64,000 nucleotides of DNA, from the NCBI GenBank assembly GCA_963837955.1, contig CAWIPH010000002.1, positions 128,001 through 192,000 of the forward strand, in the 5' to 3' direction. Source of the stretch: an uncultured Verrucomicrobiae bacterium (GTDB lineage Bacteria; Verrucomicrobiota; Verrucomicrobiia; Chthoniobacterales; JAFAMB01). Every line of letters starts with the position of its first letter. The stretch's first letter is position 1. Positions 1-64,000 of this stretch are shown here, one piece after another. Made by a program: the position numbers and the translations under genes. Below the pieces are notes generated by a model. The model saw nothing but the letters and a program-made list of their open reading frames with translations. It ran no database searches and was not told the DNA's origin.

Positions 1-3000
1 AACCTGAAGAATGCCGATGTCCACGGCGTAAACCGCCACGTTGCAGTCGCGATCGGCCTTGATCCTGATAGTCAATTTGTCGCCGGGCTTCGCCTTCCTG
101 GGTACCTCGAGCGAAAGATTGATTTTGCGCTGCGGCGGTATCGCTTGAAATGGAGCGACCGCATAGCTCAACGGCGTTGTGTAGATTTCGGAAGAGTTCA
201 GACTGCGAACGAAACTGACGTTCACATATCCGGAGCCTTCAAAGTCCTTCGGAATTTCGATCGTCTGGACAGAGGTGCGGGTATTCGCACGGAACCATTT
301 CCAGGCGAAAACGCGATTTCGCTCAATCGTAATTAAACCATATCCTTCAAACGGCGCTTCGACGCTCATCTCTAAACTATCACCAGGTGCGATCTTGTTG
401 TTGGTGAGAACCAGCCGCAATTCGCCATCGTGATCGAGAGCGACAGCTTCCGACTTTGCGCCGGCGACGGTGTAATCCGTGGCAAACAGTTTTTGCCCAT
501 CTTCGCCAACAATTTCCAATCGGAAATTGCCGACTTGGTTTGTCGGCAGAACGTATGTGGTAGCTTGAGTCGCCAGGGAGAATGGCTCGTCGCTGAAGGT
601 ATTTTCACGAAGCACAGGTTCGTACTTGTAGGTGCCGTTATCCTGGCGAGTAAGTACCGGTTCTTTTCGCTTTTCGATAATACGCAGACGAGCGCCAGGG
701 ACAGCGACCGGTTCGGCTGAGCGATTCACCGCCAGGAGATCGATCGAGGCAGGCTGTTGAAAAGGCAGAAAAGTTAATTTCGAGTCGGTTCGATAACCGA
801 CCACAAATTCACGGTCGGAGACGATGAATCCGACGCTGGTGTGAACACTTCGGCCGCCGTCCGCTTCGAAGCCTTCGACATTCAGATCGACCCGGTAGCA
901 GGCGTTGGCGTATTTGCTCAGGTCTGCGTTTACTTTGGCGTCGCCGTTCTCGTCTGTCTTAACGTCCTCAAGCTCTTGTTCCTCGTTGTAGTCAGGATGA
1001 GCTCGCCTCGTAGTTCGACGGATTGTAGAAGTTGAAATCCTTCCAGCGGGCTATTTTGAATCCGCCTGGATTTATTTTTTGCTTGGCGCTGACTTTGTTA
1101 CCCACTGCCGGAGTGCCGAAAAGGTTTTCCAGGTGGACATTGACCGCGAGTTCGTTCGGGGACACCCAGGCATGATTCTCTGCGCCTGTTCCGACCGCCG
1201 AGATCTTCATCCGATCGGGTTGAAAATCTTCTACGTGAAAGTAGTAATCGGCGACTGAGCTCTCGTCTTTGGTGTCCAGCTGGACTGCGAGATGGTACTC
1301 GCCCGTGGAAGCGGTTTCGGGTAAATCGAATATTGTTTCGCCGAACCCGCTTACATGAACCTTCTCGACTCCGACCGATGTGTCGCTGGAGTCACGCAGA
1401 TCGACTGACAACGGAACCGGACCGACTGCGTCTTTCGGCGATTTCACAATCAAACCGACGTGGACGGTTTCGCCGGGTCGATAAATGCCTCGATCAGTGA
1501 ACGGAAAGACCTCGACACTCTGCTCGTCAGGGGAGGTTTCGCCAGTTATATCAAAGCGCGAGAAATCGAGCGCGTTATCGTCTCGTTCGTAAGCCAGAAA
1601 AGAGAGGTCGTCCCCTAATTGGGCGACGATCGCTACCGGTTTTCGTTCCGTCCCACTTTGGTCTGCTTCCTTTTCATCCGTTTCCTTTTCATCAAGGACC
1701 GGAGCATGGACATGCCCGTCATTGTCGGTAGTACCCTCGAACAGCGACGTTCCATTCTTCGCCAGAACGGAGACATGAACGCCGGCTACGGGCATCTGAT
1801 TCTTCAATGAAGCAACAAATATTTCGCGGCTACGGTCGGAGTTTTTCTTCGCTATAATTCCGAGATCAGTGACCAACACAAAGCGCGTTTCAGTGTGCGC
1901 CTTTACCGATTCATGGGTAGTCGGATCGATAGCCCGGGGACGAATAAAGAAGAGGCCGTATTGCAGTTTGCCGTCGCTCTCCAAGTACGGGTCCAATTTG
2001 AGCGAGGTGTATTTGGCTACGCCGCTCCCTTCGTCAGCAATCTGTCGCGTTGGCCGGCTAATGACGCTGATGTTGTGCTCGTCGAAGTTGTCGCCGACGA
2101 ACTCCGGCTTATCGAATGCGCCCGAGGTCTGACTGATTAGGTGGTGGATTTGGTTCGGCAGAACCTTGGCAATCTCGAACTCGATGCATTGAACGCCTCG
2201 GGAGACGACCGATAGCGTGCGCTCGCCGTTCAAGGCAAGCAGGCCGCCTGCTCCTTCGATAGCGATCTCTTCCGGCAAAGGATTGACGCTGACGATTTGC
2301 CCATAATCGTCCGACAAAAGGTATCCACCGACTGCGGGCGTTTCTTTAGCGATCCGGACGTAGAGCTGGCCCCCTTTGCTCAGCAAACATCGGAAGAGAT
2401 GTTCCTTGGAGAACTGTTCTTTCTCTGCCACCGGAGTGACCGGCAGCTTTTGGGCGCTTTTGAGCGTCTCTTCGGTGATTTCATTAGCACTCGTCCAAGG
2501 CCGAACCGAATCGTTGCTGGCATTCTTCCGTTCCGGCAGCAACCAGATCTGCAGGGCCGCGGCGATATCGGACGACTTGGTGTTTACGCTGGTGGCGACC
2601 TCCAAAATCTGTTCCGAATCGCCGTTCTGGCGGCGAGCAATCGACACTTTTACTCCGTCGATGTGAAGGAAACTGTAGCGATCCGGCACAGTGACTTTGG
2701 CGATCTCGTCCTTCTCGGTCACCGACTTTCCGGTGTTGCTAGGCAAGCCCTGATGAACGGCCAGCCGCACGTAATCCGGGCGCTCCGGTAACTTGATATT
2801 GGCCGAATGCAGAAAAAACCGGCGTTGGTGGAGGTTCGGAGTAAGCTCGAATTCTTGATTCTTCTCGAAGAGATCCGAACCACCCAGCACATCAATCGAG
2901 ACTTGTTTGCGAAGAAGATCGGTAGTGACCGGAAAGGTCGTTTCGATAGTGGCAACGATCTGTCGCTTGTTCGTGTCGACCGGGTCCTGATAAAACTGCG

Positions 3001-3544
3001 CCTGAACGATCTTCACGTCGAGCGCGCTGGTCTTAAACTCTATATCGTTCTTTTCCAATCGAATCATCTTCGACAGTTCCTCGCTGGGCAGAGAGACGCG
3101 ATAAGTGGTGTTGGCCGGCCAATCCGCCGCTGGTTGGAACGTGAGAGTGCGATCTGTCGTCCACTTCCATTCTCCCGAGTGACTTGGTGTCATCACCAGC
3201 TGGACGGCTGTTCCAACCTTGCCCAGGGGAGCGGCCGATTTTACGAATTCGATCGACGCCGGCTGTGGGTGTAGATCTGGCTGAAGCGGCGTAATTGCCG
3301 GGGCATGAACGGTGAAGGTGCTGAAAGTTGGTTTTGGTTGGCTCCCGAGCACATAGAGCCAGAATGCTCCTGCAACCGCGGCAACCAGGAAGCCGGCAGT
3401 GATCCACCGATGACGGTCGAGAGTTTTTGCCGCCCGTTGACACCAGGCCGGGGGATGCCAGGAAATCTCGCCAATTAAAGGGACGAGGATGGCGCCGAAA
3501 AACCGGCGAGTGATATTCAAAATATAGGTGAAGGCACTTTGCAT
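1..3544 (-). CDS. Bacterial alpha-2-macroglobulin family protein (YfhM-like); frameshift near 1000; runs off the window edge
   Basis: 850-aa ORF 992..3544 with an N-terminal TM anchor and the A2M MG-domain motifs 'RFVLVTDLGIIAK', 'FTDRGIYRPGETVH' and 'VEDFQPDRMKI'. An A2M-like reading continues in another frame from ~1000 to position 1 (..VEGFEADGGRSV..; ..APFEGYGLITIERNRVFAWKWF..). Confidence 0.9.
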
Positions 3545-3601
3545 AAATTGTTGGCTTCATCATCAAGTACGGGGACTCGGGGATGATTCTTTCAGAAATG
3601 A

Positions 3602-3951
3602 GTAGCCTGATGCTCCAGCCTCAGAGGCGTGTTGGTGATTAGTGAGAGGTGATTGGTGGGTGCCTATCGGCCCGATCGGTAGGGCGAAAACCTCGGCGCC
3701 CCGGAAGCGTTTCGATTTTCTTTTGCGTGGATCGCGCCGGGTTTGAGCCGCCCGTTGCATCAATCTGTGTTGCGTCTTTTTCCTTGCGTTCCCCAGTCGG
3801 ACAGGCACGAACGGCTCAAGCCGGTCCGGCTGATACCGTACCAAGCTTTCGCCCTACCGATCAGGCCAATAGGCATACCGTTCACCAATCACTTCTCACC
3901 ATCGTTGAGGCCCTGAGGCTGGAGCATCAGGCTAGGTGGAGATCAGGCTAC
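3602..3951. repeat. REPIN-like element, family A (GTAG-CCTGATGCTCCAGCCTCAGG arms), with a family B element nested inside
   Basis: GTAGCCTGATGCTCCAGCCTCAG at 3602 and its reverse complement at ~3912-3934. The same arms occur at 33724, 49681 and 51873. Confidence 0.85.
3678..3858. repeat. Family B palindromic element (GGTAGGGCGAAA...TTTCGCCCTACC)
   Basis: 12-bp terminal inverted repeats; its reverse complement aligns along its length with 32095..32294. Confidence 0.85.
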
Positions 3952-4014
3952 GCGGAGGTACCGATCGTTCCGTCCTTCTTTTCCGTGGGAGAATGCGGTA
4001 GCATCGGGGCCGTT

Positions 4015-4629
4015 ATGCAGGAACGGTTCCTAGCTACTCGACGCTCGCTGCTGCACCGATTGCGGAATTTAGACGATCGAGCGGGTTGGCAGGAATTTTT
4101 TGAAACCTATTGGCGTCTGATTCATGCAGTCGCCAAGCGGTCTGGATTGGATGAATTCGAAGCGGAAGAAGTGGTCCAAGAAACGGTGATCTCGGTCGCG
4201 CGAAAAATCCCCGAGTTTCGCTATGATCCTAGCATTGGTTCGTTTCGGGGCTGGCTGCTGACCATTGCTCGCTGGCGAATCGCGGATCAATTTAGAAAAC
4301 GAAATACGGAAGAGTCGGCAACTTCCGACCAAATCGCAGACTTAGCGACAGCCAACTTCGAGAGCATTTGGGCGGAGGAATGGGAAAGACATCTCCTCAG
4401 CGGCGCGCTGGCAATCCTGAAACGTAAAGTGAGCTCCGAGCAATTTCAGCTCTTCGAGTGCTATGTGATCAAAGGCTGGTCCCCCCAAAAAGTGGCAGAG
4501 GCACTCGGGGTCCGGATCAACTCGGTTTATCTTGCCAAAAACCGTCTTTCACCCATCCTGCAGGAAATTGTCGCCCGAATCGAAAAGGGGGAGTACCAAC
4601 TTGGGAGTGCCGCAGATACCGGATCATGA
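4015..4629 (+). CDS. ECF sigma-70 factor (Ser/Thr-kinase-associated type)
   Basis: Region 2 'WQEFFETYWRLIHAVAKRSGL..EAEEVVQET..GSFRGWLLTIARWRIADQFRKR' and a region 4 HTH 'SPQKVAEALGVRINSVY'. Start set at ATG 4015; the longer ORF from 3649 runs through repeat DNA. Confidence 0.92.
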   Translation: MQERFLATRRSLLHRLRNLDDRAGWQEFFETYWRLIHAVAKRSGLDEFEAEEVVQETVISVARKIPEFRYDPSIGSFRGWLLTIARWRIADQFRKRNTEESATSDQIADLATANFESIWAEEWERHLLSGALAILKRKVSSEQFQLFECYVIKGWSPQKVAEALGVRINSVYLAKNRLSPILQEIVARIEKGEYQLGSAADTGS

Positions 4630-7490
4630 TTTGATCCGATCGATTGGGCGCGGAGCCTACGGCGAAATCTGGCTGGCCACGACTCTGACCGGAGCGTTTC
4701 GAGCGGTGAAGGTCTTGTTTCCTGACGCGGAAACCAGCTACCGGGAGTTCGACGGGCTGCGAACCTTTGAGCCGATTTCGCGAAATCATCCTGGTTTTGT
4801 TAACATTTACCACGTCGGGCGAGGTGACGGGTTCCTTTATTATACGATGGAGCCAGCGGACGATTGCGTCAGCGGTCAACAGATCGATCAACTGAACTAT
4901 CGGCCTCGGACACTGGCCAGCGATTTACAGCACGGACCGCCGTTTGCCGGCCGAGCGTTGCATCGAACTCGGCATCATTCTAGGCGATGCGCTTGGTTAC
5001 ATGCACGAACGGAAACTAACCCATCGTGACATCAAGCCTTCCAATGTCATTTTCGTAAATGGACAACCAAAGTTAGCCGATATCGGCTTGGTCGCAGCGG
5101 CAGGCCGTCGAACCTATGTGGGAACGGAGGGATATGTTCCACCGGAAGGACCCGGCTCGCCGGATGCCGATGTCTACGCGCTCGGCAAGGTTTTGTACGA
5201 GGCGGCTACTGGAAAGGATCGTCTCGATTTTCCGGAGATTCCCACAAATCTGCCCGAATTACCGGACAGAGAGAAGGTCGTAGCGCTCAACTCGGTGCTT
5301 TTGAAGGCCTGCGCCCGGGAATCGAAGCAACGGTTCGCGTCCGCGAGTCAATTCGTGCAAGCGCTTCGCTCGATCGAAAGTCAACCGGTTGCAAAACCTC
5401 GCAACCGAATTGGGCATCCGGGCGTGCTTGTTGCCGCGGTTCTCGGTGCCTTGGCGCTGATTAGTTTGCCGGTTTGGGTGCATCCGCCTCAACCGAATCC
5501 GCCCGTGACTCCCACGCCGGCGCCAACTATCGCGCGGTTGCCGACAGCTACGCCGCTACCAACTCCAGAGAAGCTCAAGACTGGTGTCGTGCAGATCGAG
5601 AGCAACCCGACCGGTGCGCAAGTCTGGAGCGGTGAAAAACTTCTTGGTGTAACGCCACTTCTGTTATCCGAAATGCCAATCGGCCCAGTCAGGTTCCAAC
5701 TGAAACTCCAACGATACCTCTACAGCGAAGTCAGCGGTCAGCTTGAACCTGACCAGACTCTGCCGCTCTCAGACGATCTGCAGATCGCGAAGGCGCCGGT
5801 GAGCGGCCGCGCCTGGACCAACACCATCGGAATGAAATTCGTTCCGGTTGGCGATCTGTTATTTGCAATCTGGGATACGCGTATCCGGGATTTCGCAGAA
5901 TTCGTGCACGATACGAGCTACCAGCTTACAGGGCCCATGGAAAGTATCTCGGGTGGCGTGCAAGGCCAACACGGCAAGACTTGGGATGATCCAGGGTTTG
6001 CCCAGACACAAGATCATCCAGTGGTTGGAGTCAGCTGGAAAGACGCGATGGAATTCTGCTCCTGGTTAACTCAAAAGGAACGCAATATCGGGCTGCTCCA
6101 AGAAGGACAATATTATCGGCTGCCGACAGATCAGGAATGGAGCCGGGCGGCAGGCATCGAGCACGAGGAAGGCTCAACTCCGGAGGAGCGTTCCGGACAC
6201 CCGCTCGATCTATATCCGTGGGGGAATGGTTTTCCGCCGCCAGCCGGAGCCGGCAACTATGCCGGGTCCGAAATGCGGGGAGCCGATTGGCCGGCCAACT
6301 GGCGATTCATCCAAAATTACAGCGACGGATTCACTCGAACCTCTCCGGTCGGATCCTTCAAGCCGAACGCAATCGGGATATACGATCTCGGCGGAAATGT
6401 TTGGCAATGGTGCATGGACAAATTCTCTTCCAACGGAGATTCGCGGGTTTTACGCGGCGCGTCCTGGGCGAACGCAGATCCTGCTCTGCTCAAGACAAAT
6501 CGCCGGATCGATGATTTGGTAGATAGCCGGACTGATTGCTATGGTTTTCGCTGCGTTCTGCAGACTCCGGTTTACGGTATCGCTACGATTCGATCGGAAC
6601 CAAATGGGGCGATGGTGACATTGAACGGAAAAGAGGTGGGACGCACGCCGCTCGTACTAGAAAACGTTGCCCCCGGTCCGGCAAAGTTCGAGGTACGGCT
6701 GAATGGCTACAAGACGGAATTCGTCGACCGGAATATTGAAGCGCGCCAAGATCTGGATCTGCCGCTTTTTAAGTTAGTGCCGGTGCAATGGCCGGCGCAC
6801 GATCAGCCATGGACGAATTCGCTCGGGATGAAGTTTGTTTCAGTCGAACGTCTACTGGTTTCGGTCTGGGATACCCGCGTCTCGGATTTCCGGAGTTATT
6901 GCCGCGCTGTGAATCGTGGTATGCCGGTCCCCGGTTTTGCCCAAGCTGAGGACGAGCCGGTCGTGCTAATCAACCGATCCGATGCGGAAGGATTCTGCGA
7001 CTGGCTAACTCAAAAGGAACGCGCGGAGGGACTGATTCGTCCTAATGATCAATATCGGTTACCGAAGGATGTTGAGTGGAGTCAGTTTGCAGGCTTGCTC
7101 GAGGAGCGAGGTTTATCTCCCGCAGCGCGCGATTCCCGAGATCAAAAACGTTATCCTTGGGGCGAAAATTGGCCTCCGCCATCTGATGTGGGCAATCTTG
7201 GGAATCCACCAGACCTACGCAACGTAAAGCGCCGTTATCCGCACACTTCTCCGGTAGGCGCCTTTCCGCCAAACCAATTCGGGATTTACGACTTCACCGG
7301 AAATGTTTGGCAATGGTGCTCCGACGCTTACGGCGGATCCAGTACGTTCGCCAGCTTCGGCGTATTACGCGGTGGATCCTGGAACACCTATGGAGTGCGA
7401 CTGTTGCTGACTTCGTATCGAAACGTGGTTGCTCCCAGCGACCGTGATCCGACCTATGGTTTTCGGTGTGTTCTCGAATTGGGAGAGTAG
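4601..7490 (+). CDS. Transmembrane Ser/Thr protein kinase with 2x (PEGA + FGE-sulfatase/C-type-lectin-fold) domains; frameshift at ~4943-4945
   Basis: Kinase N-lobe 'IGRGAYGEIW..AVK' in ORF 4532..5029. 'HRDIKPSN', 'DIG' and 'GTEGYVPPE' in ORF 4944..7490, then a TM helix, a Pro/Thr linker, PEGA 'IESNPTGAQV' and FGE motifs 'HPVVGVSW..RLPTDQEW..GNVWQW..GFRCVL', twice. Removing one T from the TTT at 4943-4945 joins the frames. Confidence 0.9.
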
Positions 7491-7736
7491 CGAGCTGAAA
7501 ATACGGGATATCAGAACATAGGAGCCGGGATTGGAAGCGGTTCGGCGTCTCGCGCTTGGGTCAAAAGGCTGATACCTGGTTCTCCGCCCCGGAGGGGCCC
7601 GACGAAAGTAGCCCAGCAGTTTATTGCTGGGTAAAGGTTATAAAACGGGTCCGTCCCGCACGGGACGATCGAACCACCGCATGGGCTTGTAAGGTCACAT
7701 TGGAAGCCAATAACTGAACGTTTCGATCGTCCCTGG

Positions 7737-9184
7737 GGGGCGTCGGACTTCGTGATGTTTTTTCCGCTTTTTTTTGGCGGAGGGAGACGGTAAAGGGGAG
7801 GATTGCGATGAGCTTTGAGGTAAGCTGTATTTTCCGTGAAGGGATTGTGGGTAGGTGAGAGCCTTTTTGTTTTCTTAGGAGTTTGTGAGGTTAAAGGTCT
7901 AGCAGATAGTTGCATTGGGTTGAATTTTTGCAAGCGCGTAGATGAAGTGTTGAAAGCCGAACGTGTGTTTGATAAAACCAAAAGCCCTTCAGCTACCGTT
8001 TGGCGCCGAGTTGCAACCACTGTCCGTGGGGTGTTGATGCGTTTTTTGATTAAATAACGCATGTGTGCGCAAGCGTTGCCTATGGCTGTTGCGATGTTTT
8101 GGTCCACTAGCACTGACTTGGATCGGACGGGGAGGATAATAGATTTTGGTGCCAAGGCTCTTTTCCAGCTCATAGGCTTTGGGTCGCTCTCATAGCCACA
8201 ATCGACGACCACTTCCTTTACTGCTCCTAACTCGGGAGCGAGTTGCTCAAGGACTTGGTTCAATAACTCCGCGTCGCCCCCTTTGGCACTGACGGCATTA
8301 GTTACAATCAGGCCTGCACCTTGGATATCGACTCCAATTTGGGCGTTATAGCCAATGACTGTACCTGCCCCTTTACGGTGTAAGATCCCACAGTCTGGAT
8401 CGGTCAAATTCATCCGTACCTCCTTGGCCTGGCTCTGACGACCGCTCTGGGCTAATTGCTCTTTTTCGGCTTGCTGCTGGGCTTCTCGTTGCTTGATGCG
8501 CTCTAGAGCTTCTTTGATGGCCTTACGGCGCTTTTGCCCATCGGCTAACTCCGCTGGCAAGCCTTCAGTCTCTGCTTCGCCCTCTTCAGCTTGATCAGCC
8601 GCTTCCCCTCGTTGGATCAGCTCGCTAATGAGCTCTTCGACTCGAGCCCTTTCTTGCTCTAATTGCTCCCGCGTGCTGAAGCGATGGCGATTGGCGTTGG
8701 CTTCCAGTCGCGTTCCATCCACTGCTAGCTTGCCCACTCGAACCAATCCTAATTCCGCGCCAACAATAACACGCTACGGAAACACTCTCGAAATAACGCT
8801 CCGTTCTCTCGCCGAAACTTCGCGATGGTATCGTGATCCGGATGGGTGTTGCCACACAAGTAACGCACCGAAAGGCTTTCGTAACTGAGTTGTTCGATGC
8901 GCCGGGAAGAAAATACTCCTCGCGCATAAGCGTAAATCAGTAAGCCCAACATCATTCCAGGCGGATACTGCGCACTACCGCTACCCCGCTCATTGGTACA
9001 AGCTAGCCGTAGATCGCATTGATCGACCGCCTCCGCTATCAAGCGCGCCAAATCATCCTTTGCCACCCAATCTCGCAAATCGACCGGCAACAACATCGGC
9101 GTCTGCCGATCAATGACTACATATCGCTCTGGCATCCACCTTTTTACCAGATCTGCTACCCAATTGAAAAGTCCGACAAGCCCC
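7737..9184 (-). mobile_element. IS1182-family insertion sequence, degenerate
   Basis: Imperfect terminal inverted repeats GGGGCGTCGGACTT (7737) and AAGTCCGACAAGCCCC (..9184) enclose a transposase. Possible GG target duplication. Confidence 0.85.
7860..9135 (-). pseudogene. IS1182-family DDE transposase, frameshifted and decayed
   Basis: DUF772-type N-terminus 'YPPGMMLGLLIYAYARGVFSSRRIE..YLCGNTHPDHDTIAKFRR', frameshift at ~8750, then 'AVDGTRLEANA', 'TDPDC', 'GYNAQI', 'VVDCGY'. The C-terminal part is only a remnant, so the 3' coordinate is approximate. Confidence 0.85.
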
Positions 9185-9409
9185 GGCGGGACGGGGCCGT
9201 CTTTATAACCTTTTCCCAGCACTTTGCTGGGCTACTTTCATCCCGCCCCTACGGGGCAGAGAACGAGACACGAGCTTCACTGCATCGATCTTCCCGTCTC
9301 TCAACCTTGCATGCCTTCGCGTCTTTGCGTCTTTGCGTGAGGTTTTAATCCCGCGTCCTCCCAAGAGACAAGAATTCGAACCTGTGTAATACAAAGGGCG
9401 GAGTCCCCT

Positions 9410-11974
9410 GTGGAAATCATTCAGGCCGAACCAAAATCATTTTCCGAGCGGTTACATCCCGTGATCGCGAATTGGTTTCTCGCCAAGTTTCAAAGATTCA
9501 CGCATGCCCAACAGCTGTGCATCCCAGCGATTCTGCAGAAAAGGTCGGTTCTGTTGAGTTCCCCAACCGGAAGCGGGAAAACGCTGGCTGCCTTTCTTGG
9601 AATTATTGATTTCATTCTTCGGGAGGTTGAACAGCCAAATCGCAAGACGAGATCGGGCGTACGGGCAATCTACATCTCGCCGCTGCGGGCTTTGGCTTAC
9701 GATATTCAAAAGAACCTTACCAGCCCGCTCGAAGAGATGGGGCTGCAAACGAGGATCCGGGTTGCACTTCGAACCGGCGATACCAAGCTGGCTGCCCGTC
9801 GAAAAATTCGGCAGACTCCGCCTCACATTCTGCTGATCACGCCCGAAAGCTTGGCGATCATTCTCAGCCAGAAGAGCTATCATGATTTGCTCAGCTCCTG
9901 CAGATACATCGTGGTCGACGAACTTCACGCGATTGCGGAAAACAAACGCGGCATGGACCTCATGCTTTCGCTGGAACGACTACAGGCTATCTGCGCGGAA
10001 CCACTTTGTCGGATCGGCCTATCAGCGACCGTCGCTCCGCTTGAGCGAATGGCCGAATTTCTCGTTGGCCCGAATCGGGATTGTCTGATCGCGGAAGCAC
10101 AGGTCGAGCGGAAGCAGATTGTCGAAGTCTTCTCGCCAATTCGCAAACAGCCTTATCCTCCAGCCGGCTACACCGGGACTCGTTTGCTGGAAGAATTGGC
10201 CAAGCTCGTCCAAAAGCATCAATCGGTGCTGATCTTTTGTAATACTCGCTCCGGCGCGGAAACCATCGGTATTCGGCTCAAGCAGACTCTTCCGGAGCTC
10301 GCTTCCCAAATTGAAACCCACCATTCCTCATTGGATCGGAGCGTACGCCTGTTGGTCGAAGACCGTCTAAAGAATGGGGAGCTTCGTGCGGTGGTCTGTT
10401 CGACCAGCCTGGAAATGGGCATCGATATCGGAGCCATCGATCTCGTGATCATGGTTTCAACGCCAAAAGGGATTTCCCGCACGCTTCAGCGCATCGGCCG
10501 GTCAGGGCATTCCATCCATCAAACCAGCTATGGCGTGTTAGCAGCAACTAACATCAACGATCTGGTGGAATGCACCGTGACGGCGAGTCTGGCCCGGCAA
10601 CGCCGCTTGGACCCGGTGCGAATATTGGAAAAGTGCAACGACGTCATCGCCCAACATATCGTGGGGATGGCTATGTCGGGTCCGATCCATCAAGAGGAAA
10701 TACTGAATGTGCTTCGGCGTTCTTGGCCATGTCGCGATCTCTCCGAAGAAACCTTCGAGCGAATTCTCCGATATCTGGAAGGAGGAGGGAAGGCGTTGGG
10801 TCCGCGGTACAGCACGCTCTTCGGGAAGATCGTGGTGGACGACGGATGGGTGCACGTTCCTTCCCGGGCGGTAGAACGACAGTATTTGCTGAACGTCGGT
10901 ACGATTCCGGCCGAAGGAATGGTGACGGTTTTTCTTGGCCGAAGGAAGCTAGGCCAAGTCGAAGAAGGCTTTATGAAGCGGTTGGCGATCGGCGATCGCT
11001 TTGTGCTGGCAGGCCGAATCGTTCAATTGGTCGAAGCGGGTGTAGTTCACGCCAGAGTCATCCTATCGAAGGGCGAAGGTCCGATCGTCCCAACCTGGAA
11101 TGCCAACAAGATGCCGCTCACGTCTGGCATCGCTCAGGAGGTCGTGCTTCTTCGATCTGAGATCGATCGACGGCTGGAAGAGAATGATCCGAACTTATCC
11201 GAGTGGTTGATCGAAGCCTATGAAATCAGTTCGGCCAACGCGGAAGCCATCATCAATCATTTTCGCGCACAACGCCGTTGCTCGCGCGTACCCGTCACTG
11301 GGATTTTTCTCGTCGAACTATATGTGAGCGAAGAAGGGCTCCTGAACTACTTCTTTCACTCGCTCATCGGCCGCAGCGGAAACGACGCGCTCTCGCGCAT
11401 TATCTCGTTTCGAGTGAAACAGCTGGTTGGCGGAAACGCTATGGTGACAATCGACGACTACGGGTTTTTACTGACCTTGCGTCCATTTCAACGTCTATCG
11501 AAGGCGCAGCTGCAGAGTCTTTTTCGGCCGGAATCGATCTCCGACGATTTAAAGGTTGCCCTCCGTGATTCGGAGTTGGTGCGCTGGCAATTTCGAGGAG
11601 TAGCCCAAACCGGTCTAATGGTTCCTCGCAATCGTCCGGACGTGGAGACAAGAGTCAAACAGATCCATTGGAGTGCAGAAATTCTGTTCCGGGTCCTGCA
11701 AGAGCACGAGCCGAACCATCCGTTATTGGAGGAAGCATACCGGCAAGCGGAATATACATTCTTGGACGCTGAACGAGCCTTCCGATTTGTTGAAGAGGTT
11801 CAAACTTACGACTGGGATGTGCGGGAGGTGCAGACTGTGAGCCCATTCGCATTTGGTATGTATGTCAGCCAGATCAAGGAGGCGATGCTTCACGAGGACC
11901 CCGAGACCGCGATCGAACGGTTGTACCATCGAATGTATGGGCGGGTTGAAGACCCGATAAGAAATGACAAATGA
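9410..11974 (+). CDS. lhr: ATP-dependent SF2 helicase, Lhr-core family
   Basis: Motifs 'SPTGSGKT', 'YISPLRALAYD', 'LLITPESL', 'DELH', 'IGLSAT', 'HHSSL', 'TSLEMGIDIG', 'QRIGRSGH'; 854 aa. Confidence 0.92.
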   Translation: MEIIQAEPKSFSERLHPVIANWFLAKFQRFTHAQQLCIPAILQKRSVLLSSPTGSGKTLAAFLGIIDFILREVEQPNRKTRSGVRAIYISPLRALAYDIQKNLTSPLEEMGLQTRIRVALRTGDTKLAARRKIRQTPPHILLITPESLAIILSQKSYHDLLSSCRYIVVDELHAIAENKRGMDLMLSLERLQAICAEPLCRIGLSATVAPLERMAEFLVGPNRDCLIAEAQVERKQIVEVFSPIRKQPYPPAGYTGTRLLEELAKLVQKHQSVLIFCNTRSGAETIGIRLKQTLPELASQIETHHSSLDRSVRLLVEDRLKNGELRAVVCSTSLEMGIDIGAIDLVIMVSTPKGISRTLQRIGRSGHSIHQTSYGVLAATNINDLVECTVTASLARQRRLDPVRILEKCNDVIAQHIVGMAMSGPIHQEEILNVLRRSWPCRDLSEETFERILRYLEGGGKALGPRYSTLFGKIVVDDGWVHVPSRAVERQYLLNVGTIPAEGMVTVFLGRRKLGQVEEGFMKRLAIGDRFVLAGRIVQLVEAGVVHARVILSKGEGPIVPTWNANKMPLTSGIAQEVVLLRSEIDRRLEENDPNLSEWLIEAYEISSANAEAIINHFRAQRRCSRVPVTGIFLVELYVSEEGLLNYFFHSLIGRSGNDALSRIISFRVKQLVGGNAMVTIDDYGFLLTLRPFQRLSKAQLQSLFRPESISDDLKVALRDSELVRWQFRGVAQTGLMVPRNRPDVETRVKQIHWSAEILFRVLQEHEPNHPLLEEAYRQAEYTFLDAERAFRFVEEVQTYDWDVREVQTVSPFAFGMYVSQIKEAMLHEDPETAIERLYHRMYGRVEDPIRNDK

Positions 11975-11991
11975 CAGATGACAGATGACAA
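11964..11991 (+). repeat. Heptamer tandem repeat ATGACAR x4
   Basis: ATGACAA ATGACAG ATGACAG ATGACAA; contains the lhr stop codon. Confidence 0.8.
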
Positions 11992-12001
11992 ATTTGGAAA
12001 G

Positions 12002-12610
12002 CCTATCCCGGAGGGATTCAATGAAAGTAGCCCAGCAATTTATTGCTGGGAATTAAAGCAAAGACGGTCCCGTCCCGCCAGGGACGATCGAAACTTTCTG
12101 TTATTGGCCCCATTGCGATTTCACGGGCCAATGCGGTGGTCGATCGTCCCTGCGGGACGGACCCGTTTTATAACGTTTACCCAGCCCCGCGGCCGCGCAT
12201 ACGCGTCAACATAAGAATTGGTTTGCCTGCTCCATCGCCGGGAGGGCGCGCGTCCCCGCGCGCCGAGAAAACGATCTCTAACCTGGGGGACGCAATTTAA
12301 CCCTTGGAATACAAACGCGCTTGGGTCCGGCCACAACGGATCGCGGGGACGCGATCCCTCCCCGTGTCGGGTCACGCGGCCGCGCATCCGCGTCAACTTA
12401 AGAATGGTTTGCCTGCTCCATCGCCGGGAGGGCGCGCGTCCCCGCGCGCCGAGAAAACGATCTCTAACCTGGGGGACGCAATTTAACCCTTGGTATACAA
12501 ACGCGCTTGGGTCCGGCCACAAGGGATCGCGGGGACGCGATCCCTCCCCGCGTTGGGTCACGCGGCCGCGGGGCTGGGCTACTTTCGTTGGATCCCTCCC
12601 GCGGGATAGG
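12002..12610. repeat. Family C REPIN/MITE carrying a tandem 2 x ~187 bp insertion
   Basis: Outer inverted arms CCTATCCCG..GAAAGTAGCCCAGC / GCTGGGCTACTTTC..CGGGATAGG; internal CGTCCC..GGGACG hairpins. Confidence 0.85.
12188..12570 (+). repeat. Tandem duplication (187 + 186 bp) bounded by three copies of the palindrome CGCGGCCGCG
   Basis: CGCGGCCGCG at 12188, 12375 and 12561. The units are nearly identical and each holds a GGAG-type REP doublet. Confidence 0.92.
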
Positions 12611-12695
12611 ATCAGAGCTTCGAATTGCGTGATGAGCCATTCTAGATAGTTGCCAACGCCTTACAACGTAGGCAGTTAAAAATCGCTCGCGCCCC

Positions 12696-13358
12696 TTAGC
12701 TAGTCGCTGGTAATTCCAATGAAATCTGGGTCGCGTCGGTTGCGGAGACCGTCGCGTTGATCCGTGCACCGGTTTGAACCATGGGCGCATTTTCGGGAGC
12801 AATTGCCACCTTGGTATTCAGTTGGTAGGGCGGACGATTGGCTACATGCACTTCCAGCAAAAGGTTCATCAGCTTGAAACGTCCGGCCGGTTCGGCTTCG
12901 ACCGCGTCTAATACTATCGCGGTAGCTTGAGCGGGTTGCCCGGCGAGGCCACCAGGTGCTGCCGGAGACGATACCGGACGCGGTTGGACGTTCAGGCCAG
13001 TCGACTCGACTGCGACCCTTTGCAGATCGTTCGGATCAAAACGGACTTGGATTTTCGAACCTGGCTGAAAGGCAGCAAGCGAAAGACGCGAGACGATCAG
13101 TTTGGTGTTCGCCTCAAAACCGGTACGAGATTGGGGCTGAACGAATAACCGAAGAGCGACTCGCGGATTGTCGTTCACCGTGACTCCAGTGTCGGAAATG
13201 CTGAGAACTTCAGCGACGGCTGACTCTCCGTTACGCAGCAGCGCCTGGCGCTGCCCGCTCTCGCGCATCATCCGAAGGAAGAATCGCGCAACGAAAAAGA
13301 TCACTGTCGCAGTAAGCAAAAGCGGGAGAATGACCGACAAGAGAATGATTATAAGCAT
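12696..13358 (-). CDS. Membrane-anchored hypothetical protein with two similar beta-rich domains (DUF3592-like)
   Basis: N-terminal TM helix, then 'GESAVAEVLSISDTGVTVNDNP..PGSKIQVRFDPND' and a second diverged copy. Confidence 0.7.
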   Translation of the reverse strand: MLIIILLSVILPLLLTATVIFFVARFFLRMMRESGQRQALLRNGESAVAEVLSISDTGVTVNDNPRVALRLFVQPQSRTGFEANTKLIVSRLSLAAFQPGSKIQVRFDPNDLQRVAVESTGLNVQPRPVSSPAAPGGLAGQPAQATAIVLDAVEAEPAGRFKLMNLLLEVHVANRPPYQLNTKVAIAPENAPMVQTGARINATVSATDATQISLELPATS

Positions 13359-13388
13359 AGTAAAATCGGCAGGTGTGGTCTCAGCCTG

Positions 13389-15662
13389 TTACGCGGTGCG
13401 GGTAACAGGGTCAAGTATGGTCGCATGGGAGTCTTTCGGGCCCAGCCGGCTGACCGCCGAATGGAGCGCCTGGATTGCATCGATCAGAGCCTCGAATTGG
13501 GCAACGAGCCACTCGCGTCGCGCTGAGTCTGAGACAGAATTGGCCGAGGAATCAGTGAGGCCGATAGTTTTCTCTCGATGCAATCGTTCTTTCCAACGCT
13601 TCAAATCCGGCGACGGAATTTTTGACTCGTCCGAAGGAATTGCTGCAGCCAGCTTTTCGAGGAAATCCGCCAGGTTCATTCCGAGGTCTCGGAGGTTGTC
13701 AGACGGGTTCCCGTGCTGCGTCTGATTTTCCACGATTGACGAGAGAATCTGAAAAATGTCACGCGCGTCGTTAATCGCGGCCAGAAACGATTCAACTTCA
13801 CCCCCCAGGTGAGTCGGTTCACTCAATACTCGTTGACCGGCGGTCGCAGCGTTCGCTAGTGCCAGACCCGCTTTTCGTTGGAGCGGCCGCCACGTTTTTT
13901 CTCCTTTGTCGTCTCTTGACGGTTCGATCAGGGTAGACCGGAGAAAATTGGCGTTTGCCCTAAGTGCCGCCGCGAGCTGACCAGGTAGTTTTTGCTTTTC
14001 CCAGACCGGGAAAAGTACATACCCGCCGACGACCGCTAAGAATCCGCCGATAAAAGTGTGGAGCACGCGCAAGAGGCTGGTCTCCCAGTCGGCGGAGTGG
14101 CCAACGTCCAGCATGACCATGATCATCGGGGTGAGAGCCAGGGTGTATAAGCCGTAATTAATCGGTCGGACGGAGAGCGCGGCAAAAGCAAGCACGGGCA
14201 GAATCGCAATCAGGATGACTTCTTCTTGAATTGTTAAAGAAAGAGCGGCAGCTATCAATCCCCCTAAAACAGTTCCAGTGACTCGCAGCACAGCCCGCTG
14301 GAGTGTTCCTCCGAAATTGGGTTTCAGGATAAATAAGATCGTTACGGCAATCCAGTATCCACGGGGAAGGTGCAGAACGGTGGCGAGGGTCTGACCCAAT
14401 GCGGCGATCAATCCGAGTCGCAAAGCATGACGGAAACCCTCGGATTCGAACGACAGGTTGCTCCTGATTGGTCTCCAAAAACGAAACGGTTTAATTTCCG
14501 GTTCGGAGCTGACGTCCGAAGGCGTCTCCTTTTCGTCTCGATGCGATTCCAGATTTCCAATTAACTTCCTTGCTTTCCGGATCTGCCTGACAAGGTTTCG
14601 GGCAGTGCTTTCCAGTTCGGGATTTGCAAAGGGTTGTGCCTGTCCGCTTGTTCCATGCACGAACAACGCTTCCAGTCTTTCCTCCGCCTTTTTCAGCGCG
14701 GCGTCCGCTTGGACTGAGTCCAAGGTTCGACCTCGTTTCGGGATGGAGCGGGCCAAGTCGCGAACGATCGCGACGAGATCAGCCGTGAGGGCATGCAATT
14801 CGTTAATGATCTCGGCGCGTTGACTCTCGTCGAGTCGAATAACGAGTTGGCGTAGCGCAACCACAGATCCGCCAATTCTATCGAGTAACTCGATAGAATG
14901 AAGCAGCTGAACGCTTCGAGTACTCGGACCGGCTCGCCGGGCACGGATTGCTCCCCAAATCCTTCGGGTGTTTTCAAGCTCAGTGATGAATGAGTCGAAT
15001 GCCAGGGCGAAGCTAAGGTTATTAACCGGTCTGCCGCCGGATGAGCTGCCCGACCAGAACGCATCCAGAAGTTCAGCAAGTTTCAGATAACTTTTTTGCA
15101 GAGCCTCGAAAACCGGGGACGCGGCTTGGAGAGGCCAAAGAGCCAATGAGAGCAATGTCGCCCAGAGCGCGCCCAGACAGCAGAGGCCGGTACGGATCCA
15201 AAATTCGCCAGGCGTGGACAAGGCAACGCTCACGATAAATGTGGTTGAGCTCATCAACCCTGCTTGGGCCGCCGTATTTCCGACTACCCCAAGAAAACCC
15301 GCCACCGACAGCCAAACAAAGATGCCTATGATGTGTGTGATGCTCGATTGAGATGCCCAGGCGCCAACGACAAAGGCGGCAATGATGGCAAGCGAGGAGA
15401 TGACCATGGAGATGGTTCTCTCCCGATAGGTTCCGCCCGTGTCGCACAGCAAAACCCAAAAAGTGATTAATGCGGTGAGTACGCCCCAAGAAATGTGGTT
15501 TTGAGCCCAGCTGATCACGATCGGCACGAATATCCCGATCGCCATACGCAAGCCTTCTGCGATCTCCGGGCGCGGGGAATCGACGCTCGTGTGCCAGGTA
15601 ACAAACGCGTCCCAGATGCGTCCCAGCCGGCCCGCATTTCGAAGAGACGGAGAAGCAGTCAT
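13389..15662 (-). CDS. FUSC family (YccS/YhfK-like) inner-membrane protein
   Basis: Two TM blocks; 'FRHALRL..GYWIAVTILFILKP..GTLQRAVLRVTGTVLG'. Confidence 0.9.
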   Translation of the reverse strand: MTASPSLRNAGRLGRIWDAFVTWHTSVDSPRPEIAEGLRMAIGIFVPIVISWAQNHISWGVLTALITFWVLLCDTGGTYRERTISMVISSLAIIAAFVVGAWASQSSITHIIGIFVWLSVAGFLGVVGNTAAQAGLMSSTTFIVSVALSTPGEFWIRTGLCCLGALWATLLSLALWPLQAASPVFEALQKSYLKLAELLDAFWSGSSSGGRPVNNLSFALAFDSFITELENTRRIWGAIRARRAGPSTRSVQLLHSIELLDRIGGSVVALRQLVIRLDESQRAEIINELHALTADLVAIVRDLARSIPKRGRTLDSVQADAALKKAEERLEALFVHGTSGQAQPFANPELESTARNLVRQIRKARKLIGNLESHRDEKETPSDVSSEPEIKPFRFWRPIRSNLSFESEGFRHALRLGLIAALGQTLATVLHLPRGYWIAVTILFILKPNFGGTLQRAVLRVTGTVLGGLIAAALSLTIQEEVILIAILPVLAFAALSVRPINYGLYTLALTPMIMVMLDVGHSADWETSLLRVLHTFIGGFLAVVGGYVLFPVWEKQKLPGQLAAALRANANFLRSTLIEPSRDDKGEKTWRPLQRKAGLALANAATAGQRVLSEPTHLGGEVESFLAAINDARDIFQILSSIVENQTQHGNPSDNLRDLGMNLADFLEKLAAAIPSDESKIPSPDLKRWKERLHREKTIGLTDSSANSVSDSARREWLVAQFEALIDAIQALHSAVSRLGPKDSHATILDPVTRTA

Positions 15663-15755
15663 CTCGCGAAGTTTATCAGTGCAATCCTGATCGCGAACAA
15701 TGCCAAAGAGCGGATTGCTGCGGTGGAGAACGGCGAGATTTGTGGAATTCCGGCT

Positions 15756-15791
15756 TTGACAACGGGAGCGGATGGGTTTAGATCGATCTAA
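15756..15791 (+). promoter_or_regulatory. Candidate sigma70 promoter overlapped by a LacI-type operator
   Basis: TTGACA at 15756-15761; perfect 14-bp CG-centred palindrome TTAGATCGATCTAA at 15778-15791 over the expected -10 position, upstream of a LacI gene. Confidence 0.7.
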
Positions 15792-15862
15792 TCAACGATA
15801 GGCTTTTCGCCCGTTTTCGGACGATTTTCCCTAGGTAAAGTTTATTGGATCGATTTTTTTGT

Positions 15863-16963
15863 ATGCCCCCCGGCGCCGCTATTTCAACCCCGCAATCGCG
15901 AATCACCCTCAACGATATCGCAGAACATGCCGGAGTCTCTCGCGCAACCGTTTCGCTAGTCTTGCGCAACATCCCATCCGTCGCAGCCGGCACCCGACGA
16001 CGGGTCCAAAACAGCATGCGGGAACTCGGCTATGTTTATAATCGCGCTGCAGCCAGCCTCCGGACCCAGCGATCACACGCGATCGGATTAATCGTTTCCG
16101 ATATCGCGAATCCATTTTTCGCCGAAGTCATCGTTGCTATCGAACGCCGGCTCGATCTTGCGGGCTATGTAACTCTTCTTGGCAATACATCCGAAGACGC
16201 GGAAAAAGAGAATCGGGTCTGGAGAACCATGCACGAGTTTCCGGCAGATGGTTTACTGATTTGTCCAACTTTACGACCAGACGACGAACCTGGCCCAGCG
16301 CCGGGCGTTCCAACCGTCGCGTTCGCTAGATTTCTTTCCGGTGTCGACTTTGTGGGGGCGGATAATGCAGCTGGCGCAGAAATGGCGGTGAAACACTTGC
16401 GGTCCATTGGCCACCGGCGAATCGCGTTTTTAGGAGGGAACCCTCAGCGATCGACTGGGCGGGAGCGCTATCGCGGTTATGTGGCGGCTCTCCAATCATT
16501 TGGACAGACTGTTAATGAGTCGCTCGTGGTTCCCACGCTCCCGAATCGAGCGGGCGGCCGTGAAGGATTAAGCCGGCTGTTGGAACAAGCAGAAGCCCCG
16601 ACCGCCGCCCTTTGCTTCAACGATGTGGTAGCTCTCGGAGCCATCGAGGCGTTGTACCAGCATCGGAAAACACCTGGCGTGAACTTCGGCATCGTCGGCT
16701 TCAATAACATCGCGGAAGCGGCCCAGAGCCATCCCGGTTTGACCACCATCGATACCTCTCCGGCGAATTTGGGTGAAGCGGCTGCAGATCTGCTTCTTCA
16801 GCGGATCGCAGCGCCCGACGCGCCGATTCGGCGAATTATTCTAGAACCACGTTTGATCGTCCGAGCATCATGCGGTGCTCAGGCGTCTTCCCTTGGTTCC
16901 TCCGGCAGGTCTTTGCGCGCCGCCGATCGTGAGGATCCGACCTCGCCCCACAGACAGGTATGA
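15863..16963 (+). CDS. LacI family transcriptional regulator
   Basis: HTH 'TLNDIAEHAGVSRATVSLVL', hinge 'YVYNRAAASLR', sugar-binding domain. Confidence 0.95.
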   Translation: MPPGAAISTPQSRITLNDIAEHAGVSRATVSLVLRNIPSVAAGTRRRVQNSMRELGYVYNRAAASLRTQRSHAIGLIVSDIANPFFAEVIVAIERRLDLAGYVTLLGNTSEDAEKENRVWRTMHEFPADGLLICPTLRPDDEPGPAPGVPTVAFARFLSGVDFVGADNAAGAEMAVKHLRSIGHRRIAFLGGNPQRSTGRERYRGYVAALQSFGQTVNESLVVPTLPNRAGGREGLSRLLEQAEAPTAALCFNDVVALGAIEALYQHRKTPGVNFGIVGFNNIAEAAQSHPGLTTIDTSPANLGEAAADLLLQRIAAPDAPIRRIILEPRLIVRASCGAQASSLGSSGRSLRAADREDPTSPHRQV

Positions 16964-17331
16964 GCGTCAACATAAGAGGAACGATATGTGCCCAGAGTCG
17001 TCCCGGCTTGTCCGCCGTAGCCAGGAGGGCGAAGGAGGAAGGGACTCAATGAAAGTAGCCCAGTACGAAGTGCTGGGATGGCGTTCAAAAAAAGGGACCC
17101 GTCCCGGACGGGACGATCGAGGGTTGCTTACGCTGGTGAAGCTGCATACGAGAGAACCAGGGGCCAGGACACTTCTATCGTCCCTGCCGGGACGGACGTC
17201 TTTTTTGCATTATTTCCCAGCACTTCGTACTGGGCTACTTTCATTGAGTCCCTTCCTCCTTCGCCCTCCTGGCTACGGCGCACAAGCCGGGACCAATCCT
17301 CTGCGGATGCTTCTAAGCCTTCTGTTGAAGC
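16964..17331. mobile_element. Composite MITE-like element (GCGTCAACATAAG termini enclosing a family C REPIN and two mini-elements)
   Basis: GCGTCAACATAAG at 16964 and CTTCTGTTGAAGC at 17319-17331; the interior is a long imperfect palindrome. Homologous copy at 59864..60180. Confidence 0.8.
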
Positions 17332-17383
17332 AGATGCACGGACGCGGCGACGCGGTCGGACAAGAGTCAATCCCTCCCAGAAA

Positions 17384-18409
17384 ATGAGCACTAAACAAGA
17401 AAAACTACGTTGGGGTTTGATTGGTGCGAGCGACATCGCTGAAACCCGGATGATTCCCGCTATTAATGCCCAGCCCGATAGCATGGTGCACTCGGTGGTA
17501 AGCGGAAACGCTGAATACGCCAAATTGTACGCAAAGAAAAACTCGATTCCCAAGGCGCACCAGAATCTGGAGACGTTCCTGGCGGATCCCAATCTCGACA
17601 TTGTGTACATCAGCAGCACGAACGAAAAACACCTGGAACAAGCGTTGTCGGCTATTCGGGCGCGCAAGCCGGTCCTCTGCGAGAAACCCTTGGCTTTGAA
17701 CCTGACGGATGCGCGGGAGATGGTGACCGCCGCCGCTCGAGCAGGGCTACCGTTCGGTACTAATCATCATTTGCGCTGTGCGCCGACCCATCGAACCCTG
17801 CGGCGACTCGTTCAGGAAGGCGCCATCGGCCAACCTCTCGCGGCCAGGGTTTTTCATGCTGTATACCTTCCGCCTCGGCTCCAAGGATGGCGCTTGGATA
17901 ATCCTGCCGCCGGTGCCGGAGTAACCCTCGACATCACTGTGCATGATGCTGACACACTGCATTTCGTTCTCGGTGTGCGAGCCGAAGAGGTCATCGCCCA
18001 ATCAGTGAGCCAAGGACTTGGCCAAGGCGGAGTGGAGGACACCATCATGGGCGTCATCCGTTTCGAAGGAAATATTCTGGCGCAGTTTCATGATTCTTTC
18101 ACCATCCGCCACACTTCGACCGGCCTGGAAATTCATGGCACCGAGGGATCCTTACTGGCGACCGACGTAATGACGCAAGAACCGGTCGGACGAATCGTGC
18201 TCCGTCGCGGAACCGACGTGACGGAGATTGATCCTGGTCCTCGCGAAGACCTTTACTCATTCGCGGCGCAGCATTTCAATGCTGCCGCCCAAGGAGAGGG
18301 TCATCCCGCCGCAACCGGAGAGGATGGAATCCGATCTTTGGCCGTCGCCTTAGCGGCCGTAGAATCAATCAAAACCGGCCAACGCGTGAAGGTACATTAT
18401 GACGTGTGA
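17384..18409 (+). CDS. afr: Gfo/Idh/MocA oxidoreductase, 1,5-anhydro-D-fructose reductase-like
   Basis: 'RWGLIGAS', 'LCEKPLA', 'GTNHHLR', 'AARVFHAVYLPPRLQGWRL', 'LDITVHDADTL' and 'ATGEDG' closely match my recollection of Sinorhizobium Afr. Confidence 0.85.
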   Translation: MSTKQEKLRWGLIGASDIAETRMIPAINAQPDSMVHSVVSGNAEYAKLYAKKNSIPKAHQNLETFLADPNLDIVYISSTNEKHLEQALSAIRARKPVLCEKPLALNLTDAREMVTAAARAGLPFGTNHHLRCAPTHRTLRRLVQEGAIGQPLAARVFHAVYLPPRLQGWRLDNPAAGAGVTLDITVHDADTLHFVLGVRAEEVIAQSVSQGLGQGGVEDTIMGVIRFEGNILAQFHDSFTIRHTSTGLEIHGTEGSLLATDVMTQEPVGRIVLRRGTDVTEIDPGPREDLYSFAAQHFNAAAQGEGHPAATGEDGIRSLAVALAAVESIKTGQRVKVHYDV

Positions 18410-18454
18410 CGGCCTTTCGCTCTCGTCATCGGAACGTGACGACACCCCCCTGAC

Positions 18455-18507
18455 CGGGAGGGCGCGTGTCCCCGCGCGCCGCGGATCGCGAGGACGCGAT
18501 CCCTCCC
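18455..18507. repeat. Family D GGAG-type REP doublet
   Basis: GGGAGGGCGCGTGTCCCCGCGCGCCG followed by GGATCGCGAGGACGCGATCCCTCCC; the same arms occur at 12240, 12426, 36510 and 42804. Confidence 0.8.
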
Positions 18508-18521
18508 GCGCTTGACGCTTT

Positions 18522-20111
18522 ATGCCGCGATCCAAGCTGATTTCTTTTGAACAAATTGGTGGTCTGATTCCGAACGAGGCAGTCGTCACGGTCAGCTCGT
18601 CCAGCGGTCTCGGGTGTCCGGATGCCACTCTCCGGGCAATTGGAGAGCACTACGCGGAGCATGGCTCGCCCAAAAATCTGACCACCCTGCATCCCATCGC
18701 TGCCGGAGACATGTATGGAATAGCTGGCATTGACCACTTGGCGCGACCGGGACTTCTGAAGCGCGTCTTGGCCGGCTCATTGCCGAGCGGGCCTTCGTCA
18801 CTCCCGAGTCCGAAAATCTGGCAAATGATCTTCGATGAACAGGTGGAGGCGTATAACCTGCCCAGCGGTATCCTATTTCATATGCATCGCGAGGCTGCTG
18901 CGGGCCGCCCCGGCATATTGACCAAGGTCGGGTTGGACACATTCGTCGATCCGAGGCGCCAAGGTAGTGCGATGAACGAGCGGTCGCCCCGAGATGTCGT
19001 GAAGGTAGTCGAATTCGAGGGCGAAGAGTGGCTGTTTTTCAAATCGATCATACCCCAGGTGGCAATTATTCGGGCGACCACGGCCGATGAGAAAGGCAAT
19101 CTCACGATGGAACATGAAGGTGCGTATTTGGGCGTATTAGATCAGGCGCTCGCGGTACGCAATCACGGAGGGATAGTGATCGCTCAGGTCAAACGTGTCG
19201 CAGCATATGGGACTCTGAAACCGCAGGATGTGAAAGTTCCGGGAATCCTGGTTGACTATATTGTAGTCGATCCAGAACAGCGGCAGACCACGCAGACCGA
19301 TTATGATCCGGCGATCAGTGGTGAGATTTTCCGACCGCTGGACGCGTTCGAACCGGTAGATTGGAACGTCGACAAAGTAATCGCCCGGCGGGCAGCGTTA
19401 GAGTTGCACCGAGATGACATCGTCAACTTGGGCTTTGGCATCAGCGCTCTGGTCCCCCGAATCGTCTTAGAGGAGGGGAAACACCGCGATGTGACTTGGG
19501 TGATAGAACAAGGGCCGGTGGGCGGTGTGCCGCTTCTTGGATTTGCCTTCGGCTGTGCGTCCAATGCGGATGCTATTCTGGCATCGCCCGACCAATTCAC
19601 GCTGTATCAAGGAGCAGGGTTCGACCGCAGTTTTCTATCGTTTCTTCAGGTCGATGGGGACGGCAGCGTGAACGTGTCCCGCTTGGCGGCACGACCGCAT
19701 GTGACTGCAGGCGCCGGTGGGTTTATCGATATCACTGCGGCTGCCAAAGCCATTGTCTTTTGTGGGTATTTCACTGCAGGCGGATTAGATCTCAGGCTCG
19801 AGAATGGCCGGCTGCGAATCGCGAAAGAGGGGAAAAACCGGAAGTTTGTATCGGAAGTGGAACATGTCACGTTCAGTGGACGTCGGGCCCGAGAGAATGG
19901 GCAGAAAGTCATTTATGTTACCGAGCGTTGCGTGCTGCGCTTGGGAAACGAGGGCCTCGAAGTATTTGAAATCGCCCCTGGAATCGATTTGCAACGAGAC
20001 GTTCTGGAACAGACCGATACTCCACTGCGAGTAGCGAAGGATCTAAAGGTCATGGAGGAACGGCTATTTCGGCCGGAACCTTTCGGCCTGGAACTCGGAC
20101 CGGAGCCCTAA
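18522..20111 (+). CDS. Acyl-CoA:acetate/3-ketoacid CoA-transferase (YdiF/propionate CoA-transferase type, fused subunits)
   Basis: 'TKVGLDTFVDPR', 'IIRATTADEKGN', 'VNLGFGI', catalytic 'IEQG', 'GAGGFIDI', 'YVTERCV'. Confidence 0.92.
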   Translation: MPRSKLISFEQIGGLIPNEAVVTVSSSSGLGCPDATLRAIGEHYAEHGSPKNLTTLHPIAAGDMYGIAGIDHLARPGLLKRVLAGSLPSGPSSLPSPKIWQMIFDEQVEAYNLPSGILFHMHREAAAGRPGILTKVGLDTFVDPRRQGSAMNERSPRDVVKVVEFEGEEWLFFKSIIPQVAIIRATTADEKGNLTMEHEGAYLGVLDQALAVRNHGGIVIAQVKRVAAYGTLKPQDVKVPGILVDYIVVDPEQRQTTQTDYDPAISGEIFRPLDAFEPVDWNVDKVIARRAALELHRDDIVNLGFGISALVPRIVLEEGKHRDVTWVIEQGPVGGVPLLGFAFGCASNADAILASPDQFTLYQGAGFDRSFLSFLQVDGDGSVNVSRLAARPHVTAGAGGFIDITAAAKAIVFCGYFTAGGLDLRLENGRLRIAKEGKNRKFVSEVEHVTFSGRRARENGQKVIYVTERCVLRLGNEGLEVFEIAPGIDLQRDVLEQTDTPLRVAKDLKVMEERLFRPEPFGLELGPEP

Positions 20112-20122
20112 TTTTTTCAAGT

Positions 20123-22363
20123 ATGACGTCGGTTCCCCCCATTGTCTTTACTCCGGCAGAGGCGAATACGCTGGCTGCGATCCTGGAACGTCTCTTCCCG
20201 GCCGATGAAAATGGGCCGGGAGCGACTGAAATCGGTGTGCTCGAGTACTTGGATCGAGCATTAAGCGGCCCTTACGCGGAAGCCCGCGACACTTATCGGC
20301 TCGGCTTGTTCGCGATTGATCAGGCGAGCGTGAACCGGTTTCAAACCGGCTTCGCCCACGCGTCGGTGAATCAGCAAGATGCCCTGTTGGCTGAATTGGA
20401 GGAAGGCAGCGTCAAAGAGTTCAGCGCGGTAGCTCCAAAAGAGTTTTTCGAGCTCGTCAGGACGCACCTACAGGAAGGTTTATTCTCCGACCCGTGGTAC
20501 GGCGGTAACCGCAACAAGGCAGGCTGGAGAGTTCTGGGACATCCTGGTGTTTGGCTGGAGAACAGTGCGGAAGAAAATCTCTGCTCGGAAGCGGTCGACA
20601 AAGGGGGCGTGATCCAATCGTTAGCGGATATCGAGCTGCCAAAACCGAAATCATCGCGTATCCCGAACTATAATCCGCAACGCGGCTCTGCCGATCCCCT
20701 ATCGGACGTTGACATAATATTGGTGGGAGCGGGATCGATGGGGTCGATTGTCGCGCCGATATTCGCGAAATCGGGACTGAAAGTGATTGCGTTTGAGCCG
20801 GGACCATTTCGGACCCAAGTCGATTATCTGCCTGATGAACTGGGGGCAGCTTATTACTGCCGAGCAACCATGGGGCCGAAGTTTGCCAACGAGATTCCCC
20901 GCTGGCGGCGGAACGAAGGCGAACCGACTGCAGCCGCAACCTTCTCGCTTGGCCGCATGATGAACAGCGTTGGAGGCTCAGTGATTCATTACGGAGCGTG
21001 GTTGCGCCGATTTCATCCCCACCATTTCCGGACGCTCTCTCACGTCAAGGAGCGATGGGGGACGACGGTTCTTCCAGAAGGTTGTCGATTGGCGGATTGG
21101 CCGGTCTCCTATGAGGAACTTGAACCGTTTTATACCCGGCTGGAACACGAGATCGGGGTTGCCGGCGACGAGACAAATCCATTTCTCTCGCGGAGCAAGC
21201 CATTGCCGATGCCGCCAATGCGCCCATTTCGTCTAGGGAACTTTTTCAGTGATGCCACGCGCCAGATGGGGCTGCATCCACATCCCGTCGCCGTCGGAGT
21301 CAACACCCTACCGTATGGTGGGAGACCTGCGACGACCAACAGCGCCTGGAGCAATGGATTCGGATCCTGCACCGGAGACAAATGGGATCCATCTCTCACT
21401 GCGATTCCGGAAGCCCTCGCAACCGGCAATCTTGATTTGCGCACGGGCTGCCGCGTGATCCGGATTCTCACGGATCGTGACGGACATGCTAGTGGGGTTG
21501 AATACATTGATCCACTAGGCCGACGGAAAATCCAAGAGGCGCGCACAGTCATTCTTTGCGCTTATACCTTCGAAAATTTGCGGCTCTTGTTTCTGTCCGG
21601 AGACGGTTCGCATCCAAACGGTCTGGGAAATAATTCCCATCAGCTCGGTCGCTATTTCATGACCAAGATGTTCGCGCACGTTGACGGCTTTTTCCCGGAG
21701 ATCAATTTCAATCGCCATACCGGTCCGGCTGCGCAGGGCGTTGTCCTCGATGACTTTTTGGCGGCGGACTTCGAATCCGTCCAACACGGGTTTATCGGTG
21801 GCGCTACTTTAGGTGCCGAGCAACAATTCTTGCCGATTCAGATCAGCCGCGAAGCATTGCCACCGAGCGTGCGGCGTTGGGGTAAACCCTACAAAGATCA
21901 TCTCCGGCAATGGCAGCACTTTGGGGTGGTGCGGATCCAGCCCGACACACTTTCGTACGACAACAACTTCATCGATATCGATCCCCGTCACCGCGATCGG
22001 AGCGGAGTCGGAATGCCCGTGATTCGCATTACCTATGATATGAGAGAGAACGAGCAGCGTCTGGCGGCATGGATGGAGGCGAAAGCGGAGGAGGTCTTAC
22101 GAAAAATGGGCGCTACTGCCACCTGGCGAGGGAAACGATTTACCGGAGTTGGCAGCAGCCACGACTTTGGTGGTGCAAGGATGGGAGAAGACCCAGGTGT
22201 CTCAGTGCTTGATCCGCAATTGCAGGTTCATGATACGCCTGGGCTCTACGTTTTTAGCGGCGCGGCGTTCCCGACCTGTCCAGGTATCAATCCAACCCTA
22301 ACGCTAATGGCTGTGTGCGTTCGTGCTGCCGAACAGCTGGTGAGGAAGCTGAGAGGGAAATGA
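20123..22363 (+). CDS. Fusion of gluconate 2-dehydrogenase subunit-3-like domain and GMC flavoprotein
   Basis: N-terminus 'LAAILERLFPADENGPGA..YLDRAL..EGLFSDPWYGGNRNKAGWRVLGHPG', then 'ILVGAGSMG', 'VGGSVIHY', 'DWPVSYEELEPFY', 'HDFGGARMG', 'NPTLT'. Confidence 0.88.
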   Translation: MTSVPPIVFTPAEANTLAAILERLFPADENGPGATEIGVLEYLDRALSGPYAEARDTYRLGLFAIDQASVNRFQTGFAHASVNQQDALLAELEEGSVKEFSAVAPKEFFELVRTHLQEGLFSDPWYGGNRNKAGWRVLGHPGVWLENSAEENLCSEAVDKGGVIQSLADIELPKPKSSRIPNYNPQRGSADPLSDVDIILVGAGSMGSIVAPIFAKSGLKVIAFEPGPFRTQVDYLPDELGAAYYCRATMGPKFANEIPRWRRNEGEPTAAATFSLGRMMNSVGGSVIHYGAWLRRFHPHHFRTLSHVKERWGTTVLPEGCRLADWPVSYEELEPFYTRLEHEIGVAGDETNPFLSRSKPLPMPPMRPFRLGNFFSDATRQMGLHPHPVAVGVNTLPYGGRPATTNSAWSNGFGSCTGDKWDPSLTAIPEALATGNLDLRTGCRVIRILTDRDGHASGVEYIDPLGRRKIQEARTVILCAYTFENLRLLFLSGDGSHPNGLGNNSHQLGRYFMTKMFAHVDGFFPEINFNRHTGPAAQGVVLDDFLAADFESVQHGFIGGATLGAEQQFLPIQISREALPPSVRRWGKPYKDHLRQWQHFGVVRIQPDTLSYDNNFIDIDPRHRDRSGVGMPVIRITYDMRENEQRLAAWMEAKAEEVLRKMGATATWRGKRFTGVGSSHDFGGARMGEDPGVSVLDPQLQVHDTPGLYVFSGAAFPTCPGINPTLTLMAVCVRAAEQLVRKLRGK

Positions 22364-22377
22364 AAGGCCTTGGCTTA

Positions 22378-22680
22378 GTAGGGCGGACCCTCCAGGCTCC
22401 GCGGCCCGAGGCGTTATTAACCTCAAGGAGTCCACAAATCGCCGTGACTTTGCCTCGAGCTCGGTTCCGGAGCGTGGACGATCCGGCTACGTTTTTGGCG
22501 GCCCATAGGTCGGAGGGCGCGGCGCTTGCGCCGCCCGGAAACGATCCAAGACGCACCGAGGAATCGAGGCCATGGATTCGGCTGGCTCTATTCGATCATG
22601 GGTTGTTCCCGGGCGTCGCAAGCGACGCCCCTCCGCTTTCAGGGGTTGTTCCGGCCGAAAGAAGTCGGCACGCCCTCCGT
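22378..22680. repeat. Cluster of GTAG- and GGAG-type REP-like hairpins
   Basis: GTAGGGCGGA..ATCCGGCTAC (22378-22490) and CGGAGGGCGCGGCGC..GACGCCCCTCCG (22511-22635) in an intra-operon gap. Confidence 0.6.
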
Positions 22681-22719
22681 CGTCAGGGGTTCCTCTTTGA
22701 CGCGAAAAGATAAGACTCG

Positions 22720-23490
22720 ATGAACGATTCGACCAAAATTCAGATTTTCGCGGAAGCCCCGATTGCGCGGGTGACATTGCATCGACCGGAAAAGCTAAAC
22801 GCTCTGGATCCGGAGATGCTGACGGCCTTGGAAACCGGGTTGAGTCTGCTGGAGGAGCGGAGGGATATCCGGATAGTGATTCTCCAAGCGAGTGGAGAAA
22901 AAGCTTTCTGCGTGGGCGCCGATATCAATGCTTGGACCGCTTTGACCCCGTTGCAGATGTGGTCCGAATGGATTCGACACGGGCACCGCGTTTTTTCTCG
23001 GCTGCATCAATTGCGGCAGCCAGTCATTTGCGCGATTCAAGGTTTGGCATTTGGCGGCGGTCTAGAACTGGCGTTGGCCTGCGACATCCGCGTTGCTGCC
23101 GAGACTGCGAGGTTTGCCATGCCGGAGGTCAAGTTGGGTACGGTGCCAGGTTGGGGAGGGACTGCTCGTCTGCCGGAGCTGATTGGCAAGGGTCGAGCGC
23201 AACAAATGATCCTATCGGGAGAACCGATCACTGCCCACGTGGCGGAACGGTGGGGTCTAGTAAACGAAGTAGTTCCGATAGACCGATTGAGCGCACGAGT
23301 CGAAGAACTGGCAAACCGGATAGCCGCAAATGCGCCGGTCTCGGTGCAAACCGCTAAGCAGTTAGTAGCCGGCTCCAATGCAGTAACTCTGGAGTCGATC
23401 GCTGCTGCTACGAATGCTTTCACCCAAGATGCCGCGGAAGGATTAGCGGCTTTTCGCGAGAAACGTAACCCCAACTTTCAAGGCCTATGA
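22720..23490 (+). CDS. Enoyl-CoA hydratase/isomerase (crotonase) family protein
   Basis: 'RPEKLNAL', 'AFCVGADI', 'GGGLELALACDIR', 'MPEVKLGTVPGWGGT'; both catalytic Glu positions are present. Confidence 0.95.
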   Translation: MNDSTKIQIFAEAPIARVTLHRPEKLNALDPEMLTALETGLSLLEERRDIRIVILQASGEKAFCVGADINAWTALTPLQMWSEWIRHGHRVFSRLHQLRQPVICAIQGLAFGGGLELALACDIRVAAETARFAMPEVKLGTVPGWGGTARLPELIGKGRAQQMILSGEPITAHVAERWGLVNEVVPIDRLSARVEELANRIAANAPVSVQTAKQLVAGSNAVTLESIAAATNAFTQDAAEGLAAFREKRNPNFQGL

Positions 23491-24998
23491 ACCAACCTCC
23501 TTCGAAACCGTTTCAGTACCAATTATGGATCAATGGAAAGGAAGCAACATCCAGGTCCGGAAAGACGTTTGATCGGCGCAGTCCGGCTCACGACGTAGTG
23601 GTTGGCGTTTATCCGCTGGCCGCCAACGAAGACACTGATCTCGCGGTGGCTGCTGCCCGGCATGCATTTGATACGGGACCGTGGCCAAAACGTTCGGGGG
23701 CCGAGCGCGCGGCCTGCCTGGCGAAGTCGGCTGCACTCATCCGGGCAAACGCAGAGGAATTGGCACTGATCGAGACGCTGGAAAGCGGAAAACCGATCGG
23801 CCAAGCCCGAAACGAGATGGAATGGGCGGCCGGAATTTGGGACTACGCGGCGGCCTCTTGTCGCAACCTTGCTGGAGATACCTACAACTCTTTGGGAGAA
23901 CAGATGCTCGGGCTAGTGGTACGCGAGCCGATTGGGGTGGTCGGTATGATCACTCCTTGGAATTTTCCGCTGTTGATCATTAGTCAGAAATTGCCTTTTG
24001 CTTTGGCCGCTGGTTGTACCTGCGTGATTAAACCGAGCGAACTGACTCCTGGTACCACCTTGCGGTTGGGGCCATTGCTCGCGGAAGCGGGAATCCCTGC
24101 CGGCGTTGTCAATATTCTGAGCGGCTATGGCGATCCGGTTGGCCAACGGCTTAGCTCCCATACCGATATCGACATGATGTCATTCACCGGCTCCACCGAG
24201 GTCGGGAAAATGGTCGTCGAAGCTTCTCGCTCAAACCTGAAAAAAGTTGGGCTCGAACTCGGGGGCAAGAATCCTCAAATCATTTTTGCCGATGCTGACT
24301 TAGAGGCTGCCCTTGATGCCGCCGTATTCGGCATTTGCTTCAACATGGGAGAGTGCTGCAACAGTGGGAGCCGCTTGTTAGTGGAGCGCTCGATCTACGA
24401 CAAATTCGTCGAGCGTTTGATCAGCCTCACGCGAGAAGTACAAGTCGGCGATCCTTTGGACGAAAATACCCAAGTTGGTGCAATCGTGAATGACGAACAA
24501 CTCGACAAGATCCTTCACTATATCGCCGACGGTCAGCGGTCCGGAGCGAATTTGCGATCAGGCGGACGACGGTTGAAGAGCGTTGCTGGCAGGTTTGTTG
24601 AGCCGACGATCTTCTCCGATGTCCGTCCGGATATGCCGATTGCGCGAGAAGAAATTTTCGGACCGGTTCTTTCGGTGCTGCCTTTCGATCACGCGGACGA
24701 GGCGATCGCGATCGCGAATAGCACGCCGTACGGATTATCGGCCGCGGTCTGGACTCGAGATTTGGATCGAGCCTTCTCTGTCAGTCGAGGTGTACGGGCC
24801 GGAACGGTCTGGATCAATACCTTCATGGAAGGACCGGCTGAGCTGCCATTTGGCGGATACAAGGAAAGCGGCTTAGGCAGGGAACTGGGCAGGTCAGCGA
24901 TCGAGGAGTTCACAGACCTTAAGACCATTCAGGTGCATTTCGGCCCGCGAACGGGTTGGTGGGTCAAACCGGGAATCGGCAAACCAGAAGAGAAATGA
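23487..24998 (+). CDS. NAD(P)-dependent aldehyde dehydrogenase, L-sorbosone dehydrogenase-like
   Basis: 'ITPWNFP', 'FTGST', 'LELGGKNP', catalytic 'GECC', 'EEIFGPV'. 'FDRRSPAHDV' and 'GDTYNSLGE' resemble sorbosone dehydrogenases. Confidence 0.92.
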   Translation: MNQPPSKPFQYQLWINGKEATSRSGKTFDRRSPAHDVVVGVYPLAANEDTDLAVAAARHAFDTGPWPKRSGAERAACLAKSAALIRANAEELALIETLESGKPIGQARNEMEWAAGIWDYAAASCRNLAGDTYNSLGEQMLGLVVREPIGVVGMITPWNFPLLIISQKLPFALAAGCTCVIKPSELTPGTTLRLGPLLAEAGIPAGVVNILSGYGDPVGQRLSSHTDIDMMSFTGSTEVGKMVVEASRSNLKKVGLELGGKNPQIIFADADLEAALDAAVFGICFNMGECCNSGSRLLVERSIYDKFVERLISLTREVQVGDPLDENTQVGAIVNDEQLDKILHYIADGQRSGANLRSGGRRLKSVAGRFVEPTIFSDVRPDMPIAREEIFGPVLSVLPFDHADEAIAIANSTPYGLSAAVWTRDLDRAFSVSRGVRAGTVWINTFMEGPAELPFGGYKESGLGRELGRSAIEEFTDLKTIQVHFGPRTGWWVKPGIGKPEEK

Positions 24999-26146
24999 AC
25001 CATCCCCTCGGAATCGAACAACTGGATGATGCCGCGCTTCCCGATCTGCGCCGCCGCGCGGAGACGACTTTGGATTTTGCAGGGAAACAGATCCGCCAAT
25101 TGATTACGCGTTACCCGGATTACTTCCCTTTATTTACTAAGAGCGGAAAATGGCAACACGATCGCGAAGCCTGGACCAATTGGTGCGAGGGCTTTCTGGG
25201 TGGAATGCTCTGGATTCTCGCGCGCCATCGAGAGGATCGCTGGTATCGCGAGCAAGCGGAGCGCTACTCACTCTTAATAGAACACAGGAAAACGGATCGG
25301 ACCGTTCATGATCTGGGCTTTCTTTTTCTTCCCACTTGGAAGGTCTGGTATGAGCTAACTGGCGATCCGGCAAAGAGACAGGTGGTGATCGATGCGGGCC
25401 GCACGCTGGCTTTGCGTTTCCAGGAGAAAGGGCGCTATCTCCGCTCGTTCGTGGCACCGGAAAGCCTGTTCATCGACATCATGATGAACGTTGGACTGAT
25501 TTTCTATGTAGCCAAAGAAACCCAGGACGATGCCTTGTGGAGAATCGCGGTTCAGCATTGTTTGACCACCAGACGCTATTTGGTCCGTGGTGACGGCAGC
25601 ACCGCACATGAAGGAATTTTTGATCTGAATACAGGTGAATTTCTGCGCCAATCGACACACCAGGGTTGGCGGAGTGATTCGAGTTGGGCTCGGGGCCAAG
25701 CGTGGGCAATATACGGCTTTACCACCGCCTACGAATTTACGAGCGACGATCGGTTTCTGAAAACGGCACAACAATGCGCCGATTTTTTTATCGATCGTAC
25801 GCCCCGACATGGTGTTCCTCCGAACGACTGGGAGCAACCCGCGCCGCCGCAACCTTACGAAAGTTCGGCCGCTGCCATTGCGGCACGCGGTCTGTTAGCC
25901 CTGAGTGAGGCCGGGAAGGACGCGGCGGCCGCGCAGGCTTACCGGGCCAGGGCGCATCGCATTTTAGAAACGCTGCTCGGCCCCGAGTTTTTGGCCGTTC
26001 AGACCACTGGCTGGGAGGGTATCCTCAAACACGGGATTTATCACGAGGGTAAGCAGCTGGGGGTCGATGAAAGCGTGATGTGGGGAGAATACTTTTTCCT
26101 TTCGGCGATTGATTCTTTGCTCGCCGGTTATGGAATTGATCGCTAA
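24995..26146 (+). CDS. Glycoside hydrolase family 88 (unsaturated glucuronyl hydrolase-like)
   Basis: 'WCEGFLGGMLW', 'HDLGF', 'IDIMMN', 'THQG..SSWARGQAWAIYGF', 'ESSAAAIAA', 'WGEYFF'; ATGA overlap with the ALDH stop. Confidence 0.9.
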   Translation: MNHPLGIEQLDDAALPDLRRRAETTLDFAGKQIRQLITRYPDYFPLFTKSGKWQHDREAWTNWCEGFLGGMLWILARHREDRWYREQAERYSLLIEHRKTDRTVHDLGFLFLPTWKVWYELTGDPAKRQVVIDAGRTLALRFQEKGRYLRSFVAPESLFIDIMMNVGLIFYVAKETQDDALWRIAVQHCLTTRRYLVRGDGSTAHEGIFDLNTGEFLRQSTHQGWRSDSSWARGQAWAIYGFTTAYEFTSDDRFLKTAQQCADFFIDRTPRHGVPPNDWEQPAPPQPYESSAAAIAARGLLALSEAGKDAAAAQAYRARAHRILETLLGPEFLAVQTTGWEGILKHGIYHEGKQLGVDESVMWGEYFFLSAIDSLLAGYGIDR

Positions 26147-26229
26147 TTCTTCATTCTATTTGAATTAATCGCCCAGAGACGCAAAATCTTCATGCATTTT
26201 TTATATAACCACATCATAACTACACGCGA

Positions 26230-27498
26230 ATGAAGAAGTTACCCCCCCAACTAGTCGGTTTAGCGCTTGCCGCGCTAGCCCTGATGCCCGCAGCGAGCAA
26301 CGCTGCCGGCGATAAGAAACTCGAGGTATTTTCCTGGTGGACCTCCGGCGGAGAAGCGGCCGCTCTCGACGCTCTCTTTAAGAACTACAAGGAGAAAGAT
26401 CCGGGTGTCGAAATCATCAATGCCACCGTGGCTGGTGGCGGCGGTTCTGCCGCACGCCCGGTGCTGCAAGCCAGGTTAGCTGGCGGCAATCCGCCCGATA
26501 CCTGGCAAACTCACCCGGGCTTTGAGTTGATCGACCAATATGTGGCTTCGGGATACTGTGAGCCGGTCACAGACATCTACACGAGCGAGGGCTGGAATAA
26601 AGTCGTCCCTCAAGGGTTGATCGATATGCTGAGCAAGGAAGGCAAAGCTTATTCGGTACTCTGCGGCGTGCACCGCGGCAATGTGCTCTGGTACAACAAG
26701 AAGCTGCTGGCGAAGAACGGCATCAAAGTCGGAGATAAGATGACTTTTGATGAGTTTTTTGCTGCAGCGGACAAGCTGAAAGCTGCGGGTGTTACTCCGC
26801 TGGCGGTCGGAGATACCGGTATCTGGGCGAGTGCACAGCTATTCGAGAACACCTTGCTCGGCGTTGTCGGCGCGCAAGGTTGGAAAGACCTGTTCAGTGG
26901 GAAGATGAGTTTTGACGATCCTAAGGTGAAGCAAGCTGCCACGCTTTACGGCAAGCTGCTTAAGTACCAAAATAGCGACCACTCGGCACTCTCTTGGGAC
27001 CAGGCGGTCAAAGCCGTCGAGGAAGGAAAGTGCGCGTTTACCTCGATGGGCGATTGGACGGTCGGCGAATTCGTCAAGGCAGGATTCAAACCGAACGAAG
27101 ACTTCGGCTGGGTTTCGCATCCGGGAACAGATGGTTCGTTTATCATCGTGGCGGACGGCTTTACCCTGGCTAAAGGCGCCCCGCACAAAGATGAAACTAT
27201 CGCGTGGTTGAAATCGATCGGGAGCAAAGAATCCCAAGAGGCTTTCAATCCTCTCAAAGGATCGATTCCGGACCGCACCGATGTTGATAAGAGCAAGTTC
27301 GGCCCGTACCACCAGTGGTCAATGGCTTCGTTCGCCAAGGACTCCTTGATCCCAAGCTGTGTGCATGGCGAAGCTGCTCCTGCGGCGTTCCAACAATCGT
27401 TGAACGACGCGGTCACCTCATTCGTAGCTAACCAAAACGTCGACCAATTTCTGTCTGCGTTGGTCCAAGCCGCGAAAGATTCGGGTATCACGAAGTAA
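26230..27498 (+). CDS. Carbohydrate ABC transporter substrate-binding protein (glucose/mannose-binding type)
   Basis: Signal peptide; 'LEVFSWWTSGGEAAAL', 'GNPPDTWQ', 'VHRGNVLWYN', 'MGDW', 'FNPLKGSIP'. Confidence 0.92.
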   Translation: MKKLPPQLVGLALAALALMPAASNAAGDKKLEVFSWWTSGGEAAALDALFKNYKEKDPGVEIINATVAGGGGSAARPVLQARLAGGNPPDTWQTHPGFELIDQYVASGYCEPVTDIYTSEGWNKVVPQGLIDMLSKEGKAYSVLCGVHRGNVLWYNKKLLAKNGIKVGDKMTFDEFFAAADKLKAAGVTPLAVGDTGIWASAQLFENTLLGVVGAQGWKDLFSGKMSFDDPKVKQAATLYGKLLKYQNSDHSALSWDQAVKAVEEGKCAFTSMGDWTVGEFVKAGFKPNEDFGWVSHPGTDGSFIIVADGFTLAKGAPHKDETIAWLKSIGSKESQEAFNPLKGSIPDRTDVDKSKFGPYHQWSMASFAKDSLIPSCVHGEAAPAAFQQSLNDAVTSFVANQNVDQFLSALVQAAKDSGITK

Positions 27499-27511
27499 CA
27501 AGTTTGAACTG

Positions 27512-27551
27512 GCGGCGCTGCGCGCGGAAACGTAATCGCGCGTCAGCGCCG
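27512..27551 (+). terminator. GC-rich stem-loop after the SBP gene (terminator or mRNA-stabilising hairpin)
   Basis: CGGCGCTG-CGCGCG...CGCGCG-T-CAGCGCCG; no clear U-tract. Confidence 0.45.
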
Positions 27552-27560
27552 TTCAGGCTG

Positions 27561-27615
27561 GGTAGGGACGAGCTCCGCTCGTCCGTCCGCCAGACGAGCG
27601 GGGCTCGTCCCTACC
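27561..27615. repeat. GTAG-type REP doublet
   Basis: GGTAGGGACGAGCTCCGCTCGTCC...GACGAGCGGGGCTCGTCCCTACC. Confidence 0.8.
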
Positions 27616-27621
27616 GGATTG

Positions 27622-28698
27622 ATGAAGATGAAAACTAGCGGCACGCCGATAGAAAAAACTCCGTCCAGCGGAAGCGTGCAAAACCGAGGGCCACGGGATC
27701 GAGGGCGAAAAGCGGGGCGGCGCGGATTCAACCAGGCCTGGCTTTCTCCGATCATCCTCACACCGACGATGATCGCAATAATCGTCTTCGTCTACGTCTT
27801 CATCGGAATCACGGTTTGGGTTTCCTTGTCCAAGTGGGGTACGCTCCGCATGAACCTGGACCTGCGCGATCCGTTCGGCTTTACCTATGTGCAGATGTTT
27901 GCGATGCCGCGTTGGCACGCGAACCTGCGGAATGTGGTGGTTTTCACGGTGCTGTTTTTAACTCTCTCCATGAGTCTTGGACTGGTTCTGGCACTGCTGA
28001 TCGACCGGAAGTTGATCGGTCACACGATTCTGCGGAACATCTTCCTATTTCCCTACGCACTTTCTTTCATCGTTACTGGGATTGCTTGGCGCTGGATCTT
28101 CAATCCGGAAACCGGAATAAATCTTCTGTTTGATGGACTCGGTATCAACCATCTCATTACCTCACTTGGTGGGCCGCCATTAAAGCCTGGATGGACCACT
28201 GATCCGGCGGTGCTCTTCTCCGTGAACGATTGGCTGGGGAACATCTTCCCTGCCGTAAAGGGTATGAGTATTCAGCTGGGCATTCCCTTAGCGATGATTC
28301 CAGTGGTGGTCGCGGCTGCCTGGCAGCTCAGCGGCTTTGCTATGGCCATGTATCTCGCTGGACTTGCTACGATTCCGAACGATCTGCGCGAAGCAGCGCG
28401 CATCGACGGAGCAACCGAAATCCAGATCTATCGGAAAGTGGTCCTGCCCTTACTGCAACCCGTGACAGTCAGCACGGCTATTATTCTGGGACATGTCTCG
28501 CTTAAGATTTTCGATCTAATTTTTGCGATGACCGGTACCGGTCCAGGGTTTGCCACCGATGTGCCCGGCATCTTTGTTTTTGACATGACGTTTAAGGCAA
28601 CCCGCTACAACCTTGGCGCCGCTGCTTCCGTCGTGATGCTCATCCTGGTGAGTCTGGTTATCGTTCCGTATCTCTGGGCCAATTTGAGACGTCGTTAA
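27622..28698 (+). CDS. Carbohydrate ABC transporter permease
   Basis: Multiple TM helices; EAA motif 'LREAARIDGA'. Start is uncertain. Confidence 0.92.
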   Translation: MKMKTSGTPIEKTPSSGSVQNRGPRDRGRKAGRRGFNQAWLSPIILTPTMIAIIVFVYVFIGITVWVSLSKWGTLRMNLDLRDPFGFTYVQMFAMPRWHANLRNVVVFTVLFLTLSMSLGLVLALLIDRKLIGHTILRNIFLFPYALSFIVTGIAWRWIFNPETGINLLFDGLGINHLITSLGGPPLKPGWTTDPAVLFSVNDWLGNIFPAVKGMSIQLGIPLAMIPVVVAAAWQLSGFAMAMYLAGLATIPNDLREAARIDGATEIQIYRKVVLPLLQPVTVSTAIILGHVSLKIFDLIFAMTGTGPGFATDVPGIFVFDMTFKATRYNLGAAASVVMLILVSLVIVPYLWANLRRR

Positions 28699-28706
28699 GG
28701 ACTTTC

Positions 28707-29567
28707 ATGAAAGCATTTCCGTTCTCATTGCCGAACCGAGAGTCGCTGCCAAAGACTACCTTGGATTACGTCAGCCTGGTTTTCCTTTTCCTCTGCATGC
28801 TCTTCTTCCTGATGCCGCTGTACGTCATGGTGGTGACCGGCATGAAGGATTCGACCAATGTCAGTCTATCGACGATGTGGAATCTGCCGACCCGGCTCAG
28901 CGGCGGCGGCTTCATGGAAGCGTGGCAGCGACTGTTGCCGAACTTAGGTAACAGCTTGATGTTAGCGATCCCGGCAACGGTGATCTCCTCCATTCTAGGG
29001 AGCATCAACGGATATCTGTTCGCCAAATGGAAGTTCCCAGGTGCCAACGTTCTTTTCGCGTTCCTGGTGTTTGGGATGTTCATCCCATACCAGAGTATCC
29101 TCATCCCGCTGATTCAGTGGCTGCAGTTCATTCATCTGTACGGAACAATTTGGGGACTAATCATTGTGCATGTGATTTACGGGCTGCCGATCACCAGCCT
29201 GATTTTCCGGAACTATTTCGCGAACTTGCCTGATGAATTATTGGAAGCGGCACGCATTGACGGTGCCGGTCTAGTGCGAATTTTTACGCGGGTCATGTTG
29301 CCGCTGGCGAAACCAGCCTTCGTCGTTGTCGGTATTTTCCAATTTACGAACATTTGGAACGACTTCCTATTCGGCGTGACGATCTTGCCGAATCCGCAAG
29401 CCCAGCCGGTAACCGTCGCGCTGAATAATCTCTCGGGTTCATATTCCGTCGATTGGAACGTCGTTATGGCCGGGGCAGTGGTGGTAGCGCTTCCGACTGC
29501 CTTGGTTTACATCTTCTTGGGCCGTTACTTCATGCGCGGATTACTAGCGGGCTCGGTCAAAGGGTAA
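28707..29567 (+). CDS. Carbohydrate ABC transporter permease
   Basis: 'ELLEAARIDGA', 'FTNIWNDFLF', C-terminal 'GLLAGSVKG'. Confidence 0.93.
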   Translation: MKAFPFSLPNRESLPKTTLDYVSLVFLFLCMLFFLMPLYVMVVTGMKDSTNVSLSTMWNLPTRLSGGGFMEAWQRLLPNLGNSLMLAIPATVISSILGSINGYLFAKWKFPGANVLFAFLVFGMFIPYQSILIPLIQWLQFIHLYGTIWGLIIVHVIYGLPITSLIFRNYFANLPDELLEAARIDGAGLVRIFTRVMLPLAKPAFVVVGIFQFTNIWNDFLFGVTILPNPQAQPVTVALNNLSGSYSVDWNVVMAGAVVVALPTALVYIFLGRYFMRGLLAGSVKG

Positions 29568-29606
29568 CCGGCTTTTTCCGAGGCGGCGTTTTACGATCAT
29601 TTGAGA

Positions 29607-31154
29607 ATGGAAACTTTCGATCTCGTTATCATCGGGACCGGGATGGGCGGAGGTGCACTGGCATATGCGTTGCGCAATTCCGGTCGAAAAATCCTCTTGA
29701 TCGAACGTGGGGATTTTCTCCCGAGAGAACCGGAGAATTGGAGTCCGGAGGCGGTGTTTGACGGCAAGCGATACAAGACGACCGAACTCTGGCACGATGA
29801 CGTTGGGAAACCATTTAGCCCTGGTGTGCACTATTTCGTGGGGGGAAACACAAAAGTCTACGGCGCAGCCCTTCCGCGCTTCCGCGAAGAAGACTTTGAA
29901 TCGCTAGAACACGAGGAAGGAACCTCTCCGGCCTGGCCGATCAAATACGGCGAGTTGTCGCCGTATTACGATCGCGCCGAAGAGATGCTATGGGTTCATG
30001 GGGAGGTCGGAAGCGATCCAACCGATCCGCCGCGGACCAAGCCATTTCCCTTTCCTGCGTTGGCCCATGAACCTTACATCGAAGATTTGCGGGCTCGACT
30101 GGCCAAGCAGGGTTTGCGCCCATTTTTTCTACCAATGGGGGTCGATTGGCGCGACGGAGGATTGTGTATTCGTTGTCGGACTTGCGACGGATTTCCTTGT
30201 CAGGTTGCTGCGAAAGCGGACGCCGAAACGAACTGTGTACGACCCGCTTTAGAGACTGGCTTGATCACGCTTTGGACTCGTAGTTTTGTGCGGCGGTTGC
30301 ACACGGATCCTTCGGGCCGGACCGTCGTTTCCGCAGAGATTGAGAAGGATGGACAAACGGAAGAGGTCCGAGCCGAGACCTTCGTCTTATCATGCGGTGC
30401 CGCGAATTCTGCGGCAGTCCTGCTCCGCTCCGCGAACAGCGCTCATCCGAACGGTTTGGCGAACGGCTCGGGATTGGTTGGCCGCAATTATATGGTTCAC
30501 AATAACACAGCACTGATGGCCATTGATCCGTTCCGGAAGAATCCGACGATGTTCCAAAAGACCATGGCTGTGAATGATTTTTATCTGCGCGGCGAAGGGA
30601 ACCATCCCTACCCGCTGGGAAACCTGCAACTGCTAGGCAAGCTGCAAGCAGGAATGCTCACGGCCAACCAACGGTGGATGCCGCGCTCGGTGCTGGCTGC
30701 TTTCACCGAGCGAAGCGTCGATTGGTGGGTGATGTCCGAAGATTTGCCGCGGCCGGACAATCAGGTGACTATCGATGGGAAGGGCGGGATCGTTGTTCAT
30801 TGGAAACCGACAAATCTCAAAGCGCACGCCCGACTCACTGAAGCCGGAACTCGCATGTTGCGTCGAGCCGGTTATTCCCTCGTGTTCACCCAACGCATGG
30901 GGATAGAAACCAACTCGCACCAGTGTGGCACCGCCCGATTCGGCTTAGACCCAGCCAGCTCTGTTCTTGATCCTTTCTGCCGAACGCACGACGTCAAGAA
31001 TCTGTTCGTTGTTGATAGTTCGTTTTTCCCATCGTCCGCCGCGGTGAATCCCGCGCTCACCATTGCCGCCCAAGCGCTCCGAGTTGCAGATCATCTGGCT
31101 GACCGAAGTCCGGCTCCGAGAAAGGCAGAGCAGCCGGTCAACCTTGCGCGATGA
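29607..31154 (+). CDS. GMC family FAD oxidoreductase
   Basis: 'IIGTGMGGG', 'VGGNTKVYG', Cys cluster 'CIRCRTCDGFPC', 'HQCGTARFG', 'VNPALTIAA'. Confidence 0.92.
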   Translation: METFDLVIIGTGMGGGALAYALRNSGRKILLIERGDFLPREPENWSPEAVFDGKRYKTTELWHDDVGKPFSPGVHYFVGGNTKVYGAALPRFREEDFESLEHEEGTSPAWPIKYGELSPYYDRAEEMLWVHGEVGSDPTDPPRTKPFPFPALAHEPYIEDLRARLAKQGLRPFFLPMGVDWRDGGLCIRCRTCDGFPCQVAAKADAETNCVRPALETGLITLWTRSFVRRLHTDPSGRTVVSAEIEKDGQTEEVRAETFVLSCGAANSAAVLLRSANSAHPNGLANGSGLVGRNYMVHNNTALMAIDPFRKNPTMFQKTMAVNDFYLRGEGNHPYPLGNLQLLGKLQAGMLTANQRWMPRSVLAAFTERSVDWWVMSEDLPRPDNQVTIDGKGGIVVHWKPTNLKAHARLTEAGTRMLRRAGYSLVFTQRMGIETNSHQCGTARFGLDPASSVLDPFCRTHDVKNLFVVDSSFFPSSAAVNPALTIAAQALRVADHLADRSPAPRKAEQPVNLAR

Positions 31155-32092
31155 AATTCGACGTCGCTACTTTCGGCGAAGCGATGGTGCTTTTCGCTCC
31201 GACAGAATCCGCTCTGTTGGAATCCGCCGAATCTCTCCACGCGTCAGTTGGCGGCGCCGAACTGAATTGCTCAATCGGTCTTGTCCGACTTGGGTACCAT
31301 GTCGGTTGGATCAGCCGATTAGGGAATGATCCTTTCGGCCACAAGATAATAAAGACCGCGCGTGGCGAGGGAGTCGACGTCAGTCGGGTCAAACTAGTGG
31401 ACGAAGCGCCGACCGGCGTGATGTTCAAAGAGGTGCGGCCCGGGAATGCCAGTCGAGTTTTTTATTACCGTAGGCGCTCGGCGGCGGCTGCGCTCGACCA
31501 GGACCAGTTTGCAGATGTGCAAGCTAAAGTGCTCTTTGTCACCGGCATTACGCCCGCCCTCAGCGACCAGAATCGTGCACTTACGGTCGCCGTGGTAGAT
31601 CAATTCCGGGCGAACGGAGCGTTGATCGTCTTTGACCCGAACATGCGGTTTCGACTTTGGGAGAAAGAAGCAGCAAGAACCGTCTTCATTGAGCTGGCCA
31701 ATCGGAGCGACGTCTTGCTTCCGAGCCTGGTCGATGCCGAGATTCTTTGTGGCAAAGGCAAGCCGGAAGCAATGCTCGATCGGCTTCGCGAATTGGGTCC
31801 GAGCCGGGTGGCCATTAAACTTGGCGAGGAAGGGGTTTTCTTTGCGGACGAGAAAAGCAGCGCGCACCTGCCCTGTTTTCCTGCCTCTGAAATCGACCCG
31901 GTGGGCGCGGGTGACGCGTTCTGTGCAGGCGTCATTTCCGGCCTACTCGACCATGCCCCTTTTGCGGAAGCGGTTAGGCGAGGCGCCGCTCTAGGTGCTT
32001 TCAGTGTCAGCTCACGGGGCGATTACGCGGGGTTACCAACGCGAAACGAACTCGATCGTTTCCTGGCCGGAGAGACAACGCAAGGGAGGTAG
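31151..32092 (+). CDS. PfkB family sugar kinase (2-keto-3-deoxygluconate kinase-like)
   Basis: 'FGEAM', 'GGAELN', 'YYRRRSAA', 'FDPNMR', 'DPVGAGDAF'. Confidence 0.9.
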   Translation: MKFDVATFGEAMVLFAPTESALLESAESLHASVGGAELNCSIGLVRLGYHVGWISRLGNDPFGHKIIKTARGEGVDVSRVKLVDEAPTGVMFKEVRPGNASRVFYYRRRSAAAALDQDQFADVQAKVLFVTGITPALSDQNRALTVAVVDQFRANGALIVFDPNMRFRLWEKEAARTVFIELANRSDVLLPSLVDAEILCGKGKPEAMLDRLRELGPSRVAIKLGEEGVFFADEKSSAHLPCFPASEIDPVGAGDAFCAGVISGLLDHAPFAEAVRRGAALGAFSVSSRGDYAGLPTRNELDRFLAGETTQGR

Positions 32093-32094
32093 GC

Positions 32095-32294
32095 GGTAGG
32101 GCGAAAGCTTGATACCGTCTCAGCGGGATCGGCTTGAGCCGTCTCTCGCCCCAACGTACTGCTTTAATCCACTTTCACCGTCGTCTGACAAAACGGCACC
32201 AAAAAGATGCACCCCCGCATCCGGCTCAAACCCGGCGCGAACCACACAAACAGACTTTGCAACGTTTCCCGCGCGCCTAAGTTTTCGCCCTACC
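32095..32294. repeat. Family B palindromic element, free-standing copy
   Basis: GGTAGGGCGAAAG...GTTTTCGCCCTACC; homologous to 3678..3858 in the opposite orientation. Confidence 0.85.
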
Positions 32295-32349
32295 AATTGT
32301 GGGTCCACTGGGCCCTATCGCCATACCCGCCTTTGGAGAAAGGCATAAC

Positions 32350-32823
32350 CTAAGTCCGAGACCATCGATAAAGTGCGTCGGGTTCCTTCTCCTCGTTCGT
32401 CGATCCGTCCGTTTCCTGAACCAGCGTGAAGCCTTTAGCCTCATAGAATCGACGTGCCTGTTCGTTGCGCTGAAATGTCCAGAGTTGCAGCGACGAAAAA
32501 ATTGACTTTGCGATGTCCAATAGCGCTGTTCCTGTGCCGTGTCCTTGAGCGCTCGGCAGAACATAAAGCTGATCAATCCAATCCTCTCGAAATGCGATAA
32601 TTCCAACCAATTTACCGCCATCCAATGCGCCCCAGATCTGGCACTTCCGGAATACTTTCTCGCGAAAATACTGCTGGTCATCTTCGGGCGTGTGGAGACC
32701 CGCCAACCACGGTAACCTATCCTCGAACGCCGCTCGATGGACCGCTGCTGCGGCGCCCATCTCCTCGAGCTCGAGTCTTCTAATTGTAAGCTCGCACATC
32801 ACGCGATCTGCAACGTTATGCAA
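32350..32823 (-). CDS. GNAT family N-acetyltransferase
   Basis: 'IDQLYVLPSAQGHGTGTALL', 'LWTFQRNEQARRFYEAKGF'. Start is uncertain. Confidence 0.9.
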   Translation of the reverse strand: MHNVADRVMCELTIRRLELEEMGAAAAVHRAAFEDRLPWLAGLHTPEDDQQYFREKVFRKCQIWGALDGGKLVGIIAFREDWIDQLYVLPSAQGHGTGTALLDIAKSIFSSLQLWTFQRNEQARRFYEAKGFTLVQETDGSTNEEKEPDALYRWSRT

Positions 32824-32827
32824 AAGA

Positions 32828-33045
32828 TCTCACGCAAAGACGCCAAAAAATCTCACGCAAAGACGCGAAGGAGATTTCGGATTAAAAGGCAGAGCATCAA
32901 ACAGTTTCTCAAGTAACTCCGAGCCTACGGGTGTGCGCTTGGGACTCTATTGATTAATTTTGGTGAAGCGATTTTCAAAAACGGCATTCACCGAGTAGTA
33001 AATAATCTCTCCGAAATCTTTGCGTCTTGGCGCCTTTGCGTGAGA
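32828..33045 (+). pseudogene. Remnant of a GxxExxY-protein element flanked by TCTCACGCAAAGACGC-type inverted repeats
   Basis: From 32899: KQFLK*LRAYGCALGTLLINFGEAIFKNGIHRVVNNL, which resembles the C-terminus of GxxExxY proteins. Repeats at 32828-32870 and 33018-33045. Confidence 0.7.
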
Positions 33046-33070
33046 TATCTCGTTGGATGAATTCACTGCT

Positions 33071-33712
33071 ATGCTTCGCGTATTTCTTTTCCTCTCACTG
33101 GTGACGCCGGTATTTGCCCAGCTGAAGTGGGAAAATGTCGAACAGACTTTCGCGCCAAGCCCGCTGGATAAACTAGTCGTCGCCAAGTATCGATTCACTA
33201 ATGTCGGGACTTCACGAGTTAGGATTAACGATGTGCGAACATCGTGCGGGTGCACAACTGCAGGGTTGTCAAAGAAGGACTACTCTCCAGGAGAATCAGG
33301 GGAGATTGAGGCCAAGTTTCAATTAGCTGGACACATTGGGCACCAAGAAAAATGGATCTTCGTCACAACGAACTCGGCTCCAACCGACCCGACACTTCTA
33401 CGCCTGATAGTCGATATTCCTAACGCGGTTACGATCGAGCCAGAGTTCGTCATATGGCAGGTTGGTGATCAGATAGAGCCCAAAAAGATTCGGATTCTCG
33501 TGGCGGATGCGTTTCCTGCCAAGATTGTTTCGGTGCAAGCCGATAATCCAGCGGTGAAACTCGAACTCCGAGATGTGCGTCCAGGTAAAGAAGTAGAGGT
33601 CACCGTCACGCCGCCGAGCACTAGTAAGCCGGAGAGCACCGTTCTATCGATCCGAACTGATTACCCTCCGGAAAATCCGGAAACCCATTATGCGTATGCG
33701 CGGGTGAAATGA
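33071..33712 (+). CDS. Exported DUF1573 domain protein
   Basis: Signal peptide; 'YRFTNVG..VRTSCGCT..YSPGESGEI'. Confidence 0.88.
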   Translation: MLRVFLFLSLVTPVFAQLKWENVEQTFAPSPLDKLVVAKYRFTNVGTSRVRINDVRTSCGCTTAGLSKKDYSPGESGEIEAKFQLAGHIGHQEKWIFVTTNSAPTDPTLLRLIVDIPNAVTIEPEFVIWQVGDQIEPKKIRILVADAFPAKIVSVQADNPAVKLELRDVRPGKEVEVTVTPPSTSKPESTVLSIRTDYPPENPETHYAYARVK

Positions 33713-33723
33713 GTGTGGCCTGC

Positions 33724-33922
33724 GTAGCCTGATCCTTCCTCCTTCGTTCTCCCTACAACCCGCAACTTCGGCGGACAAGCCTGGCTCAGGATCGCGGGGT
33801 TACAGATTGTGAGAAGTGATCGGTGAACGCCTATCGGCAAAAATCTCTCACAGCGCTCTCACTAATCACCAACATACTTCCTGAGGCTGGAGCATCAGGC
33901 TACGGCTGGAGCATCAGGCTAC
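33724..33922. repeat. Family A REPIN with a mini-element in its left hairpin and a duplicated right end
   Basis: GTAGCCTGATCCT[insert]..GGCTCAGG ... CCTGAGGCTGGAGCATCAGGCTAC GGCTGGAGCATCAGGCTAC. Confidence 0.85.
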
Positions 33923-34647
33923 CGCCGCGCCCGACTCTGTCCCAGATAAAGTTCATGCATCAAGCGATTATCACGCAGTTCTGCGATCGGACCGGAGGCA
34001 ACGATTTCGCCGTGCTGCAGTAGATATCCTCTTTCCGCCACCGCCAATGCCAGACCCGCGTTTTGCTCGACCAGAAGCACCGCTGCGGAAAACTTCGTGC
34101 GCACGTCCATGATTACGGAGCGTACTTCTCTAATCAGCAGGGGCGACAGTCCAAGCGAGGGCTCGTCGAGCAAAAGAATGCGGGGGCGAGCCATCAGTCC
34201 GCGGGCGATCGCCAGCATTTGTTGTTGTCCGCCGCTGAGCTCACTACCTTTAGCGCTCCGCTTTGTCGCCAGGATATTAAAATAGGACTCCATCAGCGTG
34301 ATGTCGGCTTCGACTGCCTCGTGATCCCTACGGCAGTATGCGCCGAGGCGCAGATTTTCGTGTACGGTCAAATCAGGGAATACCCGGCGGCCTTCGGGCA
34401 CCATGACTACACCCAAGCTGGCCATCCGATCGGCCGGAACGCCGCCAACATTCTGGCCGTCAAATCGAATGCTTCCTTTTTTGGGTCGCAACAATCCCGA
34501 AATGGCGCGCAGCAGAGTCGACTTTCCGGCTCCATTAGGTCCAAGAATCGTCACGATCTCATGCTGGTCCACGGTCAGCGATACATCCCGGTTGACCACA
34601 ACCGGACCATAAGCAGTTCTAAGGTGCTCGACTTGCAGTAACGTCAT
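33919..34647 (-). CDS. livF: HAAT/branched-chain amino acid-type ABC transporter ATPase
   Basis: 'GPNGAGKST', 'VPEGRRVF', 'LSGGQQQMLAIARGLM', 'LDEPSLGLSP'. Confidence 0.92.
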   Translation of the reverse strand: MTLLQVEHLRTAYGPVVVNRDVSLTVDQHEIVTILGPNGAGKSTLLRAISGLLRPKKGSIRFDGQNVGGVPADRMASLGVVMVPEGRRVFPDLTVHENLRLGAYCRRDHEAVEADITLMESYFNILATKRSAKGSELSGGQQQMLAIARGLMARPRILLLDEPSLGLSPLLIREVRSVIMDVRTKFSAAVLLVEQNAGLALAVAERGYLLQHGEIVASGPIAELRDNRLMHELYLGQSRARR

Positions 34648-35369
34648 AGCTCATTCCCGAGATAAACTTCGGTGACCTTCGGATCGTTCAGCACAACATT
34701 GGGTGGTCCTTCGGCAATTTTAGTTCCGAAGTTGAGAACTACGAGTCGCTCGCACAGTGCGCTCATCAAAAACATATCATGGTCTATCAGGCACACGCCG
34801 ACGCCCATTTTGGGCAGTCGAAGAACCAACTCCATCAGTTCGTCCGATTCGCTATGGCTTAAGCCTGCCGCCGGCTCATCGAGAAGCAGGAGCGACGGGT
34901 TCGCCCCCAAAGCGACCGCTAAGCCGAGCCGGCGAAGATTCCCGAATGGCATCGATCCGGCGATTTCGCCTCCGAGACCGGCGAGACCGACGAAACTGAG
35001 AATCTCTTCTGGCGAATCCCACTTCGATCTCGCTGCCTCAGTGTGCGCTCGACCTTGCTCATGAGCGACGCGGACGTTCTCGCGAACTGAGAGTCCTGGA
35101 AAAGACATCGCCTGTTGGAACGTTCGCACCAGCCCACTCCGAGCTATCTCGTGGGCGGGCCTACGGGTGATGTCTTTACCTCGCCACGACACACGGCCCG
35201 CCGTCGGCTTGTGTACGCCCGTTATGACATTGAACAACGTGGTCTTGCCCGATCCGTTAGGTCCGATGATCCCGACTATTTTGTCCAACTCGATCGAGAC
35301 ATCGACTCCGGCCAACGCGACAACGCCTCCAAATTCTTTGCGAAGTCCGGTAATTTCTAATGCTGCCAT
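34644..35369 (-). CDS. livG: HAAT-type ABC transporter ATPase
   Basis: 'GPNGSGKTT', 'GLVRTFQ', 'LLDEPAAGL', 'VTEVYLG'. Confidence 0.92.
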   Translation of the reverse strand: MAALEITGLRKEFGGVVALAGVDVSIELDKIVGIIGPNGSGKTTLFNVITGVHKPTAGRVSWRGKDITRRPAHEIARSGLVRTFQQAMSFPGLSVRENVRVAHEQGRAHTEAARSKWDSPEEILSFVGLAGLGGEIAGSMPFGNLRRLGLAVALGANPSLLLLDEPAAGLSHSESDELMELVLRLPKMGVGVCLIDHDMFLMSALCERLVVLNFGTKIAEGPPNVVLNDPKVTEVYLGNEL

Positions 35370-35383
35370 AAGTTGACCTCTTC

Positions 35384-36463
35384 TTATTGCCGTCGTTTCG
35401 ACAACAGCCGCTGGTAGACACCGAGAAGGCCGGCACTGACGCCGCCTGGGAGCAGAAGGATTACGAGCAGCAGGCAAACGCCATAGGCGATTCTGGAATC
35501 GATCGGATCCAGATGCATGATCTCAGGCAGGAAACTCACGATGATCGCCCCAATGAGCGGCCCGTAAAGCAGCCGCGAACCGCCCAGCATGACCATCAGC
35601 GCCAAATAAAGACTGGGAAATGGACCATACAGGGTCGGCGAAATATGACGCAGATAGTACGCTTGCAAGACACCGGCGAATCCCGCGAACGCGCCGCTCA
35701 CCATCAACACGCCGATCTTATGAAGGTTGGCATTGATTCCCACCGCCCGAGCGAGCGGCTCGTTCTCGCGGATTGCACGGAGGGTGCGGCCGTATGCCGA
35801 GTGCACGATCAGATACGTGACCAGGAGGCATAACAAGAGCGCCACCACGATCAGATAATAAGCGTTGAGGAGTCTATCGAAGTTGATGCCAAATACCGGG
35901 TCGATGGATCCGACGTCTAATCCCGTCGCGCCGCCGGTAAATGTGCCGCCGTTAGTGAGCGCGATATTCAACAGGGCGCAAAAGCAAAAGGTAATGATGA
36001 TGTAGTGTTGACCGCTCACCCGCAATGACGGGAGCCCAATCAGGCCGGCGAAGACGGCCGAGAATAGAATCGAAAAAGGCAGCGCTGGCCAAAAGCCGAG
36101 TCCCAGTTTTCCCGCCAGGATCCCCGCAGTGTATGCTCCAACACCCATGAAGGCAGCGTGTCCGACCGACATGATGCCGGCCTGACCGAACTGAAGGCCG
36201 AGACCGTACAATGCGATCGCTGTAAACCCGGTCGTGATGCCCAGCGATAAGAATCGATAACCGGGATGCAGCCACGGAAAGCCAATCAGGAATACAACGA
36301 CCGCTACCCCTACAACAATCTCCGCGCCGGAGGGCAGCCGCACCCAGCCAGAATGCTCTTTCGCGGAATTCCGCACTGTTGTTGAACTGGTCGGCCGCTT
36401 CATGCCGATGTCCTCCGCCGGTTGGCCAGGCGAAGCAAGATTCTCGTGAATTTCCTTCATCAC
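35384..36463 (-). CDS. livM: HAAT-type ABC transporter permease
   Basis: 'SVGHAAFMGVGAY', 'YGRTLRAIRENE..A..GIN'. Start is uncertain. Confidence 0.9.
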   Translation of the reverse strand: MMKEIHENLASPGQPAEDIGMKRPTSSTTVRNSAKEHSGWVRLPSGAEIVVGVAVVVFLIGFPWLHPGYRFLSLGITTGFTAIALYGLGLQFGQAGIMSVGHAAFMGVGAYTAGILAGKLGLGFWPALPFSILFSAVFAGLIGLPSLRVSGQHYIIITFCFCALLNIALTNGGTFTGGATGLDVGSIDPVFGINFDRLLNAYYLIVVALLLCLLVTYLIVHSAYGRTLRAIRENEPLARAVGINANLHKIGVLMVSGAFAGFAGVLQAYYLRHISPTLYGPFPSLYLALMVMLGGSRLLYGPLIGAIIVSFLPEIMHLDPIDSRIAYGVCLLLVILLLPGGVSAGLLGVYQRLLSKRRQ

Positions 36464-36489
36464 TTAATTCCGTAGTGGGAAGATTCTTC

Positions 36490-36719
36490 TCTCGTCCTCG
36501 TCCTCGAAAGGGAGGGATCGCAGCCTGTCCGACATAGCTTTTTGATGCATCACACTCAACGACCATGCGCTTCTGCGACGTCGGATCCTCGCGATCCGCG
36601 GCGCACGAGGATCCGACGTCGCACTAAAACATTCTCCACAGGCATCCGAAAGGCTATGTCGGACAGGCTGTGCGCCCTCCCTATTATGTATTGTTTTTCG
36701 CGCCGAGCACGAGCACGAC
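36490..36719. repeat. Nested palindromic repeat: CTCGTC/GAGCAC short repeats > family D REP doublet > two mini-elements
   Basis: CTCGTCCTCGTCCTCG..GGAGGGATCGC[insert]TCCTCGCGATCC..GGCGCACGAGGA[insert]GTGCGCCCTCCC..CGAGCACGAGCACGA. Confidence 0.8.
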
Positions 36720-36728
36720 AAATCTTCT

Positions 36729-37601
36729 TCATCCGGTAGCGCGGGGACCAAGTGTCCCACCGAGCAATCCTTGTGGGCGCACTATCAGAATTACAATCAT
36801 CACGACGAGCGCGTAAGCGTCGGTCCACTCTGGAAAACCGTATCCAGCGCTGAGACCATCGACTAGACCGAGGATGAGGCCGCCTACGACCGCGCCACCG
36901 ACGTTGCCAAGTCCCCCGATGAGGGAAACAGCAAATCCCCGGATGATGACGACACTGCCGGTGAAAGGTGTGATCGGAAAAAGGGCGATCATGAGAGCGC
37001 CGCCCAATCCTGCCAGCGCGCTGCCATAAACGAATACGGCGGTAACGTACCGTCTCACCGGTATTCCCATGAGCGCAGCCGTATCTGGGTCAGCAATGCT
37101 AGCTCTTAAAGCTATTCCGTAACGGCTACGGGAAACACCGAAATAAGTGATAGCGACCACTATCGCTGTCAGCGCCACGACGATGGCGCGCATAGCAATA
37201 ACGTTCACGCCACCGATCACCCACACCTGGCCGACCGGGTCGGGAATGGTTTTCTGGACCTCGTTGAATACACGAATCACGAGGTGCTGAAGAATCACGC
37301 TCAGGCCAATGGACATGATAAATCCGTTCATCGGTCGTTCGAGAGTAAACCGGAACAAACCGCGTTCGGCTATGAACCCCAGGGCGCCGACAAAAATCAT
37401 CGCTCCAACCAGCGCCACGAAAAAATTCACTCCGGAATTGACCAGAAACCAAGTGATCATCCCTCCAACCATCAGAAATTCGCCGTGGGCAAAATTGACT
37501 ATCCCGGCTAGTCCGAAGATCAACGTGATTCCTATTCCGATGAGTATGGTCACGCTGGCGACAGAAAGGCTGTTCACCAGCTGCTGAATCAATATTTCCA
37601 T
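36729..37601 (-). CDS. livH: HAAT-type ABC transporter permease
   Basis: 'GITLIFGLAGIVNFAHGEF', 'ALRA..D..AALMGI'. Confidence 0.92.
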   Translation of the reverse strand: MEILIQQLVNSLSVASVTILIGIGITLIFGLAGIVNFAHGEFLMVGGMITWFLVNSGVNFFVALVGAMIFVGALGFIAERGLFRFTLERPMNGFIMSIGLSVILQHLVIRVFNEVQKTIPDPVGQVWVIGGVNVIAMRAIVVALTAIVVAITYFGVSRSRYGIALRASIADPDTAALMGIPVRRYVTAVFVYGSALAGLGGALMIALFPITPFTGSVVIIRGFAVSLIGGLGNVGGAVVGGLILGLVDGLSAGYGFPEWTDAYALVVMIVILIVRPQGLLGGTLGPRATG

Positions 37602-37646
37602 TTTACGTGCCCTCGCTGAACGCTCAGAAGACCAGCGGTCGCGAGG

Positions 37647-38879
37647 CTAACCACCCGGGTCACCCGGGGGAGGGGCCGCCGGCGGCTGCTCCACGGCGGC
37701 TTTGAATTGGTCAGACGTGCCTGGCTGAACCACCGAAACCTCAGTCGCAAAGGTTACTTGGTGATGCGGATTGAAAGTCAGCGGAACCGGAGACACCACG
37801 CCCTGATATTTCATCTTGAGAAGCGCATCTACTACTGCGTCCGGATTGTCGAGTGATCCTACCTCCTCCAACGCTTTGGCGTACATGAAGAAGTAGTCAT
37901 AATAGAGCAGCGACACCGATGACTGGGGTCCCTTGGCTGCACCGAGCTCGAAGTACTTCTTGAAATAGTCTTGCACCGCGGGATAAGGAGCGGCTCCCCA
38001 GCAAACCGGGACACAGCTCAGGGCCACCGGCTTGTCAGATTTCAATTGGCGTTCCTGATAAATCCCAGGGTCTACGCCAAACAAGAAGTAGGCGGGTGCC
38101 ACATCCAGCTTCAAAGCCTGAGGGAAGGCGGTCAAAGTCGAATCACCATTATACCAGAAATGGACGATGTCAGGGTTCATTCCTTTGATGCGAGTCAGAA
38201 GGGGCGAGAAATCAGTGGTATCGGGGGGATACTTCACGAGATCCACTTGTTGCCCTTCGGCTTCAAGGGCTTTCACATAGTGAGAAGACAGATACTGCCC
38301 GGTTGCGTCGTTTCCTACGAACACGACGGAGTGCTTTGGCGGATGAGCCATCAGTGGCGTCAAAAGAGTCAGCACTCCCTTGGCAGTGCTACCACTACGC
38401 TGCCATTCCTGAGGCTCTGACTGGAACGTGTAGTGTAGCCAACCCCCTGGTGCGACCGACTTATCGTCCAGCACGGCTCCCAATGAGCTGTTGCCGGAGA
38501 ACTGAATCACCTTGGCTGCTCCGGTGATCTTAGCCATGGACACTGAGAAGTCATGCGTCTCGGTGCCCCAGACTGCTTTGACGCCGATGTCGTCGACTAG
38601 TTCGCGGGCGGCCGCAATGGTCACGTTTACATCGGTCCGGTTGTCCCGGATGAAGAGTTTAATCTTATACGTCTTGCCCCCAATCTTTATACCGCCGGCG
38701 TCGTTGATCTGCTTGGTGGCCAGATTTGCCGCCGCCACGATGGTATTTCCAGCAGACACGAACGATCCGGACTCGGCTGCCACGACACCGATTTTGAGTT
38801 CTTCATCCGCACGTGCGAATTGTGCCGACAGCGCGATAAACGCGCTCGTGAGGATTGCCCCCACCGTTACGCTTTGCAT
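37647..38879 (-). CDS. HAAT-type ABC transporter substrate-binding protein (substrate unknown)
   Basis: Signal peptide, 'LKIGVV', 'INDAGGIKIGG', 'TTDFSPLLTRIK'; AAAGGA RBS upstream. Confidence 0.88.
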   Translation of the reverse strand: MQSVTVGAILTSAFIALSAQFARADEELKIGVVAAESGSFVSAGNTIVAAANLATKQINDAGGIKIGGKTYKIKLFIRDNRTDVNVTIAAARELVDDIGVKAVWGTETHDFSVSMAKITGAAKVIQFSGNSSLGAVLDDKSVAPGGWLHYTFQSEPQEWQRSGSTAKGVLTLLTPLMAHPPKHSVVFVGNDATGQYLSSHYVKALEAEGQQVDLVKYPPDTTDFSPLLTRIKGMNPDIVHFWYNGDSTLTAFPQALKLDVAPAYFLFGVDPGIYQERQLKSDKPVALSCVPVCWGAAPYPAVQDYFKKYFELGAAKGPQSSVSLLYYDYFFMYAKALEEVGSLDNPDAVVDALLKMKYQGVVSPVPLTFNPHHQVTFATEVSVVQPGTSDQFKAAVEQPPAAPPPGDPGG

Positions 38880-39295
38880 ACGAAGTTCCTTTCTTTGGAT
38901 ACAAGATTGGGACCGTACAATGTGGGGATCGGGTTTCCGGCTGGTTGCTTATCAGCCGCCGCTACACTCACCGAGACGGAGAATGGGGTAGCAACGGCCA
39001 CGAAAGAGAAGGGTTTCTTCATAGAAGGTTTCACGGGATGAAGATGGGGATGGTGTTCTCGACCCGTTTTGGAGGCGAAGACAGCGGCATCGATCGCATG
39101 TCGGACATCTAAATGGGGGAGGACAATCAGGCAGGTTTGCGAGCCCACTCGGGTAGCAACACTACCGATTTAACGCTGTTCTATCGTGATTTCGGCCACT
39201 TTACAACCGAAACTTCGTTTTTGAGCGGTAAGATCGAAGTGTCTTTATGGGTTAACGTATTAAAACTACGTTTTCGAAAACAGACTGCTCCTGCT

Positions 39296-40246
39296 TCACC
39301 CCGCTAAAACCTGATCAATCTCGGCCAACTCCGCGCCGGAGAAATCGAGACGATCAAGCGCTTTCACATTCTGTTCCAGTTGGCCTGGCGAGCTGGCTCC
39401 GATAAGAGCCGAGGTGACGACCGCTAAACGCAGAACCCAGGCGATCGCCATTTGAGCCAAGGATTGATCACGCCGCGCAGCAATAGCGTGCAGCGCCCGT
39501 ACTTCCGGTAAATTCTTCCGCACGTCTGCTGTCTTGAGAAAATGTTCTCGGGCGGCACGCGAGGTATCGGGGATTTGTTCGAGGTATCGATCGGTCAACT
39601 GACCCTGAGCCAGTGGCGAAAACACAATGCAACCTATTCCTTCTTCCTCCAGCACCTTCGTGAGTCCTTCTTCTATCCGTCGATTCAACAGGTTGTAAGA
39701 CGGTTGATGGATCAAGCAAGGCGTTCCGAGATTTCGCAACGCCTGCGCAGCGCCTCGGGACTGTTTGCTGTCGTAGTTTGAGATCCCGGTATAAAGCGCC
39801 TTCCCTTGCCGGACGGCTTGGTCAAGCGCTCCCATGGTCTCTTCGATCGGCGTATCTGGATCGGGACGGTGTGAGTAGAATATGTCGACGTACTCCAATC
39901 CGAGCCTGGACAGACTCTGATCCAAGCTCGCTAGCAGAGATTTGCGCGATCCCCAGTTACCGTACGGTCCGGGCCACATGTCATATCCGGCCTTGGTCGA
40001 AACAACGATCTCATCGCGATGGTTACGTAAATCTTGATGTAAGATACGACCGAAGTTCTTCTCTGCAGAACCTGGCGGCGGACCATAGTTATTTGCGAGA
40101 TCAAAATGGGTGATACCAAGCTCGAATGCGCGGAGAACCGTCAACCGACCTGCGTCGAATCGATCCACATCGCCGAAGTTGTGCCATAGTCCAAGTGAGA
40201 TGCGTGGTAGCAGCAACCCGCTCTTGCCGCAGCGCTGATATTTCAT
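39296..40246 (-). CDS. gpr: Aldo/keto reductase, L-glyceraldehyde 3-phosphate reductase (YghZ/Gpr) type
   Basis: 'SLGLWHNFG', 'GITHFDLANNYGPPPGSAE', 'STKAGYDMWPGPYG', 'LIHQPSYNLLNR'. Confidence 0.88.
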   Translation of the reverse strand: MKYQRCGKSGLLLPRISLGLWHNFGDVDRFDAGRLTVLRAFELGITHFDLANNYGPPPGSAEKNFGRILHQDLRNHRDEIVVSTKAGYDMWPGPYGNWGSRKSLLASLDQSLSRLGLEYVDIFYSHRPDPDTPIEETMGALDQAVRQGKALYTGISNYDSKQSRGAAQALRNLGTPCLIHQPSYNLLNRRIEEGLTKVLEEEGIGCIVFSPLAQGQLTDRYLEQIPDTSRAAREHFLKTADVRKNLPEVRALHAIAARRDQSLAQMAIAWVLRLAVVTSALIGASSPGQLEQNVKALDRLDFSGAELAEIDQVLAG

Positions 40247-40262
40247 AAGGGCAGATTGGTGC

Positions 40263-41361
40263 TCAGCGTTTGGATAAAGGTGCCCTCTTTGGGTTCGTTA
40301 TGGGCTCAGACCGCCTAGTCGTTGAGGACTGGGCTGTAGCCCCACAAGATTCTCTGATGATCATTTTTTGCGATAGAGCACAGTTCCGGATCCCAACCGG
40401 ATGTCCCTCCAGTAACTCAATGGCTGCGAGCGCTGCTTGTTCTCCCTGCTTGATTGGCTCTGTGTCTACAGTCGTAAGGGAGGGGTGGCAATACGCGGCA
40501 ATCGGTAGATCGTCAAAGCCGACGACCGCAATATCATGCGGAACGGAGAGTCCAGCTTCGCGCAAGGCAGCTATCGCACCGACGGCGATCGTGTCATTTC
40601 CAGCGAACAATGCAGTCGGACGCTGGCGAAGTTTTAAAATCTCTTTCATCGCACGATAACCGCTCTCCATTGTGAAATCGCCCCAGGCGACCAGCCTCTC
40701 ATCGAATTCCAGTTTTCCTCGCTCAATTCCCCGTTGAAATGCGCGCAGCCGTTCCCTGGCCCCGATATAACGAATCGGTGCGTAAGTAATATGGGCGATG
40801 CGGCGGTGGCCCAAATCAACCAGATGCCGGGTGATGCGCACCGCGGCTCTGCCGGTGTTTGGACGAATCGAATTTTCATTCGGGTGCCCGACTGGAACCG
40901 AAAAGAACTACCGGGAACTGGGATTCAATCATCCGGACCAATCCTTCGTCCTCCGAATTCGAGTTAAGAACAATCAGTGCGTCGATCCGTTTGCTCTTGG
41001 CCAGATCGAGATAAGCGTCGCGCTGCGAGCCGGCTTCAACGGCCTCCACCAACAGTTTGTAACCATGAGCATTGCAGACCCGGCTAATGCCAAACATCAG
41101 CGGCGGAGCAAACGCGTCAACGCTCATCAAATCTCCGTGAGCGAGCACTAGACCTAGGGTCCGGCTCCGTCCACTGACCAGCATGCGAGCTGCTGAGTTA
41201 GGAACGTAGCCGAGCGTCTCCGCTACCTCGAGCACGCGCGCCTTCGTCTCCGCGCTGATGCTAGTTCCTGTTTTCTGATTCAGGACGAAAGAAACTGTGG
41301 TGCGCGATACGCCGGCAGCCTGCGCAATGTCGTTGCTGGTTACGCGCCGCGTCGTTTCCAT
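40263..41361 (-). CDS. LacI family transcriptional regulator; frameshift near 40890
   Basis: HTH 'TSNDIAQAAGVSRTTVSFVLN' in ORF 40876..41376; C-terminal 'HLVDLGHRRIA..VVGFDD..PSLTTV' in ORF 40263..40841. Confidence 0.9.
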
Positions 41362-41398
41362 AGCCCCTCTCGTCATCTATCGTTGGGGAACTCTGCAG

Positions 41399-42748
41399 CT
41401 AGGTTGGCTGCTGGCTAACTGTCTGACCATTTCGAAAGTGATGCGGTATCCATTCCGCATGCTCAGTCAAAAGATCATCCACAAGTTGCCAGATCTGGTC
41501 GAGATCGAGTTCAGCGCCGGTATGTGGATCTAACATCGCCGCATGATAAATATGCTCGCGGTTTCCCGTGAGGATAGCTTCTACGGTTAGAGCTTGGACG
41601 TTGATATTCGTCTGCATGAGCGCAGCGAGATGTGGTGGGATGGATCCGATACGGGTTGGTTGGATGCCGTTCTTGTCGACCAGGCAGGGTACTTCGACAC
41701 AGCAATCCACCGGTAGGTTCGTGATCAGATCGGAGTTTTCCAAGTTAGCATAGACCACCCGTGGCACTCCGGTTTCCAAACTGTGAATGATCTTCGAACC
41801 GTATTCCACGCTGCGCTCCATTTCGAATGGCGCATCGGGCGTTTCTAAAGATTTTCGCAGGTACTTCCATTCCCCAATCTGGATTTCGCAGCTTCTTGGA
41901 TATTCATCCAGCGGGATATTAAAGCGGTCGATCAGATCCGTTCTCTCTCGCTTGATGTACCAGGGAACATACTCGGAAAAGTGCTCACTCGACTCTGTCA
42001 CGAAATAGCCCAGCCTGCGCAACATATCGTAGCGAACCCGATTTTCCGGAGGAACTCGACCTTCCTCGATCACTTTGTAGAGCAGCGGATAGAGGTCTTC
42101 TCCATTTCGCTCAAGCTTGAGGTAGAACGCCATGTGATTGATCCCAGCTACCAGGTAGTTAATTTCTTCCAGTGGTACGCCGATGTCAGTGGCAAGTTCT
42201 TCAGCTGTGTTTTGGACACTATGGCAGAGACCAATTGTTCGGATTCGCGTTGCCCGAGTTAGCGCCCAACAGTTGATCGCCATCGGGTTGGCATAATTCA
42301 AGTGGACGACATCTGGACAGCGCCGCTCCATCTCCTGGCACATTTCGATTAACACCGGAACAGTACGCAATGCCCGCATGATCCCGCCGATTCCCAGCGA
42401 GTCGCCGATGGTTTGCCGAAGGCCGTATTTATTAGGGATCTCAAAATCGGTGACAGTACATGGTCGATAGCCGCCAACCTGGATCATGTTAATCGCGTAG
42501 GTAGCGCCATCAAAAGCGCGTGCCCGGTCAGTCGTGGTTTCGATCGCCGGTTGAATACCTAGCGTCTGGGCGACGCGGTTAGCTACAATCTCCGACGTCT
42601 GCAGACGCTCTGCGTCAATATCAAAGAGACAAAGCTGCGAGTCAGCTAACTCCGGAAACGACAGAATGTCGACCAGCAGCTTCTTAGCGAAGACAGTACT
42701 CCCAGCCCCAATAAATGTAATTTTTCGCTTTGGATTCTTTTGTGTCAT
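41399..42748 (-). CDS. melA: GH4 alpha-galactosidase (NAD+/Mn2+-dependent)
   Basis: 'KITFIGAGSTVF', 'QTIGDSLGIGGIMRALRT', 'NYANPMA', 'GLCHSVQ', 'GINHMAF', 'VTESSEHFSEYVPW'. Confidence 0.92.
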   Translation of the reverse strand: MTQKNPKRKITFIGAGSTVFAKKLLVDILSFPELADSQLCLFDIDAERLQTSEIVANRVAQTLGIQPAIETTTDRARAFDGATYAINMIQVGGYRPCTVTDFEIPNKYGLRQTIGDSLGIGGIMRALRTVPVLIEMCQEMERRCPDVVHLNYANPMAINCWALTRATRIRTIGLCHSVQNTAEELATDIGVPLEEINYLVAGINHMAFYLKLERNGEDLYPLLYKVIEEGRVPPENRVRYDMLRRLGYFVTESSEHFSEYVPWYIKRERTDLIDRFNIPLDEYPRSCEIQIGEWKYLRKSLETPDAPFEMERSVEYGSKIIHSLETGVPRVVYANLENSDLITNLPVDCCVEVPCLVDKNGIQPTRIGSIPPHLAALMQTNINVQALTVEAILTGNREHIYHAAMLDPHTGAELDLDQIWQLVDDLLTEHAEWIPHHFRNGQTVSQQPT

Positions 42749-42803
42749 AAAAATGAGAAATCATTCTGCGATTGGGGGGACAGGAGATGATCGATCCCAG
42801 GAG

Positions 42804-42913
42804 GGGAGGGCGCACAGCCTGTCCGACATAGCCTTTCGAATGCTTGGTGCAGAATGCTTGAGTGCGACGTCGGATCCTCGTGCGCCGTGGATCGCGGGGA
42901 CGCGATCCCTCCC
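42804..42913. repeat. Family D REP doublet with one mini-element insertion
   Basis: GGGAGGGCGCAC[AGCCTGTCCGACATAGC..GCGACGTCGGA]TCCTCGTGCGCCG..GGATCGCGGGGACGCGATCCCTCCC. Confidence 0.82.
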
Positions 42914-42921
42914 GGGCTATT

Positions 42922-44229
42922 CTACTTAAACAGGTCGTTCACCTCCTGGTTCGCGGCTTTGAGCGTGGTCGCCGCATCCGCTCCATTCAGGTAGATTGAG
43001 TCGAAGGCTCCTCGCATGATCCGGACGATGTCGCTGGCGTGGTCGGTAATCGGGAAGAGAAACGTCGCGTTCGGATCAGTTGCCTCCTGGACAAAAGCGG
43101 AAACATCAACACCCTTCTCGGCCATCCGGGTTTTAGCGAGCTCAGTCGCATCGGGAACCGCCGGGAAGACTACGCCATGTTCACCGACAATTGTCTGAGC
43201 TTCCGGGGAGGCCAGGAACTTTACCCATTTCCAAGCTTCTTCCTGATGTTTACTGCCAACCCAGATCGAGTCTGCCAGACCGTTGAACATGGTTCGCCGC
43301 CCCAGTGGACCTTTTGGCAGCGGAGCAAAACCGATGTCGAACTTGCAGTTTTCCGTGTACCAGCGGACGGCCCAGTCGCCAGTTAGAGCCAGGGCGCCCT
43401 TCTGTGCTGCGAACACTCCGTTCTCACCTGCTTGGCGGGCATCGCCTGCCGGGATGATGATTCCTTTTTTCATCTGATTGGCAATCCATTGAATCGTTTC
43501 CGCCAGTTTCGGATCATCATAGTTAAGGTGAGTAGCCCAAGGGCCATCGTCGAACTTAAAGCCGTTCGACACAGCAAAATGGCTCCATTCAACCTGGCCA
43601 TAGCCGTCGGGCTGGCCATTGATCAGCAGTCCATACTGCTTGATGTTTTTGGAATCGAACCCTGCCTCCGTCGCGTTTTTGCCATTCGCATCGATAGTTA
43701 GCTTAGCAATTAGCTGGCCAAACGAACCGCCATCTTTCGGATTCCAGTCCAGGTTCGAGAGCGACTTAGGATCGACGCCAGCCTTTTCTAGCATAGCCTT
43801 GTTGTAGACGAGGCCGATCGTGTCCCAATCTTTCGGAAGGCCGTACTGCTTACCGCTTCGACCCCATACTTTAACCAGGTCTCCAAGGTAAATGTTGGTA
43901 GGCACTTTATCGCGAGCGATCAGTGGAGCGAGATCTACCAGCAAGTTGTTCTGCATGAATTCCGGGTACCTGGCCAGATGATCCGTTATAACGTCAGGCG
44001 CGGTACCAGAAACGAACGCCGTATTCAGCGCGTTCCAATAGTCGAACCAGCCGGTCTGGGTGATTTTAATTTTAATGTCCGGGTTCTTCTTCTCGAATGC
44101 CGCAGCGCAGGCTTGGTAGGCTGGCAGTTGGTTGTTGTCCCATAACCAGTAGGTGATTTCTGTTACCGCTTGCGCGGGAATGCCGGCCAGGAAGCTGCCG
44201 GCCAATAGGATCTTAGTTAGGTGTCGCAT
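42922..44229 (-). CDS. Carbohydrate ABC transporter substrate-binding protein
   Basis: Signal peptide; 'ITYWLWD', 'YGLPKDWDTIGLVYNK', 'AWKWVKFL'. Confidence 0.92.
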   Translation of the reverse strand: MRHLTKILLAGSFLAGIPAQAVTEITYWLWDNNQLPAYQACAAAFEKKNPDIKIKITQTGWFDYWNALNTAFVSGTAPDVITDHLARYPEFMQNNLLVDLAPLIARDKVPTNIYLGDLVKVWGRSGKQYGLPKDWDTIGLVYNKAMLEKAGVDPKSLSNLDWNPKDGGSFGQLIAKLTIDANGKNATEAGFDSKNIKQYGLLINGQPDGYGQVEWSHFAVSNGFKFDDGPWATHLNYDDPKLAETIQWIANQMKKGIIIPAGDARQAGENGVFAAQKGALALTGDWAVRWYTENCKFDIGFAPLPKGPLGRRTMFNGLADSIWVGSKHQEEAWKWVKFLASPEAQTIVGEHGVVFPAVPDATELAKTRMAEKGVDVSAFVQEATDPNATFLFPITDHASDIVRIMRGAFDSIYLNGADAATTLKAANQEVNDLFK

Positions 44230-44324
44230 TTTTCTGGGGGTTAATTTTCGGGTTTGATGAGATTCATGGGGAGAAGAGGAGCGAGGAGTAAAAGAAGGCC
44301 GCGGTTGTCAGTAGTTGGTTCTGC

Positions 44325-45221
44325 TCATCGATAACCGGTGTACTGGAAGGCTTCGACGACCTTGCGACCGAAGAACACGAGGAGGATGGCGACCGGTATA
44401 ATACCGAGGACGGTGCAAGCCATTAGCCCGCTCCAGTCCGGTACGCCGCCGGCCTGCATTGACCGAAAAGCGTTAATAGCGACGGCCATGACTCGCACTG
44501 TTTCTTCCCGGCCGACTAGAAGCGGCCAAAAGAACTCATTCCAAGCCGTCAAAGTGGACAAAATCGTCAGCGTGGCGATTGCCGATCGATGGATAGGCAG
44601 CACGACGCGAAAGAAGATCGAGAAGTAATTTGCTCCGTCTATGCGGGCGGATTCCTCCAACTCCCGCGGAGTCGACAAAAACATCTGGCGCAAAAAAAAG
44701 ACGGCAAATGGCGTCATCAGCGCATAGGGCGCCGCCATGCCCTGATAGGTATTTAGCCAACCCAGATCTTTGATCAGGATGAAATTGGGGATGAATAGGA
44801 CCACGGCCGGGATCATCGTGGCGCATAAAAACAGGAAGAAGATCAACCTGCGCCCCGGAAAACGGAGTCGAGCAAAAGCGTATGCAGCCATCGCGCTGCA
44901 GGCGATCTGGGGAACAACTGCCAAGACGGTGAAGATGACGCTATTCGCCAACGCCCGATAAAAATCTATCTTGCCGAAGCTGGTCTGCGCGAGTCGTGGA
45001 TCGCTTGGATTCACCAGTCCGATGACTCTTTGGAGATTGAAAAGAGTCGGATCCTGGGGGAGGAGCGAGCTAGCGCCGCTGAAGAGAGTGTGGCTGTCGC
45101 TGAGCGCAGTCTTTACCGCGATCCAGATCGGGCCGAGTGAAATGATGGTAAATAGAGCGAGCGCCGCGTATCCGAACCAACGCGCTACCCCCCTTCCCGA
45201 GTTGGAGTAAGCATTCTCCAT
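44325..45221 (-). CDS. Carbohydrate ABC transporter permease
   Basis: 'AAYAFARLRFPG', 'ELEESARIDGA', 'WNEFFWPL'. Confidence 0.93.
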   Translation of the reverse strand: MENAYSNSGRGVARWFGYAALALFTIISLGPIWIAVKTALSDSHTLFSGASSLLPQDPTLFNLQRVIGLVNPSDPRLAQTSFGKIDFYRALANSVIFTVLAVVPQIACSAMAAYAFARLRFPGRRLIFFLFLCATMIPAVVLFIPNFILIKDLGWLNTYQGMAAPYALMTPFAVFFLRQMFLSTPRELEESARIDGANYFSIFFRVVLPIHRSAIATLTILSTLTAWNEFFWPLLVGREETVRVMAVAINAFRSMQAGGVPDWSGLMACTVLGIIPVAILLVFFGRKVVEAFQYTGYR

Positions 45222-45223
45222 TT

Positions 45224-46177
45224 TTATCCGAGCTCAGATTGGCCAGAGCGGAGAAGCCGCATCTGCACGATGGTGACAACGGCCAGACAAAGAAAAAGGG
45301 CGCACGACATCGTGGACGCGTATCCCATCCTGAACGACACAAAGCCTTCCTGATAGATGTACCAGACGATGGTGCGGGTGGAAAAAGCCGGGCCGCCCAG
45401 TGTGGTAACCGCGATGGTGTCGAAGACTTGAAACGACCCAATGATGCTCGTGACTAGCACGAAGACGAAGGTGGGCCGCAGTAGGGGCAGAGTAATATGG
45501 ACAAAGTTTTTCCAGGGACCAGCGCCTTCGATTCGAGCTGCTTCATAGATATCTTTCGGGATTGTCTGAATACCGGTATAGAACAACAAGGCGACGAATC
45601 CCATATGTCGCCAGATGTTCACCGCTGCGATCGTTGGGAGAGCGAGTTCGCGATCGGTAAAAAAAGCTATTCGACCGAGGCCGATCCAGTGCAGCGCAGC
45701 GTTCCCGAAACCGAGCAGCGGGTCGAGCATCCAAAACCAGATGATTGCTGCGATGACATTTGCGATCAGATATGGGGCGAGAATAATCGAGCGTAGGATC
45801 ACGGAGCGCCCTAACCGAGCTAGCAGCACCGCCAGCAACAGTCCAATAACCGTCTGGATCGGTATGTTATAGAGAACGTAAAGGACGGTGACCTTCATCG
45901 AGTTCCAGAAGTTCGCGTCATTCCAGAGCTTGATGTAGTTGGCACCCGCGTTAAACACGGGCGCTCGCAAGAGATTCCAATCGGTAAAACTGATGGAGAT
46001 CGCGCGAAAGGTGGGAAGCAGATAAAAGAGGGTGAAGCCTAAGAGAGCTGGTGCGATAAAGATCCACGCACAAAAAGATTCCCGATGCAGGAGTGACCGA
46101 AAAAAAGACCGTCGATGAGAGGTGGGGCGCGGAGCAGTGTGGGGAGGGGCTAGTTCTGGCGATACGCGTACAGACAT
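45224..46177 (-). CDS. Carbohydrate ABC transporter permease
   Basis: 'IYEAARIEGA', 'ITLPLLRPT', 'SFQVFD'. Confidence 0.93.
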   Translation of the reverse strand: MSVRVSPELAPPHTAPRPTSHRRSFFRSLLHRESFCAWIFIAPALLGFTLFYLLPTFRAISISFTDWNLLRAPVFNAGANYIKLWNDANFWNSMKVTVLYVLYNIPIQTVIGLLLAVLLARLGRSVILRSIILAPYLIANVIAAIIWFWMLDPLLGFGNAALHWIGLGRIAFFTDRELALPTIAAVNIWRHMGFVALLFYTGIQTIPKDIYEAARIEGAGPWKNFVHITLPLLRPTFVFVLVTSIIGSFQVFDTIAVTTLGGPAFSTRTIVWYIYQEGFVSFRMGYASTMSCALFLCLAVVTIVQMRLLRSGQSELG

Positions 46178-46245
46178 AGCAGGATAGGAAAAGATTTCTC
46201 GGAGATGGTTTGGATCGGGGGGGATGAACGTACCGCGTGAAATTA

Positions 46246-46284
46246 GTAACGCGTGTTACAAGGCGAATAAGTAACACGTGTTAT
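46246..46284. promoter_or_regulatory. Two LacI-type operator candidates in a divergent promoter region
   Basis: GTAACGCGTGTTAC (46246-46259) and GTAACACGTGTTAT (46271-46284, core TAACACGTGTTA a perfect palindrome). Confidence 0.72.
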
Positions 46285-46420
46285 CTACAGGTCAAGTCGG
46301 TTCTTTTTCGAGCCCGGCTAAGATTCCAAAATCTCTTTTTCTGCAAACCTCGGTTAGCCCAATTTAAGCGAGGATTTGACGATTGTTTTGTGGGGAAGCT
46401 TTTCTATACTGAAGAACCCC

Positions 46421-47686
46421 ATGTTTAAAAAAGTACTCTTGCTGTGTGTAGTGGCGTTAGCGGGCGTCGGAATAGCTCGGGCTCAAGGAAAGGTCCAACT
46501 TATTGTTGAGAGCTGGCGCAACGACGATCTCAAGGTCTGGCGGGATACGATCATACCCGCATTCACGAAGAAGCATCCGGAGATTGCGATAGTCTTCTCG
46601 CCGACAGCCCCGACGGAATACAACGCCGTGTTGGATGCCAAGCTCAAGGCAGGCACAGCAGGAGACCTGATTGCTTGCCGGCCCTTTGACAAATCGTTGG
46701 ACCTGTACAACGCCGGACAAGTGGTCGCGCTGAATGATCTTCCGGGAATGGACCATTTCTCGCAGATCGCCCGGACCGCGTGGTCCACAGACGATGGTAA
46801 GACCACCTTTGCCGTGCCCATGGCGTCGGTGATTCACGGTTTCTTTTATAACAAAGCCATCTTCAAAGAGCTGGGCCTGAGCGTGCCCAAGACCGAGCAG
46901 GAGTTCCTGGCAGTGCTCGAAAAGGTGAAGGCGAATGGCAAATATATTCCGCTGGTTATTGGTACCAAGGATCAATGGGAATCAGCGACAATGGGTTACC
47001 AGAACATTGGTCCCACCTTGTGGGATGGGGAGACAGGTCGAAAAGCACTGATCGATGGCACTGCTCAGTACAACAAAGGGGGGTTCCTGGCCGCCTTTGA
47101 GGCGCTAGCAAAATGGAAACCTTACCTGTCGTCAGGCTACCAGGCTCTGGCCTACCCTGATGCGCAGAATCTGTTTGCCCAAGGTCGAGGGGCAATTTAC
47201 CCGGCGGGATCATGGGATATTGGAGTCTTCCACCAAATGAACCCGAAGCTGGATTTTGGCGCTTTCAAACCGTACGCATTTGAAGGCAAGAGCGAAGCTA
47301 TCATTGATGATCACCCGGACATAGCGCTTGGGCTCAATGCCGCTAGCAAGAACAAGGAAGCCGCGCGAACATTCCTTGCTTGGGTAGCCTCGGAGGAATT
47401 CGCGCAGGTGTACGCCAATGCTCTGCCTGGCTTCTTTCCGCTGGCCAACGTTGAATATACTCTCAATGACCCGGTGGCCCAGGAGTTCGTCAAATGGCGC
47501 AAAGAGGGGCCGTCTTCGTTCCGCTGCTCTTACCAGGTTCTTTCACGTAACGCTAACCCGAACAACGAGAACGACCTCTGGAATGCCTGTGCTCAAATCT
47601 TGAATGGCACCATGACTCCACAGCAGGCAGCGGATTTCGTTCAGAAAGATCTGGCCTCCTGGTATAAACCGCAGGCGGCCCGGTAG
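46421..47686 (+). CDS. Carbohydrate ABC transporter substrate-binding protein
   Basis: Signal peptide; 'ESWRNDD', 'AGDLIACRPFD', 'VPMASVIHGFFYNK'. Confidence 0.92.
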   Translation: MFKKVLLLCVVALAGVGIARAQGKVQLIVESWRNDDLKVWRDTIIPAFTKKHPEIAIVFSPTAPTEYNAVLDAKLKAGTAGDLIACRPFDKSLDLYNAGQVVALNDLPGMDHFSQIARTAWSTDDGKTTFAVPMASVIHGFFYNKAIFKELGLSVPKTEQEFLAVLEKVKANGKYIPLVIGTKDQWESATMGYQNIGPTLWDGETGRKALIDGTAQYNKGGFLAAFEALAKWKPYLSSGYQALAYPDAQNLFAQGRGAIYPAGSWDIGVFHQMNPKLDFGAFKPYAFEGKSEAIIDDHPDIALGLNAASKNKEAARTFLAWVASEEFAQVYANALPGFFPLANVEYTLNDPVAQEFVKWRKEGPSSFRCSYQVLSRNANPNNENDLWNACAQILNGTMTPQQAADFVQKDLASWYKPQAAR

Positions 47687-47733
47687 GGGGAGCTGACAAA
47701 GCAAGGGGCATCCCCAAGCCAGATCGTCCTCGT

Positions 47734-47776
47734 CTCATGGGACTCATGGGACTCATGGGTCTCATGGGACCTATGG
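47734..47776 (+). repeat. 9-bp tandem repeat CTCATGGGW x4 plus a partial copy
   Basis: CTCATGGGA CTCATGGGA CTCATGGGT CTCATGGGA CCTATGG. Confidence 0.85.
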
Positions 47777-47862
47777 AGAGCGATCTGGCGAAATGTGAGC
47801 GTAGCAACAATTGGAGCAAGCATGGCGGAAGTGAGCATTCGAGCGGCGCTAGGGATTCGCCA

Positions 47863-48780
47863 ATGAGGAAACGTCGTTCTTTTCGAGTCCATATTCTGGT
47901 TTTCCTGGCGCCGGCGGTGCTGATTTACACCGCCTTCATGATTTACCCGCTTTTCGATTCGCTCTGGCTCTCGCTGAATAACAAGACCCCGACAGCAAGC
48001 CACGTCTTCGTTGGCATCCAGAATTACCAAGCCTTGTTTGGGCAAGAACAATGGTCGAAGCCGTTTTGGAACGCTCTGCGCAACAACGCGATCTTTTTTG
48101 TTATCCACATGCTCGTACAAAACCCAATCGGGTTATTCCTGGCGGCCCTTCTGGGAACCCGGATTCGCGGAAATTCGATCTATCGAAGCATCATTTTCAC
48201 TCCGACTATCTTGTCGGTGGTGATCGTTGGTTTTGTCTGGAAACTGATTCTGAACCCAGCGTGGGGAATCTCCCGGAGTCTTCTGACGACGGTTGGTCTG
48301 GGCGGTCTGGATACGCCTTGGTTAGGCCTTGAGTCCACCGCGCTCGCCACCCTCTCGTTGATTTCAGTTTGGCAAAATATTGGTATCCCTATGATGTTGT
48401 TTCTGGCCGCGCTTATCCGCGTTCCAGAAGAGCTGCTGGAGGCAGCTAAAGTCGATGGAGCGGGGGTTTGGAAGATTTTCTGGAGGATCCAGTTTCCCCT
48501 GATCCTGCCGTCGGTTGGTATCGTCGCAGTGCTGACATTCGTAGGAAACTTCAACGCTTTCGAACTGATCTACGCTACCCAAGGTGCGTTGGCCGGGCCA
48601 AATTTTGCTTCCGATATCCTGGGGACGTACTTCTTTCGAACTTTCTTTGGCTACCAGCTTCAGCCGGCCGACCCGTTCATGGGTTCCACTGTTGCCGGTG
48701 TCATGCTCCTCATCATATTGGCCGGCGTTCTGATCTACTTCTTTGGTTGGCAACGCCGTCTGCAACAGATCCAGTACTAG
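47863..48780 (+). CDS. Carbohydrate ABC transporter permease
   Basis: 'ELLEAAKVDGA', 'TFVGNFNAFELIY'. Confidence 0.92.
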   Translation: MRKRRSFRVHILVFLAPAVLIYTAFMIYPLFDSLWLSLNNKTPTASHVFVGIQNYQALFGQEQWSKPFWNALRNNAIFFVIHMLVQNPIGLFLAALLGTRIRGNSIYRSIIFTPTILSVVIVGFVWKLILNPAWGISRSLLTTVGLGGLDTPWLGLESTALATLSLISVWQNIGIPMMLFLAALIRVPEELLEAAKVDGAGVWKIFWRIQFPLILPSVGIVAVLTFVGNFNAFELIYATQGALAGPNFASDILGTYFFRTFFGYQLQPADPFMGSTVAGVMLLIILAGVLIYFFGWQRRLQQIQY

Positions 48781-48789
48781 AGAGCGAAG

Positions 48790-49626
48790 ATGGCAAAACC
48801 GGATTCTAACGTTTGGCGAACCTGCGTTACCCACATCGCCCTCTTAGCCTATTCCGCATTTGCGCTGTTTCCGGTGCTGCTGATCATCATGAATTCTTTT
48901 AAAGATCGGCTCACGATCTTCAGCGCACCCTTTGCGCTGCCAGACGCACAGACCTTCACGTTGGACGGGTACCAAACCCTCTCCTCGATTGCTCACTTCG
49001 AGCTGTTCTTTCTCAACAGTTTCCTGGTTACAGCAAGCTCCCTGGCACTCATCGTCGGGGTCAGCTCAATGGCGGCTTTTGCGCTGGCCGAGTACAAGTT
49101 CAGACTCAATTTCTTGACCGGACTCTACCTGGCTATCGGCATCATGGTTCCGATTCGATTGGGTACAGTGGGTATTCTGCGGCTCATGGTGGACCTGCAC
49201 CTTGTTAACACTCTTTGGTCTTTGATCCTGATCTATACCGCGCAAGGCATTCCGCTAGCCGTCTTCATTTTGACCGCTTTCATGCGGCAGTTGCCCAAAG
49301 ATCTCAAAGATGCGGCTCGGATTGACGGTGCCAGCGAATACCGGATTTACTGGCTCATCTTACCACTGGTGCGGCCCGCGATCGGCTCGGTGTTGGCCAT
49401 TTCGATGCTACCGATTTGGAACGATCTGTGGTTTCCGCTCATCCTAGCTCCGGGCGAAGCCACCAAGACATTGGTTCTGGGAGCACAAACATTTCTCGGA
49501 GAGTTTACGAATGACTACAATGCGGTCTTGGCGGCATTAACGTTGGCCATTTTGCCTCCGGTGCTGCTCTACTTTGCCTTCTCGCGGCAGCTCATCCGCG
49601 GCATTACGGCCGGGGCCGTCAAATAG
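48790..49626 (+). CDS. Carbohydrate ABC transporter permease
   Basis: 'LKDAARIDGA', 'IWNDLWFPL', 'GITAGAVK'. Confidence 0.93.
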   Translation: MAKPDSNVWRTCVTHIALLAYSAFALFPVLLIIMNSFKDRLTIFSAPFALPDAQTFTLDGYQTLSSIAHFELFFLNSFLVTASSLALIVGVSSMAAFALAEYKFRLNFLTGLYLAIGIMVPIRLGTVGILRLMVDLHLVNTLWSLILIYTAQGIPLAVFILTAFMRQLPKDLKDAARIDGASEYRIYWLILPLVRPAIGSVLAISMLPIWNDLWFPLILAPGEATKTLVLGAQTFLGEFTNDYNAVLAALTLAILPPVLLYFAFSRQLIRGITAGAVK

Positions 49627-49680
49627 ACTGATAATCCAAAGACGGAACCACAGATTTGAGATTGGACCGCAGATTGCGCA

Positions 49681-49839
49681 GTAGCCTGATGCTCCAGCCT
49701 CAGGAAGCATATCAGTGATCAGTGATTAGATTAGTGAGAGGTTGGTGGATGCCTATCGACAAATCCACGGCAGAAACCGCCCACCATTCACCAATCACTT
49801 CTCACACGCTGGACCCCTGAGGCTGGAGCATCAGGCTAC
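49681..49839. repeat. Family A REPIN
   Basis: Perfect 24-bp inverted arms GTAGCCTGATGCTCCAGCCTCAGG / CCTGAGGCTGGAGCATCAGGCTAC, flanked on both sides by TGCGCA. Confidence 0.9.
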
Positions 49840-49889
49840 TGCGCAATCTGTGGATCTCCTTTTCTTCGGTCTTTGGGCTACAGATAATT

Positions 49890-50867
49890 ATGCGCGTCGG
49901 AATCGCCGGTACTGGAACAATGGGGGAGGTTCACGCTGCCGCGTGGCGAAGCACGGGCGCTGAGCTGATAGGGTGTACGTCGGGCAATTCGGTCCAGGCC
50001 GAAGCTGTGGCTAAACGTTACCAGATGCGGGTCTTCAGTGATTACGCTGAGCTTCTGGACGCTGTGGAAATAGTGGATATCTGCACCCCGACTCCGCTGC
50101 ACAAACCGATGGTGCTGGAAGCGGCTAGAGCCGGCAAGCATGTGATTTGTGAAAAGCCGATCGCTCTAACGCCGGAGGACGCTCGAACTATGATCCTGGC
50201 ATGTAACGAAGCAGGGGTCCGGTTCTTTGTAGGGATGGTTGTGCGGTTCTTTCCGCAGTATCGACTGGCGAAAGAACTGGTGGCTAACGGCCAGATCGGG
50301 AAGCTGGCTGTTTTGCGGCTCAAACGCGTGGCCTACGTACCGCAAAAGCCTGCGGAGAACTGGTACTTCGATGCAACCCTTTCGGGCGGTATGGTGGTAG
50401 ATCTGATGATCCATGACTTCGACTACGCCCGCTGGTTGGCCGATGAAGTCGAACGCGTCTATGCCCGAAGAAGTCGGTCGGCGAAAGGACCAGCTGAGTA
50501 CGTCCAAGCTATTATCCGCTTTCGGAATGGAGCTATTGGCCTGGTCGAGGGAGGCTGGGCCTATCCGCCAGGGACTTTTCGAACTGGCCTTGATCTCTCG
50601 GGTACCGATGGCCTGATTGAGTGGAACTCGGACCAGCCGTCGCCGGTCCTGACCTTTTTCCCTCCTAAGCCGAAGGACACGGATTCTGTCGGCCTTCCGG
50701 TATCAGGGCTTGCCGAAGACCCATACACTCTGGAGATTCGGCACGCCTATCACGCCATTGTGGGAGGAACGGACTTCGAGGTCACAGCTGAAGACGCCCT
50801 CGAAGCTCTTCGGATCAGTTTGGCGGTCAAAGAATCCTTATCTACCGGTAAACCGGTGTCGCTTTGA
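49890..50867 (+). CDS. Gfo/Idh/MocA family oxidoreductase
   Basis: 'VGIAGTGTMG', 'ICEKPIA', 'GGMVVDLMIHDFD'. Confidence 0.93.
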   Translation: MRVGIAGTGTMGEVHAAAWRSTGAELIGCTSGNSVQAEAVAKRYQMRVFSDYAELLDAVEIVDICTPTPLHKPMVLEAARAGKHVICEKPIALTPEDARTMILACNEAGVRFFVGMVVRFFPQYRLAKELVANGQIGKLAVLRLKRVAYVPQKPAENWYFDATLSGGMVVDLMIHDFDYARWLADEVERVYARRSRSAKGPAEYVQAIIRFRNGAIGLVEGGWAYPPGTFRTGLDLSGTDGLIEWNSDQPSPVLTFFPPKPKDTDSVGLPVSGLAEDPYTLEIRHAYHAIVGGTDFEVTAEDALEALRISLAVKESLSTGKPVSL

Positions 50868-50870
50868 GGT

Positions 50871-51881
50871 ATGGCTATCCGGATCGGCATTCTGAGTTTT
50901 GCACACCTGCATGCGGAGGGTTATCAGGCCAACCTGAGAACCATTCCTGAAGTGGATTTGATAGGATTTTCCCACGAAAATGCAGAGGAAGGCCGTTTCT
51001 TTGCCGCGAAGTACGGGCTCCGCTGGTTTCCCGAACATCGGGAGCTACTGGCCGAAGGGCTCGATGGAGTATTGATCTGTGCGGAGAACGCCCATCACCG
51101 CGAACTGGTCGAGATGGCTGCCGAAGCCAAGTGCCAGATCTTATGTGAGAAGCCCATCGAGACCAATCTTGTCGACGCCATAGCGATGGAGTCGAGTTGC
51201 GCAAAAAACGGGGTACGTTTCATGACGGCGTTCCCCATGCGCTTCGCTCCTTCGGCTCAGGCCGTACGCACCATGATCCAGAACCGGGAGCTTGGGAACG
51301 TACTTGGAGTAAACGGCATCAATCACAGCGAAATTCCGAAAGGTCACCGAGCCTGGTTTGCCAACAAGGCGCTTGCCGGGGGAGGGGCGGTCATGGATCA
51401 CACCGTCCACCTGGTTGACCTCCTTCGCTGGTATTTCGAGGTCGAGGTGGCGGAAGTCTATGCTGAGGTGGACAATCTTTTTTATCCTGACGAGGTCGAG
51501 GTGGACACCGCCGGTCTGATGCTCCTGACGTTTTCCAATGATCTGCAAGCTAGTATCGACTGCAGCTGGAGCCGCCCGACTTCATACCCGCGCTGGGGGC
51601 ATTTGAAGATGGAAGTAATCGGGGAAGAGGGTACAGCCGTGATGGACAGCTTTGCCCAATACCTGACGCTTTATTCGAACGGCGGCCCCAGGAATCCAAG
51701 CTGGATCGGGTTCGGTCCCGATCCAAACCAGGGGATGATTGAGGAATTCGTGGCTAGCATCCGTCAGAATCGCGAGCCGTGCGTGACCTGGAACGATGGT
51801 TACCAAGCTCTGCGGGTAGCCTTAGCGGCTTACGAATCGGCACATTCCAACGAGCCGGTAAGGCTGCTTGCAGTAGACTGA
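50871..51881 (+). CDS. Gfo/Idh/MocA family oxidoreductase
   Basis: 'IGILSFAHLHA', 'LCEKPI', 'GGAVMDHTVHLVD'. Confidence 0.93.
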   Translation: MAIRIGILSFAHLHAEGYQANLRTIPEVDLIGFSHENAEEGRFFAAKYGLRWFPEHRELLAEGLDGVLICAENAHHRELVEMAAEAKCQILCEKPIETNLVDAIAMESSCAKNGVRFMTAFPMRFAPSAQAVRTMIQNRELGNVLGVNGINHSEIPKGHRAWFANKALAGGGAVMDHTVHLVDLLRWYFEVEVAEVYAEVDNLFYPDEVEVDTAGLMLLTFSNDLQASIDCSWSRPTSYPRWGHLKMEVIGEEGTAVMDSFAQYLTLYSNGGPRNPSWIGFGPDPNQGMIEEFVASIRQNREPCVTWNDGYQALRVALAAYESAHSNEPVRLLAVD

Positions 51882-52049
51882 TGCTCCAGCCTCAGGGAGC
51901 GCGTTGGTGATCGGTGGGAGATTTTCTGCCGAGGATTTGCCGATAGGCTCCACCAATCACTTCTCACCAATCACCTCTTATACGCAGCGCCCCCCTGAGC
52001 CAGGAGGATCAGGCTACGGCAGGATCAGGCTACGGCGGGATCAAGCTAC
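51873..52049. repeat. Family A REPIN with a triplicated right end
   Basis: GTAGACTGATGCTCCAGCCTCAGG ... GGATCAGGCTAC x2 + GGATCAAGCTAC. Confidence 0.85.
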
Positions 52050-52076
52050 GATCATTGCGAAAAAGTTGTTGTGCGT

Positions 52077-52103
52077 TGTCCTAATTGTGACCGCTCATTC
52101 GTC
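52077..52103 (+). promoter_or_regulatory. Candidate ECF42-dependent promoter
   Basis: TGTCCT-N17-CGTC upstream of the DUF899-YciI-ECF42 operon; resembles the TGTCGA..CG(A/T)C motif reported for ECF42. Confidence 0.5.
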
Positions 52104-52163
52104 GCATAATTGAACCGAACACAAGGTGCAGATTCAGCGATCACGTTTACGGACGAGCAAAAT

Positions 52164-52967
52164 ATGAACACGCAGACAAAGACTTCCGAAGGAAGAAAAG
52201 GTATTTCAGACCATCCAATCGTTTCGCGAGAAGAATGGGTTAGGCTTCGCAAGGAGCTGCTCAAGAAAGAGAAGGAGTTTACGCGGCTGCGCGACCAGTT
52301 GAACGCCGAATGCCGCGAGCTGCCCTGGGTCAAGGTGGAGAAGCGGTACCTCTTTGACGGGCCGGACGGCAAGGAGACGCTCGCCGACCTCTTCGATGGA
52401 CGCAGCCAATTGATCGTCAATCACTTCATGCTGGGTCCGGGATGGAAAGAAGGTTGTGTGGGCTGCTCGTTTGGAGCCGATCATAATGACGGGATCCTCG
52501 TGCACCTCCAGCATCACGACGTAACGTTTGTCGCGATCTCGCGAGCGCCCCTACCCGAGATCGAAGGCTTCAAGAAGCGCATGGGCTGGGGCTTTAAGTG
52601 GGTGTCGTCATTTGAGAGCGACTTCAATTACGATTATCACGTGTCGTTCACCAAAGAGCAGATCGCGAAGGGCAAGGTGTACTACAACTACGACGTGCAA
52701 GAATTCCAGATCGATGAACTTGCCGGCACTAGCATGTTCTACCGGAACGAGACCGGCGACATCTTCCACACCTATTCAGCTTACGCGCGCGGCAGCGAAA
52801 TGTTGGGGGGCGCGTACGGTTACCTCGACCACTTGCCGAAGGGCCGCAACGAGACGGGCCCCAACCACAACCTGTCCGATTGGGTGCGGCACCACGACAG
52901 GTATGACGATGGCGGGCTAGTCAGCGCGACGGGACGATTCCAACCTGCCAAAACATCGGATTCGTGA
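52164..52967 (+). CDS. DUF899 family thioredoxin-like protein
   Basis: 'VSREEW..LLKKEKEFTRLRD..ELPWVKVEK.Y.F..LADLFDGRSQLIV.HFM..GCVGCS..HTYSAYARG..PKGRNE..WVRHHDRY'. Confidence 0.92.
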   Translation: MNTQTKTSEGRKGISDHPIVSREEWVRLRKELLKKEKEFTRLRDQLNAECRELPWVKVEKRYLFDGPDGKETLADLFDGRSQLIVNHFMLGPGWKEGCVGCSFGADHNDGILVHLQHHDVTFVAISRAPLPEIEGFKKRMGWGFKWVSSFESDFNYDYHVSFTKEQIAKGKVYYNYDVQEFQIDELAGTSMFYRNETGDIFHTYSAYARGSEMLGGAYGYLDHLPKGRNETGPNHNLSDWVRHHDRYDDGGLVSATGRFQPAKTSDS

Positions 52968-52990
52968 CACAGTTCGAGGGAGGATAATTC

Positions 52991-53383
52991 ATGAGCACTC
53001 ATCGTTGTTGCGAAGTCACTGTGAGCGGTGGCCGCCGCGAGAGGGCCGGAACGCGAACCATGGATGGCGATCGGCGGCTGCCAAAGTTCGCCCGGCGTTG
53101 TTCTGAAATCGCGGGATGGATCGTTCCGAGCGCCACCCTGGCGCTTTTGCCCAAGTGTCCCGTATGTATAGCGACCTACGCTGTGATTGGAACCGGAGTC
53201 GGGCTTTCGGTCTCAACCGTGACCTTTCTGCGGACGCTGCTTGTGATCCTGTGTGTGCTGTTGCTGACATACCTCGTAGCCAAACGCGGGTGGCATTTCA
53301 TCGTATTGATTTTCGAGACGAGGAGAAAAACGGTCAAACAAACGATTGATCGAGCGCTGAACCATTGCGAAAGACAAATATGA
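52991..53383 (+). CDS. Small membrane protein with a PKCPxC motif
   Basis: 'LALLPKCPVCIATYAVIGTGVGLS' plus a TM helix; its stop overlaps the next ATG. Confidence 0.7.
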   Translation: MSTHRCCEVTVSGGRRERAGTRTMDGDRRLPKFARRCSEIAGWIVPSATLALLPKCPVCIATYAVIGTGVGLSVSTVTFLRTLLVILCVLLLTYLVAKRGWHFIVLIFETRRKTVKQTIDRALNHCERQI

Positions 53384-53787
53384 GCACACAGCCGACAACA
53401 TCCGAATACATGCTGTTATTCCGGAGCGGAGAGTGGGACAAGGATCTCTCCCCGGAAGAGATCCAGAAGATCATGGGCAAATGGAATGCCTGGTTCGAAC
53501 GGTTAAACCAGCAGGGGAAGGTCGTCAGCGCCCACCCTCTCGAGCGTGAGGGGAGGGTCGTTTCCGGGACAAAAGGGCGGCCGGTGGCCGATGGTCCTTT
53601 TGTTGAGTCCAAAGAAGCCATTGGCGGCTATTTCCTGCTGCAAGTCGGTGACCTCGAAGAGGCGGTGAAAATCGCCAAAGAGTGCCCAGCGGTGGAACAT
53701 GGTTTGACCGTTGAAGTCCGGCCGGTGGCGGAGCAGTGCCCGCCCATGCGATGGGCGAACGAGCAACTGACCCAGGCGACCGCTTGA
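53380..53787 (+). CDS. YciI/DGPF domain protein
   Basis: 'YMLLFR', 'VADGPFVESKEAIGGYFLL..EEAVKIAKECP..VEVRPV'. Confidence 0.92.
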   Translation: MSTQPTTSEYMLLFRSGEWDKDLSPEEIQKIMGKWNAWFERLNQQGKVVSAHPLEREGRVVSGTKGRPVADGPFVESKEAIGGYFLLQVGDLEEAVKIAKECPAVEHGLTVEVRPVAEQCPPMRWANEQLTQATA

Positions 53788-55076
53788 GCGAATTTCAAGA
53801 TAGCAGTGGCGCGCCCCCAGCAGAAATTTCCCAGTTGGCGGAACATCTCTTTCGCCATGAGGCAGGAAAGCTGGTTTCTGTCCTGACAGGAATCTTTGGA
53901 ATTGACCGCCTGCAATTGGCTGAGGATGTGGTCCAAGAAGCATTGGTCCGTGCGTTGAAGACGTGGCCCTATTATGGGATTCCGAAGAACCCCGCCGCGT
54001 GGATCACCCAAACGGCGAAGAACCTCGCGTTAGACTTGATTCGGCGGGAAAAGCTCTTCCGCGAAAAGCAGCCAGAAATTGTGGCAACCATTGAGCAGTG
54101 GCCGGGCGACTCAGTTGCTGGCGATTCGCCTTTATTCGACAGCGAAATAAGAGACGGCCGTCTGCGGTTAATGTTTGCGTGCTGCCATCCGCTTCTCCCG
54201 CCAGAGGCGCAGACGGCGCTGGCCCTTAAGACACTTTGCGGATTCAGCGCCGCCGAAATCGCGAAGGCATTTCTCACGACCGAGGTGGCGATTGCCAAGA
54301 GACTGACGCGAACCAGGCAAAAAATTCGCGAGCTACACATTCCCTTCGAGATTCCGTCCGGCGATGAGTTTTCAGCTCGTCTGGATGGTGTGCTACAAAC
54401 TCTCTATCTGCTTTTCAACGAAGGTTACAAGGCGTCGAGCGGTGACAGCCTCGTCCGGGAGGAACTGTGCTATGAAGCGATTCGTCTGGCGACATTGCTA
54501 GCCGAGCACCCGATGGGCAATCATCCCCGCACTCATGCTCTGGTCGCGCTGATGTTGTTGAACGGAGCGCGACTCTCCGCGCGAGTAGACACGGAAGGAA
54601 ATATTCTTCGTCTCAAGGAGCAGGATCGGTCGAGTTGGAACAAGGAAATGATCGGGCGCGGGATGTTACACTTAGGCCGATCGGCAGCGGGAGAAGAACT
54701 CAGCGGATACCATCTTCAGGCCGGTATTGCCGCCTGCCATTGCATGGCCGACGACTATGAGTCCACGGATTGGCCGAGAATCTTGTCCCTCTACGATCAA
54801 TGGATGGAGACGAATGATTCTCCGATCGTCGCCCTTAATCGTGCCGTGGCTGTTGCGAATGTGGACGGCCCCAAAGCCGGCATTGCGGCAGTCGAGGCAA
54901 TTCGGAACCGAGGTCAGTTAGATTCGTATTACCTGCTTTATGCGGTCCTCGGCGAGTTCGAGGCGCAACTGCATAACTTCCAGACTGCTACCGACAATTT
55001 CCGGAAGGCGCTGCAACTAACTGAGGTGAAATCGGAACAATCTTTTCTATCGAAACGGCTCCGGGATTGTGAATAG
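53784..55076 (+). CDS. ECF sigma factor with C-terminal DUF6596/TPR extension (ECF42 group)
   Basis: 'LAEDVVQEAL..W..GIPKNPAAW', 'LRLMFACCHP', 'EIAKAFL', 'LYLLFNEGY', 'YHLQAGIAACH', 'SPIVALNRAVA'; next to a DGPF protein. Confidence 0.93.
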   Translation: MSEFQDSSGAPPAEISQLAEHLFRHEAGKLVSVLTGIFGIDRLQLAEDVVQEALVRALKTWPYYGIPKNPAAWITQTAKNLALDLIRREKLFREKQPEIVATIEQWPGDSVAGDSPLFDSEIRDGRLRLMFACCHPLLPPEAQTALALKTLCGFSAAEIAKAFLTTEVAIAKRLTRTRQKIRELHIPFEIPSGDEFSARLDGVLQTLYLLFNEGYKASSGDSLVREELCYEAIRLATLLAEHPMGNHPRTHALVALMLLNGARLSARVDTEGNILRLKEQDRSSWNKEMIGRGMLHLGRSAAGEELSGYHLQAGIAACHCMADDYESTDWPRILSLYDQWMETNDSPIVALNRAVAVANVDGPKAGIAAVEAIRNRGQLDSYYLLYAVLGEFEAQLHNFQTATDNFRKALQLTEVKSEQSFLSKRLRDCE

Positions 55077-55555
55077 CAGGATCTGCGCATTCGACCTCCT
55101 CTGAGAACTTCGCGATCTCCTGTTCAAACTGAGGTGAAATCGGAACAATAGTTTCCATCGAAAAGACTACAGGATTGTGAATACCAGGATCTGCGCATTC
55201 AACCTCCTCTGGAATCTTCGTGATCTCCTGTTCAAAATGAGGCGAGATCGGAACAATCGTTTCTATCGAAAAGACTCCGGGATTGTGAATAGCAGGATCT
55301 GCACATTCAACCTCTGGGATCTTCGCGATCTCCTGTTCAAAACGAGGCGAGATCGGAACAATCGTTTCTATCGAAAAGACTACGGGACTGTGAACAGCGG
55401 GATCTGCACATTCGACCTCCTCTGGGATCTTCGCGATCTCCTGTTCAAAATGGGGTGAGATCTGAACAATCGTTTCCATCGAAAAGAATACCGGATTGTG
55501 AATAGAGGGGTTTGGCATTTCAACCTCCTCTGGGATCTTCGTGATCTCCTGTTCA
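55019..55555 (+). repeat. Tandem array, 5 x ~108 bp, containing the 3' end of the ECF42 gene
   Basis: Unit starts at 55019, 55127, 55235, 55340 and 55448 (periods 108, 108, 105, 108, 108). Confidence 0.95.
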
Positions 55556-56743
55556 AAACTCCGTCTTCGCGGTCTCTTTGTGGAGCATCTGATCGAAAAC
55601 AAGCTTTCCGGCGATCCAGACGCGCTGAACCGCGAATCGGTCATCGAAGAGCACTAAATCAGCAGTTTTACCCGACTGAATTGAGCCAAAACGGTCACCG
55701 ATCCCTAGGATCGTCGCCGGGGTGAGAGAGGCCATGCGCACGGCGTCGAATAGCGGGACATCGGCCCGCTGAATTACGGTTCGGACCAAATCAATCATCC
55801 GAGCCAAACTCCCTGCCAAGGCTGATTCATCTTCAAGCATGGCGTAACCGGGACCAACTTTGGACGCCACGCTCCCAAGTTGGAATTTCGTACCTTCCGG
55901 TAAGCCGGCGCCCGCCAACGAATCTGATACCAGGGCGATTCGCTCAGCACCTTTCGCCCGATACGCTAGTTTCAGTAACGTTGGCGATACATGGAATCCG
56001 TCGGCGACGAGTTCGCAGAAAACATTTTCATCTGCTAACGCGAACTCCAATGTACCGGCCTGCCGGAATAGGCCGCGTTTCGAGGCGCTCGACATCGCGT
56101 TGAACAGGTGGGTTACTTTCTTGAGGCCAACAGCAACCGCGGCTTGCATTTCCTGGTCTGAGGCCTCGGTATGACCGGCGCTCATGGTCACCCCGGCCCG
56201 GGTCGCAGCCTCAATGAGATCCAAAGCGCCGGGCAATTCTGGAGCGATGGTCATTTGGGAAATGCTTCGAGCCCGCGATAGAATCCAATCGCGTTCTTTT
56301 GCTCCGGGCGGGCCCATCAATTTCGGATTCTGAGCGCCCGCTTTCGACCGCGCAAGATGCGGTCCCTCGAGATGTACAGGCAATAGACGGGCTTTGGAGC
56401 TCTGCTTGGCGGTTTGCCAGGCGTCTAAGAAAGAATCGAAGTGATCGTAGGTCGTCGTGGCTGCGGTCGGACAAATAGACGTTGTTCCTCCCGAAAGATG
56501 AAAGTCAGCGGCAGTAAGAAACGCTTCGGCAGTGGCATCTAGAAAGTCTGAACCCCTACCTCCGTGAACGTGAAGGTCGATGAAGCCAGGGGCAAGATAA
56601 GACCCATTCGCGTCCATTCGATCCTGCACGTCCGGAAGAGCGCCCTCGCCGATCGTATGTATCAATTCATCAGCGATCAACAGCCAACCCCGATCCAAGA
56701 CTCGATCGGGCAAAATCAATCTCGCGTTATAGATGCATAGCAT
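55553..56743 (-). CDS. nagA: N-acetylglucosamine-6-phosphate deacetylase
   Basis: 'PGFIDLHVHG', 'HLEGP', 'TIAPE', 'GHT', 'THLFNAM', 'DGFHV', 'LAGS'. Confidence 0.93.
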   Translation of the reverse strand: MLCIYNARLILPDRVLDRGWLLIADELIHTIGEGALPDVQDRMDANGSYLAPGFIDLHVHGGRGSDFLDATAEAFLTAADFHLSGGTTSICPTAATTTYDHFDSFLDAWQTAKQSSKARLLPVHLEGPHLARSKAGAQNPKLMGPPGAKERDWILSRARSISQMTIAPELPGALDLIEAATRAGVTMSAGHTEASDQEMQAAVAVGLKKVTHLFNAMSSASKRGLFRQAGTLEFALADENVFCELVADGFHVSPTLLKLAYRAKGAERIALVSDSLAGAGLPEGTKFQLGSVASKVGPGYAMLEDESALAGSLARMIDLVRTVIQRADVPLFDAVRMASLTPATILGIGDRFGSIQSGKTADLVLFDDRFAVQRVWIAGKLVFDQMLHKETAKTEF

Positions 56744-56911
56744 AGCTTTGCGTCCGCTTAGGGCGTGATAAGTAGCAGGGTCGCTAGCTCACAGAAGTTC
56801 TTGCTCGGAGCAGATAGCAGTCTAGTTCAACCGGCTACAACCAACAATGACGTGAATCAAGGAAGTCAGGATTAACAACAAATTACCGATGACTAGGGGC
56901 TTCTAAGAGAT

Positions 56912-56943
56912 GGCACTCGGCATGCGTTAGCAAGCCGAGTGCC
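56912..56943 (-). terminator. Stem-loop downstream of the beta-propeller gene
   Basis: GGCACTCGGC / GCCGAGTGCC, a perfect 10-bp stem about 40 nt after the stop; no strong U-tract. Confidence 0.5.
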
Positions 56944-56982
56944 CGCGATTCCTAGAGGCTCACCACAAAATCGCCTAAGGCA

Positions 56983-59625
56983 CTAAAAGCCGACGATTGA
57001 CGCCTGCCATATCCCAAGCCCGTGCGTCGCTGCTCGTAAGATGCGAGTCGGGCTTTGCAGCTTGAGGTCGAACACCTCAACCTTGGGGAAGCCAGTTCCG
57101 AATTTATGCCAGTGCGCTCCTCCGTCGGTCGAAGCGTAGATCCCGAGATCGGTGCCAGCAAAAAGGTGCAGGGTATTTTGAGGATCAATAACCAAGCCAT
57201 TGACTGACACGTCAGGAAGGCCGTGGCCGGCACGTTTCCAGGTAGGTTGCGTATTTGAGGTAAGTGCGGATACCAGGTTGTTCGTTACCCAGACCTGTTC
57301 ACCTTTAGCTAACCCATATCCGTTGAATGCCACATACACGACATTCTGGTTGGTAGGATCGAGAACGATTCGCGTAATATACCCAGGAGGAAGCTGCCCG
57401 GTGATTTCGACGAGGGCCGAGGAGGCCGTTACGGTCGCGAAAACATTTCCGGTATCGAGTCCGACCACACGAATAGTGTCATTTAACGGGGATATGCCGA
57501 TCGCGCTGATAGGAACGCGGACACCTTGGATTTGCAGGATCGGCGCCTGGCTCACGGCAACCATCGTATTACCGCGGTCTGCCGAACGATAGAGCGTGTC
57601 AGTCCCAAAATAGACTGTATTTGGGCTACCGGGACCCAACGCTATCGGCGCGTAGAAATTGACGCTATCCGTAATCGGGATCCCATTGAATTTGTCAGTG
57701 GTCCCGTCGCAATGAACCGTAGGATCTACGCTACCGCCGTAGATGCCCAAAAGCGACCATTGTCCCTCCTGAGCGCAGGAGGTTTTGAGAACACGACCAA
57801 AGCCGATTAAGTCGTTCGTGATATTAAAATAGGTGTGATACATCGTGACGTTTTCGGTATCCGTCGCGCTTTGATCGATGAGCGCATAGCCGCCATCGCC
57901 GAAATCCGCTCTGAAAAACGTGCCGTCCGGGTTTCGGAGAATCGTGCCGTTATCCTGCGTTCCGCCGATGGTGAAGTCGGCATCACTTGGGTGAACAGCC
58001 AGGCTTTCAAACTGAGTCGCTTGAAATCCTGGTGTATTGATGTCCCGCCACGTTTGACCATTGTCCGTTGAAGCCCAAACGCCACCGTCGTTACCCGTGT
58101 AGACCACGTTTGTGGCAGAAGGCGCTATGGCGATAGCGTGACTGTCGGCGTGCAACCCGCTCACGCTTGGCGTGAAGGTCACCCCTCCATTAGTCGAGTA
58201 TTGAAAGATGCCACCGCCCTTCGGAGGTCCGTGGCCGCTTGCAGTCGGGTCCGAAGGGGTCGGGTTGGGAATAGCTTGTCCATCGATGTACATGTAGCCA
58301 TGACCGGGCGGCCCATCGGGATCGACACCGGTCGAACTCACGGTACCGGCCAGATAAACGTTTTGCGGATTCGTTTGATCAATCGCGATGGCGATGTTGT
58401 AAAAGCCTTGGCCCCCAGCGAACCCATTGCCAGCCGGTAAGACCGTGGGGAACGTGGCTCCGCCGTCGGTTGATTTACGTAAAAGGCCCTGATCTAGTTG
58501 CCCCGAGGCGTACTCGTCCGTCGCGGCGATTACGATCAGAGTCCCGGTACCTGGATCCAGGGCACCAGCCAGCTTCACATTGGTGAGGGTTGGCAAATTC
58601 CCATCCGCTGTGCCGGTAACCGTAGCTCGAGTAAAGACAGGCTTAGGCGCCAGCGCGTTGTTGCTGTAGTAAAGGCCGCCTTGGGGATCGAGGTCACCGC
58701 CTGATCCGGTCACTTGACCAAAAACGCTGCAAACCAAATGTTTCGGATTGCTCGGATCTAAAATCGCACCGGTAACGATCGTGTTTGTGCCAGGGCCAAC
58801 TTTCAGTCTTTCAAACGTGTGGCTCCCGGTCAGAAAATTCGTCGAGCGATAAAGGCCGCGTGGAGGTAGAACTGCACCCACGTTTGCGCCCAATCCACCA
58901 ACACCGGACGAACTGGCGCAGAACACTATGTCGTCGTCTTTTGGATCTACCAGAATCTTGACGATGCTTCGATTCGTGAAGACGTCGTTCCCGAGGCCGT
59001 CCAGCTTGTAAGGCCCTTCCAATCGGGGGTGCGTCGAGTTCGCATTCACTACGACATAAACGCCGACACCGAAGTCGCTGTCGCCCGATAAATTGCCTTC
59101 TCCCGTTCCGATAAAGACCTTGGTGGGATCAACGGGATCTACCGTGATCGACCCAACCGCGAAGTTCTTGGCTCCGACGAAGAGAGATGTCCAAGTCTGA
59201 CCGCCGTCGAACGAACGATAAACACCGCCCTGTGCGCCACCAACGTAGACGATGTTCGGATTTGTAGGATCCACATCAATGGCAGAAACTCGCCCGCTCA
59301 CCGGCACCTCCGTGGGTCCATAAGTCTGGCCATTCGGAATGGGACTTGGACCTAGCGAAAACCACTGTGGGCCGGTTTCGAATAAGCGGGATGACAGATT
59401 CCTCCTCGCGAGCTCCCGGCAGCGCTGGGCGGGTATGGCCGGGTAGATTGTTTAGCGTTGGGGGTTTGGAGAACGGTTTTCTGTGGAGTCGCGCCGGATC
59501 GATGGCACCGGCCGGAAGAGCCAGCCAAAGGCTAGCGACGATGGTTACACTCCCAGAAGGGAGCCCGTAAATTCCGAGAGACTTCGGGAAAAGCGTCTCG
59601 GTGTCGAAGGTGTGGAATAATTCAT
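56983..59625 (-). CDS. Secreted BNR/Asp-box beta-propeller protein (sortilin/GH74-like fold); N-terminus disrupted by two apparent frameshifts
   Basis: Asp-boxes 'RSFDGGQTW', 'STDGGATF', 'STNGGVTF', 'STDNGQTW', 'STDGGAHW', and 'GGTQDNG', 'ATHGLGIW' in ORF 56983..59307. ATG 59625 is in the same frame, but a signal-peptide-like segment (TIVASLWLALPAGA) lies in a shifted frame. Confidence 0.8.
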
Positions 59626-59863
59626 AGACTAGACGGATCTGGACGAAGGCCAATCACGGTGCTCCGTTCCAGAAGTGGCAAATGTGGTATCAGGGTCCAA
59701 AGCCGGCTGTCTATCTAAACATTTATGGTAATTATAGTCGATATAGACAAGGCCTTTCTATCAAGTCACCGATTTCTTAGTTAGGTGTCCCGACCGAAGA
59801 GTCTAAGGATGGATCCACTGCCGGCCTTCGATCGAGGCTCTTGTGGGTGCGCCGATCGCCTGC

Positions 59864-60180
59864 GAGTCAAGATAAGAGGAAGGATATGCCCGAGGGGAGT
59901 GGGCCCGGCTTGTCCGCCGTAGCCCGGAGGTCGCGCGACGGCGAGGCGAAGGAGGAAGGGACTCAGTGAAAGTAGCCCAGCACGAAGTGCTGGGAAATAA
60001 TGCAAAAAGAGACGTCCGTCCCGCCAGAGGGACGATAGAAATGTTTTGGCTCCTGGACATCTCGTATGCCCTCACCCGCGTAAGCAGCCGTCGATCGTCC
60101 CATTCCTCCTTCGGCATCCTGACTATGGAGGACAGGCCGGGACGAGTCTTTGCGCAACCCTCTAAGCCCTATGTTGACGC
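59864..60180. mobile_element. Composite MITE-like element, second copy, internally deleted
   Basis: GAGTCAAGATAAG...CCTATGTTGACGC termini; the interior matches 16964..17331 but lacks one arm segment between two GTCCC motifs. Confidence 0.8.
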
Positions 60181-60230
60181 GCATGGGCGATCGCCAGACG
60201 GGCAATGCCCGAAGGAAATGTCAGCCGTCG

Positions 60231-60698
60231 CTACTGCGAAATATGGTCGCTCGGCTGGGCATCACGGCCGAGGTCATCACCCGGGCGCGGTTTTTTTGCA
60301 ATTGGCCGCAAGAACTGCCGGACCGCGTCCTTGTTCGTAATGACGTCCGTAACTTTTATAGATATCACATCGTCCTGCTTCTCGATCGTACCGATCACGA
60401 TCGCTTCCTGGCCGTTCTCCGGCATGACAATCTCGCTGCCCTGTCTGATCGTCGCTGTCAGGGAAAGCCCCGGCGGCTCCTGGACGCCACTTCCTGTTTT
60501 CAAGTCGATGATCGTGAATGTTTTCTGGTTTGGGGAGGGCTTACCGACGATGCCGTGCAGCGCTACCGTTCTTCCTTGATACAGATCGGGATTTGTAATG
60601 AGCGATTGAAAACCGGCAAGTTGAGGTTTTTCCTGAGCAAACAGTGAGCCTGCGACGACACCCGTGGCAGTGAGCAAGATCACTAGAAATCGGTTCAT
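60231..60698 (-). CDS. Exported hypothetical protein, probable OB-fold
   Basis: Signal peptide 'MNRFLVILL..SLFAQE'; 'NPDLYQGRTVALHGIV..GQEAIVIGTI'. Confidence 0.65.
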   Translation of the reverse strand: MNRFLVILLTATGVVAGSLFAQEKPQLAGFQSLITNPDLYQGRTVALHGIVGKPSPNQKTFTIIDLKTGSGVQEPPGLSLTATIRQGSEIVMPENGQEAIVIGTIEKQDDVISIKVTDVITNKDAVRQFLRPIAKKPRPGDDLGRDAQPSDHISQ

Positions 60699-60866
60699 GT
60701 CCTCGCTTCTAATAGACTGATGATCTTGGAATACACAAGGAAAGCTAGTCAATGGAGTGAGCCCTTCACCGGTGTTGAGTGCGGCTAGGTCAAGGTCCCG
60801 CTCACTCGCCGAATAGCAACCGTATTGTAAGGCTAAGTTGGAATAAAGGGTCGTGTCTATCTGCCG

Positions 60867-63308
60867 CTACTCTCTCAGAGCAGTGATCGGACTGATGCGG
60901 GTCGCGCGGAGCGCTGGGAGAAGACAAGCGAGCAATGCGGCCAGACCAAGTACCAACACGGCCAGTCCGAGCGCGACTGGATCGCTGCCTGATACTCCGT
61001 AAAGAATGCTCTCGATGAATCTGGTAAAGATCAGTGCTGCCGGGATGCCAACGACCAATCCGATACACACGAGCTTCAGCCCTTGTCGTGTAACCAATTT
61101 GAGAATGTTCGATGATTGCGCACCCAGAGCGATCCGAACTCCGAACTCTCGTTTCCGTTGGCTAACCGAATAGGCTAGCACACCGTATAAACCGATTGCC
61201 GACAGGAGCAGGGCAGCACCCGAAAACAAACCGACCAGAAGCACTCCAAGCCGTCGAGTCACAAACTTTTTGTCGATCAGGTCATCCAAAGTATCGGCCT
61301 TGGCGACAGGTACGTCCGGATCGATCGATGCCACCACTTTTCGGATGGCGGGCACTAAAGCGGCTGGATCACCGGTCGAGCGCAAAATCAAGATTTCAAA
61401 ATCAAAGTTGTATTGACTGCTCGGAAAATACGCGTGGAAAGCAGCCTGTTGATAGTCCGGGCTATTGTGGCGTATCTCTGGAACCACTCCAATGACGGTG
61501 CAAACATAAGGGATCCCCTCATCACGAACCCCGATCTGCTGGCCAAGCGGGTTCTGCCTTGGAAAAAAACTGTTGGCAAACGCTTCATCGATGATGACGA
61601 CACGCGGGCTATCAAGCTTGTCTTGCGCATCGAAATTGCGGCCTTGTAACAACGGAATTTGCAGCGTCTGAAAATAACTTGGAGAAATCGTATGCCAGGC
61701 CAGTTTCGGTTGATGCCCGGGACCAGGGTCGGGCTGGCCAACCACGCTGAAAGGGGTAGCAAATCCCCAGATCAAATCCCAGTAGAACGGCGGGTTGTCA
61801 TTCAGCGCCGTTTCCGTAACCCCAGGAAGCTGGCGCACCTTTTGCAACATTGCATCCCAGAAAACACCTGCTCGCACCCGGTCCGATCGGTACTTGGTAC
61901 TCGCCAGGTAGAGCTCGGCGGCAAGGATGTGATGAGGATTAAAACCAAGCGGGACGTTTTGGGCAGCCTGGAAGCTGCGCACCAGGAGTCCTGCTCCGAC
62001 CAGCAGCACGCAGGCTAACGCGACCTGTCCAATGATCAAGATGGATTGCGTGCGCTGCCTCTGTGGTCCAATGGTACCGGCACGGCCACCCTCATCTTTG
62101 AGCGCGGAAGCGACATTGGCTTTCGAAAGACTCCAGGCCGGCAGACAGCCCGAGAGTAGTGAGGTGACCGCGGTTACCCCGAAGGCAAACAACAGTGCTC
62201 TGGAGTCGAGGTGAACCCCTTGAAATCGATACTGCAAGCCGTACAGGTCTGGTGGAATAAGCGCTTTGACGGTTCCAATGGTCCAAAGAGCGACCAAGAG
62301 TCCGGCGATCCCACCGAGCAGCGCCAGGAATGTGGTTTCCAAAAGCAGCTGACCGATGAGGCGGAGACGACTCGCCCCGAGCGCGGCTCGAATGGTCATT
62401 TCCTTTCGGCGTTCCAAAGCCCGGGCAAACAACAAATTGGCAACGTTGGCGCAGGAAACTAACAAAAGACAACCCGAAGCGGCGCCAAGCAGCCAGATGG
62501 TTGGGGCGAAATCGTTTACTAAGTTATCAAGCGGGGTAACGACTCGGATGCCGTAGCCCTTATCCGTATCGGGGTATCGAGCACTCAAGTTGTCATGAAT
62601 GATGTCCAACTCTGTTTGGGCTTGAGCGAGGCTGACTCCATCCTTCAATCGGCCAAGACCAGTCGCGATGTGTTGGTCTCGCTGCATCAGGTTGGAACCG
62701 AAAAGTGGAAGCGCATTAACCGGCACATACACGTCACAGGGAGTCCAATAATCGACTTGGGCCGGTACAACGCCGATCACCTGAAACGTGTGATCACTCA
62801 ACGTGAGATTCTGGCCGACGATATTCGGATCGGAATTGAAGCGGGTTCTCCAGAATGCTTCATTTAAAACCACTACCAACGGGCCGCCCGGCACATCCTC
62901 ATTTTCAGTAAATGGTCGACCGAGAATGGAGGGAATTCCGCTTACTTTGAACATGCTAGGAGAAACAAAATCGACATGGAGTCGTTCAGCTTCTCCCTTA
63001 CCAATGAGGTCGAGAGTACCGCTGCACACAATAGCGAGACTGTCGAAGCTATGCTGAGCCGCAGAGATATCCAGGTAGTCAGGATAATCGAGCCCGCTTT
63101 CCCGACCTTGAGCAGTCAGGTACATCTGTATTAACCGGTCTGGCTTTGGGTAGGAAAACGGCCTCAGGAGGACGGCATCAATCACGCTGAAAATTGCGGC
63201 ATTCAGACCGATCCCGAACCCAAGGATCAGCACAGCCGTGATTGTAAATCCGGGCGACTTGAGAAGTAACCACACTGTATGCCGCATGGATTTTAGGAAA
63301 TCGTTCAT
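60867..63308 (-). CDS. ADOP-family duplicated MacB/FtsX-like ABC permease
   Basis: 'LKSPGFTITAVLILGFGIGLNAAIFSV', 'CANVANLLFAR..EMTIRAALGA', 'GLYGVLAYSVSQR..GVRIALGA', 'PITALRE'. Confidence 0.93.
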   Translation of the reverse strand: MNDFLKSMRHTVWLLLKSPGFTITAVLILGFGIGLNAAIFSVIDAVLLRPFSYPKPDRLIQMYLTAQGRESGLDYPDYLDISAAQHSFDSLAIVCSGTLDLIGKGEAERLHVDFVSPSMFKVSGIPSILGRPFTENEDVPGGPLVVVLNEAFWRTRFNSDPNIVGQNLTLSDHTFQVIGVVPAQVDYWTPCDVYVPVNALPLFGSNLMQRDQHIATGLGRLKDGVSLAQAQTELDIIHDNLSARYPDTDKGYGIRVVTPLDNLVNDFAPTIWLLGAASGCLLLVSCANVANLLFARALERRKEMTIRAALGASRLRLIGQLLLETTFLALLGGIAGLLVALWTIGTVKALIPPDLYGLQYRFQGVHLDSRALLFAFGVTAVTSLLSGCLPAWSLSKANVASALKDEGGRAGTIGPQRQRTQSILIIGQVALACVLLVGAGLLVRSFQAAQNVPLGFNPHHILAAELYLASTKYRSDRVRAGVFWDAMLQKVRQLPGVTETALNDNPPFYWDLIWGFATPFSVVGQPDPGPGHQPKLAWHTISPSYFQTLQIPLLQGRNFDAQDKLDSPRVVIIDEAFANSFFPRQNPLGQQIGVRDEGIPYVCTVIGVVPEIRHNSPDYQQAAFHAYFPSSQYNFDFEILILRSTGDPAALVPAIRKVVASIDPDVPVAKADTLDDLIDKKFVTRRLGVLLVGLFSGAALLLSAIGLYGVLAYSVSQRKREFGVRIALGAQSSNILKLVTRQGLKLVCIGLVVGIPAALIFTRFIESILYGVSGSDPVALGLAVLVLGLAALLACLLPALRATRISPITALRE

Positions 63309-63331
63309 CTGTTCTGGGAGTGATCCATTAG

Positions 63332-64000
63332 CTACTCTCTAAGGGCAGTGATCGGATTGATTCGGGTTGCCCGTGGCGCTGGTAAAAAACAAGCGAAGAA
63401 TGCGGCTAGACCAAGAACGACCGCAGCCGTCAGAAGTGTGATCGGATCGTTGGCCGATACCCCATAATAGCATACTTTCGATTAGACGCGTTAAAGCGAG
63501 CGCACTGACAATTCCGACGACCAACCCGATGCCGACTAGCTTAAGTCCTTGCCGGAATACCAATTCGAGAACGTTGGATGATTGTGCACCCAGTGCGACC
63601 CGAATGCCGATGTCACGTGTCCGTTGGCTGACAGAATAGGCCAGAACACCGTACAAACCAATCGCCGATAGGAATAGCCCAATGCCGGAAAAGATGCTTA
63701 CCAAAAGCACTGCCAGTCGCCGGGTCACAAATTTCTGGGCGATAAGGTCTTCGAAAGTGGTCAATTTAATGACAGGTATGTCTGGATCGATCGAGGCCAC
63801 CGCTTTTCGGATGGCGGGTATAAAGGTCAGTGGATCGCCTGCCGTACGCACGACTAAGACCTCAAAACCGACAAATCGTTGAGCGTACGGAAAGTAACCT
63901 TGAAACGGAGCCTGTTGATGATCCGGGGAGTTGTGCCGCACGTTTTCGGCGACACCGACAATCGTGCACGTTTTTTTGCCGTTCCATTGGCTTAGGTGAT
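63332..64000 (-). CDS. Second ADOP-family permease, C-terminal part only; frameshift near 63465
   Basis: 'GLYGVLAYSVSQRTRDIGIRVALGA'; after a frameshift it reads YGVSANDPITL..RATRINPITALRE* ending at 63332. Confidence 0.88.

Follow-up and report, generated by a model that had tools for sequence, protein, structure and literature searches.

The intergenic gaps of this soil bacterium, an uncultured member of the Verrucomicrobiae, hold small repeats nested one within another, and the region from position 3602 to 60180 raises the question of whether a single type of enzyme assembled these nests. The window, that is the whole stretch of DNA analyzed, spans 64,000 nt (GCA_963837955.1 CAWIPH010000002.1:128001-192000). 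An initial annotation had named repeat families A, B, C and D, a palindromic shell, 6-9-bp repeats and a mini-element (here M), and had proposed that RAYT transposases acting in trans moved several of them, with existing hairpins as preferred insertion sites. All the named families and nests were found at the positions first given, and repeat regions amount to 210 kb of the 5.62-Mb genome and 17% of its intergenic DNA. Nesting does occur, but RAYTs do not drive it as one hierarchy, and what looked like a single hierarchy splits into at least five pairings of an enzyme with its ends in one genome. In the reading that we favor, with a probability of roughly 60%, the ends of HUH transposase cassettes are the hosts, IS1182, IS4 and an IS4-ended MITE occupy their hairpins, and M sits at hairpin apices, likely by way of a putative GIY-YIG mover.

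HUH cassette ends and their partner genes

Matches to Y1 (HUH) transposase genes numbered eight in the genome, all outside the window, in agreement with the earlier statement that no RAYT gene lies within it. The ends of family C surround Y1 gene L001, those of A surround L006 and those of type D3 surround the RAYT gene L007, with two further families flanking L002 and L003. The NF047646 model scored 94 bits on L007 and 66 bits, below its cut-off of 80, on L006. The genome yielded no partner gene for B or for the main type of D, and B-type ends flank RAYT-like genes in relatives only (L347 in G001, L368 in G004 and L358 in G011). Families A (57 doublets) and B (60 left ends) are intergenic, with inverted arms headed by GT(A/G)G or GGAG. 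These sequence relationships mark families A, B and C, and one variant of D, as ends of HUH (TnpA-Y1/RAYT) gene cassettes of this genome or of the same genus. The proposal that several families are non-autonomous, with partners elsewhere, stands, the partners being of RAYT type for these four; the shell and the short tandem repeats have non-HUH partners.

Family A is represented in the window by the GTAG-headed, REPIN-like doublet at 3602..3935 (arms 3602-3624 and 3913-3935, with a stem of 7-bp repeats), by the doublets at 33725..33922 and 49681-49839, and by one with a tandemly duplicated right end at 51873..52050. A free B doublet lies at 32097..32295 on the minus strand, a D3-type doublet at 22490..22640, and a pair of short REPs headed by GTAG, which G001 retains and G004 has in decayed form, at 27561..27615. 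In the accessible text of PMC3116915, PMC3337134, PMC3733652 and PMC6006769, the REPs and REPINs described with RAYTs resemble A, B and D3, which are likewise GTAG- or GGAG-headed inverted doublets with variable spacers that each flank their own single-copy Y1 gene. A difference from REP/RAYT systems is that the RAYT families of the present genome are mainly hosts; regular insertion into other palindromes is reported for a few REP families in the accessible part of PMC3733652.

Family C and its two sister families also depart from REP/RAYT systems, in that they flank genes of the subclass-1.2 type, IS200-like genes for which no REPs are listed in the accessible text of PMC6006769. L001 is a single-copy gene of 157 aa with the motifs DHAH, WQ and YIKNQAEHH, which by visual comparison with Table 1 of PMC6006769 fits subclass 1.2. 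Each of the genes L001, L002 and L003 lies between multi-hairpin ends of a dispersed kind, and C and its sisters comprise about 70 gene-less 190-bp derivatives; IS200-like subclass-1.2 genes can thus have large non-autonomous families. The arm adjacent to L002 reached the gathering score of the Rfam family Acido-Lenti-1 (RF01687; 37.0 bits), and the C arms at L001 scored 30.1 and 28.4 bits; at gathering scores Rfam gave zero matches in the window, Acido-Lenti-1 included. This motif, listed in the accessible text of PMC2864571 and termed 'of unknown function' in that of 10.64898/2026.10.21.760802, is in the present genome the end of a TnpA-Y1 cassette, and the Rfam orphan looks like the end of IS200-like subclass-1.2 cassettes.

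Families A, B, C and the D variant are mostly hosts of nests. The reported B doublet (3678-3857, plus strand) does lie within the A doublet at 3602..3935, but A is symmetric about it, the arrangement is rare (one of 57 intact A doublets), and the two flanks of B both correspond to one half of A, inverted relative to each other, which plain insertion would not yield. The A doublet at 49681-49839 is indeed inside another palindrome, centered in a decayed shell of inverted 9-bp repeats (49645..49853) with remnants on either side. Inverted flanks of at least 10 nt were found at 2 of 60 A, 6 of 60 B, 12 of 61 C and 0 of 12 D doublets, with 0.2, 2.1, 3.0 and 0.1 expected, respectively; A, B and C are therefore somewhat enriched, yet the cases are few, and D has none. 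The preference for hairpin sites claimed at the outset is strong for M, IS1182, IS4 and the shell MITE, whereas nesting is due mainly to elements other than the RAYT families.

Insertion sequences, the shell and short tandem repeats

The IS1182-family element at 7737-9184 (minus strand) lies, as first described, within a C element (7587-9256), itself a gene-less derivative of a TnpA-Y1 cassette, and occupies the loop of its third small hairpin. All nine full IS1182 copies of the genome are in C-type hairpin loops. The copy in the window is 22 bp shorter than the other eight and its transposase is frameshifted, with NF033551 matching two split ORFs (E ~1e-32 for each half), under the cut-off because of the split. 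The element has terminal inverted repeats (TIRs) and a 4-bp duplication, perfect in only four of the nine copies, and its DNA had no match in 24 relatives at E 1e-20. Depth across the body of IS1182 is low in contigs of close relatives, an observation that carries no weight in the present argument. A second IS4 element has both of its copies in the hairpin of one other family, with an 11-bp duplication in L290. Transposases of the IS4 and IS1182 families prefer palindromes or hairpins as target sites, of which the hosts described above would supply hundreds.

The targeting of REPs by insertion sequences is already known, and the accessible text of PMC1525189 and, for IS1272/TnSha1, of PMC4923244 describes insertion into REPs or hairpins, as seen here for IS1182- and IS4-family elements. 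In contrast to those systems, the targets in the present genome are hairpins of TnpA-Y1 ends, and whereas deletions are reported for IS1272 (PMC4923244), the present IS1182 gives a 4-bp duplication.

The end of the shell is identical to the TIR of IS4-family elements in two relatives (L296 in G001, NF033592 213 bits; L297 in G011, 210 bits). Among 18 shell MITE units genome-wide, nine carry a site-unique 10-bp direct repeat, eight are ambiguous or partial and one lacks a matching right side; the nine duplications are all different and, by hand count, centered in small GC hairpins. At the level of sequence, the shell is the end of a MITE of the IS4 family, with duplications of 10 bp. IS231/ISH8-type IS4 ends begin alike and have duplications of about 10 bp (PMC2266710, accessible text), but in contrast to the cargo-carrying IS4 forms of that report the shell carries the repeat elements C and D, the right end of its 186-bp unit is unlike the TIR that both ends of the shell-C-shell forms have, and no cognate IS4 transposase was found in the genome.

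Two tandem 186-bp units with D-type hairpins (12188-12570, plus strand) were confirmed in the right arm of the C element at 12007..12600, where they occupy its right small hairpin. Family C was likewise found between shell ends at both places reported, as a C element at 16997-17290 between decayed IS4-type ends and linkers (16961-17330) and as a one-armed C in the IS4-ended shell at 59851..60195 (shell ends 59861-60185), where the direct repeat at 59851/60186 matches on both shell sides at nine of ten positions. The further claim that C inserted into the shell is unsupported, since the whole genome yielded no empty shell with its linkers joined without C; the shell may instead have captured C.

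The 6-9-bp repeats have partners of another kind, each type forming an inverted pair around a GxxExxY or a four-helix-bundle gene. The 7-bp repeat of the A doublet at 3602..3935 flanks the four-helix-bundle gene L331, the type of the 8-bp repeat at 9315..9346 flanks a GxxExxY gene elsewhere (L321), and the 7-bp repeat at 11962..11993 is among the 7-bp types present genome-wide. An inverted pair with 8-9-bp tandem repeat ends at 32821..33046 represents a gene-less GxxExxY-type cassette. Their neighborhoods identify these repeats as ends of GxxExxY or four-helix-bundle gene cassettes, not of HUH cassettes, an arrangement undescribed in the literature searched (few subscription journals, no supplements).

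Orthologous gaps in relatives show that the family refilling a given position changes from species to species. The block at 16961..17330 is wholly missing from the gap in G001, G002 and G003, and in the gap that holds the D hairpin at 18455, G001 carries an element of 7-bp repeats and G002 a member of family C. The gap of the D element at 36507 has only a 7-bp repeat in G003, and the 9-bp-repeat shell of 49645 holds a D with two M in G003, the gap being empty in G004. The G004 gap corresponding to position 3600 is not strictly empty and contains a different short GTAG hairpin.

The mini-element M and small GIY-YIG genes

M is the most precise nester of the genome. It has 161 copies of 30-64 nt, of which 154 could be assigned to about 15 host sites, so that the copies are not independent; a first pattern for M matched the genome 152 times, and three shuffled sequences 1, 1 and 0 times. 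Hairpin apices hold 130 of the 161 copies, compared with 29% of intergenic and 168 of 498 repeated intergenic positions. M makes no target duplication, and the rejoined empty 24-mer occurs elsewhere for 95 of the 161 sites (120 with one base allowed), against 14% of random intergenic sites. It folds into a 6-bp stem, a 4x4 purine-rich internal loop and a variable stem-loop, and its stem covaries, with position 5 being A-T in 92 copies and C-G in 69 without mismatch (n=161), while the inner pair is C-G in 123 and T-A in 30. The Nostoc repeats SDR1-8, attributed to Elhai et al. 2008, are said to be very small structured elements inside tandem repeats, mini-transposons and themselves, of 21-27 nt, with SDR4/5/6 folding and no partner gene named. 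By that description, M is set apart by its length of 30-64 nt and its association with GIY-YIG genes. Rfam contained no family for M (E up to 0.5, 15 loci), and M had no description in the literature searched, which covered few subscription journals; motifs resembling M may be listed in the supplements to PMC11893778 and PMC3733652.

The earlier observation of M in A, C and D proved correct. In A it occupies the apex of one arm of the doublet at 33725..33922 (33737-33779, minus strand). In the C element at 16997-17290, a 33-nt M (17007-17039, plus) forms the apex of the left outer hairpin and its mirror image, with one stem change (17254-17286, minus), that of the right outer hairpin, the two lying in 98-nt inverted arms. 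A contig of a close relative over 13291-17053 is 31 nt shorter and has 35 gap letters of unplaced position, which would fit a missing 33-nt M but likewise carries no weight here. The one-armed C in the last shell has an outer M at 59909-59956 (plus) and an inner one at 60104-60136 (minus), the degenerate copies at 17254 and 60104 having been recognized by eye. In D, M is found at both ends of the element at 36507..36682 (36524-36585, plus; 36612-36667, minus), which lies inside 6-bp repeat remnants, and once in the plus-strand element at 42802..42915 (42818-42874); the D hairpin at 18455..18507 (plus) is the empty form.

M-shaped hairpins accompany genes for small GIY-YIG proteins. They were found within 400 bp of small GIY-YIG homologues at 64 of 105 loci from many phyla (57 of 79 GTDB loci, 7 of 26 same-family loci), with 104 hits in 79 kb near these genes, 5 in 72 kb farther off and 0.4 in shuffles. 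Of the 79 GTDB loci, 60 were scanned for tRNA genes, and by hand count 45 of these have a tRNA or tmRNA that ends, on the same strand, up to about 330 bp upstream of the GIY-YIG gene. The exact M stem is directly upstream of the gene in L179 and L138. The genome's single small GIY-YIG frame encodes 89 aa with one domain (PF01541, 47.7 bits) and has no ATG, GTG or TTG start next to that domain, and the hairpins beside it have 6-bp stems that differ from those of M. The protein had no NCBIfam match, and its best structure matches, to Slx1, were weak (E 0.003 and above). M and a homologue co-occur only loosely within the family: the two are found together in 11 of its 43 genomes, while M stands alone in 5 and the gene alone in another 5; G011, which is 93% complete, has 21 copies of M and no homologue. 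Only three metagenome M loci have a GIY-YIG homologue within 600 bp.

In the accessible text of PMC11893778, Ssn GIY-YIG ssDNA nucleases are described with NTS/SRM hairpins, and a mobile-element origin is raised by its authors. M is alike in its association with a small single-domain GIY-YIG gene, dispersed flanking hairpin repeats and occurrence in many phyla, but compared by eye with the NTS/SRM consensus it has another sequence and fold without a CGTC-type head; also in contrast to Ssn/SRM, M lies behind tRNA genes and within other repeats. GIY-YIG cassettes with an M hairpin behind tRNAs are undescribed in the literature searched (few subscription journals, no supplements).

GIY-YIG nucleases hydrolyze DNA, and no rejoining activity is known for them, a point against a role in the movement of M. 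M is likely moved by this tiny putative nuclease and not by a known transposase. By analogy with SsnA and its own hairpin, the GIY-YIG protein would bind the M fold on single-stranded DNA and nick near an exposed purine-rich loop, and repair would then copy M in. Once M is present in one host copy, gene conversion, relying on homology, could spread that variant to other copies of the host and from one arm of a palindrome to the opposite one, and M would also be carried along whenever its host is copied. Such a combination of nick-repair and conversion would account for the host-specific middles of M, its mirror-image double occupancy and the scattered filled copies. A bolder version, which we hold tentatively and rate somewhat short of even odds, sees M as a cross-phylum hyperparasite hairpin, mobilized by the cassette of a putative GIY-YIG nuclease of 80-90 residues that resides behind tRNA genes; M would enter the loops of other selfish hairpins with base precision and no duplication, and then home among the copies of these hosts. 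If true, a GIY-YIG protein of minimal size would run a transposition or homing route in which DNA structure sets the targets. Should the GIY-YIG link hold, the Ssn idea would reach a second class of hairpins, very small nested repeats so far without an enzyme would gain a mechanism, and a system of fewer than 100 residues that is guided by structure in nicking ssDNA and inserting into it could serve as a tool.

Competing accounts of the nesting

Part of the data invites an account in which a rare event brought M into each host family a single time in the distant past, with amplification since then only as a passenger of host copying and without present targeting. The middles of M are host-specific, with certain variants recurring in G001, G003, G004 and G019, and in D an extra base precedes M, the two going together in 47 copies. 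The composites M-in-A and M-in-D are seen repeatedly with these middles, some across the genus, so that many nests are amplified composites, not separate insertions; this is part of what, by the initial annotation, would speak against its proposal. Such fixed composites sit poorly with about 15 different host sites, each at an apex, and with the distribution of M in C, where the 9 filled copies of 60 are unclustered on the host tree (9 changes, shuffled mean 8.6, at least three forced by starred branches), a tree that cannot separate gain from loss of M and may mislead because the host elements are mosaic. Members of a near-identical C trio differ by two precise M, present in one copy only, and an identical 33-nt inner M occurs in two distant C clades. 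The junction rule also holds in unrelated metagenome hosts, where 117 distinct M hits were found, many within other REP-like hairpins, SRM-like ones included, with GA^AG again as the commonest junction (26). We consider the purely passive account unlikely.

The model of the initial annotation, in which RAYT/HUH enzymes move all families, M being a peel-and-paste element read through GTAG/GAAG with hairpins as sites, draws on the fixed junction of M, its GTAG-like tetranucleotide and lack of target duplication, as well as on the eight HUH genes and the modest enrichment of inverted flanks in A, B and C. It appears improbable given that none of 37 Y1 loci (30 from relatives, 7 from this genome) has M on both sides, the single M match at these loci being within another family's arm, that M-shaped hairpins track GIY-YIG and not HUH genes, and that the shell and tandem repeats have non-HUH partners. 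Movement through an RNA intermediate, reportedly once proposed for cyanobacterial small dispersed repeats, would here involve a transcript from tRNA read-through; M-shaped hairpins do overlap tRNA or tmRNA 3' ends at many GIY-YIG loci and the structure of M covaries, but M has neither target duplication nor tail, and we give this route hardly any weight. Very improbable, too, is a safe harbor, where insertion is widespread, survival is confined to existing junk and nesting reflects selection instead of targeting. The refilling of gaps by different families and the 17% share of repeats in intergenic DNA agree with it and suit A, B, C and D as guests, but it predicts neither the base-precise apices, at which M exceeds other repeated DNA, nor an IS1182 found every time in one hairpin type.

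Repeat families and their Y1 partner genes

All the families and nests listed in the initial annotation were present in the window, and the nesting is real and multi-enzyme, combining known layers with one apparently undescribed layer. The host genome (5.62 Mb; one window gene has its nearest named homologues in Chthoniobacterales and other Verrucomicrobiota) contains 210 kb of repeat regions, defined as 16-mers occurring at least 6 times, in 1205 pieces, or 17% of a crudely delimited intergenic fraction, and de novo extension yielded more than 100 repeat modules. Among the hairpin-armed families, 57 intact A doublets, 60 B left ends and 72 paired C elements were counted genome-wide. REPINs, REP-targeting IS elements, IS4 MITEs and Ssn/SRM are already known, and nested very small repeats have reportedly been seen in cyanobacteria.

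None of the eight Y1 transposase matches of the genome lies inside the window, as stated at the outset for RAYT genes. The Y1 gene L001 is directly bounded by C ends, and the C element, with its four small hairpins, is the L001 cassette with about 55 bp of filler in place of the gene. L006 is flanked by A, L007 by a D variant, and L002 and L003 by two further repeat families. B ends flank no gene in this genome and surround RAYT-like genes in the relatives G001, G004 and G011, so the proposed pairing of families with Y1/RAYT genes was recovered for A, C, a D variant and, in relatives, B, but not for the main D type, whose partner gene was not found. L001-L003 carry motifs of Y1 subclass 1.2 as given in part of PMC6006769, where genes of this subclass are entered without REPs; unlike those entries, each of the three has a large gene-less derivative family here.

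The L003 cassette (L003:700-2530) sits between two palindromic-ended repeats of another family, of about 440 bp. Acido-Lenti-1, an Rfam motif of unknown function, matched L002:1925-1969 at the gathering score (37.0 bits) and L001 at 1300-1346 and 1993-2038 below it (30.1 and 28.4 bits); because these matches are the arms bounding IS200-like TnpA-Y1 genes, they suggest that the motif is a transposon end. Two C elements flank an Lhr helicase gene (9410-11974), and this segment (7587-12600), being absent from the orthologous place in G001 and G004, may have been relocated.

Hosts and guests at hairpins

The initial annotation proposed that several non-autonomous families prefer existing hairpins as insertion sites. 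Flanking sequence in inverted orientation, 10 nt or longer, occurred at 2 of 60 A, 6 of 60 B, 12 of 61 C and 0 of 12 D doublets, against 0.2, 2.1, 3.0 and 0.1 expected from random arm pairs; in several of these doublets the two arms are nearly identical, which copying from one arm to the other would be expected to produce. The HUH (TnpA-Y1/RAYT) families are weak as guests, and the hairpin preference was instead borne out for IS1182, IS4, the shell MITE and the mini-element M. B within A at 3602 is the sole case among the 57 intact A doublets and is mirror-symmetric, with the same half of A on either side.

All nine full IS1182 copies interrupt the loop of a small C-type hairpin; three different C hairpins are occupied in this way, and the 4-bp duplication is perfect in four copies. 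Of the 379 hairpins of this kind in the genome, 337 lie near a C arm. An IS4-family element has two copies, both in the hairpin belonging to the L002 family, and an 11-bp duplication accompanies the one at L290. IS elements targeting REPs and hairpins are described in sections of earlier papers (PMC1525189; PMC4923244). The target duplications of IS1182 at C1 37452, C1 62960, C2 3043706 and C2 3065952 differ at 1-2 positions, and the flanks of L296, an IS4-family element of G001, are inverted instead of direct copies; conversion, flank exchange or assembly polishing could account for both.

The end of the shell enclosing other repeats is the terminal inverted repeat of the IS4-family elements L296 and L297 (G011), and shares its opening bases with IS231/ISH8-type ends as presented in part of PMC2266710. 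By hand count, 9 of the 18 copies of the 186-bp D-bearing unit (12188) lie between 10-bp direct repeats, nine different ones in all, each centred in a small GC hairpin and in one case within the loop of an M; eight were ambiguous or partial and one lacked a right side. The shell at 59861 has a 9/10 direct repeat. Neither an empty shell nor the cognate IS4 transposase was found in this genome.

In relatives of the same genus, at about 80% identity, the orthologous gaps did include empty sites, at 16900-17370 in G001, G002 and G003 and at 49627-49890 in G004; other gaps were occupied by different families. At about 49650, one and the same tandem-repeat shell encloses A in this genome; in G003 its content is D carrying two M. 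The G001 ortholog of the gap at 3600 (G001:C2:496890-500037) holds a 3-kb array from another Y1 family, together with a broken copy of the IS4 element that has the shell-type ends.

The short tandem repeats, in every type that was examined, form inverted copies around a GxxExxY gene (clear in L321, with related ends in L320 and L322-L324) or a four-helix-bundle gene (both sides in L326-L329 and L331, one side in L330, neither in L332). Each gene of L320-L324 and L326-L331 has its own 7-9-bp type at its ends, and these types are also spread gene-less across the genome. The internal 7-bp stem of long A copies is of the L331 type; long A is therefore itself composite. A 108-bp unit repeated five times (55022-55558), which overlaps minus-strand ORFs, includes a stretch like the end beside the GxxExxY gene L320.

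The mini-element M

A first M pattern gave 152 matches against 1, 1 and 0 in shuffles, and a refined whole-genome search 161 copies of 30-64 nt, composed of a four-base head, a 6-bp stem, a 4x4 purine-rich internal loop and a variable inner stem-loop. Stem position 5 is A-T in 92 and C-G in 69 copies with zero exceptions, a result partly imposed by the search itself. At the inner closing pair, C-G occurs in 123 and T-A in 30 of the 161. M lies outside the SRM consensus as compared by eye, had no Rfam match at E up to 0.5 in 15 loci and no description in the literature searched.

About 15 host sites account for 154 of the 161 copies: A arms, outer and inner C hairpins, both D ends, D3, two other Y1 families, B, several tandem repeats, M itself and the hairpin beside the genome's GIY-YIG gene. 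Unoccupied forms are more numerous than filled ones. M occupied a hairpin apex in 130/161 copies, against 29% of intergenic positions and 168/498 repeated intergenic positions. The main junctions are AG^TC (47), GG^AG (42), GA^AG (28) and GG^GA (12), with no target duplication at M insertions. The rejoined empty site was found elsewhere for 95/161 copies against 14% by chance, or for 120/161 allowing one extra base, as seen in D.

Fixed composites would be an alternative to repeated nesting. Many M copies are indeed amplified composites, since their middles are host-specific and certain variants recur in other species. However, the C copies that carry M (9/60) show no clustering on the host tree, built with inner M removed and pairs >260 bp left out: 9 changes were obtained versus a shuffled mean of 8.6, with at least 3 forced. 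In a near-identical C trio (C2 2605584, 2659603 and 4440391) sharing one outer flank, one copy has two M and an interior inverted relative to that flank.

M was detected in 16 of 43 family genomes, 15 viral-collection stretches and at least 123 metagenome stretches. GA^AG is the top metagenome junction (26 of 117 distinct), and many of these copies lie, as judged by eye, within other REP-like hairpins.

A small GIY-YIG gene as candidate partner of M

Pairings, sites and structure are direct observations, and the following mechanism is proposed for them. DDE transposases would choose hairpin targets that HUH and tandem-repeat families supply. The fold of M, in single-stranded form, is likely recognised by the GIY-YIG protein, by analogy with SsnA, which recognises its own hairpin on single-stranded DNA according to part of PMC11893778. 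Nicking and repair would place M into purine-rich loops, and each variant may then spread by conversion, both from one host copy to another and across the two arms of a palindrome, as well as by passive copying along with its host.

The genome has a single small GIY-YIG frame, of 89 aa and matching PF01541, located behind tRNA-Tyr; the hairpins around it share the M architecture, and one of them carries M. A scan for this architecture with any 6-bp stem within 400 bp of homologues found it near 64/105 loci (57/79 from GTDB, under 19 named phylum labels, and 7/26 from the same family), with 104 matches in 79 kb near the genes versus 5 in 72 kb farther away and 0.4 in shuffles. The partnership is weakened because the frame (L021:1471-1740) has no ATG, GTG or TTG start near the domain, and may start at CTG or be a pseudogene; because co-occurrence in family genomes is partial (11 with both, 5 with M only, 5 with the gene only, 22 with neither); and because a homologue lay within 600 bp of M at only 3 metagenome loci. 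A tRNA or tmRNA is just upstream at 45 of 60 GIY-YIG loci scanned, and the exact M stem precedes the genes in L179 and L138, overlapping the tRNA 3' end in L179.

Follow-up and report, generated by a model that had tools for sequence, protein, structure and literature searches.

The anhydrofructose pathway of Sinorhizobium morelense/meliloti was reportedly set out by Kuhn, Yu and Giffhorn in 2006, with the reductase Afr (EC 1.1.1.292). The classical unsaturated-uronate pathway uses UGL (GH88), KduI, KduD, KdgK and Eda. For 3,6-anhydrogalactose, catabolism involves anhydrogalactose dehydrogenase and anhydrogalactonate cycloisomerase, followed by KDGal kinase and an aldolase.

According to section 5.1 of a 2025 review (PMC12441222), an older proposal has 1,5-anhydro-D-mannitol (AM) hydroxylated at C1 by a P450-like enzyme to give mannose; the published Sinorhizobium scheme, as outlined there, also runs by C1 hydroxylation to mannose and gives no part to the CoA-transferase, crotonase, aldehyde dehydrogenase (ALDH) and GMC genes. 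The same source summarises an anaerobic glycyl-radical pathway for 1,5-anhydroglucitol and 1,5-anhydromannitol 6-phosphates (Ma et al. 2024), and according to the part cited here an oxidative pathway for 1,5-anhydroglucitol is yet to be described.

The locus analysed here lies in a 64,000-nucleotide stretch of DNA (the window) from a soil Verrucomicrobium. Its reductase is orthologous to that of the Sinorhizobium pathway, and eight of its genes have counterparts, in matching order, in the rhizobial afr operon. We tentatively propose that the operon may be an oxygen-tolerant route for the cyclic-ether ('1-deoxy') hexoses 1,5-anhydro-D-fructose (AF) and AM; 1,5-anhydro-D-glucitol (AG) is probably a further substrate. 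The glycyl-radical pathway has the same presumed substrates and faces the same problem of opening a 1,5-ether, but as summarised in the review it needs PTS phosphorylation and oxygen-sensitive radical enzymes, and none of its components has a homologue in the window cluster. The proposed route would share with 3,6-anhydrogalactose catabolism the logic of oxidising an ether-bridged sugar to an acid by an ALDH, opening the ether to a 2-keto-3-deoxy-hexonate and finishing with kinase and aldolase, whereas the ring of 3,6-anhydrogalactonate is opened by an enolase-superfamily cycloisomerase acting on the free acid, without a CoA thioester, crotonase or GH88. Handling of a sugar acid as a CoA thioester, with the involvement of a CoA-transferase and of a sugar-type gene cluster, has a counterpart in the 2-deoxy-D-ribonate route of Klebsiella michiganensis, as presented in the relevant part of Price et al. 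2019 (PMC6365646). There, however, acetyl-CoA and glyceryl-CoA are obtained with a CoA synthetase, a 3-hydroxyacyl-CoA dehydrogenase and a thiolase, and crotonase, GH88 and KDG have no part.

Gene content of the locus

The cluster comprises 12 co-directional genes on the + strand (15863-32092). All 12 had been listed in the original prediction, and each was confirmed in its place and on that strand. In order, and preceded by a candidate operator, the features are:

15778-15791, no strand: perfect 14-bp palindrome TTAGATCGATCTAA, candidate LacI operator, 72 bp upstream of lacI
15863-16963, +: LacI-family repressor, first gene of the unit (PF00356, Peripla_BP_1/3)
17384-18409, +: 1,5-anhydro-D-fructose reductase orthologue (Afr, Gfo/Idh/MocA; 2GLX, E 6.6e-110; 4KOA, 3.2e-108)
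18522-20111, +: fused family I CoA-transferase (CoAT), YdiF/propionate-CoA-transferase type (PF01144; 2AHU, 7.4e-116)
20123-22363, +: Gluconate_2-dh3 and GMC flavoprotein dehydrogenase fusion (PF13618, PF00732, PF05199)
22720-23490, +: crotonase-family enoyl-CoA hydratase/dehydratase (ECH; PF00378, 197 bits)
23487-24998, +: NAD(P)-dependent ALDH, sorbosone-dehydrogenase-like (PF00171, 566 bits; 3U4J, 2.8e-171)
24995-26146, +: GH88, predicted cytoplasmic, unsaturated glucuronyl hydrolase (UGL) type (PF07470, 44.5 bits, cut-off 26.6 bits; 1VD5, 9e-48)
26230-27498, +: CUT1 solute-binding protein (SBP) with signal peptide (PF01547; GlcS best NCBIfam match, 4.6e-32, below cut-off)
27619-28698, +: ABC permease 1, start codon uncertain (PF00528; GlcT-like, 1.1e-29, below cut-off)
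28707-29567, +: ABC permease 2 (PF00528; GlcU-like, 1.2e-55, below cut-off)
29601-31154, +: second GMC flavoprotein (GMC2) with Cys cluster CIRCRTCDGFPC (PF05199, PF00732; FAD-GDH 6A2U, 7.1e-40)
31151-32092, +: PfkB sugar-acid kinase, KDG-kinase-like (PF00294; 4DU5, 2.7e-61; Thermus thermophilus KDG kinase 1V19, 8.5e-47)

The ATGA overlaps noticed earlier are real and occur at three junctions: 23487-23490, joining the ECH and ALDH genes; 24995-24998, with the GH88 start corrected to 24995; and 31151-31154, between GMC2 and PfkB. An Afr open reading frame beginning at 17078 was rejected because it reads through an inserted repeat, and the gene start was placed at 17384. Dispersed repeats occupy two spacers, 16963-17384 and 22363-22720. 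As for the predicted glucose-type ABC transporter, the SBP and both permeases were found with GlcS, GlcT and GlcU as best, sub-threshold matches, but the cluster holds no ABC ATPase gene. A domain search of the cluster found no polysaccharide lyase, KduI or KduD, and no thiolase, acyl-CoA dehydrogenase or glycerate kinase; no lyase adjoins it either.

The palindrome TTAGATCGATCTAA occurs only once in the window when up to 2 mismatches are allowed. In 10 related loci (L002, L004, L007, L008, L009, L011, L018, L019, L020 and L040) its 12-bp core is again found just upstream of lacI, and it occurs once inside L005. LacI, which shares 44% identity with its counterpart in the S. meliloti afr operon, probably represses the unit through this presumed operator upstream of its own gene.

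Conservation across phyla and the rhizobial afr operon

Searching with the fusion protein retrieved 19 loci; 17 of them, all from Chthoniobacterales, retain the gene order. The CoAT-ECH-ALDH-plus-GMC core occurs, in differing gene orders, in three phyla: Verrucomicrobiota (17 loci), Pseudomonadota (5 loci) and Actinomycetota (Embleya, Streptomycetaceae). The Embleya locus reads ALDH-CoAT-ECH-GH88-KDPG aldolase-PfkB-GMC and is preceded by a CUT2 (Peripla_BP_4) ABC system. Given the order kept in 17 of 19 loci and the parts recurring in two other phyla, the genes co-occur more than chance would allow. The set that the original prediction had singled out is thus co-conserved across genomes, and a literature search found no described pathway onto which it maps. 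Some members are missing in places, which speaks against our reading: Afr is absent from Embleya and from the Verrucomicrobial loci L005, L015 and L018, and ALDH is absent from the fusion-type loci L048, L053, L056 and L057.

The rhizobial synteny, to which the original prediction had pointed, was borne out as LacI-Afr-CoAT-ECH-ALDH-ABC-GMC in S. meliloti, Microvirga, R. daejeonense and Paraburkholderia. Identities to the rhizobial operon are 68% for CoAT and 44-48% for GMC2, but only 34-36% for the SBP, which counts against our reading. The S. meliloti operon SBP gene is, as we take it from the locus numbering, smc04396. The window Afr shares 55% identity and its operon position with the product of the S. 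meliloti gene that is annotated as Afr, and it retains the motifs GLIGAS..IA, CEKP and DITVHD; judged by sequence, it is a true orthologue of 1,5-anhydro-D-fructose reductase.

Compared with the rhizobial operon, the window adds GH88, the fused GMC and the KDG-type kinase and lacks DUF993, SDR and glycerate kinase. GH88 and PfkB were absent from all five proteobacterial loci examined, where DUF993, an SDR and usually a glycerate kinase stand in their place. This also counts against our reading, and these loci represent the group with reported growth on AF. With neither GH88 nor the kinase in the rhizobial version, the chemistry served by the shared core could differ somewhat.

An alternative is that the published conversion of AF via AM to mannose is complete, with CoAT, ECH and ALDH serving another substrate that merely shares regulator and transporter, such as a 3-hydroxy or deoxy sugar acid degraded in a β-oxidation-like route ending in glycerate. 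The AM-to-mannose scheme stands in the section of the review cited above (PMC12441222), and the K. michiganensis route, as far as presented in PMC6365646, offers an earlier example of sugar acids that are degraded as CoA esters to glycerate. In a Paracoccus locus, CoAT-ECH occurs with acyl-CoA dehydrogenase, ETF and glycerate kinase, and the best solved relative of the window ECH is 3-hydroxypropionyl-CoA dehydratase (5ZAI, 5.4e-61). However, none of the loci examined holds a P450 or other oxygenase. In rhizobia the Afr gene abuts or overlaps that for CoAT, and its position is the same across phyla. The window cluster has neither thiolase nor acyl-CoA dehydrogenase nor glycerate kinase. We consider this explanation improbable.

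A possible route for 1,5-anhydro sugars

In the route that we propose, the glucose-like ABC system would import the sugar. AG would be oxidised at C2 to AF by GMC2 acting as a 1,5-anhydroglucitol 2-dehydrogenase, and AF would be reduced to AM by Afr, an activity established for the orthologue. The Gluconate_2-dh3::GMC fusion would then oxidise the C6 alcohol of AM to the aldehyde, and ALDH would convert this to 1,5-anhydro-mannuronate. The YdiF-type transferase would form the CoA thioester, from which ECH would take H5 and the 4-OH, giving 4-deoxy-4,5-unsaturated uronyl-CoA, whose ring would be the same enol ether as that made by polysaccharide lyases. The transferase would hand the CoA on to the next substrate molecule, and the free unsaturated acid would be hydrated at C5 by GH88. 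The resulting hemiketal would open to a 2-keto-3-deoxy-hexonate, since C1 carries only hydrogens; PfkB would phosphorylate KDG, and the single KDPG aldolase encoded elsewhere in the genome would finish the pathway.

CoAT has Glu329 in IEQGP and the GAGGF motif, ECH has both catalytic glutamates (E116 and E136), and ALDH, which also matches L-sorbosone dehydrogenase 7W5L (1.2e-167), has ELGGK and GECC. PfkB carries DPVGAGD and scores 183 bits with NCBIfam KDG_KDGal_kin, below the cut-off of 400. It follows the cluster in only three genome loci (L002, L015 and L020) and was not found in L007, L008 and L019, each with at least 1.3 kb of downstream sequence, a distribution at odds with our reading.

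Gluconate 2-DH, fructose DH and FAD-GDH, which are membrane-bound FAD dehydrogenase complexes, share with the fusion a GMC large subunit and a Gluconate_2-dh3 small-subunit domain, and the best solved relative of the fusion is the fructose dehydrogenase large subunit 7W2J (3.3e-37). Unlike in those complexes, the two parts are fused in the window, no Tat signal is visible and the cluster contains no cytochrome c subunit, from which the fusion is probably cytoplasmic. Across 34 loci, the fusion (19 loci) and a choline-type GMC (13 loci) never occurred together, which fits one shared role, and GMC2 accompanied Afr in 18. The proposed C6 role is weakened by the grouping of both window GMCs with secondary-alcohol or anomeric dehydrogenases, not with C6 oxidation.

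In Actinomycetota MAGs the fusion adjoins ALDH and an enolase-superfamily acid-sugar dehydratase, which fits alcohol-to-acid oxidation. In two such loci the dehydratase follows fusion and ALDH where the window has CoAT and ECH, raising the possibility that CoAT and ECH form a CoA-dependent aldonate dehydratase. An aldonic acid would then arise from an aldose or osone through GMC and ALDH, its thioester would lose the 3-OH to give a 2-keto-3-deoxy acid directly, and GH88 would feed in a side substrate only. The likeness of the GMCs to FAD-glucose and fructose dehydrogenases agrees with this, as does the reduction of osones by Afr that Kuhn is said to have found in 2006. Simple dehydratases already exist for common aldonates, however, so that the CoA detour would lack a rationale, and the tight ECH-ALDH-GH88 translational coupling, together with the GH88-Eda-PfkB adjacency in Embleya, places GH88 in the main line. 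This reading therefore seems very unlikely.

GH88 and its substrate

The structure matched by the window GH88, 1VD5, is a Bacillus UGL. All catalytic and -1-subsite residues aligned with UGL (W42, D88, D149, H193, Q211, W219, R221, W225, Y338 and H339) are retained, including those that bind the carboxylate, so that a free 4,5-unsaturated uronate should be a substrate of the enzyme. Its identity is 54% with the Embleya homologue but only 29-35% with the other GH88s of its own phylum. Of the 80 metagenome loci that hold a member of the subfamily, 33 have CoAT, ECH or ALDH as a neighbour of GH88. Among 23 genomes of the window's family, 15 had GH88 and CoAT orthologues, three had CoAT only and none had GH88 only, and neither orthologue was found among 178 genomes belonging to 15 further families of the order. 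GH88 of this subfamily travels with the operon.

The locus shares with the classical unsaturated-uronate pathway a GH88 whose UGL active site is complete, a KDG-type kinase and a KDPG aldolase in the genome (beside GH88 in Embleya), but its cluster lacks lyase, KduI and KduD. Instead, dehydration of a CoA thioester would create the unsaturated ring within the cell, starting from a saturated sugar, and GH88 would cleave a ring ether rather than a glycosidic bond. A conventional role for GH88 would have lyase-derived unsaturated uronide oligosaccharides imported and the unsaturated uronate released, while the CoA enzymes, ALDH and GMCs process 4-deoxy-5-hexosulose uronate or a second sugar by a new route. 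The intact active site would suit this, ALDH could oxidise the aldehyde of the freed keto-uronate, and a sister clade of the window GH88 lies in GntR-GH88-SDR-PfkB-Eda-Oxidored_FMN loci that resemble conventional unsaturated-uronate modules, a point against our own reading. Nevertheless, we give this role little credence, because the CoAT-ECH-ALDH-GMC core lacks GH88 in all five proteobacterial loci, no lyase lies in or beside the cluster, the Embleya transporter is of the monosaccharide type and Afr would be left without an explanation.

The same chemistry (C6 oxidation, CoA ester formation, 4,5-dehydration and GH88) might also act on ordinary O-glycosides of glucose or mannose, or on other stable glycosides of these sugars, as a lyase-free oxidative-eliminative 'glycosidase'. 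GH88 would free the aglycone and 4-deoxy-5-hexosulose uronate; reduction of the latter towards KDG would fall to Afr or an SDR. Glycosides are the normal substrates of GH88, the CUT1 class of the window transporter often carries oligosaccharides, and an SDR 40-50% identical to that of the rhizobial operon follows GH88 in 21 of the 80 subfamily loci. Dextrin induction of smc04396 is reported in the part of PMC4960864 cited here. On the other hand, no cluster has the KduI or KduD required to bring a gluco-derived product to KDG, the Embleya cluster combines a CUT2 monosaccharide-type transporter with the lack of a reductase, and the bona fide Afr orthologue would have no evident role. We regard such glycosides as unlikely substrates, though less so than those of the other alternatives.

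Several points argue for the 1,5-anhydro sugar route. Every enzyme of the Embleya locus is used by it, the transporter type there points to a monosaccharide, and the KDG-consuming enzymes adjoin GH88. The lack of lyase, KduI and KduD supports hydrogen as the aglycone, since other aglycones would need those enzymes to reach KDG. Reduction of mannuronate-derived 4-deoxy-L-erythro-5-hexosulose uronate at C1 gives KDG, and the ring-opened AM product would have the same skeleton, so that stereochemistry favours KDG. The product would be exactly KDG when C2 and C3 have the manno configuration, and this would account for the formation of the manno epimer by Afr. The outline originally predicted, from acid through CoA-dependent dehydration or ring opening to a phosphorylated 2-keto-3-deoxy acid, gains support from GH88 lying directly beside KDPG aldolase and PfkB kinase in Embleya and in metagenome loci, but it had given GH88 no role, and the rhizobia lack both GH88 and the kinase. 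If the proposed route is true, ether-locked sugars would reach a common central metabolite by an undescribed oxygen-tolerant route.

Gene content and conservation of the operon

The source genome comprises 5.6 Mb on two contigs. The region from 15863 to 32092 holds twelve genes, all on the forward strand, whose identities and positions agree with those given in the original prediction.

Genes of the operon, with the matches that identify them
15863-16963, +, LacI regulator (PF00356, Peripla_BP_3)
17384-18409, +, Afr-like Gfo/Idh/MocA reductase (2GLX, 6.6e-110; 4KOA, 3.2e-108)
18522-20111, +, fused family I CoA-transferase, CoAT (E. coli YdiF 2AHU, 7.4e-116)
20123-22363, +, Gluconate_2-dh3::GMC fusion of 746 residues (fructose dehydrogenase large subunit, 3.3e-37)
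22720-23490, +, crotonase, ECH (PF00378; 5ZAI, 5.4e-61; both catalytic Glu present)
23487-24998, +, aldehyde dehydrogenase, ALDH (3U4J, 2.8e-171; L-sorbosone dehydrogenase 7W5L, 1.2e-167)
24995-26146, +, GH88 (Bacillus unsaturated glucuronyl hydrolase, UGL, 1VD5, 9e-48)
26230-27498, +, CUT1 solute-binding protein, SBP (top curated match archaeal glucose GlcS, under the cut-off)
27619-28698 and 28707-29567, +, two permeases (GlcT- and GlcU-like, under the cut-off)
29601-31154, +, second GMC protein, GMC2, with cysteine cluster CIRCRTCDGFPC (FAD-GDH 6A2U, 7e-40)
31151-32092, +, PfkB kinase (top characterised relative T. thermophilus KDG kinase, 8.5e-47)

ATGA overlaps occur at the ECH/ALDH, ALDH/GH88 and GMC2/PfkB junctions, and no gene for an ABC ATPase was found in the cluster. 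A YccS/FUSC-family membrane protein is encoded upstream (13389-15662, -) and a DUF1573 protein downstream (33053-33712, +), neither of which is conserved with the cluster among the loci compared.

A perfect palindrome, TTAGATCGATCTAA, precedes lacI at a distance of 72 bp. Ten related loci have its 12-bp core directly ahead of their lacI gene, a phylogenetic footprint of a probable LacI operator. Promoter and terminator scans gave counts not above those of shuffled sequence. The lacI-afr spacer contains a palindromic element (16995-17298) with 98-nt arms that are 91% complementary and an inner 33-nt pair; it is found at about 40 other genomic places with 84-94% identity (91 matches over both strands) and looks like a MITE-like dispersed repeat. 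Because of this inserted element, the afr reading frame has a false 5' extension, and the long ORF from 17078 that runs across it is an artefact. The 357 bp that separate the fusion gene from ech (22363-22720; core about 22500-22650) contain another dispersed repeat, for which the genome has 29 further matches (70-93% identity); in related loci this junction is just 6-20 bp long. A long inverted repeat, rich in GC (27553-27620; GGTAGGGACGAGC...GCTCGTCCCTACC), separates the SBP gene from that of the first permease and may form a stabilising hairpin within the operon.

With the fusion protein as query, 19 genome loci were returned, and 17 of them, all from Verrucomicrobiota, keep the order of the adjoining cluster genes, with identities of 55-96%. 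GH88 is present in 12 of these 17; four end short of its position and one (L014) is without it. The window's order was sampled with 201 genomes, 23 from its own family and 178 from 15 other families. Close orthologues of GH88 or CoAT were found in none of the 178; in the family itself, both genes were present in 15 of the 23 genomes, CoAT alone in three, GH88 alone in none, and neither in five. In 10 genomes the two are on a single contig, separated by 5.7-8 kb. Among the three CoAT-only genomes, one (G350) stops at a contig edge, another (G467) is 76% complete, and the third (G412; locus L109, G412:C12, 9379-19048) has the cluster without GH88, with the fusion and ALDH each matching as two pieces, a state that reflects either operon decay or assembly indels. 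Of 300 other genomes from the phylum, 24 hold GH88s, and the window's GH88 is just 29-35% identical to these but 54% identical to a homologue from an actinobacterium, Embleya; GH88 moves together with the operon.

Enzyme identities and the proposed route

The Afr-like protein matches 2GLX over residues 9-337, the next family, 3EZY, reaching merely 1e-30. The stretches GLIGAS..IA, CEKP and DITVHD are identical to those of 2GLX in the alignment. We take the first to be nucleotide-binding, and the CEKP lysine and the DITVHD Asp and His to be functional residues of Afr; the residue roles of 1,5-anhydro-D-fructose reductase reportedly come from Dambe and colleagues in 2006. The protein is a predicted NADPH-dependent, manno-selective reductase of 1,5-anhydro-D-fructose (AF).

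CoAT consists of fused alpha and beta halves (TIGR02429 over residues 16-249, TIGR02428 over 285-502; PF01144), with Glu329 in IEQGP, presumably the catalytic residue, and GAGGF at 397, which we take to be the GxGGF feature of family I CoA-transferases. The crotonase (PF00378, 197 bits) has E116 (GGGLE) and E136 (MPEVK) aligned with the same residues in 5ZAI. PfkB remained under the curated equivalog cut-offs (NF040938, 183 bits versus 400; NF052444, 113 versus 400) and is best described as KDG-kinase-like, KDG being 2-keto-3-deoxygluconate. In the fusion, the small-subunit domain is joined at the N-terminus, unlike the separate subunit of the gluconate 2-dehydrogenase type. In that three-subunit complex, the small subunit is exported through Tat and a further subunit is a cytochrome c, whereas no RR (Tat) motif was found in the first 40 residues of the fusion and no cytochrome gene within the window cluster. 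Both GMC proteins group with enzymes of secondary-alcohol or anomeric oxidation, which counts against the C6 oxidation proposed below. That CoAT and ECH together form a CoA-dependent aldonate dehydratase is an alternative reading that we retain.

GH88 scored 44.5 bits against PF07470 (cut-off 26.6), with eight UGL entries below 1e-39, and it has no signal peptide. Aligned with Bacillus UGL (1VD5), it keeps W42, D88, D149, H193, Q211, W219, R221, W225, Y338 and H339, W134 being replaced by F, and the register is sound because of the D88N mutant entry. We take D88 and D149 to be the catalytic Asp pair and the other eight to form the -1 subsite, roles said to originate from Itoh and colleagues in 2006. 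Since these residues are kept, GH88 should add water across the C4=C5 enol ether when the 4,5-unsaturated uronate is a free acid. We also keep the reading in which GH88 has a conventional UGL role and is followed by a new downstream route; loci of a sister GH88 clade resemble conventional uronate modules, and this counts against the route proposed below. However, conventional UGL loci are associated with a polysaccharide lyase and KduI/KduD, none of which turned up in a scan of 17 proteins from the window cluster and its surroundings or in the Embleya locus.

A 1,5-anhydrohexitol has an inert ring ether and can be neither phosphorylated at C1 nor isomerised. In the proposed route, C6 would be oxidised to the carboxylate by a GMC protein and then by ALDH, and the YdiF-type transferase would form the CoA thioester of this carboxylate, rendering H5 acidic. 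The crotonase would eliminate the 4-OH to give a 4-deoxy-4,5-unsaturated uronate ring, as lyases make from polysaccharides, and the CoA would be passed to the next substrate molecule. GH88 would then add water at C5 of the free acid, and the resulting hemiketal would open, breaking the ether. With no aglycone on C1, the product would be a 2-keto-3-deoxy-hexonate and not the aldehyde 4-deoxy-5-hexosulose uronate, so that KduI/KduD would not be required. With the manno configuration at C2 and C3 it would be KDG itself, since the keto-uronate derived from mannuronate is KDG once reduced at C1; a gluco substrate would lead to the L-threo isomer. Formation of KDG from the manno substrate would provide a rationale for Afr, the maker of the manno epimer from AF, and GMC2 as partner dehydrogenase could turn 1,5-anhydro-D-glucitol (AG) into AF. 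One KDPG aldolase (Eda) is encoded elsewhere in the genome.

The gene set would thereby offer a chemically coherent way round the inert 1,5-ether, with the enzymes of the window and Embleya loci all used and none spare. The Afr reaction alone is established, for an orthologue; every other step is one that we infer. The same chemistry acting on true glycosides is kept as an alternative beside the anhydrohexitol route, in which Afr would have its rationale. The original prediction of oxidation to an acid, CoA-dependent dehydration or ring opening, and phosphorylation of a 2-keto-3-deoxy acid stands in part and is refined: in our reading, GH88 would open the ring and KDG would be the product. Elimination from a 3-keto-sugar to 3-hydroxypropionate and glycerate was rejected; it accounts for the likeness of ECH to 3-hydroxypropionyl-CoA dehydratase but leaves no role for GH88, PfkB and Eda.

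Related loci in other phyla and metagenomes

The rhizobial synteny named in the original prediction was confirmed in S. meliloti, Microvirga ossetica, Rhizobium daejeonense and Paraburkholderia, where the order is LacI-Afr-CoAT-ECH-ALDH-SBP-permease-permease-ATPase-(GMC)-SDR-GMC. The window proteins are 44% (LacI), 55% (Afr), 68% (CoAT), 42% (ECH), 55% (ALDH), 36% (SBP), 33-47% (permeases) and 44% (GMC2) identical to those of S. meliloti. By its locus number, smc04396 is the putative SBP gene of the S. meliloti afr operon. In the accessible text of PMC4960864, smc04396 is reported to be dextrin-induced.

One retained alternative is that AF follows the published mannose route and that the CoA genes serve another substrate. 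According to the accessible text of a 2025 review (PMC12441222), AF is reduced to 1,5-anhydro-D-mannitol (AM), which is converted to mannose through C1 hydroxylation by a putative P450-like enzyme; this is the sole published aerobic scheme, and it counts against the route proposed here. However, such a C1-hydroxylating oxygenase would be expected next to afr, and no oxygenase domain was found in the window cluster or the annotated rhizobial loci.

A full-length DUF993 gene (PF06187, 624 bits in S. meliloti; L021, 8478-9647, -) adjoins the rhizobial-type operon, and a glycerate kinase gene is usually beside DUF993 at proteobacterial loci. DUF993 accompanies the CoAT-ECH core at five of five proteobacterial loci (L021, L024, L106, L107 and L108) and never occurs together with GH88; it may be a non-homologous replacement of GH88. 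The proteobacterial loci have DUF993, SDR and glycerate kinase instead of GH88 and the PfkB kinase, which counts against the proposed route. Their end-game looks different: the 2-keto-3-deoxy acid is possibly oxidised at C4 and then cleaved into pyruvate and glycerate, much as in the diketo-hydrolase routes for fucose and rhamnose.

Locus L107, from Paracoccus ferrooxidans pFER3, encodes a CUT2 ABC transporter, a dehydrogenase, ALDH, a choline-type GMC protein (annotated 'alanine-phosphoribitol ligase') and CoAT-ECH-glycerate kinase, together with an acyl-CoA dehydrogenase, SDR, DUF993, a sugar-phosphate isomerase-like protein and ETF alpha/beta. This gene content resembles that of a sugar-acid route in the style of beta-oxidation.

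Through GH88, a locus was reached in Embleya sp. NBC_00888 (Streptomycetaceae, Actinomycetota), with the order CUT2 binding protein-ATPase-permease-ALDH-CoAT-ECH-GH88-KDPG aldolase (PF01081)-PfkB-GMC; this GMC protein shares 49% identity with the choline-type GMC encoded in the rhizobial operon. A hydroxycinnamate-type reading, with a CoA ester, a hydratase/lyase and ALDH acting on an aglycone, was dropped, since the Embleya GH88 is flanked by Eda and PfkB. KDG-consuming enzymes come directly after GH88 both in Embleya and in SDR-linked loci.

When metagenomes were scanned with an alignment of GH88 sequences, 80 loci came up (57-85% identity). At least one of CoAT, ECH and ALDH adjoins GH88 in 33 of them, six of which read LacI-Afr-CoAT-ECH-ALDH-GH88-GMC2-choline-type GMC. 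SDR directly follows GH88 in 21, both arrangements occur in two, and neither in 28, 20 of which are too short to tell. In a quick GH88 tree, the SDR-linked and solitary copies belong to a clade of 40 sequences with good support (SH-aLRT 97), and every copy beside CoA genes lies outside it.

Gene pairs were counted over the 34 loci holding both CoAT and ECH; these counts are descriptive only, as many loci are kin and most were gathered with GH88 or the fusion as query. The fusion alone was found in 19, the choline-type GMC alone in 13, both in none and neither in two. GH88 alone was present in 26, DUF993 alone in five, both in none and neither in three. Afr and GMC2 occurred together in 18, Afr alone in four, GMC2 alone in five and neither in seven. 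Afr, PfkB and even ALDH are absent from some loci, which counts against the proposed route.

Sister-clade GH88 loci (L045, L047, L055, L067, L095) share a recurrent GntR-GH88-SDR-PfkB-KDPG aldolase-Oxidored_FMN (about 490 aa) unit with CUT2, Opp-type or Liv-type transporters and without KduI, which looks like another undescribed route to KDG; L095 and L096 add CoAT, and L095 also ECH. A scan of two GH88 subfamily loci without a recognised neighbour (L089, L094) gave nothing informative. In E. coli Nissle 1917 (L023, 7711-14873), an islet between dnaB and qorA encodes LacI, CoAT (64% identical to that of the window), ECH (49%), a sugar-type MFS transporter and a 682-aa FAD_binding_2 oxidoreductase; its 3.4-kb query matched 827 of 5426 complete E. 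coli genomes, 280 of them over at least 80% of its length. Two Actinomycetota MAGs (L016, 1-3799; L017, 1592-4962) have the fusion (60-61% identity) followed by an enolase-superfamily dehydratase, with an MGH1-like glycoside hydrolase a few kb downstream and, in L016, an ALDH fragment ahead of the fusion.

Possible implications for the breakdown of anhydro sugars

AG is a major polyol of food and blood, and AF is a product of glucan lyase. To our knowledge, the only worked-out bacterial breakdown of AG/AF is strictly anaerobic. In the accessible text of PMC12441222, an oxidative 1,5-anhydroglucitol pathway 'has not been described', and treating the neutropenia of GSD Ib and G6PC3 deficiency with probiotics would need an aerobic enzyme system. 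In searches of full-text literature, we found no description of this gene set, no assignment of CoAT, crotonase or ALDH next to afr, no link of GH88 with CoA enzymes and no mention of DUF993. For CoA esters of sugar acids, the nearest precedent comes from Klebsiella michiganensis, for which a deoxyribonate route with a synthetase, a dehydrogenase and a thiolase was proposed, according to the accessible part of PMC6365646.

Our overall reading is a tentative one, which we consider plausible but short of probable: CoAT and crotonase would make the 4,5-unsaturated uronate intracellularly by thioester-assisted dehydration, GH88 would be the ether-opening hydratase, and the operon would encode the first aerobic AG/AM/AF pathway, leading directly to KDG. 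The module would possibly be a general lyase-free breaker of inert hexopyranoside C1 linkages, with DUF993 substituting for GH88 in Proteobacteria. If true, it would bring two enzymatic novelties, the dehydration of a sugar via its CoA thioester and the opening of a ring ether by GH88. Functions would follow for the genes adjacent to afr, unexplained since 2006, and the operon, which occurs in bacteria from soil and freshwater that belong to three phyla, offers a concrete candidate for an aerobic AG/AF route that is open to testing.

Follow-up and report, generated by a model that had tools for sequence, protein, structure and literature searches.

The window analysed here, a stretch of 64,000 nucleotides from the genome of an uncultured Verrucomicrobiae bacterium, contains eight copies of a short hairpin element lying within other hairpin repeats, and the question raised by this locus is whether the element can spread by itself and, if so, by means of which enzyme. 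In our assessment, it is reasonably probable that a non-coding hairpin of 30-70 bases inserts at many unrelated sites, likely being recognised as single-stranded DNA and nicked by a candidate GIY-YIG nuclease of 80 residues, with the host ligase or polymerase predicted to complete the process. This reading draws on direct observations of how the element is built and covaries, of its exact empty sites, of copies inserted in frame or nested in one another, and of a physical as well as genome-level link to one GIY-YIG clade.

A relaxed pattern comprising the two arms retrieves from the window exactly the eight copies listed, at about the same positions, in the preliminary description (Table 1). 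The motif RGCYTGTCC has 9 matches in the window versus 1.81 expected, a number reached in 0 of 100 shuffles; seven of these are listed copies, those at 26769 and 58273 have no right arm, and the copy at 17255 differs from the motif by one mismatch. The ends reported previously were about right, except that the leading RG bases are host sequence in families A, C and E, the element proper beginning with CYTG, and that the terminal GGA lies one base further out in five of the eight copies.

Table 1. Copies of the element and empty host repeats in the window
Feature	Position	Strand	Host and remarks	Exact 16-nt empty form in genome
Element, 33 nt	17007..17039	+	A-type hairpin loop, left arm of REP doublet; spacer between lacI-family gene and Gfo/Idh/MocA gene; 34.7 bits	27
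Element, 33 nt, one stem mismatch	17254..17286	-	Right arm, same REP doublet as 17007 copy	6
Element, 43 nt, G/T-rich loop	33737..33779	-	Loop of C-type GTAG REP	38
Element, 62 nt	36524..36585	+	D-type (GGAG-headed) arm; extra host A at 5' junction	0
Element, 56 nt	36612..36667	-	Other D-type arm, same doublet as 36524 copy; extra A at junction	0
Element, 57 nt	42818..42874	+	D-type arm; partner arm (about 42887-42912) empty	0
Element, 48 nt	59909..59956	+	Diverged A-type hairpin	0
Element, 33 nt, compensated TCCTCC/GGAGGA stem	60104..60136	-	A-type hairpin; 31.9 bits	14
Empty C-type REP	51994..52017	+	Exact empty form of 33737 site	
Empty A-type hairpin	17101..17114	+	Uninterrupted host	
Empty D-type REP doublet	18457..18509	+	Host family member, not exact empty site	

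The source genome carries about 151 copies of the element (the two-arm pattern has 167 matches genome-wide, versus 3 and 7 in two shuffles), of which 102 lie within four REP families and 17 inside open frames of at least 200 codons, and self-nested copies are also present. In the broad sense of a short, many-copy and mostly extragenic hairpin, the element is itself a REP. The loop type is particular to each host family, and in the D1, D2 and C hosts arm identity is 0.90-0.99 versus a loop identity of 0.76-0.83, every loop being different. Because the loop sequence tracks the host family, the eight copies in the window are probably not eight independent jumps. Empty arms outnumber filled ones 2-6 fold, and exact empty sites are present for A and C hosts (four window copies); no such form exists in the genome for the three D copies or the diverged A copy. 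The D doublet at 18455, which had been cited as an uninterrupted host, is an empty host and not an exact empty site, because empty D arms lack one A that the filled arms have at the 5' junction. The additional A is common to the D and F hosts, and it is not accounted for by a clean nick-and-join; target duplication is absent in the A, C and E hosts and in the leucyl-tRNA synthetase (LeuRS) insert described below. The genome copies show no replication-strand bias (84 versus 67, P=0.19), and no recurrent gene family adjoins the free copies among 1432 ORFs. An autonomous element with a gene in its loop was also considered and rejected, those of 184 left arms that lack a nearby right arm being degenerate or truncated copies. 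For filled/empty polymorphism, six sequencing runs were listed, with a best share of 0.21 and no RNA holder among them; the contigs from four runs were broken at repeats and had no joint removing the element alone, and for none of the window copies could a filled and an empty version of one orthologous locus be paired.

The element extends from CYTG to GGA over 30-70 nt and consists of a 5' tail of 4 nt followed by a stem of 6 bp, which a purine-rich 3x3 internal loop separates from 2 further bp and the free loop. Its ends are a 4-nt overhang and a stem, in agreement with the earlier statement that terminal inverted repeats are lacking, and the terminal inverted repeats with target duplication that define MITEs are not found. 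That the stem is formed is indicated by compensatory changes, for which a check had been proposed: among 52 viral copies, the two stem positions unconstrained in the search pattern are both paired in 41, with six combinations. In the matches at nuclease loci, double changes are seen at 7 of 8 pairs with a score reached by 0 of 500 shuffles, the alignment in this case having been fitted to the model, and G-U-type one-sided changes are nearly absent (2 cells). Position 1 of the internal loop also covaries (G.A 147, A.C 32, A.A 12, G.C 1), which may reflect sheared pairs, a reading for which our literature search turned up no paper. The folding of the window copies is no better than that of shuffles (z -0.2 to -1.6), with other folds preferred by two of them, and it is distinctive for the 30-nt copy alone (z -2.74). 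Since MAFFT misaligned the right arm in copies of variable length, the covariance model was built from 23 copies of 30 nt; at E<=1 it recovers only 6 of the 8 window copies, and it overlooks clade hairpins with long loops. Rfam covariance models, a comparison likewise proposed earlier, gave no match at gathering thresholds in the window and, at 10 loci, only tRNA/tmRNA and weak matches.

At least 122 GTDB stretches belonging to many phyla contain one exact 30-nt pattern, the sequence being nearly unchanged among them. In 140 unrelated flanks with almost no sequence in common, the element begins and ends at the same two points. Most insertions are precise, scar-free and without target duplication. 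In LeuRS, an exact in-frame insert of 10 codons corresponds to an exact gap of 10 residues relative to the structure 1h3n, and the same gap is seen against 4 of 20 loci of this family, viz. those whose junction the pattern printed. Other lone copies are present in the genes for RlmN, a P-type ATPase, an AIR synthase-family protein and UvrC. The gap in RlmN is of 7 residues relative to a distant structure, hence it is not an exact junction test, and for the in-gene copy of the source genome in an ADP-ribosylglycohydrolase (C2:786978), three homologues are too divergent in that loop to define an exact junction. The claim that the element is found only inside hairpins holds for all eight window copies and for the 102 REP-borne copies in the genome; however, across phyla such copies are a minority, and tandem repeats, genes and the element itself (self-nested in L033, L048, L126 and L137) are also targets. 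Similarly, the suggestion that structure rather than sequence is recognised is borne out only in part: tight hairpin loops are found at 17 of the 140 junctions versus about 5% in controls, a G-N^A step at 44 and tandem repeats at 18 (versus 3/266). A search of 60 congeners for an orthologous empty site of locus L076 yielded matches spanning the hairpin only, the flanks not being conserved. All eight of the congener matches inspected were at tRNA-Leu ends, without a gene.

It had further been proposed to look for a nuclease or transposase gene bounded by the same motif, and a candidate of this kind was found. This putative partner is one clade of Slx1-like GIY-YIG genes of 80 aa (presumably 'SLX1-like, cd10449') located at the 3' ends of tRNA/tmRNA genes. 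The hairpin is present within -400/+300 nt of 52 of the 83 clade loci versus 0.3 expected, the same pattern detecting none at the other 31, and in a further 11 of 20 genome loci of this gene. A model built solely from free copies matches 49 of these clade loci at E<=1, of which 21 remain at E<=0.01. When the clade was compared with other small GIY-YIGs, the hairpin was seen at 13 of 17 clade loci versus 0 of 26 rows for the others, and at 6 of 8 clade loci outside the training rows and L155. A hairpin arm begins at the tRNA CCA in 40 of the 83 loci and pairs downstream in 37; this stricter count is preferred to a looser one (49/70 at tRNA ends), which is based on a loose pattern without a control. 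The gene-flanking hairpins are unlike the free ones in having CCA/TGG stems or other tails, and of 37 tails tallied only 9 have CYTG, in part owing to bulges that displace the register of the pattern; one of two hairpins of the cassette is on the strand opposite to the tRNA. At some loci, the hairpin and the gene start are duplicated in tandem. Among 200 genomes of the phylum, the clade gene is present in 27 of the 33 with at least 5 copies versus 38 of the 167 others, and in 13 of 115 with zero copies, the P values for this co-occurrence being overstated as kin are not independent. At E<=1e-18 the gene was missing in 6 of the 33 copy-rich genomes, and it was also missing in 2 of 5 cross-phylum genomes tested. 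The closest structures to the clade protein are Slx1 nucleases (TM 0.77, best E 1e-3), and a presumed Ssn-like protein aligns with it over 32 columns only. With this nuclease as query, tblastn against plasmids gave no match and the ESM Atlas returned generic GIY-YIG clusters only. In the source genome, the nuclease may be inactive, because its gene has CTG where the two closest homologues have ATG.

If the element spreads as we favour, the nuclease would bind the tail and stem and ignore the loop, as SsnA does, and by cutting at the tail's 5' edge and at the foot of the stem it would free or expose the hairpin with a 4-nt overhang. A nick in single-stranded target DNA would then receive the hairpin, with a preference for G-N^A steps, small loops, the element's own internal loop and short tandem repeats. 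In the source genome, a few founder insertions in REP arms may subsequently have been multiplied as passengers of RAYT-associated REPs, with the REP arms still under constraint. A stronger form, in which the clade protein alone is a single-strand transposase that excises the 30-nt hairpin with its overhang and joins it scar-free into single-stranded DNA, is possible though doubtful. GIY-YIG nucleases are hydrolases and are not known to have a joining activity.

The nuclease may instead bind the hairpin for other ends, such as restricting single-stranded DNA or protecting or homing to the tRNA site, the copies being by-products of template switching or gene conversion at nicks without any excision and joining. 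SsnA only cuts and modulates transformation, according to the sections of PMC11893778 considered here, and the extra A in the D and F hosts, the tandem duplications of hairpin and gene start and the repeat preference would fit copying by synthesis. However, the two fixed boundaries in unrelated flanks argue against such an origin, and the match of upstream bases to the element end is weak in matched collections (GA 4/21 by hand count versus 3/52), so that we regard it as unlikely. Still less likely is movement by an HUH enzyme (RAYT/TnpA Y1) through peel-and-paste with CYTG as the guide tetranucleotide, which is the type of partner proposed in the preliminary description. In lacking target duplication and in having a 4-nt tag on the 5' side of a bulged hairpin, the element resembles REP and IS200/IS605 ends as described in the sections considered of PMC6006769, insertion of REPs in small palindromes is reported in PMC3733652 (in part considered), and two of the 8 Y1 matches in the genome are flanked by A and E host REPs. 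Co-occurrence gives this partner little support: Y1 is found in 23 of the 33 copy-rich genomes versus 61 of the 167 others (odds ratio 4, weak), it adds little among nuclease-positive genomes (at least 2 copies in 26/38 versus 16/27), and among Y1-negative genomes the nuclease still predicts copies (16/27 versus 8/89). Further, the three RAYT loci considered among the 8 Y1 matches are bounded by their own REPs and not by inverted copies of the element, one element copy lying inside such a REP, and the tag is not GTAG/GTGG.

The concentration of copies in four REP families, the loop type specific to each of them and the lack of a filled/empty orthologous pair for the window copies would all be expected if the element were a fixed sub-part of compound REPs, not mobile by itself. 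This reading accounts for most window copies, but not for the family, as lone copies occur within genes, unrelated hosts are seen across phyla and empty arms are commoner than filled; it is largely refuted by the exact LeuRS insert and is very improbable. Equally remote in our view is movement via RNA, e.g. through the copying of a pre-tRNA trailer hairpin by a reverse transcriptase acting in trans, for which one may point to hairpins beginning at tRNA/tmRNA CCA ends and to the GIY-YIG domains that serve Penelope retroelements. Against it are the cassette hairpin opposite to the tRNA strand, the scarcity of G-U-type changes, the lack of an Rfam match, and the lack of any duplication or truncation pattern. 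The earlier view of the element as a minimal mobile hairpin, single-stranded and with one fixed, asymmetric end, is upheld by the covariation and by exact empty sites for most hosts, with the GIY-YIG nuclease as its favoured partner.

The birth and spread of REP-like hairpins is an open question, and in most cases a defined unit, an enzyme or clean empty sites are lacking. The present element offers a 30-nt unit with fixed ends, thousands of natural junctions that can be mined, and a candidate enzyme of 80 residues which can be assayed on a single oligonucleotide. The hairpin explains the inserts of 10 residues that recur in essential proteins from uncultured bacteria, and a loop-programmable single-strand nuclease or a scar-free insertion tool could be derived from the system. 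If the transposase reading is true, the element would be among the smallest bacterial mobile elements, a 10-codon unit common to many phyla, and the GIY-YIG fold would have a new chemistry.

A description of this hairpin was not found in the literature searched; subscription papers, ISfinder and the Ssn supplements lie outside this scope and could bear on its novelty. Of the known systems, REPs and REPINs with RAYTs, including the GTAG and CGTC families (Di Nocera 2013, PMC3733652; Quentin 2018, PMC6006769), are similar, in the sections considered, in having a tetranucleotide and a hairpin, in some cases bulged, in being non-autonomous and in lying at times in frame in genes, and the GTAG-23 REP family of T. 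roseum inserts in small palindromes (PMC3733652). However, RAYT-associated REPs, as defined in the sections considered of PMC6006769, carry GTAG or GTGG as a tag located 0-2 nt 5' of the foot of the stem, whereas the tag here is CYTG; one hairpin instead of a doublet forms the mobile unit, which is not species-specific, and the gene linked to it encodes a GIY-YIG protein and not an HUH transposase. A search for five signature strings of the element found none of them in four supplement files of Di Nocera 2013 (PMC3733652). Rickettsia palindromic elements likewise form in-frame palindromic inserts in housekeeping proteins (PMC3733652, sections considered), but their sequence is different, and the present element ranges across phyla and has a candidate partner enzyme. 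IS200/IS605 elements also insert precisely and do not duplicate the target, and recognition of single-stranded hairpins is, by our reading, a further shared feature (PMC6006769, sections considered). In place of their two ends with subterminal hairpins and a fixed 4-5-nt target, there is here one hairpin of 30 nt with variable flanks and no fixed target tetranucleotide, and replication-strand bias is absent. PATEs are non-autonomous derivatives of IS200/IS605 peel-and-paste elements. The closest likeness is to the Ssn nucleases with their NTS/SRM hairpin repeats (Chenal et al. 2025, PMC11893778), in which, from the sections considered, a small single-domain GIY-YIG gene is flanked by an oriented hairpin with an unpaired 5' tag of 4 nt, and hairpin copies are many and scattered, with a dispensable loop and co-occurrence of gene and repeat. 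However, the SRM pattern published there is matched by none of the 151 copies and, within 500 nt, at none of the 83 gene loci, and the precise, in-frame and nested insertions seen here are unreported in those sections of PMC11893778. A 3x3 internal loop of purines interrupts the present stem, the gene is at tRNA/tmRNA 3' ends, and the 30-nt sequence is nearly unchanged across phyla. By this comparison, the element would work like the Ssn/NTS system, though outside the SRM definition, and would carry the Ssn concept beyond cutting to dissemination.

All eight copies of the element (a mobile DNA hairpin, CYTG...GGA) listed for the window in the preliminary description are present, and a relaxed two-arm pattern returns exactly those eight, while the left motif alone gives 9 window matches versus 1.81 expected. 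In the 5.62-Mb genome of this organism (G000), the two-arm pattern has 167 matches versus 3 and 7 in two shuffles; a stricter catalogue holds 154, or 151 copies after the removal of 3 judged to be noise. In the element, a tail of CYTG is joined to a 6-bp stem whose strands mostly read TCCNNC and GNNGGA; beyond the stem come an internal loop, in which RWA faces GRM, then two further pairs and a loop ranging from 4 to about 45 nt. Real copies are 30-71 nt long. The folding energy of the window copies is by itself unremarkable. Compensatory covariation of the stem, which the preliminary description had anticipated, is found in viral copies, where both free stem positions (the two left open in the pattern) are paired in 41 of 52 in six combinations, and also in 64 distinct nuclease-locus matches, where 97.7% of the stem cells pair and 7 of the 8 pairs show double changes. 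The latter covariation was approached by none of 500 shuffles and by no slid control, the alignment itself being fitted to the model. Position 1 of the internal loop also covaries (G.A 147 and A.C 32 versus A.A 12 and G.C 1), an exchange which we take to be between interchangeable sheared pairs of DNA hairpins; a literature search for this reading found no paper.

If CYTG...GGA is removed from the A and C hosts (REP-type hairpin families carrying the element), the resulting 16-nt empty forms occur 27, 6, 38 and 14 times in the genome, and the element-free form of the E hosts is likewise found many times. As the empty forms match the excision of CYTG...GGA, the leading RG, earlier assigned to the element, is host DNA and target duplication is absent. 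The precise empty sites that had been proposed are exact for these three host types but not for the D hosts, where, as in the GACGA tandem family, filled copies carry one extra A 5' of the element and the exact empty form occurs 0 times in the genome. Empty arms outnumber filled arms in all five host types, and no filled/empty polymorphism was found in public contigs. Of 140 distinct junctions, 17 fall in loops closed by at least 5 pairs (4-5% in controls; 49 of 140 versus 22-30% by a looser folding test), 18 in short tandem repeats (3/266 in the control) and 44 at G-N^A steps (composition predicts about 6%). The target preference is genuine yet loose, and targeting cannot be told apart from survival bias.

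Four REP families account for 102 of the 151 copies in G000 and tandem repeats for 17; 10 are nested in other copies or abut them, and 22 are elsewhere or in degenerate hosts. The loop type of the element differs by host family and, therefore, most of these copies probably trace back to a small number of founder insertions which the REPs have carried along. In the D1, D2 and C hosts the element arms are 0.90-0.99 identical versus 0.76-0.83 for the loops, every loop being different, which suggests that the arms are still being recognised. A shared short motif lies 3' of many E-type hosts.

With loops of up to 33 nt, the pattern is present in 13 of the 41 related genomes, and its distribution is patchy even inside genera; a looser pattern matches 86 of 201 phylum genomes. 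An exact 30-nt pattern occurs in at least 122 GTDB stretches, which among 80 titled rows include Patescibacteria, Verrucomicrobiota, Alphaproteobacteria, Acidobacteriota, Planctomycetota, Elusimicrobia and others, with 21 further matches in viral contigs. The flanks of cross-phylum copies are unrelated to one another, their hosts being the loops of CGTC-type REPs in Bradyrhizobium, short tandem repeats, genes, and the element's own internal loop (self-nesting reaches three deep in loci L033 and L048). In-frame inserts occur in LeuRS, RlmN, P-type ATPase, AIR synthase-family, UvrC, RecF/SMC-family and CobW-family proteins; the LeuRS insert is an exact 10-residue gap versus a solved structure and also versus 4 of 20 family loci (those whose junction the pattern printed). 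A second, variant-looking 10-residue insert is present near the N-terminus of the same LeuRS gene in L056.

Coordinates of individual features in G000, the window and one further genome
Location	Feature	Remarks
G000:C1:570132	tmRNA with hairpin start 3'	
G000:C2:1022095-1022420	Reciprocal nesting: D-type REP composite in cassette-hairpin loop at tRNA-Gly	No nuclease gene after
G000:C2:2070300-2072500	L385, PMT_2-family glycosyltransferase gene with in-frame degenerate D-type REP and element	Loop at least 20 residues shorter in two relatives, diverged in three
G000:C2:4429600-4430500	Third RAYT-like gene	Own repeat family at its bounds
Window 12219-12570	D-type REP composite	186-nt direct duplication, 98% identical
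Window 55023-55558	218-codon ORF	Four 105-108-nt tandem units
Window 60866-63938	Two adjoining paralogous stretches	Spacing about 2466 nt; identity about 75%
G233:C1:5450200-5452200	L406	

No recurrent gene was found beside free copies (those away from the nuclease gene). The single small GIY-YIG gene of G000 follows tRNA-Tyr at a distance of about 560 nt, and the interval contains similarly built hairpins; a free copy is nested in one of these cassette hairpins, and one tRNA-Tyr cassette hairpin is itself among the 151 catalogued copies. Alignment of eight such GIY-YIG proteins (80-residue, Slx1-like) retrieved 83 clade loci, of which 52 have an element-type hairpin at -400/+300 nt versus 0.3 expected. 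With a model built from free copies only, 49 of the 83 score at E<=1, of which 21 pass E<=0.01; most of these matches fall in the 200 nt preceding the nuclease gene. The usual cassette order is tRNA/tmRNA 3' end, opposite-strand hairpin, gene-strand hairpin and start codon, and in 40 loci the opposite-strand arm starts at the tRNA's CCA, 37 of these pairing downstream; in viral contigs, fixed-length patterns gave 1 match for a CCA stem (behind a tRNA-like 3' end) versus 21 for TCC and 64 for CCC. The link is clade-specific, as the hairpin is present at 13 of 17 clade loci and at none of 26 rows (25 distinct) of other small GIY-YIGs, many of which are likewise near tRNAs. Among 200 phylum genomes, the nuclease gene is present in 27 of the 33 with at least 5 copies, in 38 of the 167 others, and in 13 of the 115 with none; because kin genomes are not independent, these counts are used as effect sizes and not as P values. 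Slx1 structure-selective nucleases are nearest to the nuclease model (pLDDT 93), at a TM of 0.77; the best E is 1e-3, with no match below it. Against this linkage, the gene is absent from six copy-rich genomes, the tails of gene-side hairpins are frequently other than CYTG, and the G000 gene has CTG instead of ATG.

A hairpin start lies 3' of 6 of the 50 tRNA/tmRNA genes of G000 (tmRNA, tRNA-Thr, -Val, two -Gly and -Tyr), only tRNA-Tyr retaining the nuclease gene. Tandem units behind tRNA ends, composed of hairpin and gene (402-nt period) or of hairpins and first codons, are seen in L406, L157, L159, L161 and L169. Other small GIY-YIG clades lie inside duplicated tRNA genes (L158 and L168, tRNA-Val; L154, L162, L163, L170). 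The tRNA-Val clade has a GC-rich hairpin of another kind, so that this family contains several hairpin/nuclease pairs, each specific to its clade.

The element is a real and widespread mobile hairpin of minimal size and has a specific candidate enzyme, whose role in insertion we infer from linkage. Probably, the GIY-YIG nuclease would bind the element's tail and stem when the DNA is single-stranded and would nick both the edges of the element and the targets, precise insertion then being completed by host enzymes; that the nuclease itself does the joining is rather unlikely. We consider it unlikely that nicks stimulate copying without excision, and less likely again that an HUH enzyme moves the element: RAYT genes are bounded by two of its host REP families and Y1 transposases occur in 23 of the 33 copy-rich genomes versus 61 of the other 167, but they add little among nuclease-positive genomes. 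The reading of the element as a fixed REP sub-part holds for most window copies but not for the family, and is very improbable, as is an RNA route; copies in G000 have no replication-strand bias.

Rfam gave no match and no description of the element was found in the literature searched, and it is apparently unpublished. It is not a GTAG/CGTC REP, although REPs inside small palindromes, or in frame in genes, are described in earlier reports (PMC3733652; PMC6006769). The SRM pattern given in PMC11893778 is matched by 0 of 151 element copies and 0 of 83 gene loci, which by this test places the element outside the SRM repeats. Nonetheless, the nearest known system is that of Ssn with its NTS/SRM repeats, which the element would resemble in its way of working: Ssn is a single-domain GIY-YIG that cuts single-stranded DNA upstream of an oriented hairpin whose loop is dispensable, and its authors remark on an IS-like layout (PMC11893778).

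Follow-up and report, generated by a model that had tools for sequence, protein, structure and literature searches.

Several described classes of repeated or duplicated DNA provide the closest points of comparison for the array considered here. In bacterial minisatellites (VNTR), which form by tandem duplication and unequal crossover, units from some tens of bases up to roughly a hundred adjoin one another head to tail. Mycobacterial interspersed repetitive units (MIRUs) hold a small ORF, reside between co-oriented genes, spare the genes that flank them, and are apparently mobile. In the published account cited here, MIRUs are dispersed, touch gene ends, and insert at start codons (PMC12548453). 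For the tandem repeats of Borgs, the published description is of perfect, A-rich arrays of recent origin whose units measure about 20 nt (PMC9879509). Finally, tandem duplication mediated by microhomology, presented in work on fission yeast, supplies a candidate mechanism for the event that first doubles a segment (bioRxiv 10.1101/2020.03.03.972455).

We analyzed a tandem array that lies between an ECF sigma-factor gene and the convergent gene nagA, within a 64-kb window (the whole stretch of DNA under analysis). Our reading, held with good though not complete confidence, is that the array is an old minisatellite that arose by tandem duplication of a single 108-nt segment and that has no apparent function. 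Like bacterial minisatellites, the array has units that follow one another head to tail and abut, its units are mosaic, and it has no detectable function. A further likeness is possible, namely a copy number that may differ between the arrays represented by the metagenome ORFs P0121 and P0122, which come from short contigs in which collapse is possible. Two features set the array apart from bacterial minisatellites: the source of its unit can be named, a conserved gene whose 3' end was copied together with the spacer that separates it from a convergent gene, and its units are unusually diverged (6–21%).

Comparison with the other described systems is likewise one of partial resemblance. As with MIRUs, short tandem units touch gene ends, and the flanking genes are undisrupted; unlike MIRUs, the unit derives from a local gene, lies between convergent genes, and has no other copy in the window. 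The array can be likened to the tandem repeats of Borgs as described, in that it starts inside the end of the sigma gene and its flanks share 2–4 nt; it differs from them in having a 108-nt unit, in being imperfect and old, and in residing on a Verrucomicrobiota-type bacterial chromosome (PMC9879509). Microhomology-mediated tandem duplication is a candidate for the first event here, given that AACT occurs at both edges of the array. The match, however, is 2–4 nt and one base off register, and the cited work concerns fission yeast (bioRxiv 10.1101/2020.03.03.972455). Literature searches, none aimed at this organism, returned no description of this array.

Anatomy of the array and its flanking genes

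Tandem Repeats Finder places the array between the sigma gene and nagA at 55022–55558, with a period of 108, 5.0 copies, 87% matches, 1% indels, and a score of 785. The unit boundaries that we set give a span of 55021–55557. The initial annotation had proposed a five-fold 108-bp array copied from the 3' end of the sigma gene, and the unit lengths of 108, 108, 105, 108, and 108 nt agree with that proposal. All five units are described on the plus strand. Unit 1 (u1; 55021–55128; 108 nt) contains the live sigma end, that is, 17 codons and the TAG stop, followed by 52 nt. Unit 2 (u2; 55129–55236; 108 nt) is a dead copy in which Ser7 has become a stop, Leu9 has become Pro, Arg14 has become Gln, and the stop has become Tyr. 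Unit 3 (u3; 55237–55341) is 105 nt long owing to a 3-nt deletion and is a dead copy with Val2 changed to Ala and Lys3 changed to Arg. In unit 4 (u4; 55342–55449; 108 nt), also a dead copy, the stop has become Gln. Unit 5 (u5; 55450–55557; 108 nt) carries the stop codon of nagA within its end.

The units are arranged head to tail at spacings of 108, 108, 105, and 108 nt, with no DNA between them. Pairwise identity runs from 78.7% (u1/u5) to 94.3% (u3/u4), equivalent to 6–21% divergence, and u5 is the most diverged unit (79–85% identity to the others). The 3-nt gap in u3 is the sole indel among the five units, and the triplets at the stop position, from u1 to u5, are TAG/TAC/TAG/CAG/TAG; both the single 3-bp indel and the varying stop had been remarked upon earlier, correctly. 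Each unit closes with an invariant 15-mer, for which 5 occurrences compare with 0.17 expected, a count reached in 0 of 100 shuffles. Neither this 15-mer nor a 30-mer taken from the other half of the unit has a copy outside 55021–55557 in the 64-kb window. Within the window, a dispersed repeat of the MIRU, REP, or MITE kind was rejected on this basis. The same result speaks, within the window, against the idea that the 50-nt part of the unit is a dispersed repeat.

GATC occurs 15 times in the array, and the 537-nt stretch of the window that is richest in this site, with 17, overlaps it. GATC is common throughout the window (553 sites, with 245 expected), and at least 4 sites are present in 837 of 63891 windows of 108 nt. 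Special GATC clustering was rejected as a property of the array; the density follows from amplification of an unremarkable unit that has 3–4 sites.

Upstream of the array are two genes on the plus strand. A YCII-domain gene (53365–53787; Pfam YCII, E 4.3e-14) lies immediately upstream of the sigma gene, and it has this position in 14 of 14 related loci. The sigma gene (53736–55076; Pfam Sigma70_r2, Sigma70_r4_2, and DUF6596) has its last 56 nt, with the TAG, inside u1. Its 446-aa product carries Sigma70_r2 at residues 38–106, Sigma70_r4_2 at 146–197, and DUF6596 at 215–316 (Pfam), and fits the ECF42 layout of a sigma-2 plus sigma-4 core followed by a long C-terminal extension of about 200 residues. 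ECF42 sigma factors are associated with DGPF-type genes. Judged from its domain layout and its YCII neighbor, we call this sigma factor ECF42-like. In the reports cited here, the C-terminal extension of ECF42 proteins is rich in tetratricopeptide repeats and essential for activity (PMC8999054; bioRxiv 10.1101/2019.12.11.873521); by analogy with those reports on ECF42, the extension in the present protein is presumably of tetratricopeptide type. A putative promoter motif of this sigma group has 0 matches in the window with 1.5 expected, a result that is uninformative either way.

Downstream, and convergent with the sigma gene, is nagA, encoding N-acetylglucosamine-6-phosphate deacetylase (55553–56743, minus strand; NCBIfam TIGR00221, Pfam Amidohydro_1). 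The protein scores 265 bits against TIGR00221, for which the cut-off is 225.65, and covers model positions 7–380 of 380. In 0 of the 14 related loci is nagA found downstream of the sigma gene. The sigma ORF ends at 55076, inside u1, and the nagA stop codon occupies 55553–55555, inside u5. Both positions bear out the earlier statement that u1 is the live gene end and u5 supplies the nagA stop, and the facts given in the initial annotation hold throughout. Through the array, the gap between the two convergent stop codons has grown from about 47 nt to 476 nt. The tetranucleotide AACT, as read from the sequence, stands just before and at the array start (55019–55022) and recurs at 55557–55560, one base out of register. 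It is a possible microhomology for the first duplication, a weak one of 2–4 nt.

Direction of copying and the fate of the copies

The sigma tail TEVKSEQSFLSKRLRDCE is conserved in homologs. Specifically, the tail LTEVKSEQSFLSKRLRDCE is recognizable in the 70 homolog tails examined, which are among the best 120 listed, and the sigma tail is also recognizable in the sigma orthologs of 14 genome loci. These loci were found with the sigma protein; they come from Verrucomicrobiota/Chthoniobacterales MAGs other than the source genome, and their sigma identity is 62–83%. Used as a query with u1 removed, u2–u5 match the sigma 3' ends of L002 and L004–L010 at 77–86% over 33–56 nt (blastn), and in a codon alignment the units and the orthologous sigma ends correspond column for column. 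A second copy of the sigma coding end is present in none of the 14 related loci, with the qualification that the L011 sequence ends 41 nt past the match and is judged for those 41 nt only. This single-copy state in the relatives supports a derived, lineage-specific expansion. Given the conserved tail, the match of u2–u5 to orthologous sigma 3' ends, and relatives that carry no duplicate, sequence comparison indicates that the array is a lineage-specific amplification of the sigma gene end, as opposed to a dispersed element that captured a gene end.

The tail of the sigma protein is short. Most homologs extend 3–40 residues beyond DCE, and L007 has GTG at the position of the window's TAG. Because TAG is present in three of the five units, the short tail likely predates the duplication; that is, it was probably already in place when the segment was duplicated.

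The live unit and the dead copies have changed in different ways. Ancestral states were polarised by the majority of units together with four outgroups (L007–L010). In u1, the 17 sigma codons contain three derived nucleotide changes, all silent and none replacing (TCG to TCT and AGA to CGG). In u2–u5, the distinct changes comprise 3 silent ones (Leu13, Asp15, and Ser4) versus 10 replacing ones (Val2Ala, Lys3Arg, Glu1Gly, Ser7stop, Leu9Pro, Arg14Gln, Arg14Pro, Leu13Ile, stop to Tyr, and stop to Gln). The damage in these copies includes one in-frame stop (u2) and three changes to proline, namely Leu to Pro in both u2 and u5, and Arg to Pro in u5. Silent sites make up about 22% of the sites in the 17 sigma codons, and thus 3 silent versus 10 replacing changes is the neutral expectation. 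At the Arg codon, the dead copies keep the AGA of the four nearest orthologous loci, or an AGG variant; the live gene has CGG. The pattern points to purifying selection acting on u1 only, with u2–u5 as dead pseudo-ends that drift neutrally. The initial annotation had drawn attention to four synonymous differences among the units. All four are present, but the damaging changes in the same frame had been left out. Two of the four reflect the live gene drifting under constraint, and the other two belong to the neutral background.

The hint contained in those synonymous differences, of selection specific to the sigma frame, does not hold. Over the whole unit, pN/pS in the sigma frame is 0.94. For the 17 codons only, the value is 0.42, but it is lower still (0.30) in another plus-strand frame, and shuffling the columns does as well as the sigma frame in 218 of 2000 trials. 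Values of pN/pS below 1 occur in three frames (+1, 0.42; −0, 0.51; −1, 0.88), weak tests given just 30 variable columns. These 30 variable columns, of 108, are distributed 12/8/10 by phase, with no phase bias. A count of synonymous and nonsynonymous changes in all six frames had been set beforehand as a test, and, within the limited power that 30 variable columns afford, it yields no significant bias in any frame. A lack of frame bias is part of what the initial annotation had itself named as refuting its more interesting options.

Variants appear to have moved among the units. Eight informative two-state columns fall into 6 partition classes, and 9 class pairs are incompatible by the four-gamete test. 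For example, u2 agrees with u1 at columns 1 and 10 but with u5 at columns 28 and 93. Some of the incompatible pairs may stem from recurrent mutation; gene conversion or unequal crossover within the array would be the simpler reading of the mosaic.

Further evidence comes from an ORF on the opposite strand, which the initial annotation had not mentioned. A 218-aa ORF (54988–55644, minus strand) is open through all five units, begins at an ATG 92 nt inside nagA, and matches no Pfam family above cut-off. A search against 1.84 billion representative proteins returned four hits. Two of them, P0123 and P0124, are long repeat proteins that match weakly, at 25% identity. The other two, P0121 (140 aa, from a 2769-bp contig) and P0122 (69 aa, from a 924-bp contig), are ORFs that lie over the same array on metagenome contigs. 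Word-index searches of 5.8 billion proteins matched only P0121 and P0122, both of which are labelled 'hypothetical protein'. Our strain comparison consists of these ORF translations from short metagenome contigs (2769 and 924 bp), in which a different unit order may be collapse.

When the two ORFs are aligned to the window, each shifts frame inside a unit, and P0121 does so three times. P0121 runs in the same order as u4-u3-u2-u1 followed by the sigma gene in antisense, spans about 3.5 units, and shares the 3-nt deletion of u3. In its alignment, u1 differs at 1 of 36 residues, compared with about 3–4 of 26–27 (by eye) in those parts of u2 and u3 that can be read. Such slower change in u1 than in u2 and u3 is the pattern expected if only u1 is constrained. 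In P0121 and P0122 alike, the u1 tail is unchanged. In P0122, a unit of P0121's fourth type (u4-like) adjoins u1; on a contig of 924 bp, where assembly collapse is possible, this arrangement may represent either a shorter array or a collapse. Because unit marks, including the u3 deletion, recur in P0121, the array and the identities of its units are, on this comparison of translations, older than the split of these strains.

Alternative readings of the array

The array could act at the RNA level, either as a repeated 3' UTR of the sigma gene, of nagA, or of both, or as an extra 430 nt that separates two convergent transcription units. In one variant, transcription running on from nagA would yield RNA in which the end of the sigma mRNA is represented in antisense as many as five times. 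We regard a role of this kind as unlikely. Several observations are compatible with it. The stretch between the convergent genes yielded no intrinsic terminator, so their transcripts may overlap; the gap between the stop codons has widened as noted above; and variation is lowest in the third of the unit nearest to nagA. Specifically, the last 35 unit columns contain 4 variable columns, compared with 26 in the other 73 (Fisher p 0.011, uncorrected for window choice), and a small constrained element in this part of the unit is possible. When the choice of window is corrected for, however, this contrast loses its significance, since random placement does as well in 691 of 5000 trials. No Rfam family matches the locus (54500–56000 at E up to 1; the whole window at gathering score). 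The folding of the 10 unit strands (z from −1.68 to +0.83) is not better than that of shuffles, and a promoter and terminator scan found one site of each kind, not above shuffles. In addition, a related contig carries frameshifting indels, the dead units change faster than u1, and the array is present in 0 of 14 related genomes.

A more general possibility is that the array is kept for some function, whether as a multi-copy antisense or 3'-UTR module or as a reservoir of donor sequence with which gene conversion now and then overwrites the final 17 residues of the sigma protein. We think this improbable. If the antisense module were real, the several imperfect antisense copies in nagA read-through transcripts would couple the breakdown of amino sugars to the abundance of the sigma factor.

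The initial annotation had also raised the possibility of a cassette array. The notion is that u1 recombines with the downstream units and, in doing so, swaps or extends the tail at the C terminus of the sigma protein. Exchange does occur, as the mosaic units show; the 3n period would keep the reading frame; and the ECF42 extension to which the tail belongs is reported, in the sources cited, to be essential for activity (PMC8999054; bioRxiv 10.1101/2019.12.11.873521). The would-be cassettes, however, carry a stop (u2) and helix-breaking prolines (Leu to Pro or Arg to Pro, in u2 and u5), and their ratio of 3 silent to 10 replacing changes is neutral. Moreover, the u1 tail is the same in both related ORFs, any exchange is limited to the last 17 residues, and no recombinase or reverse transcriptase is present among the 50 window ORFs scanned. 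A store of cassettes is, in our estimation, very unlikely.

The minus-strand ORF at 54988–55644 might instead be a real protein composed of 36-residue repeats. Its 218 codons remain open through all of the units, pN/pS in its frame is 0.51, and the single indel is a multiple of three, at 3 nt. Against these points, its sole relatives besides the two weak 25% hits are two frame-shifted ORFs over the same array, its product has no Pfam match above cut-off, its start codon is internal to nagA, and the variable sites show no 3-periodicity. A period of 3n is itself sufficient to explain the open frame, because any frame without a stop in one unit is carried unbroken through all the repeats. We judge the ORF to be a by-product of the 3n period and probably not a gene, and we consider a genuine protein highly improbable.

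Where the 3' end of a gene is repeated right behind the gene itself, the copies could, in principle, be scars of a mobile element that repeatedly integrated and excised while restoring the gene end, an idea that had been put forward earlier, or could be the repeats of a diversity-generating retroelement. A Pfam scan of 50 ORFs in the window detected no integrase, transposase, or reverse transcriptase, and the units abut with no foreign DNA between them. An att-site duplication was rejected on these grounds. The retroelement was rejected as well: there is no reverse transcriptase among these ORFs, and only 5–8 of the 10–23 mismatches between u1 and the other units fall on adenines of the other unit. 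Either origin is scarcely credible. Equally hard to credit is an assembly artefact, for although repeats are a known source of assembly error, the units differ by 6–21% where copies created by misassembly would be almost the same, two independently assembled contigs show this array with its unit marks, and the source contig is 5,040,315 nt long.

Proposed history of the array and its meaning

The reading that we prefer, an old minisatellite with no apparent function, can be stated as a sequence of events. The source segment of 108 nt would have consisted of the last 17 sigma codons and the stop, a spacer of roughly 47 nt, and the nagA stop. The first duplication may have occurred by slippage or microhomology, perhaps via AACT, the short and weak A-rich match at the segment boundaries. 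As the anatomy shows, such a segment starts in one gene end and finishes in the other, with the sigma gene reading into the first unit and nagA reading into the last. Each added copy leaves both genes whole and neither protein altered, and thus there is no selection against the duplication, which can persist.

Later unequal exchange may have raised the copy number to five and shuffled variants among the units, and unequal crossover or gene conversion has probably altered copy number between strains. Sequence divergence slows homologous recombination. Rising divergence among the units would then have slowed exchange. The present 6–21% divergence implies that the array is old and largely frozen. 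Among the explanations first offered, old amplification that preserves earlier alleles is the one that fits, in light of this divergence, the AGA and AGG codons kept in the dead copies, and the marks shared with P0121. Some observations count against the neutral reading: units up to 21% apart nonetheless form a clean array with a 3n period, as drift need not produce, pN/pS is below 1 in three frames, and the last 35 unit columns vary less than the others.

In our assessment, the array opens no new biological question and behaves as an ordinary bacterial minisatellite. What it offers is a direct comparison, within one array, of a live unit with dead copies, the first having accumulated silent changes only and the second having decayed neutrally while keeping the ancestral Arg codon. 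It also carries a warning for annotation. The 3n period leaves a 218-codon antisense ORF, and on two metagenome contigs public pipelines have already called 'hypothetical proteins' over the array. Strains of this soil Verrucomicrobiota group could be typed by means of the locus. Finally, selection does not see a tandem duplication whose two boundaries fall within the ends of convergent genes, and convergent junctions may thus be safe places for minisatellites to arise and to age.

ORFs and gene ends at the 108-nt array

The 108-nt array, five head-to-tail units between the convergent sigma-factor and nagA genes (window 55021-55557), gives rise to long spurious ORFs on both strands, at 55177-55458 (+) and 54988-55644 (-). 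Public pipelines have annotated the same array in metagenome contigs as "hypothetical proteins" (P0121 and P0122, on contigs of 2769 and 924 bp).

The sigma factor itself, which is ECF42-like, ends in ...RDCE, and most of its homologues are longer by 3-40 variable residues. At L007, a related locus with a sigma orthologue (compared around 11312-11324), GTG takes the place of the TAG stop at window 55074-55076; DNA similarity extends ~7 nt beyond the stop.

Other repeats in the window

A second tandem repeat, at 12188-12570, comprises 2.1 copies of a 186-nt unit with 96-98% identity. Like the 108-nt array, it occupies a gap between convergent ORFs, here those of an Lhr-type helicase (9410-11974, +) and an unnamed ORF (12696-13358, -). 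It stops short of both flanking gene ends, however, whereas the 108-nt array extends into both. Copies of a dispersed palindromic element lie inside the 186-nt repeat.

Short repeats dispersed among the intergenic regions of the window fall into at least three families: D3/D6 (12324, 12510, 16910, 18469, 36574, and 42875), D4/D12 (3911, 33879, 49815, and 51993; inverted at 49678 and 51870), and D8/D11/D13/D15 (7588-7672, 12007-12091, 16995-17120, and 59897-60023). These repeats look like REP- or MITE-type elements, and none of the window's dispersed families is akin to the 108-nt unit. Some are palindromic around GATC, a motif that is ~2.25-fold over-represented across the whole window (553 sites versus 245 expected from base composition).

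Families D5 and D7 are stretches, ~75% identical in DNA, common to two neighbouring MacB/FtsX-type permease genes (60867-63308 and 63339-63998). The pair looks like an old tandem gene duplication.

Tandem repeats in related genomes

Two related genomes also carry tandem repeats, unrelated ones, 3' of the sigma orthologue. In L009, a 33-nt unit repeated 3.8 times (1752-1876) begins directly after the orthologue's stop codon; in L014, a 221-nt unit is present in 3.0 copies (12174-12837) ~0.9 kb further downstream. Tandem repeats may be common in the intergenic DNA of this group.
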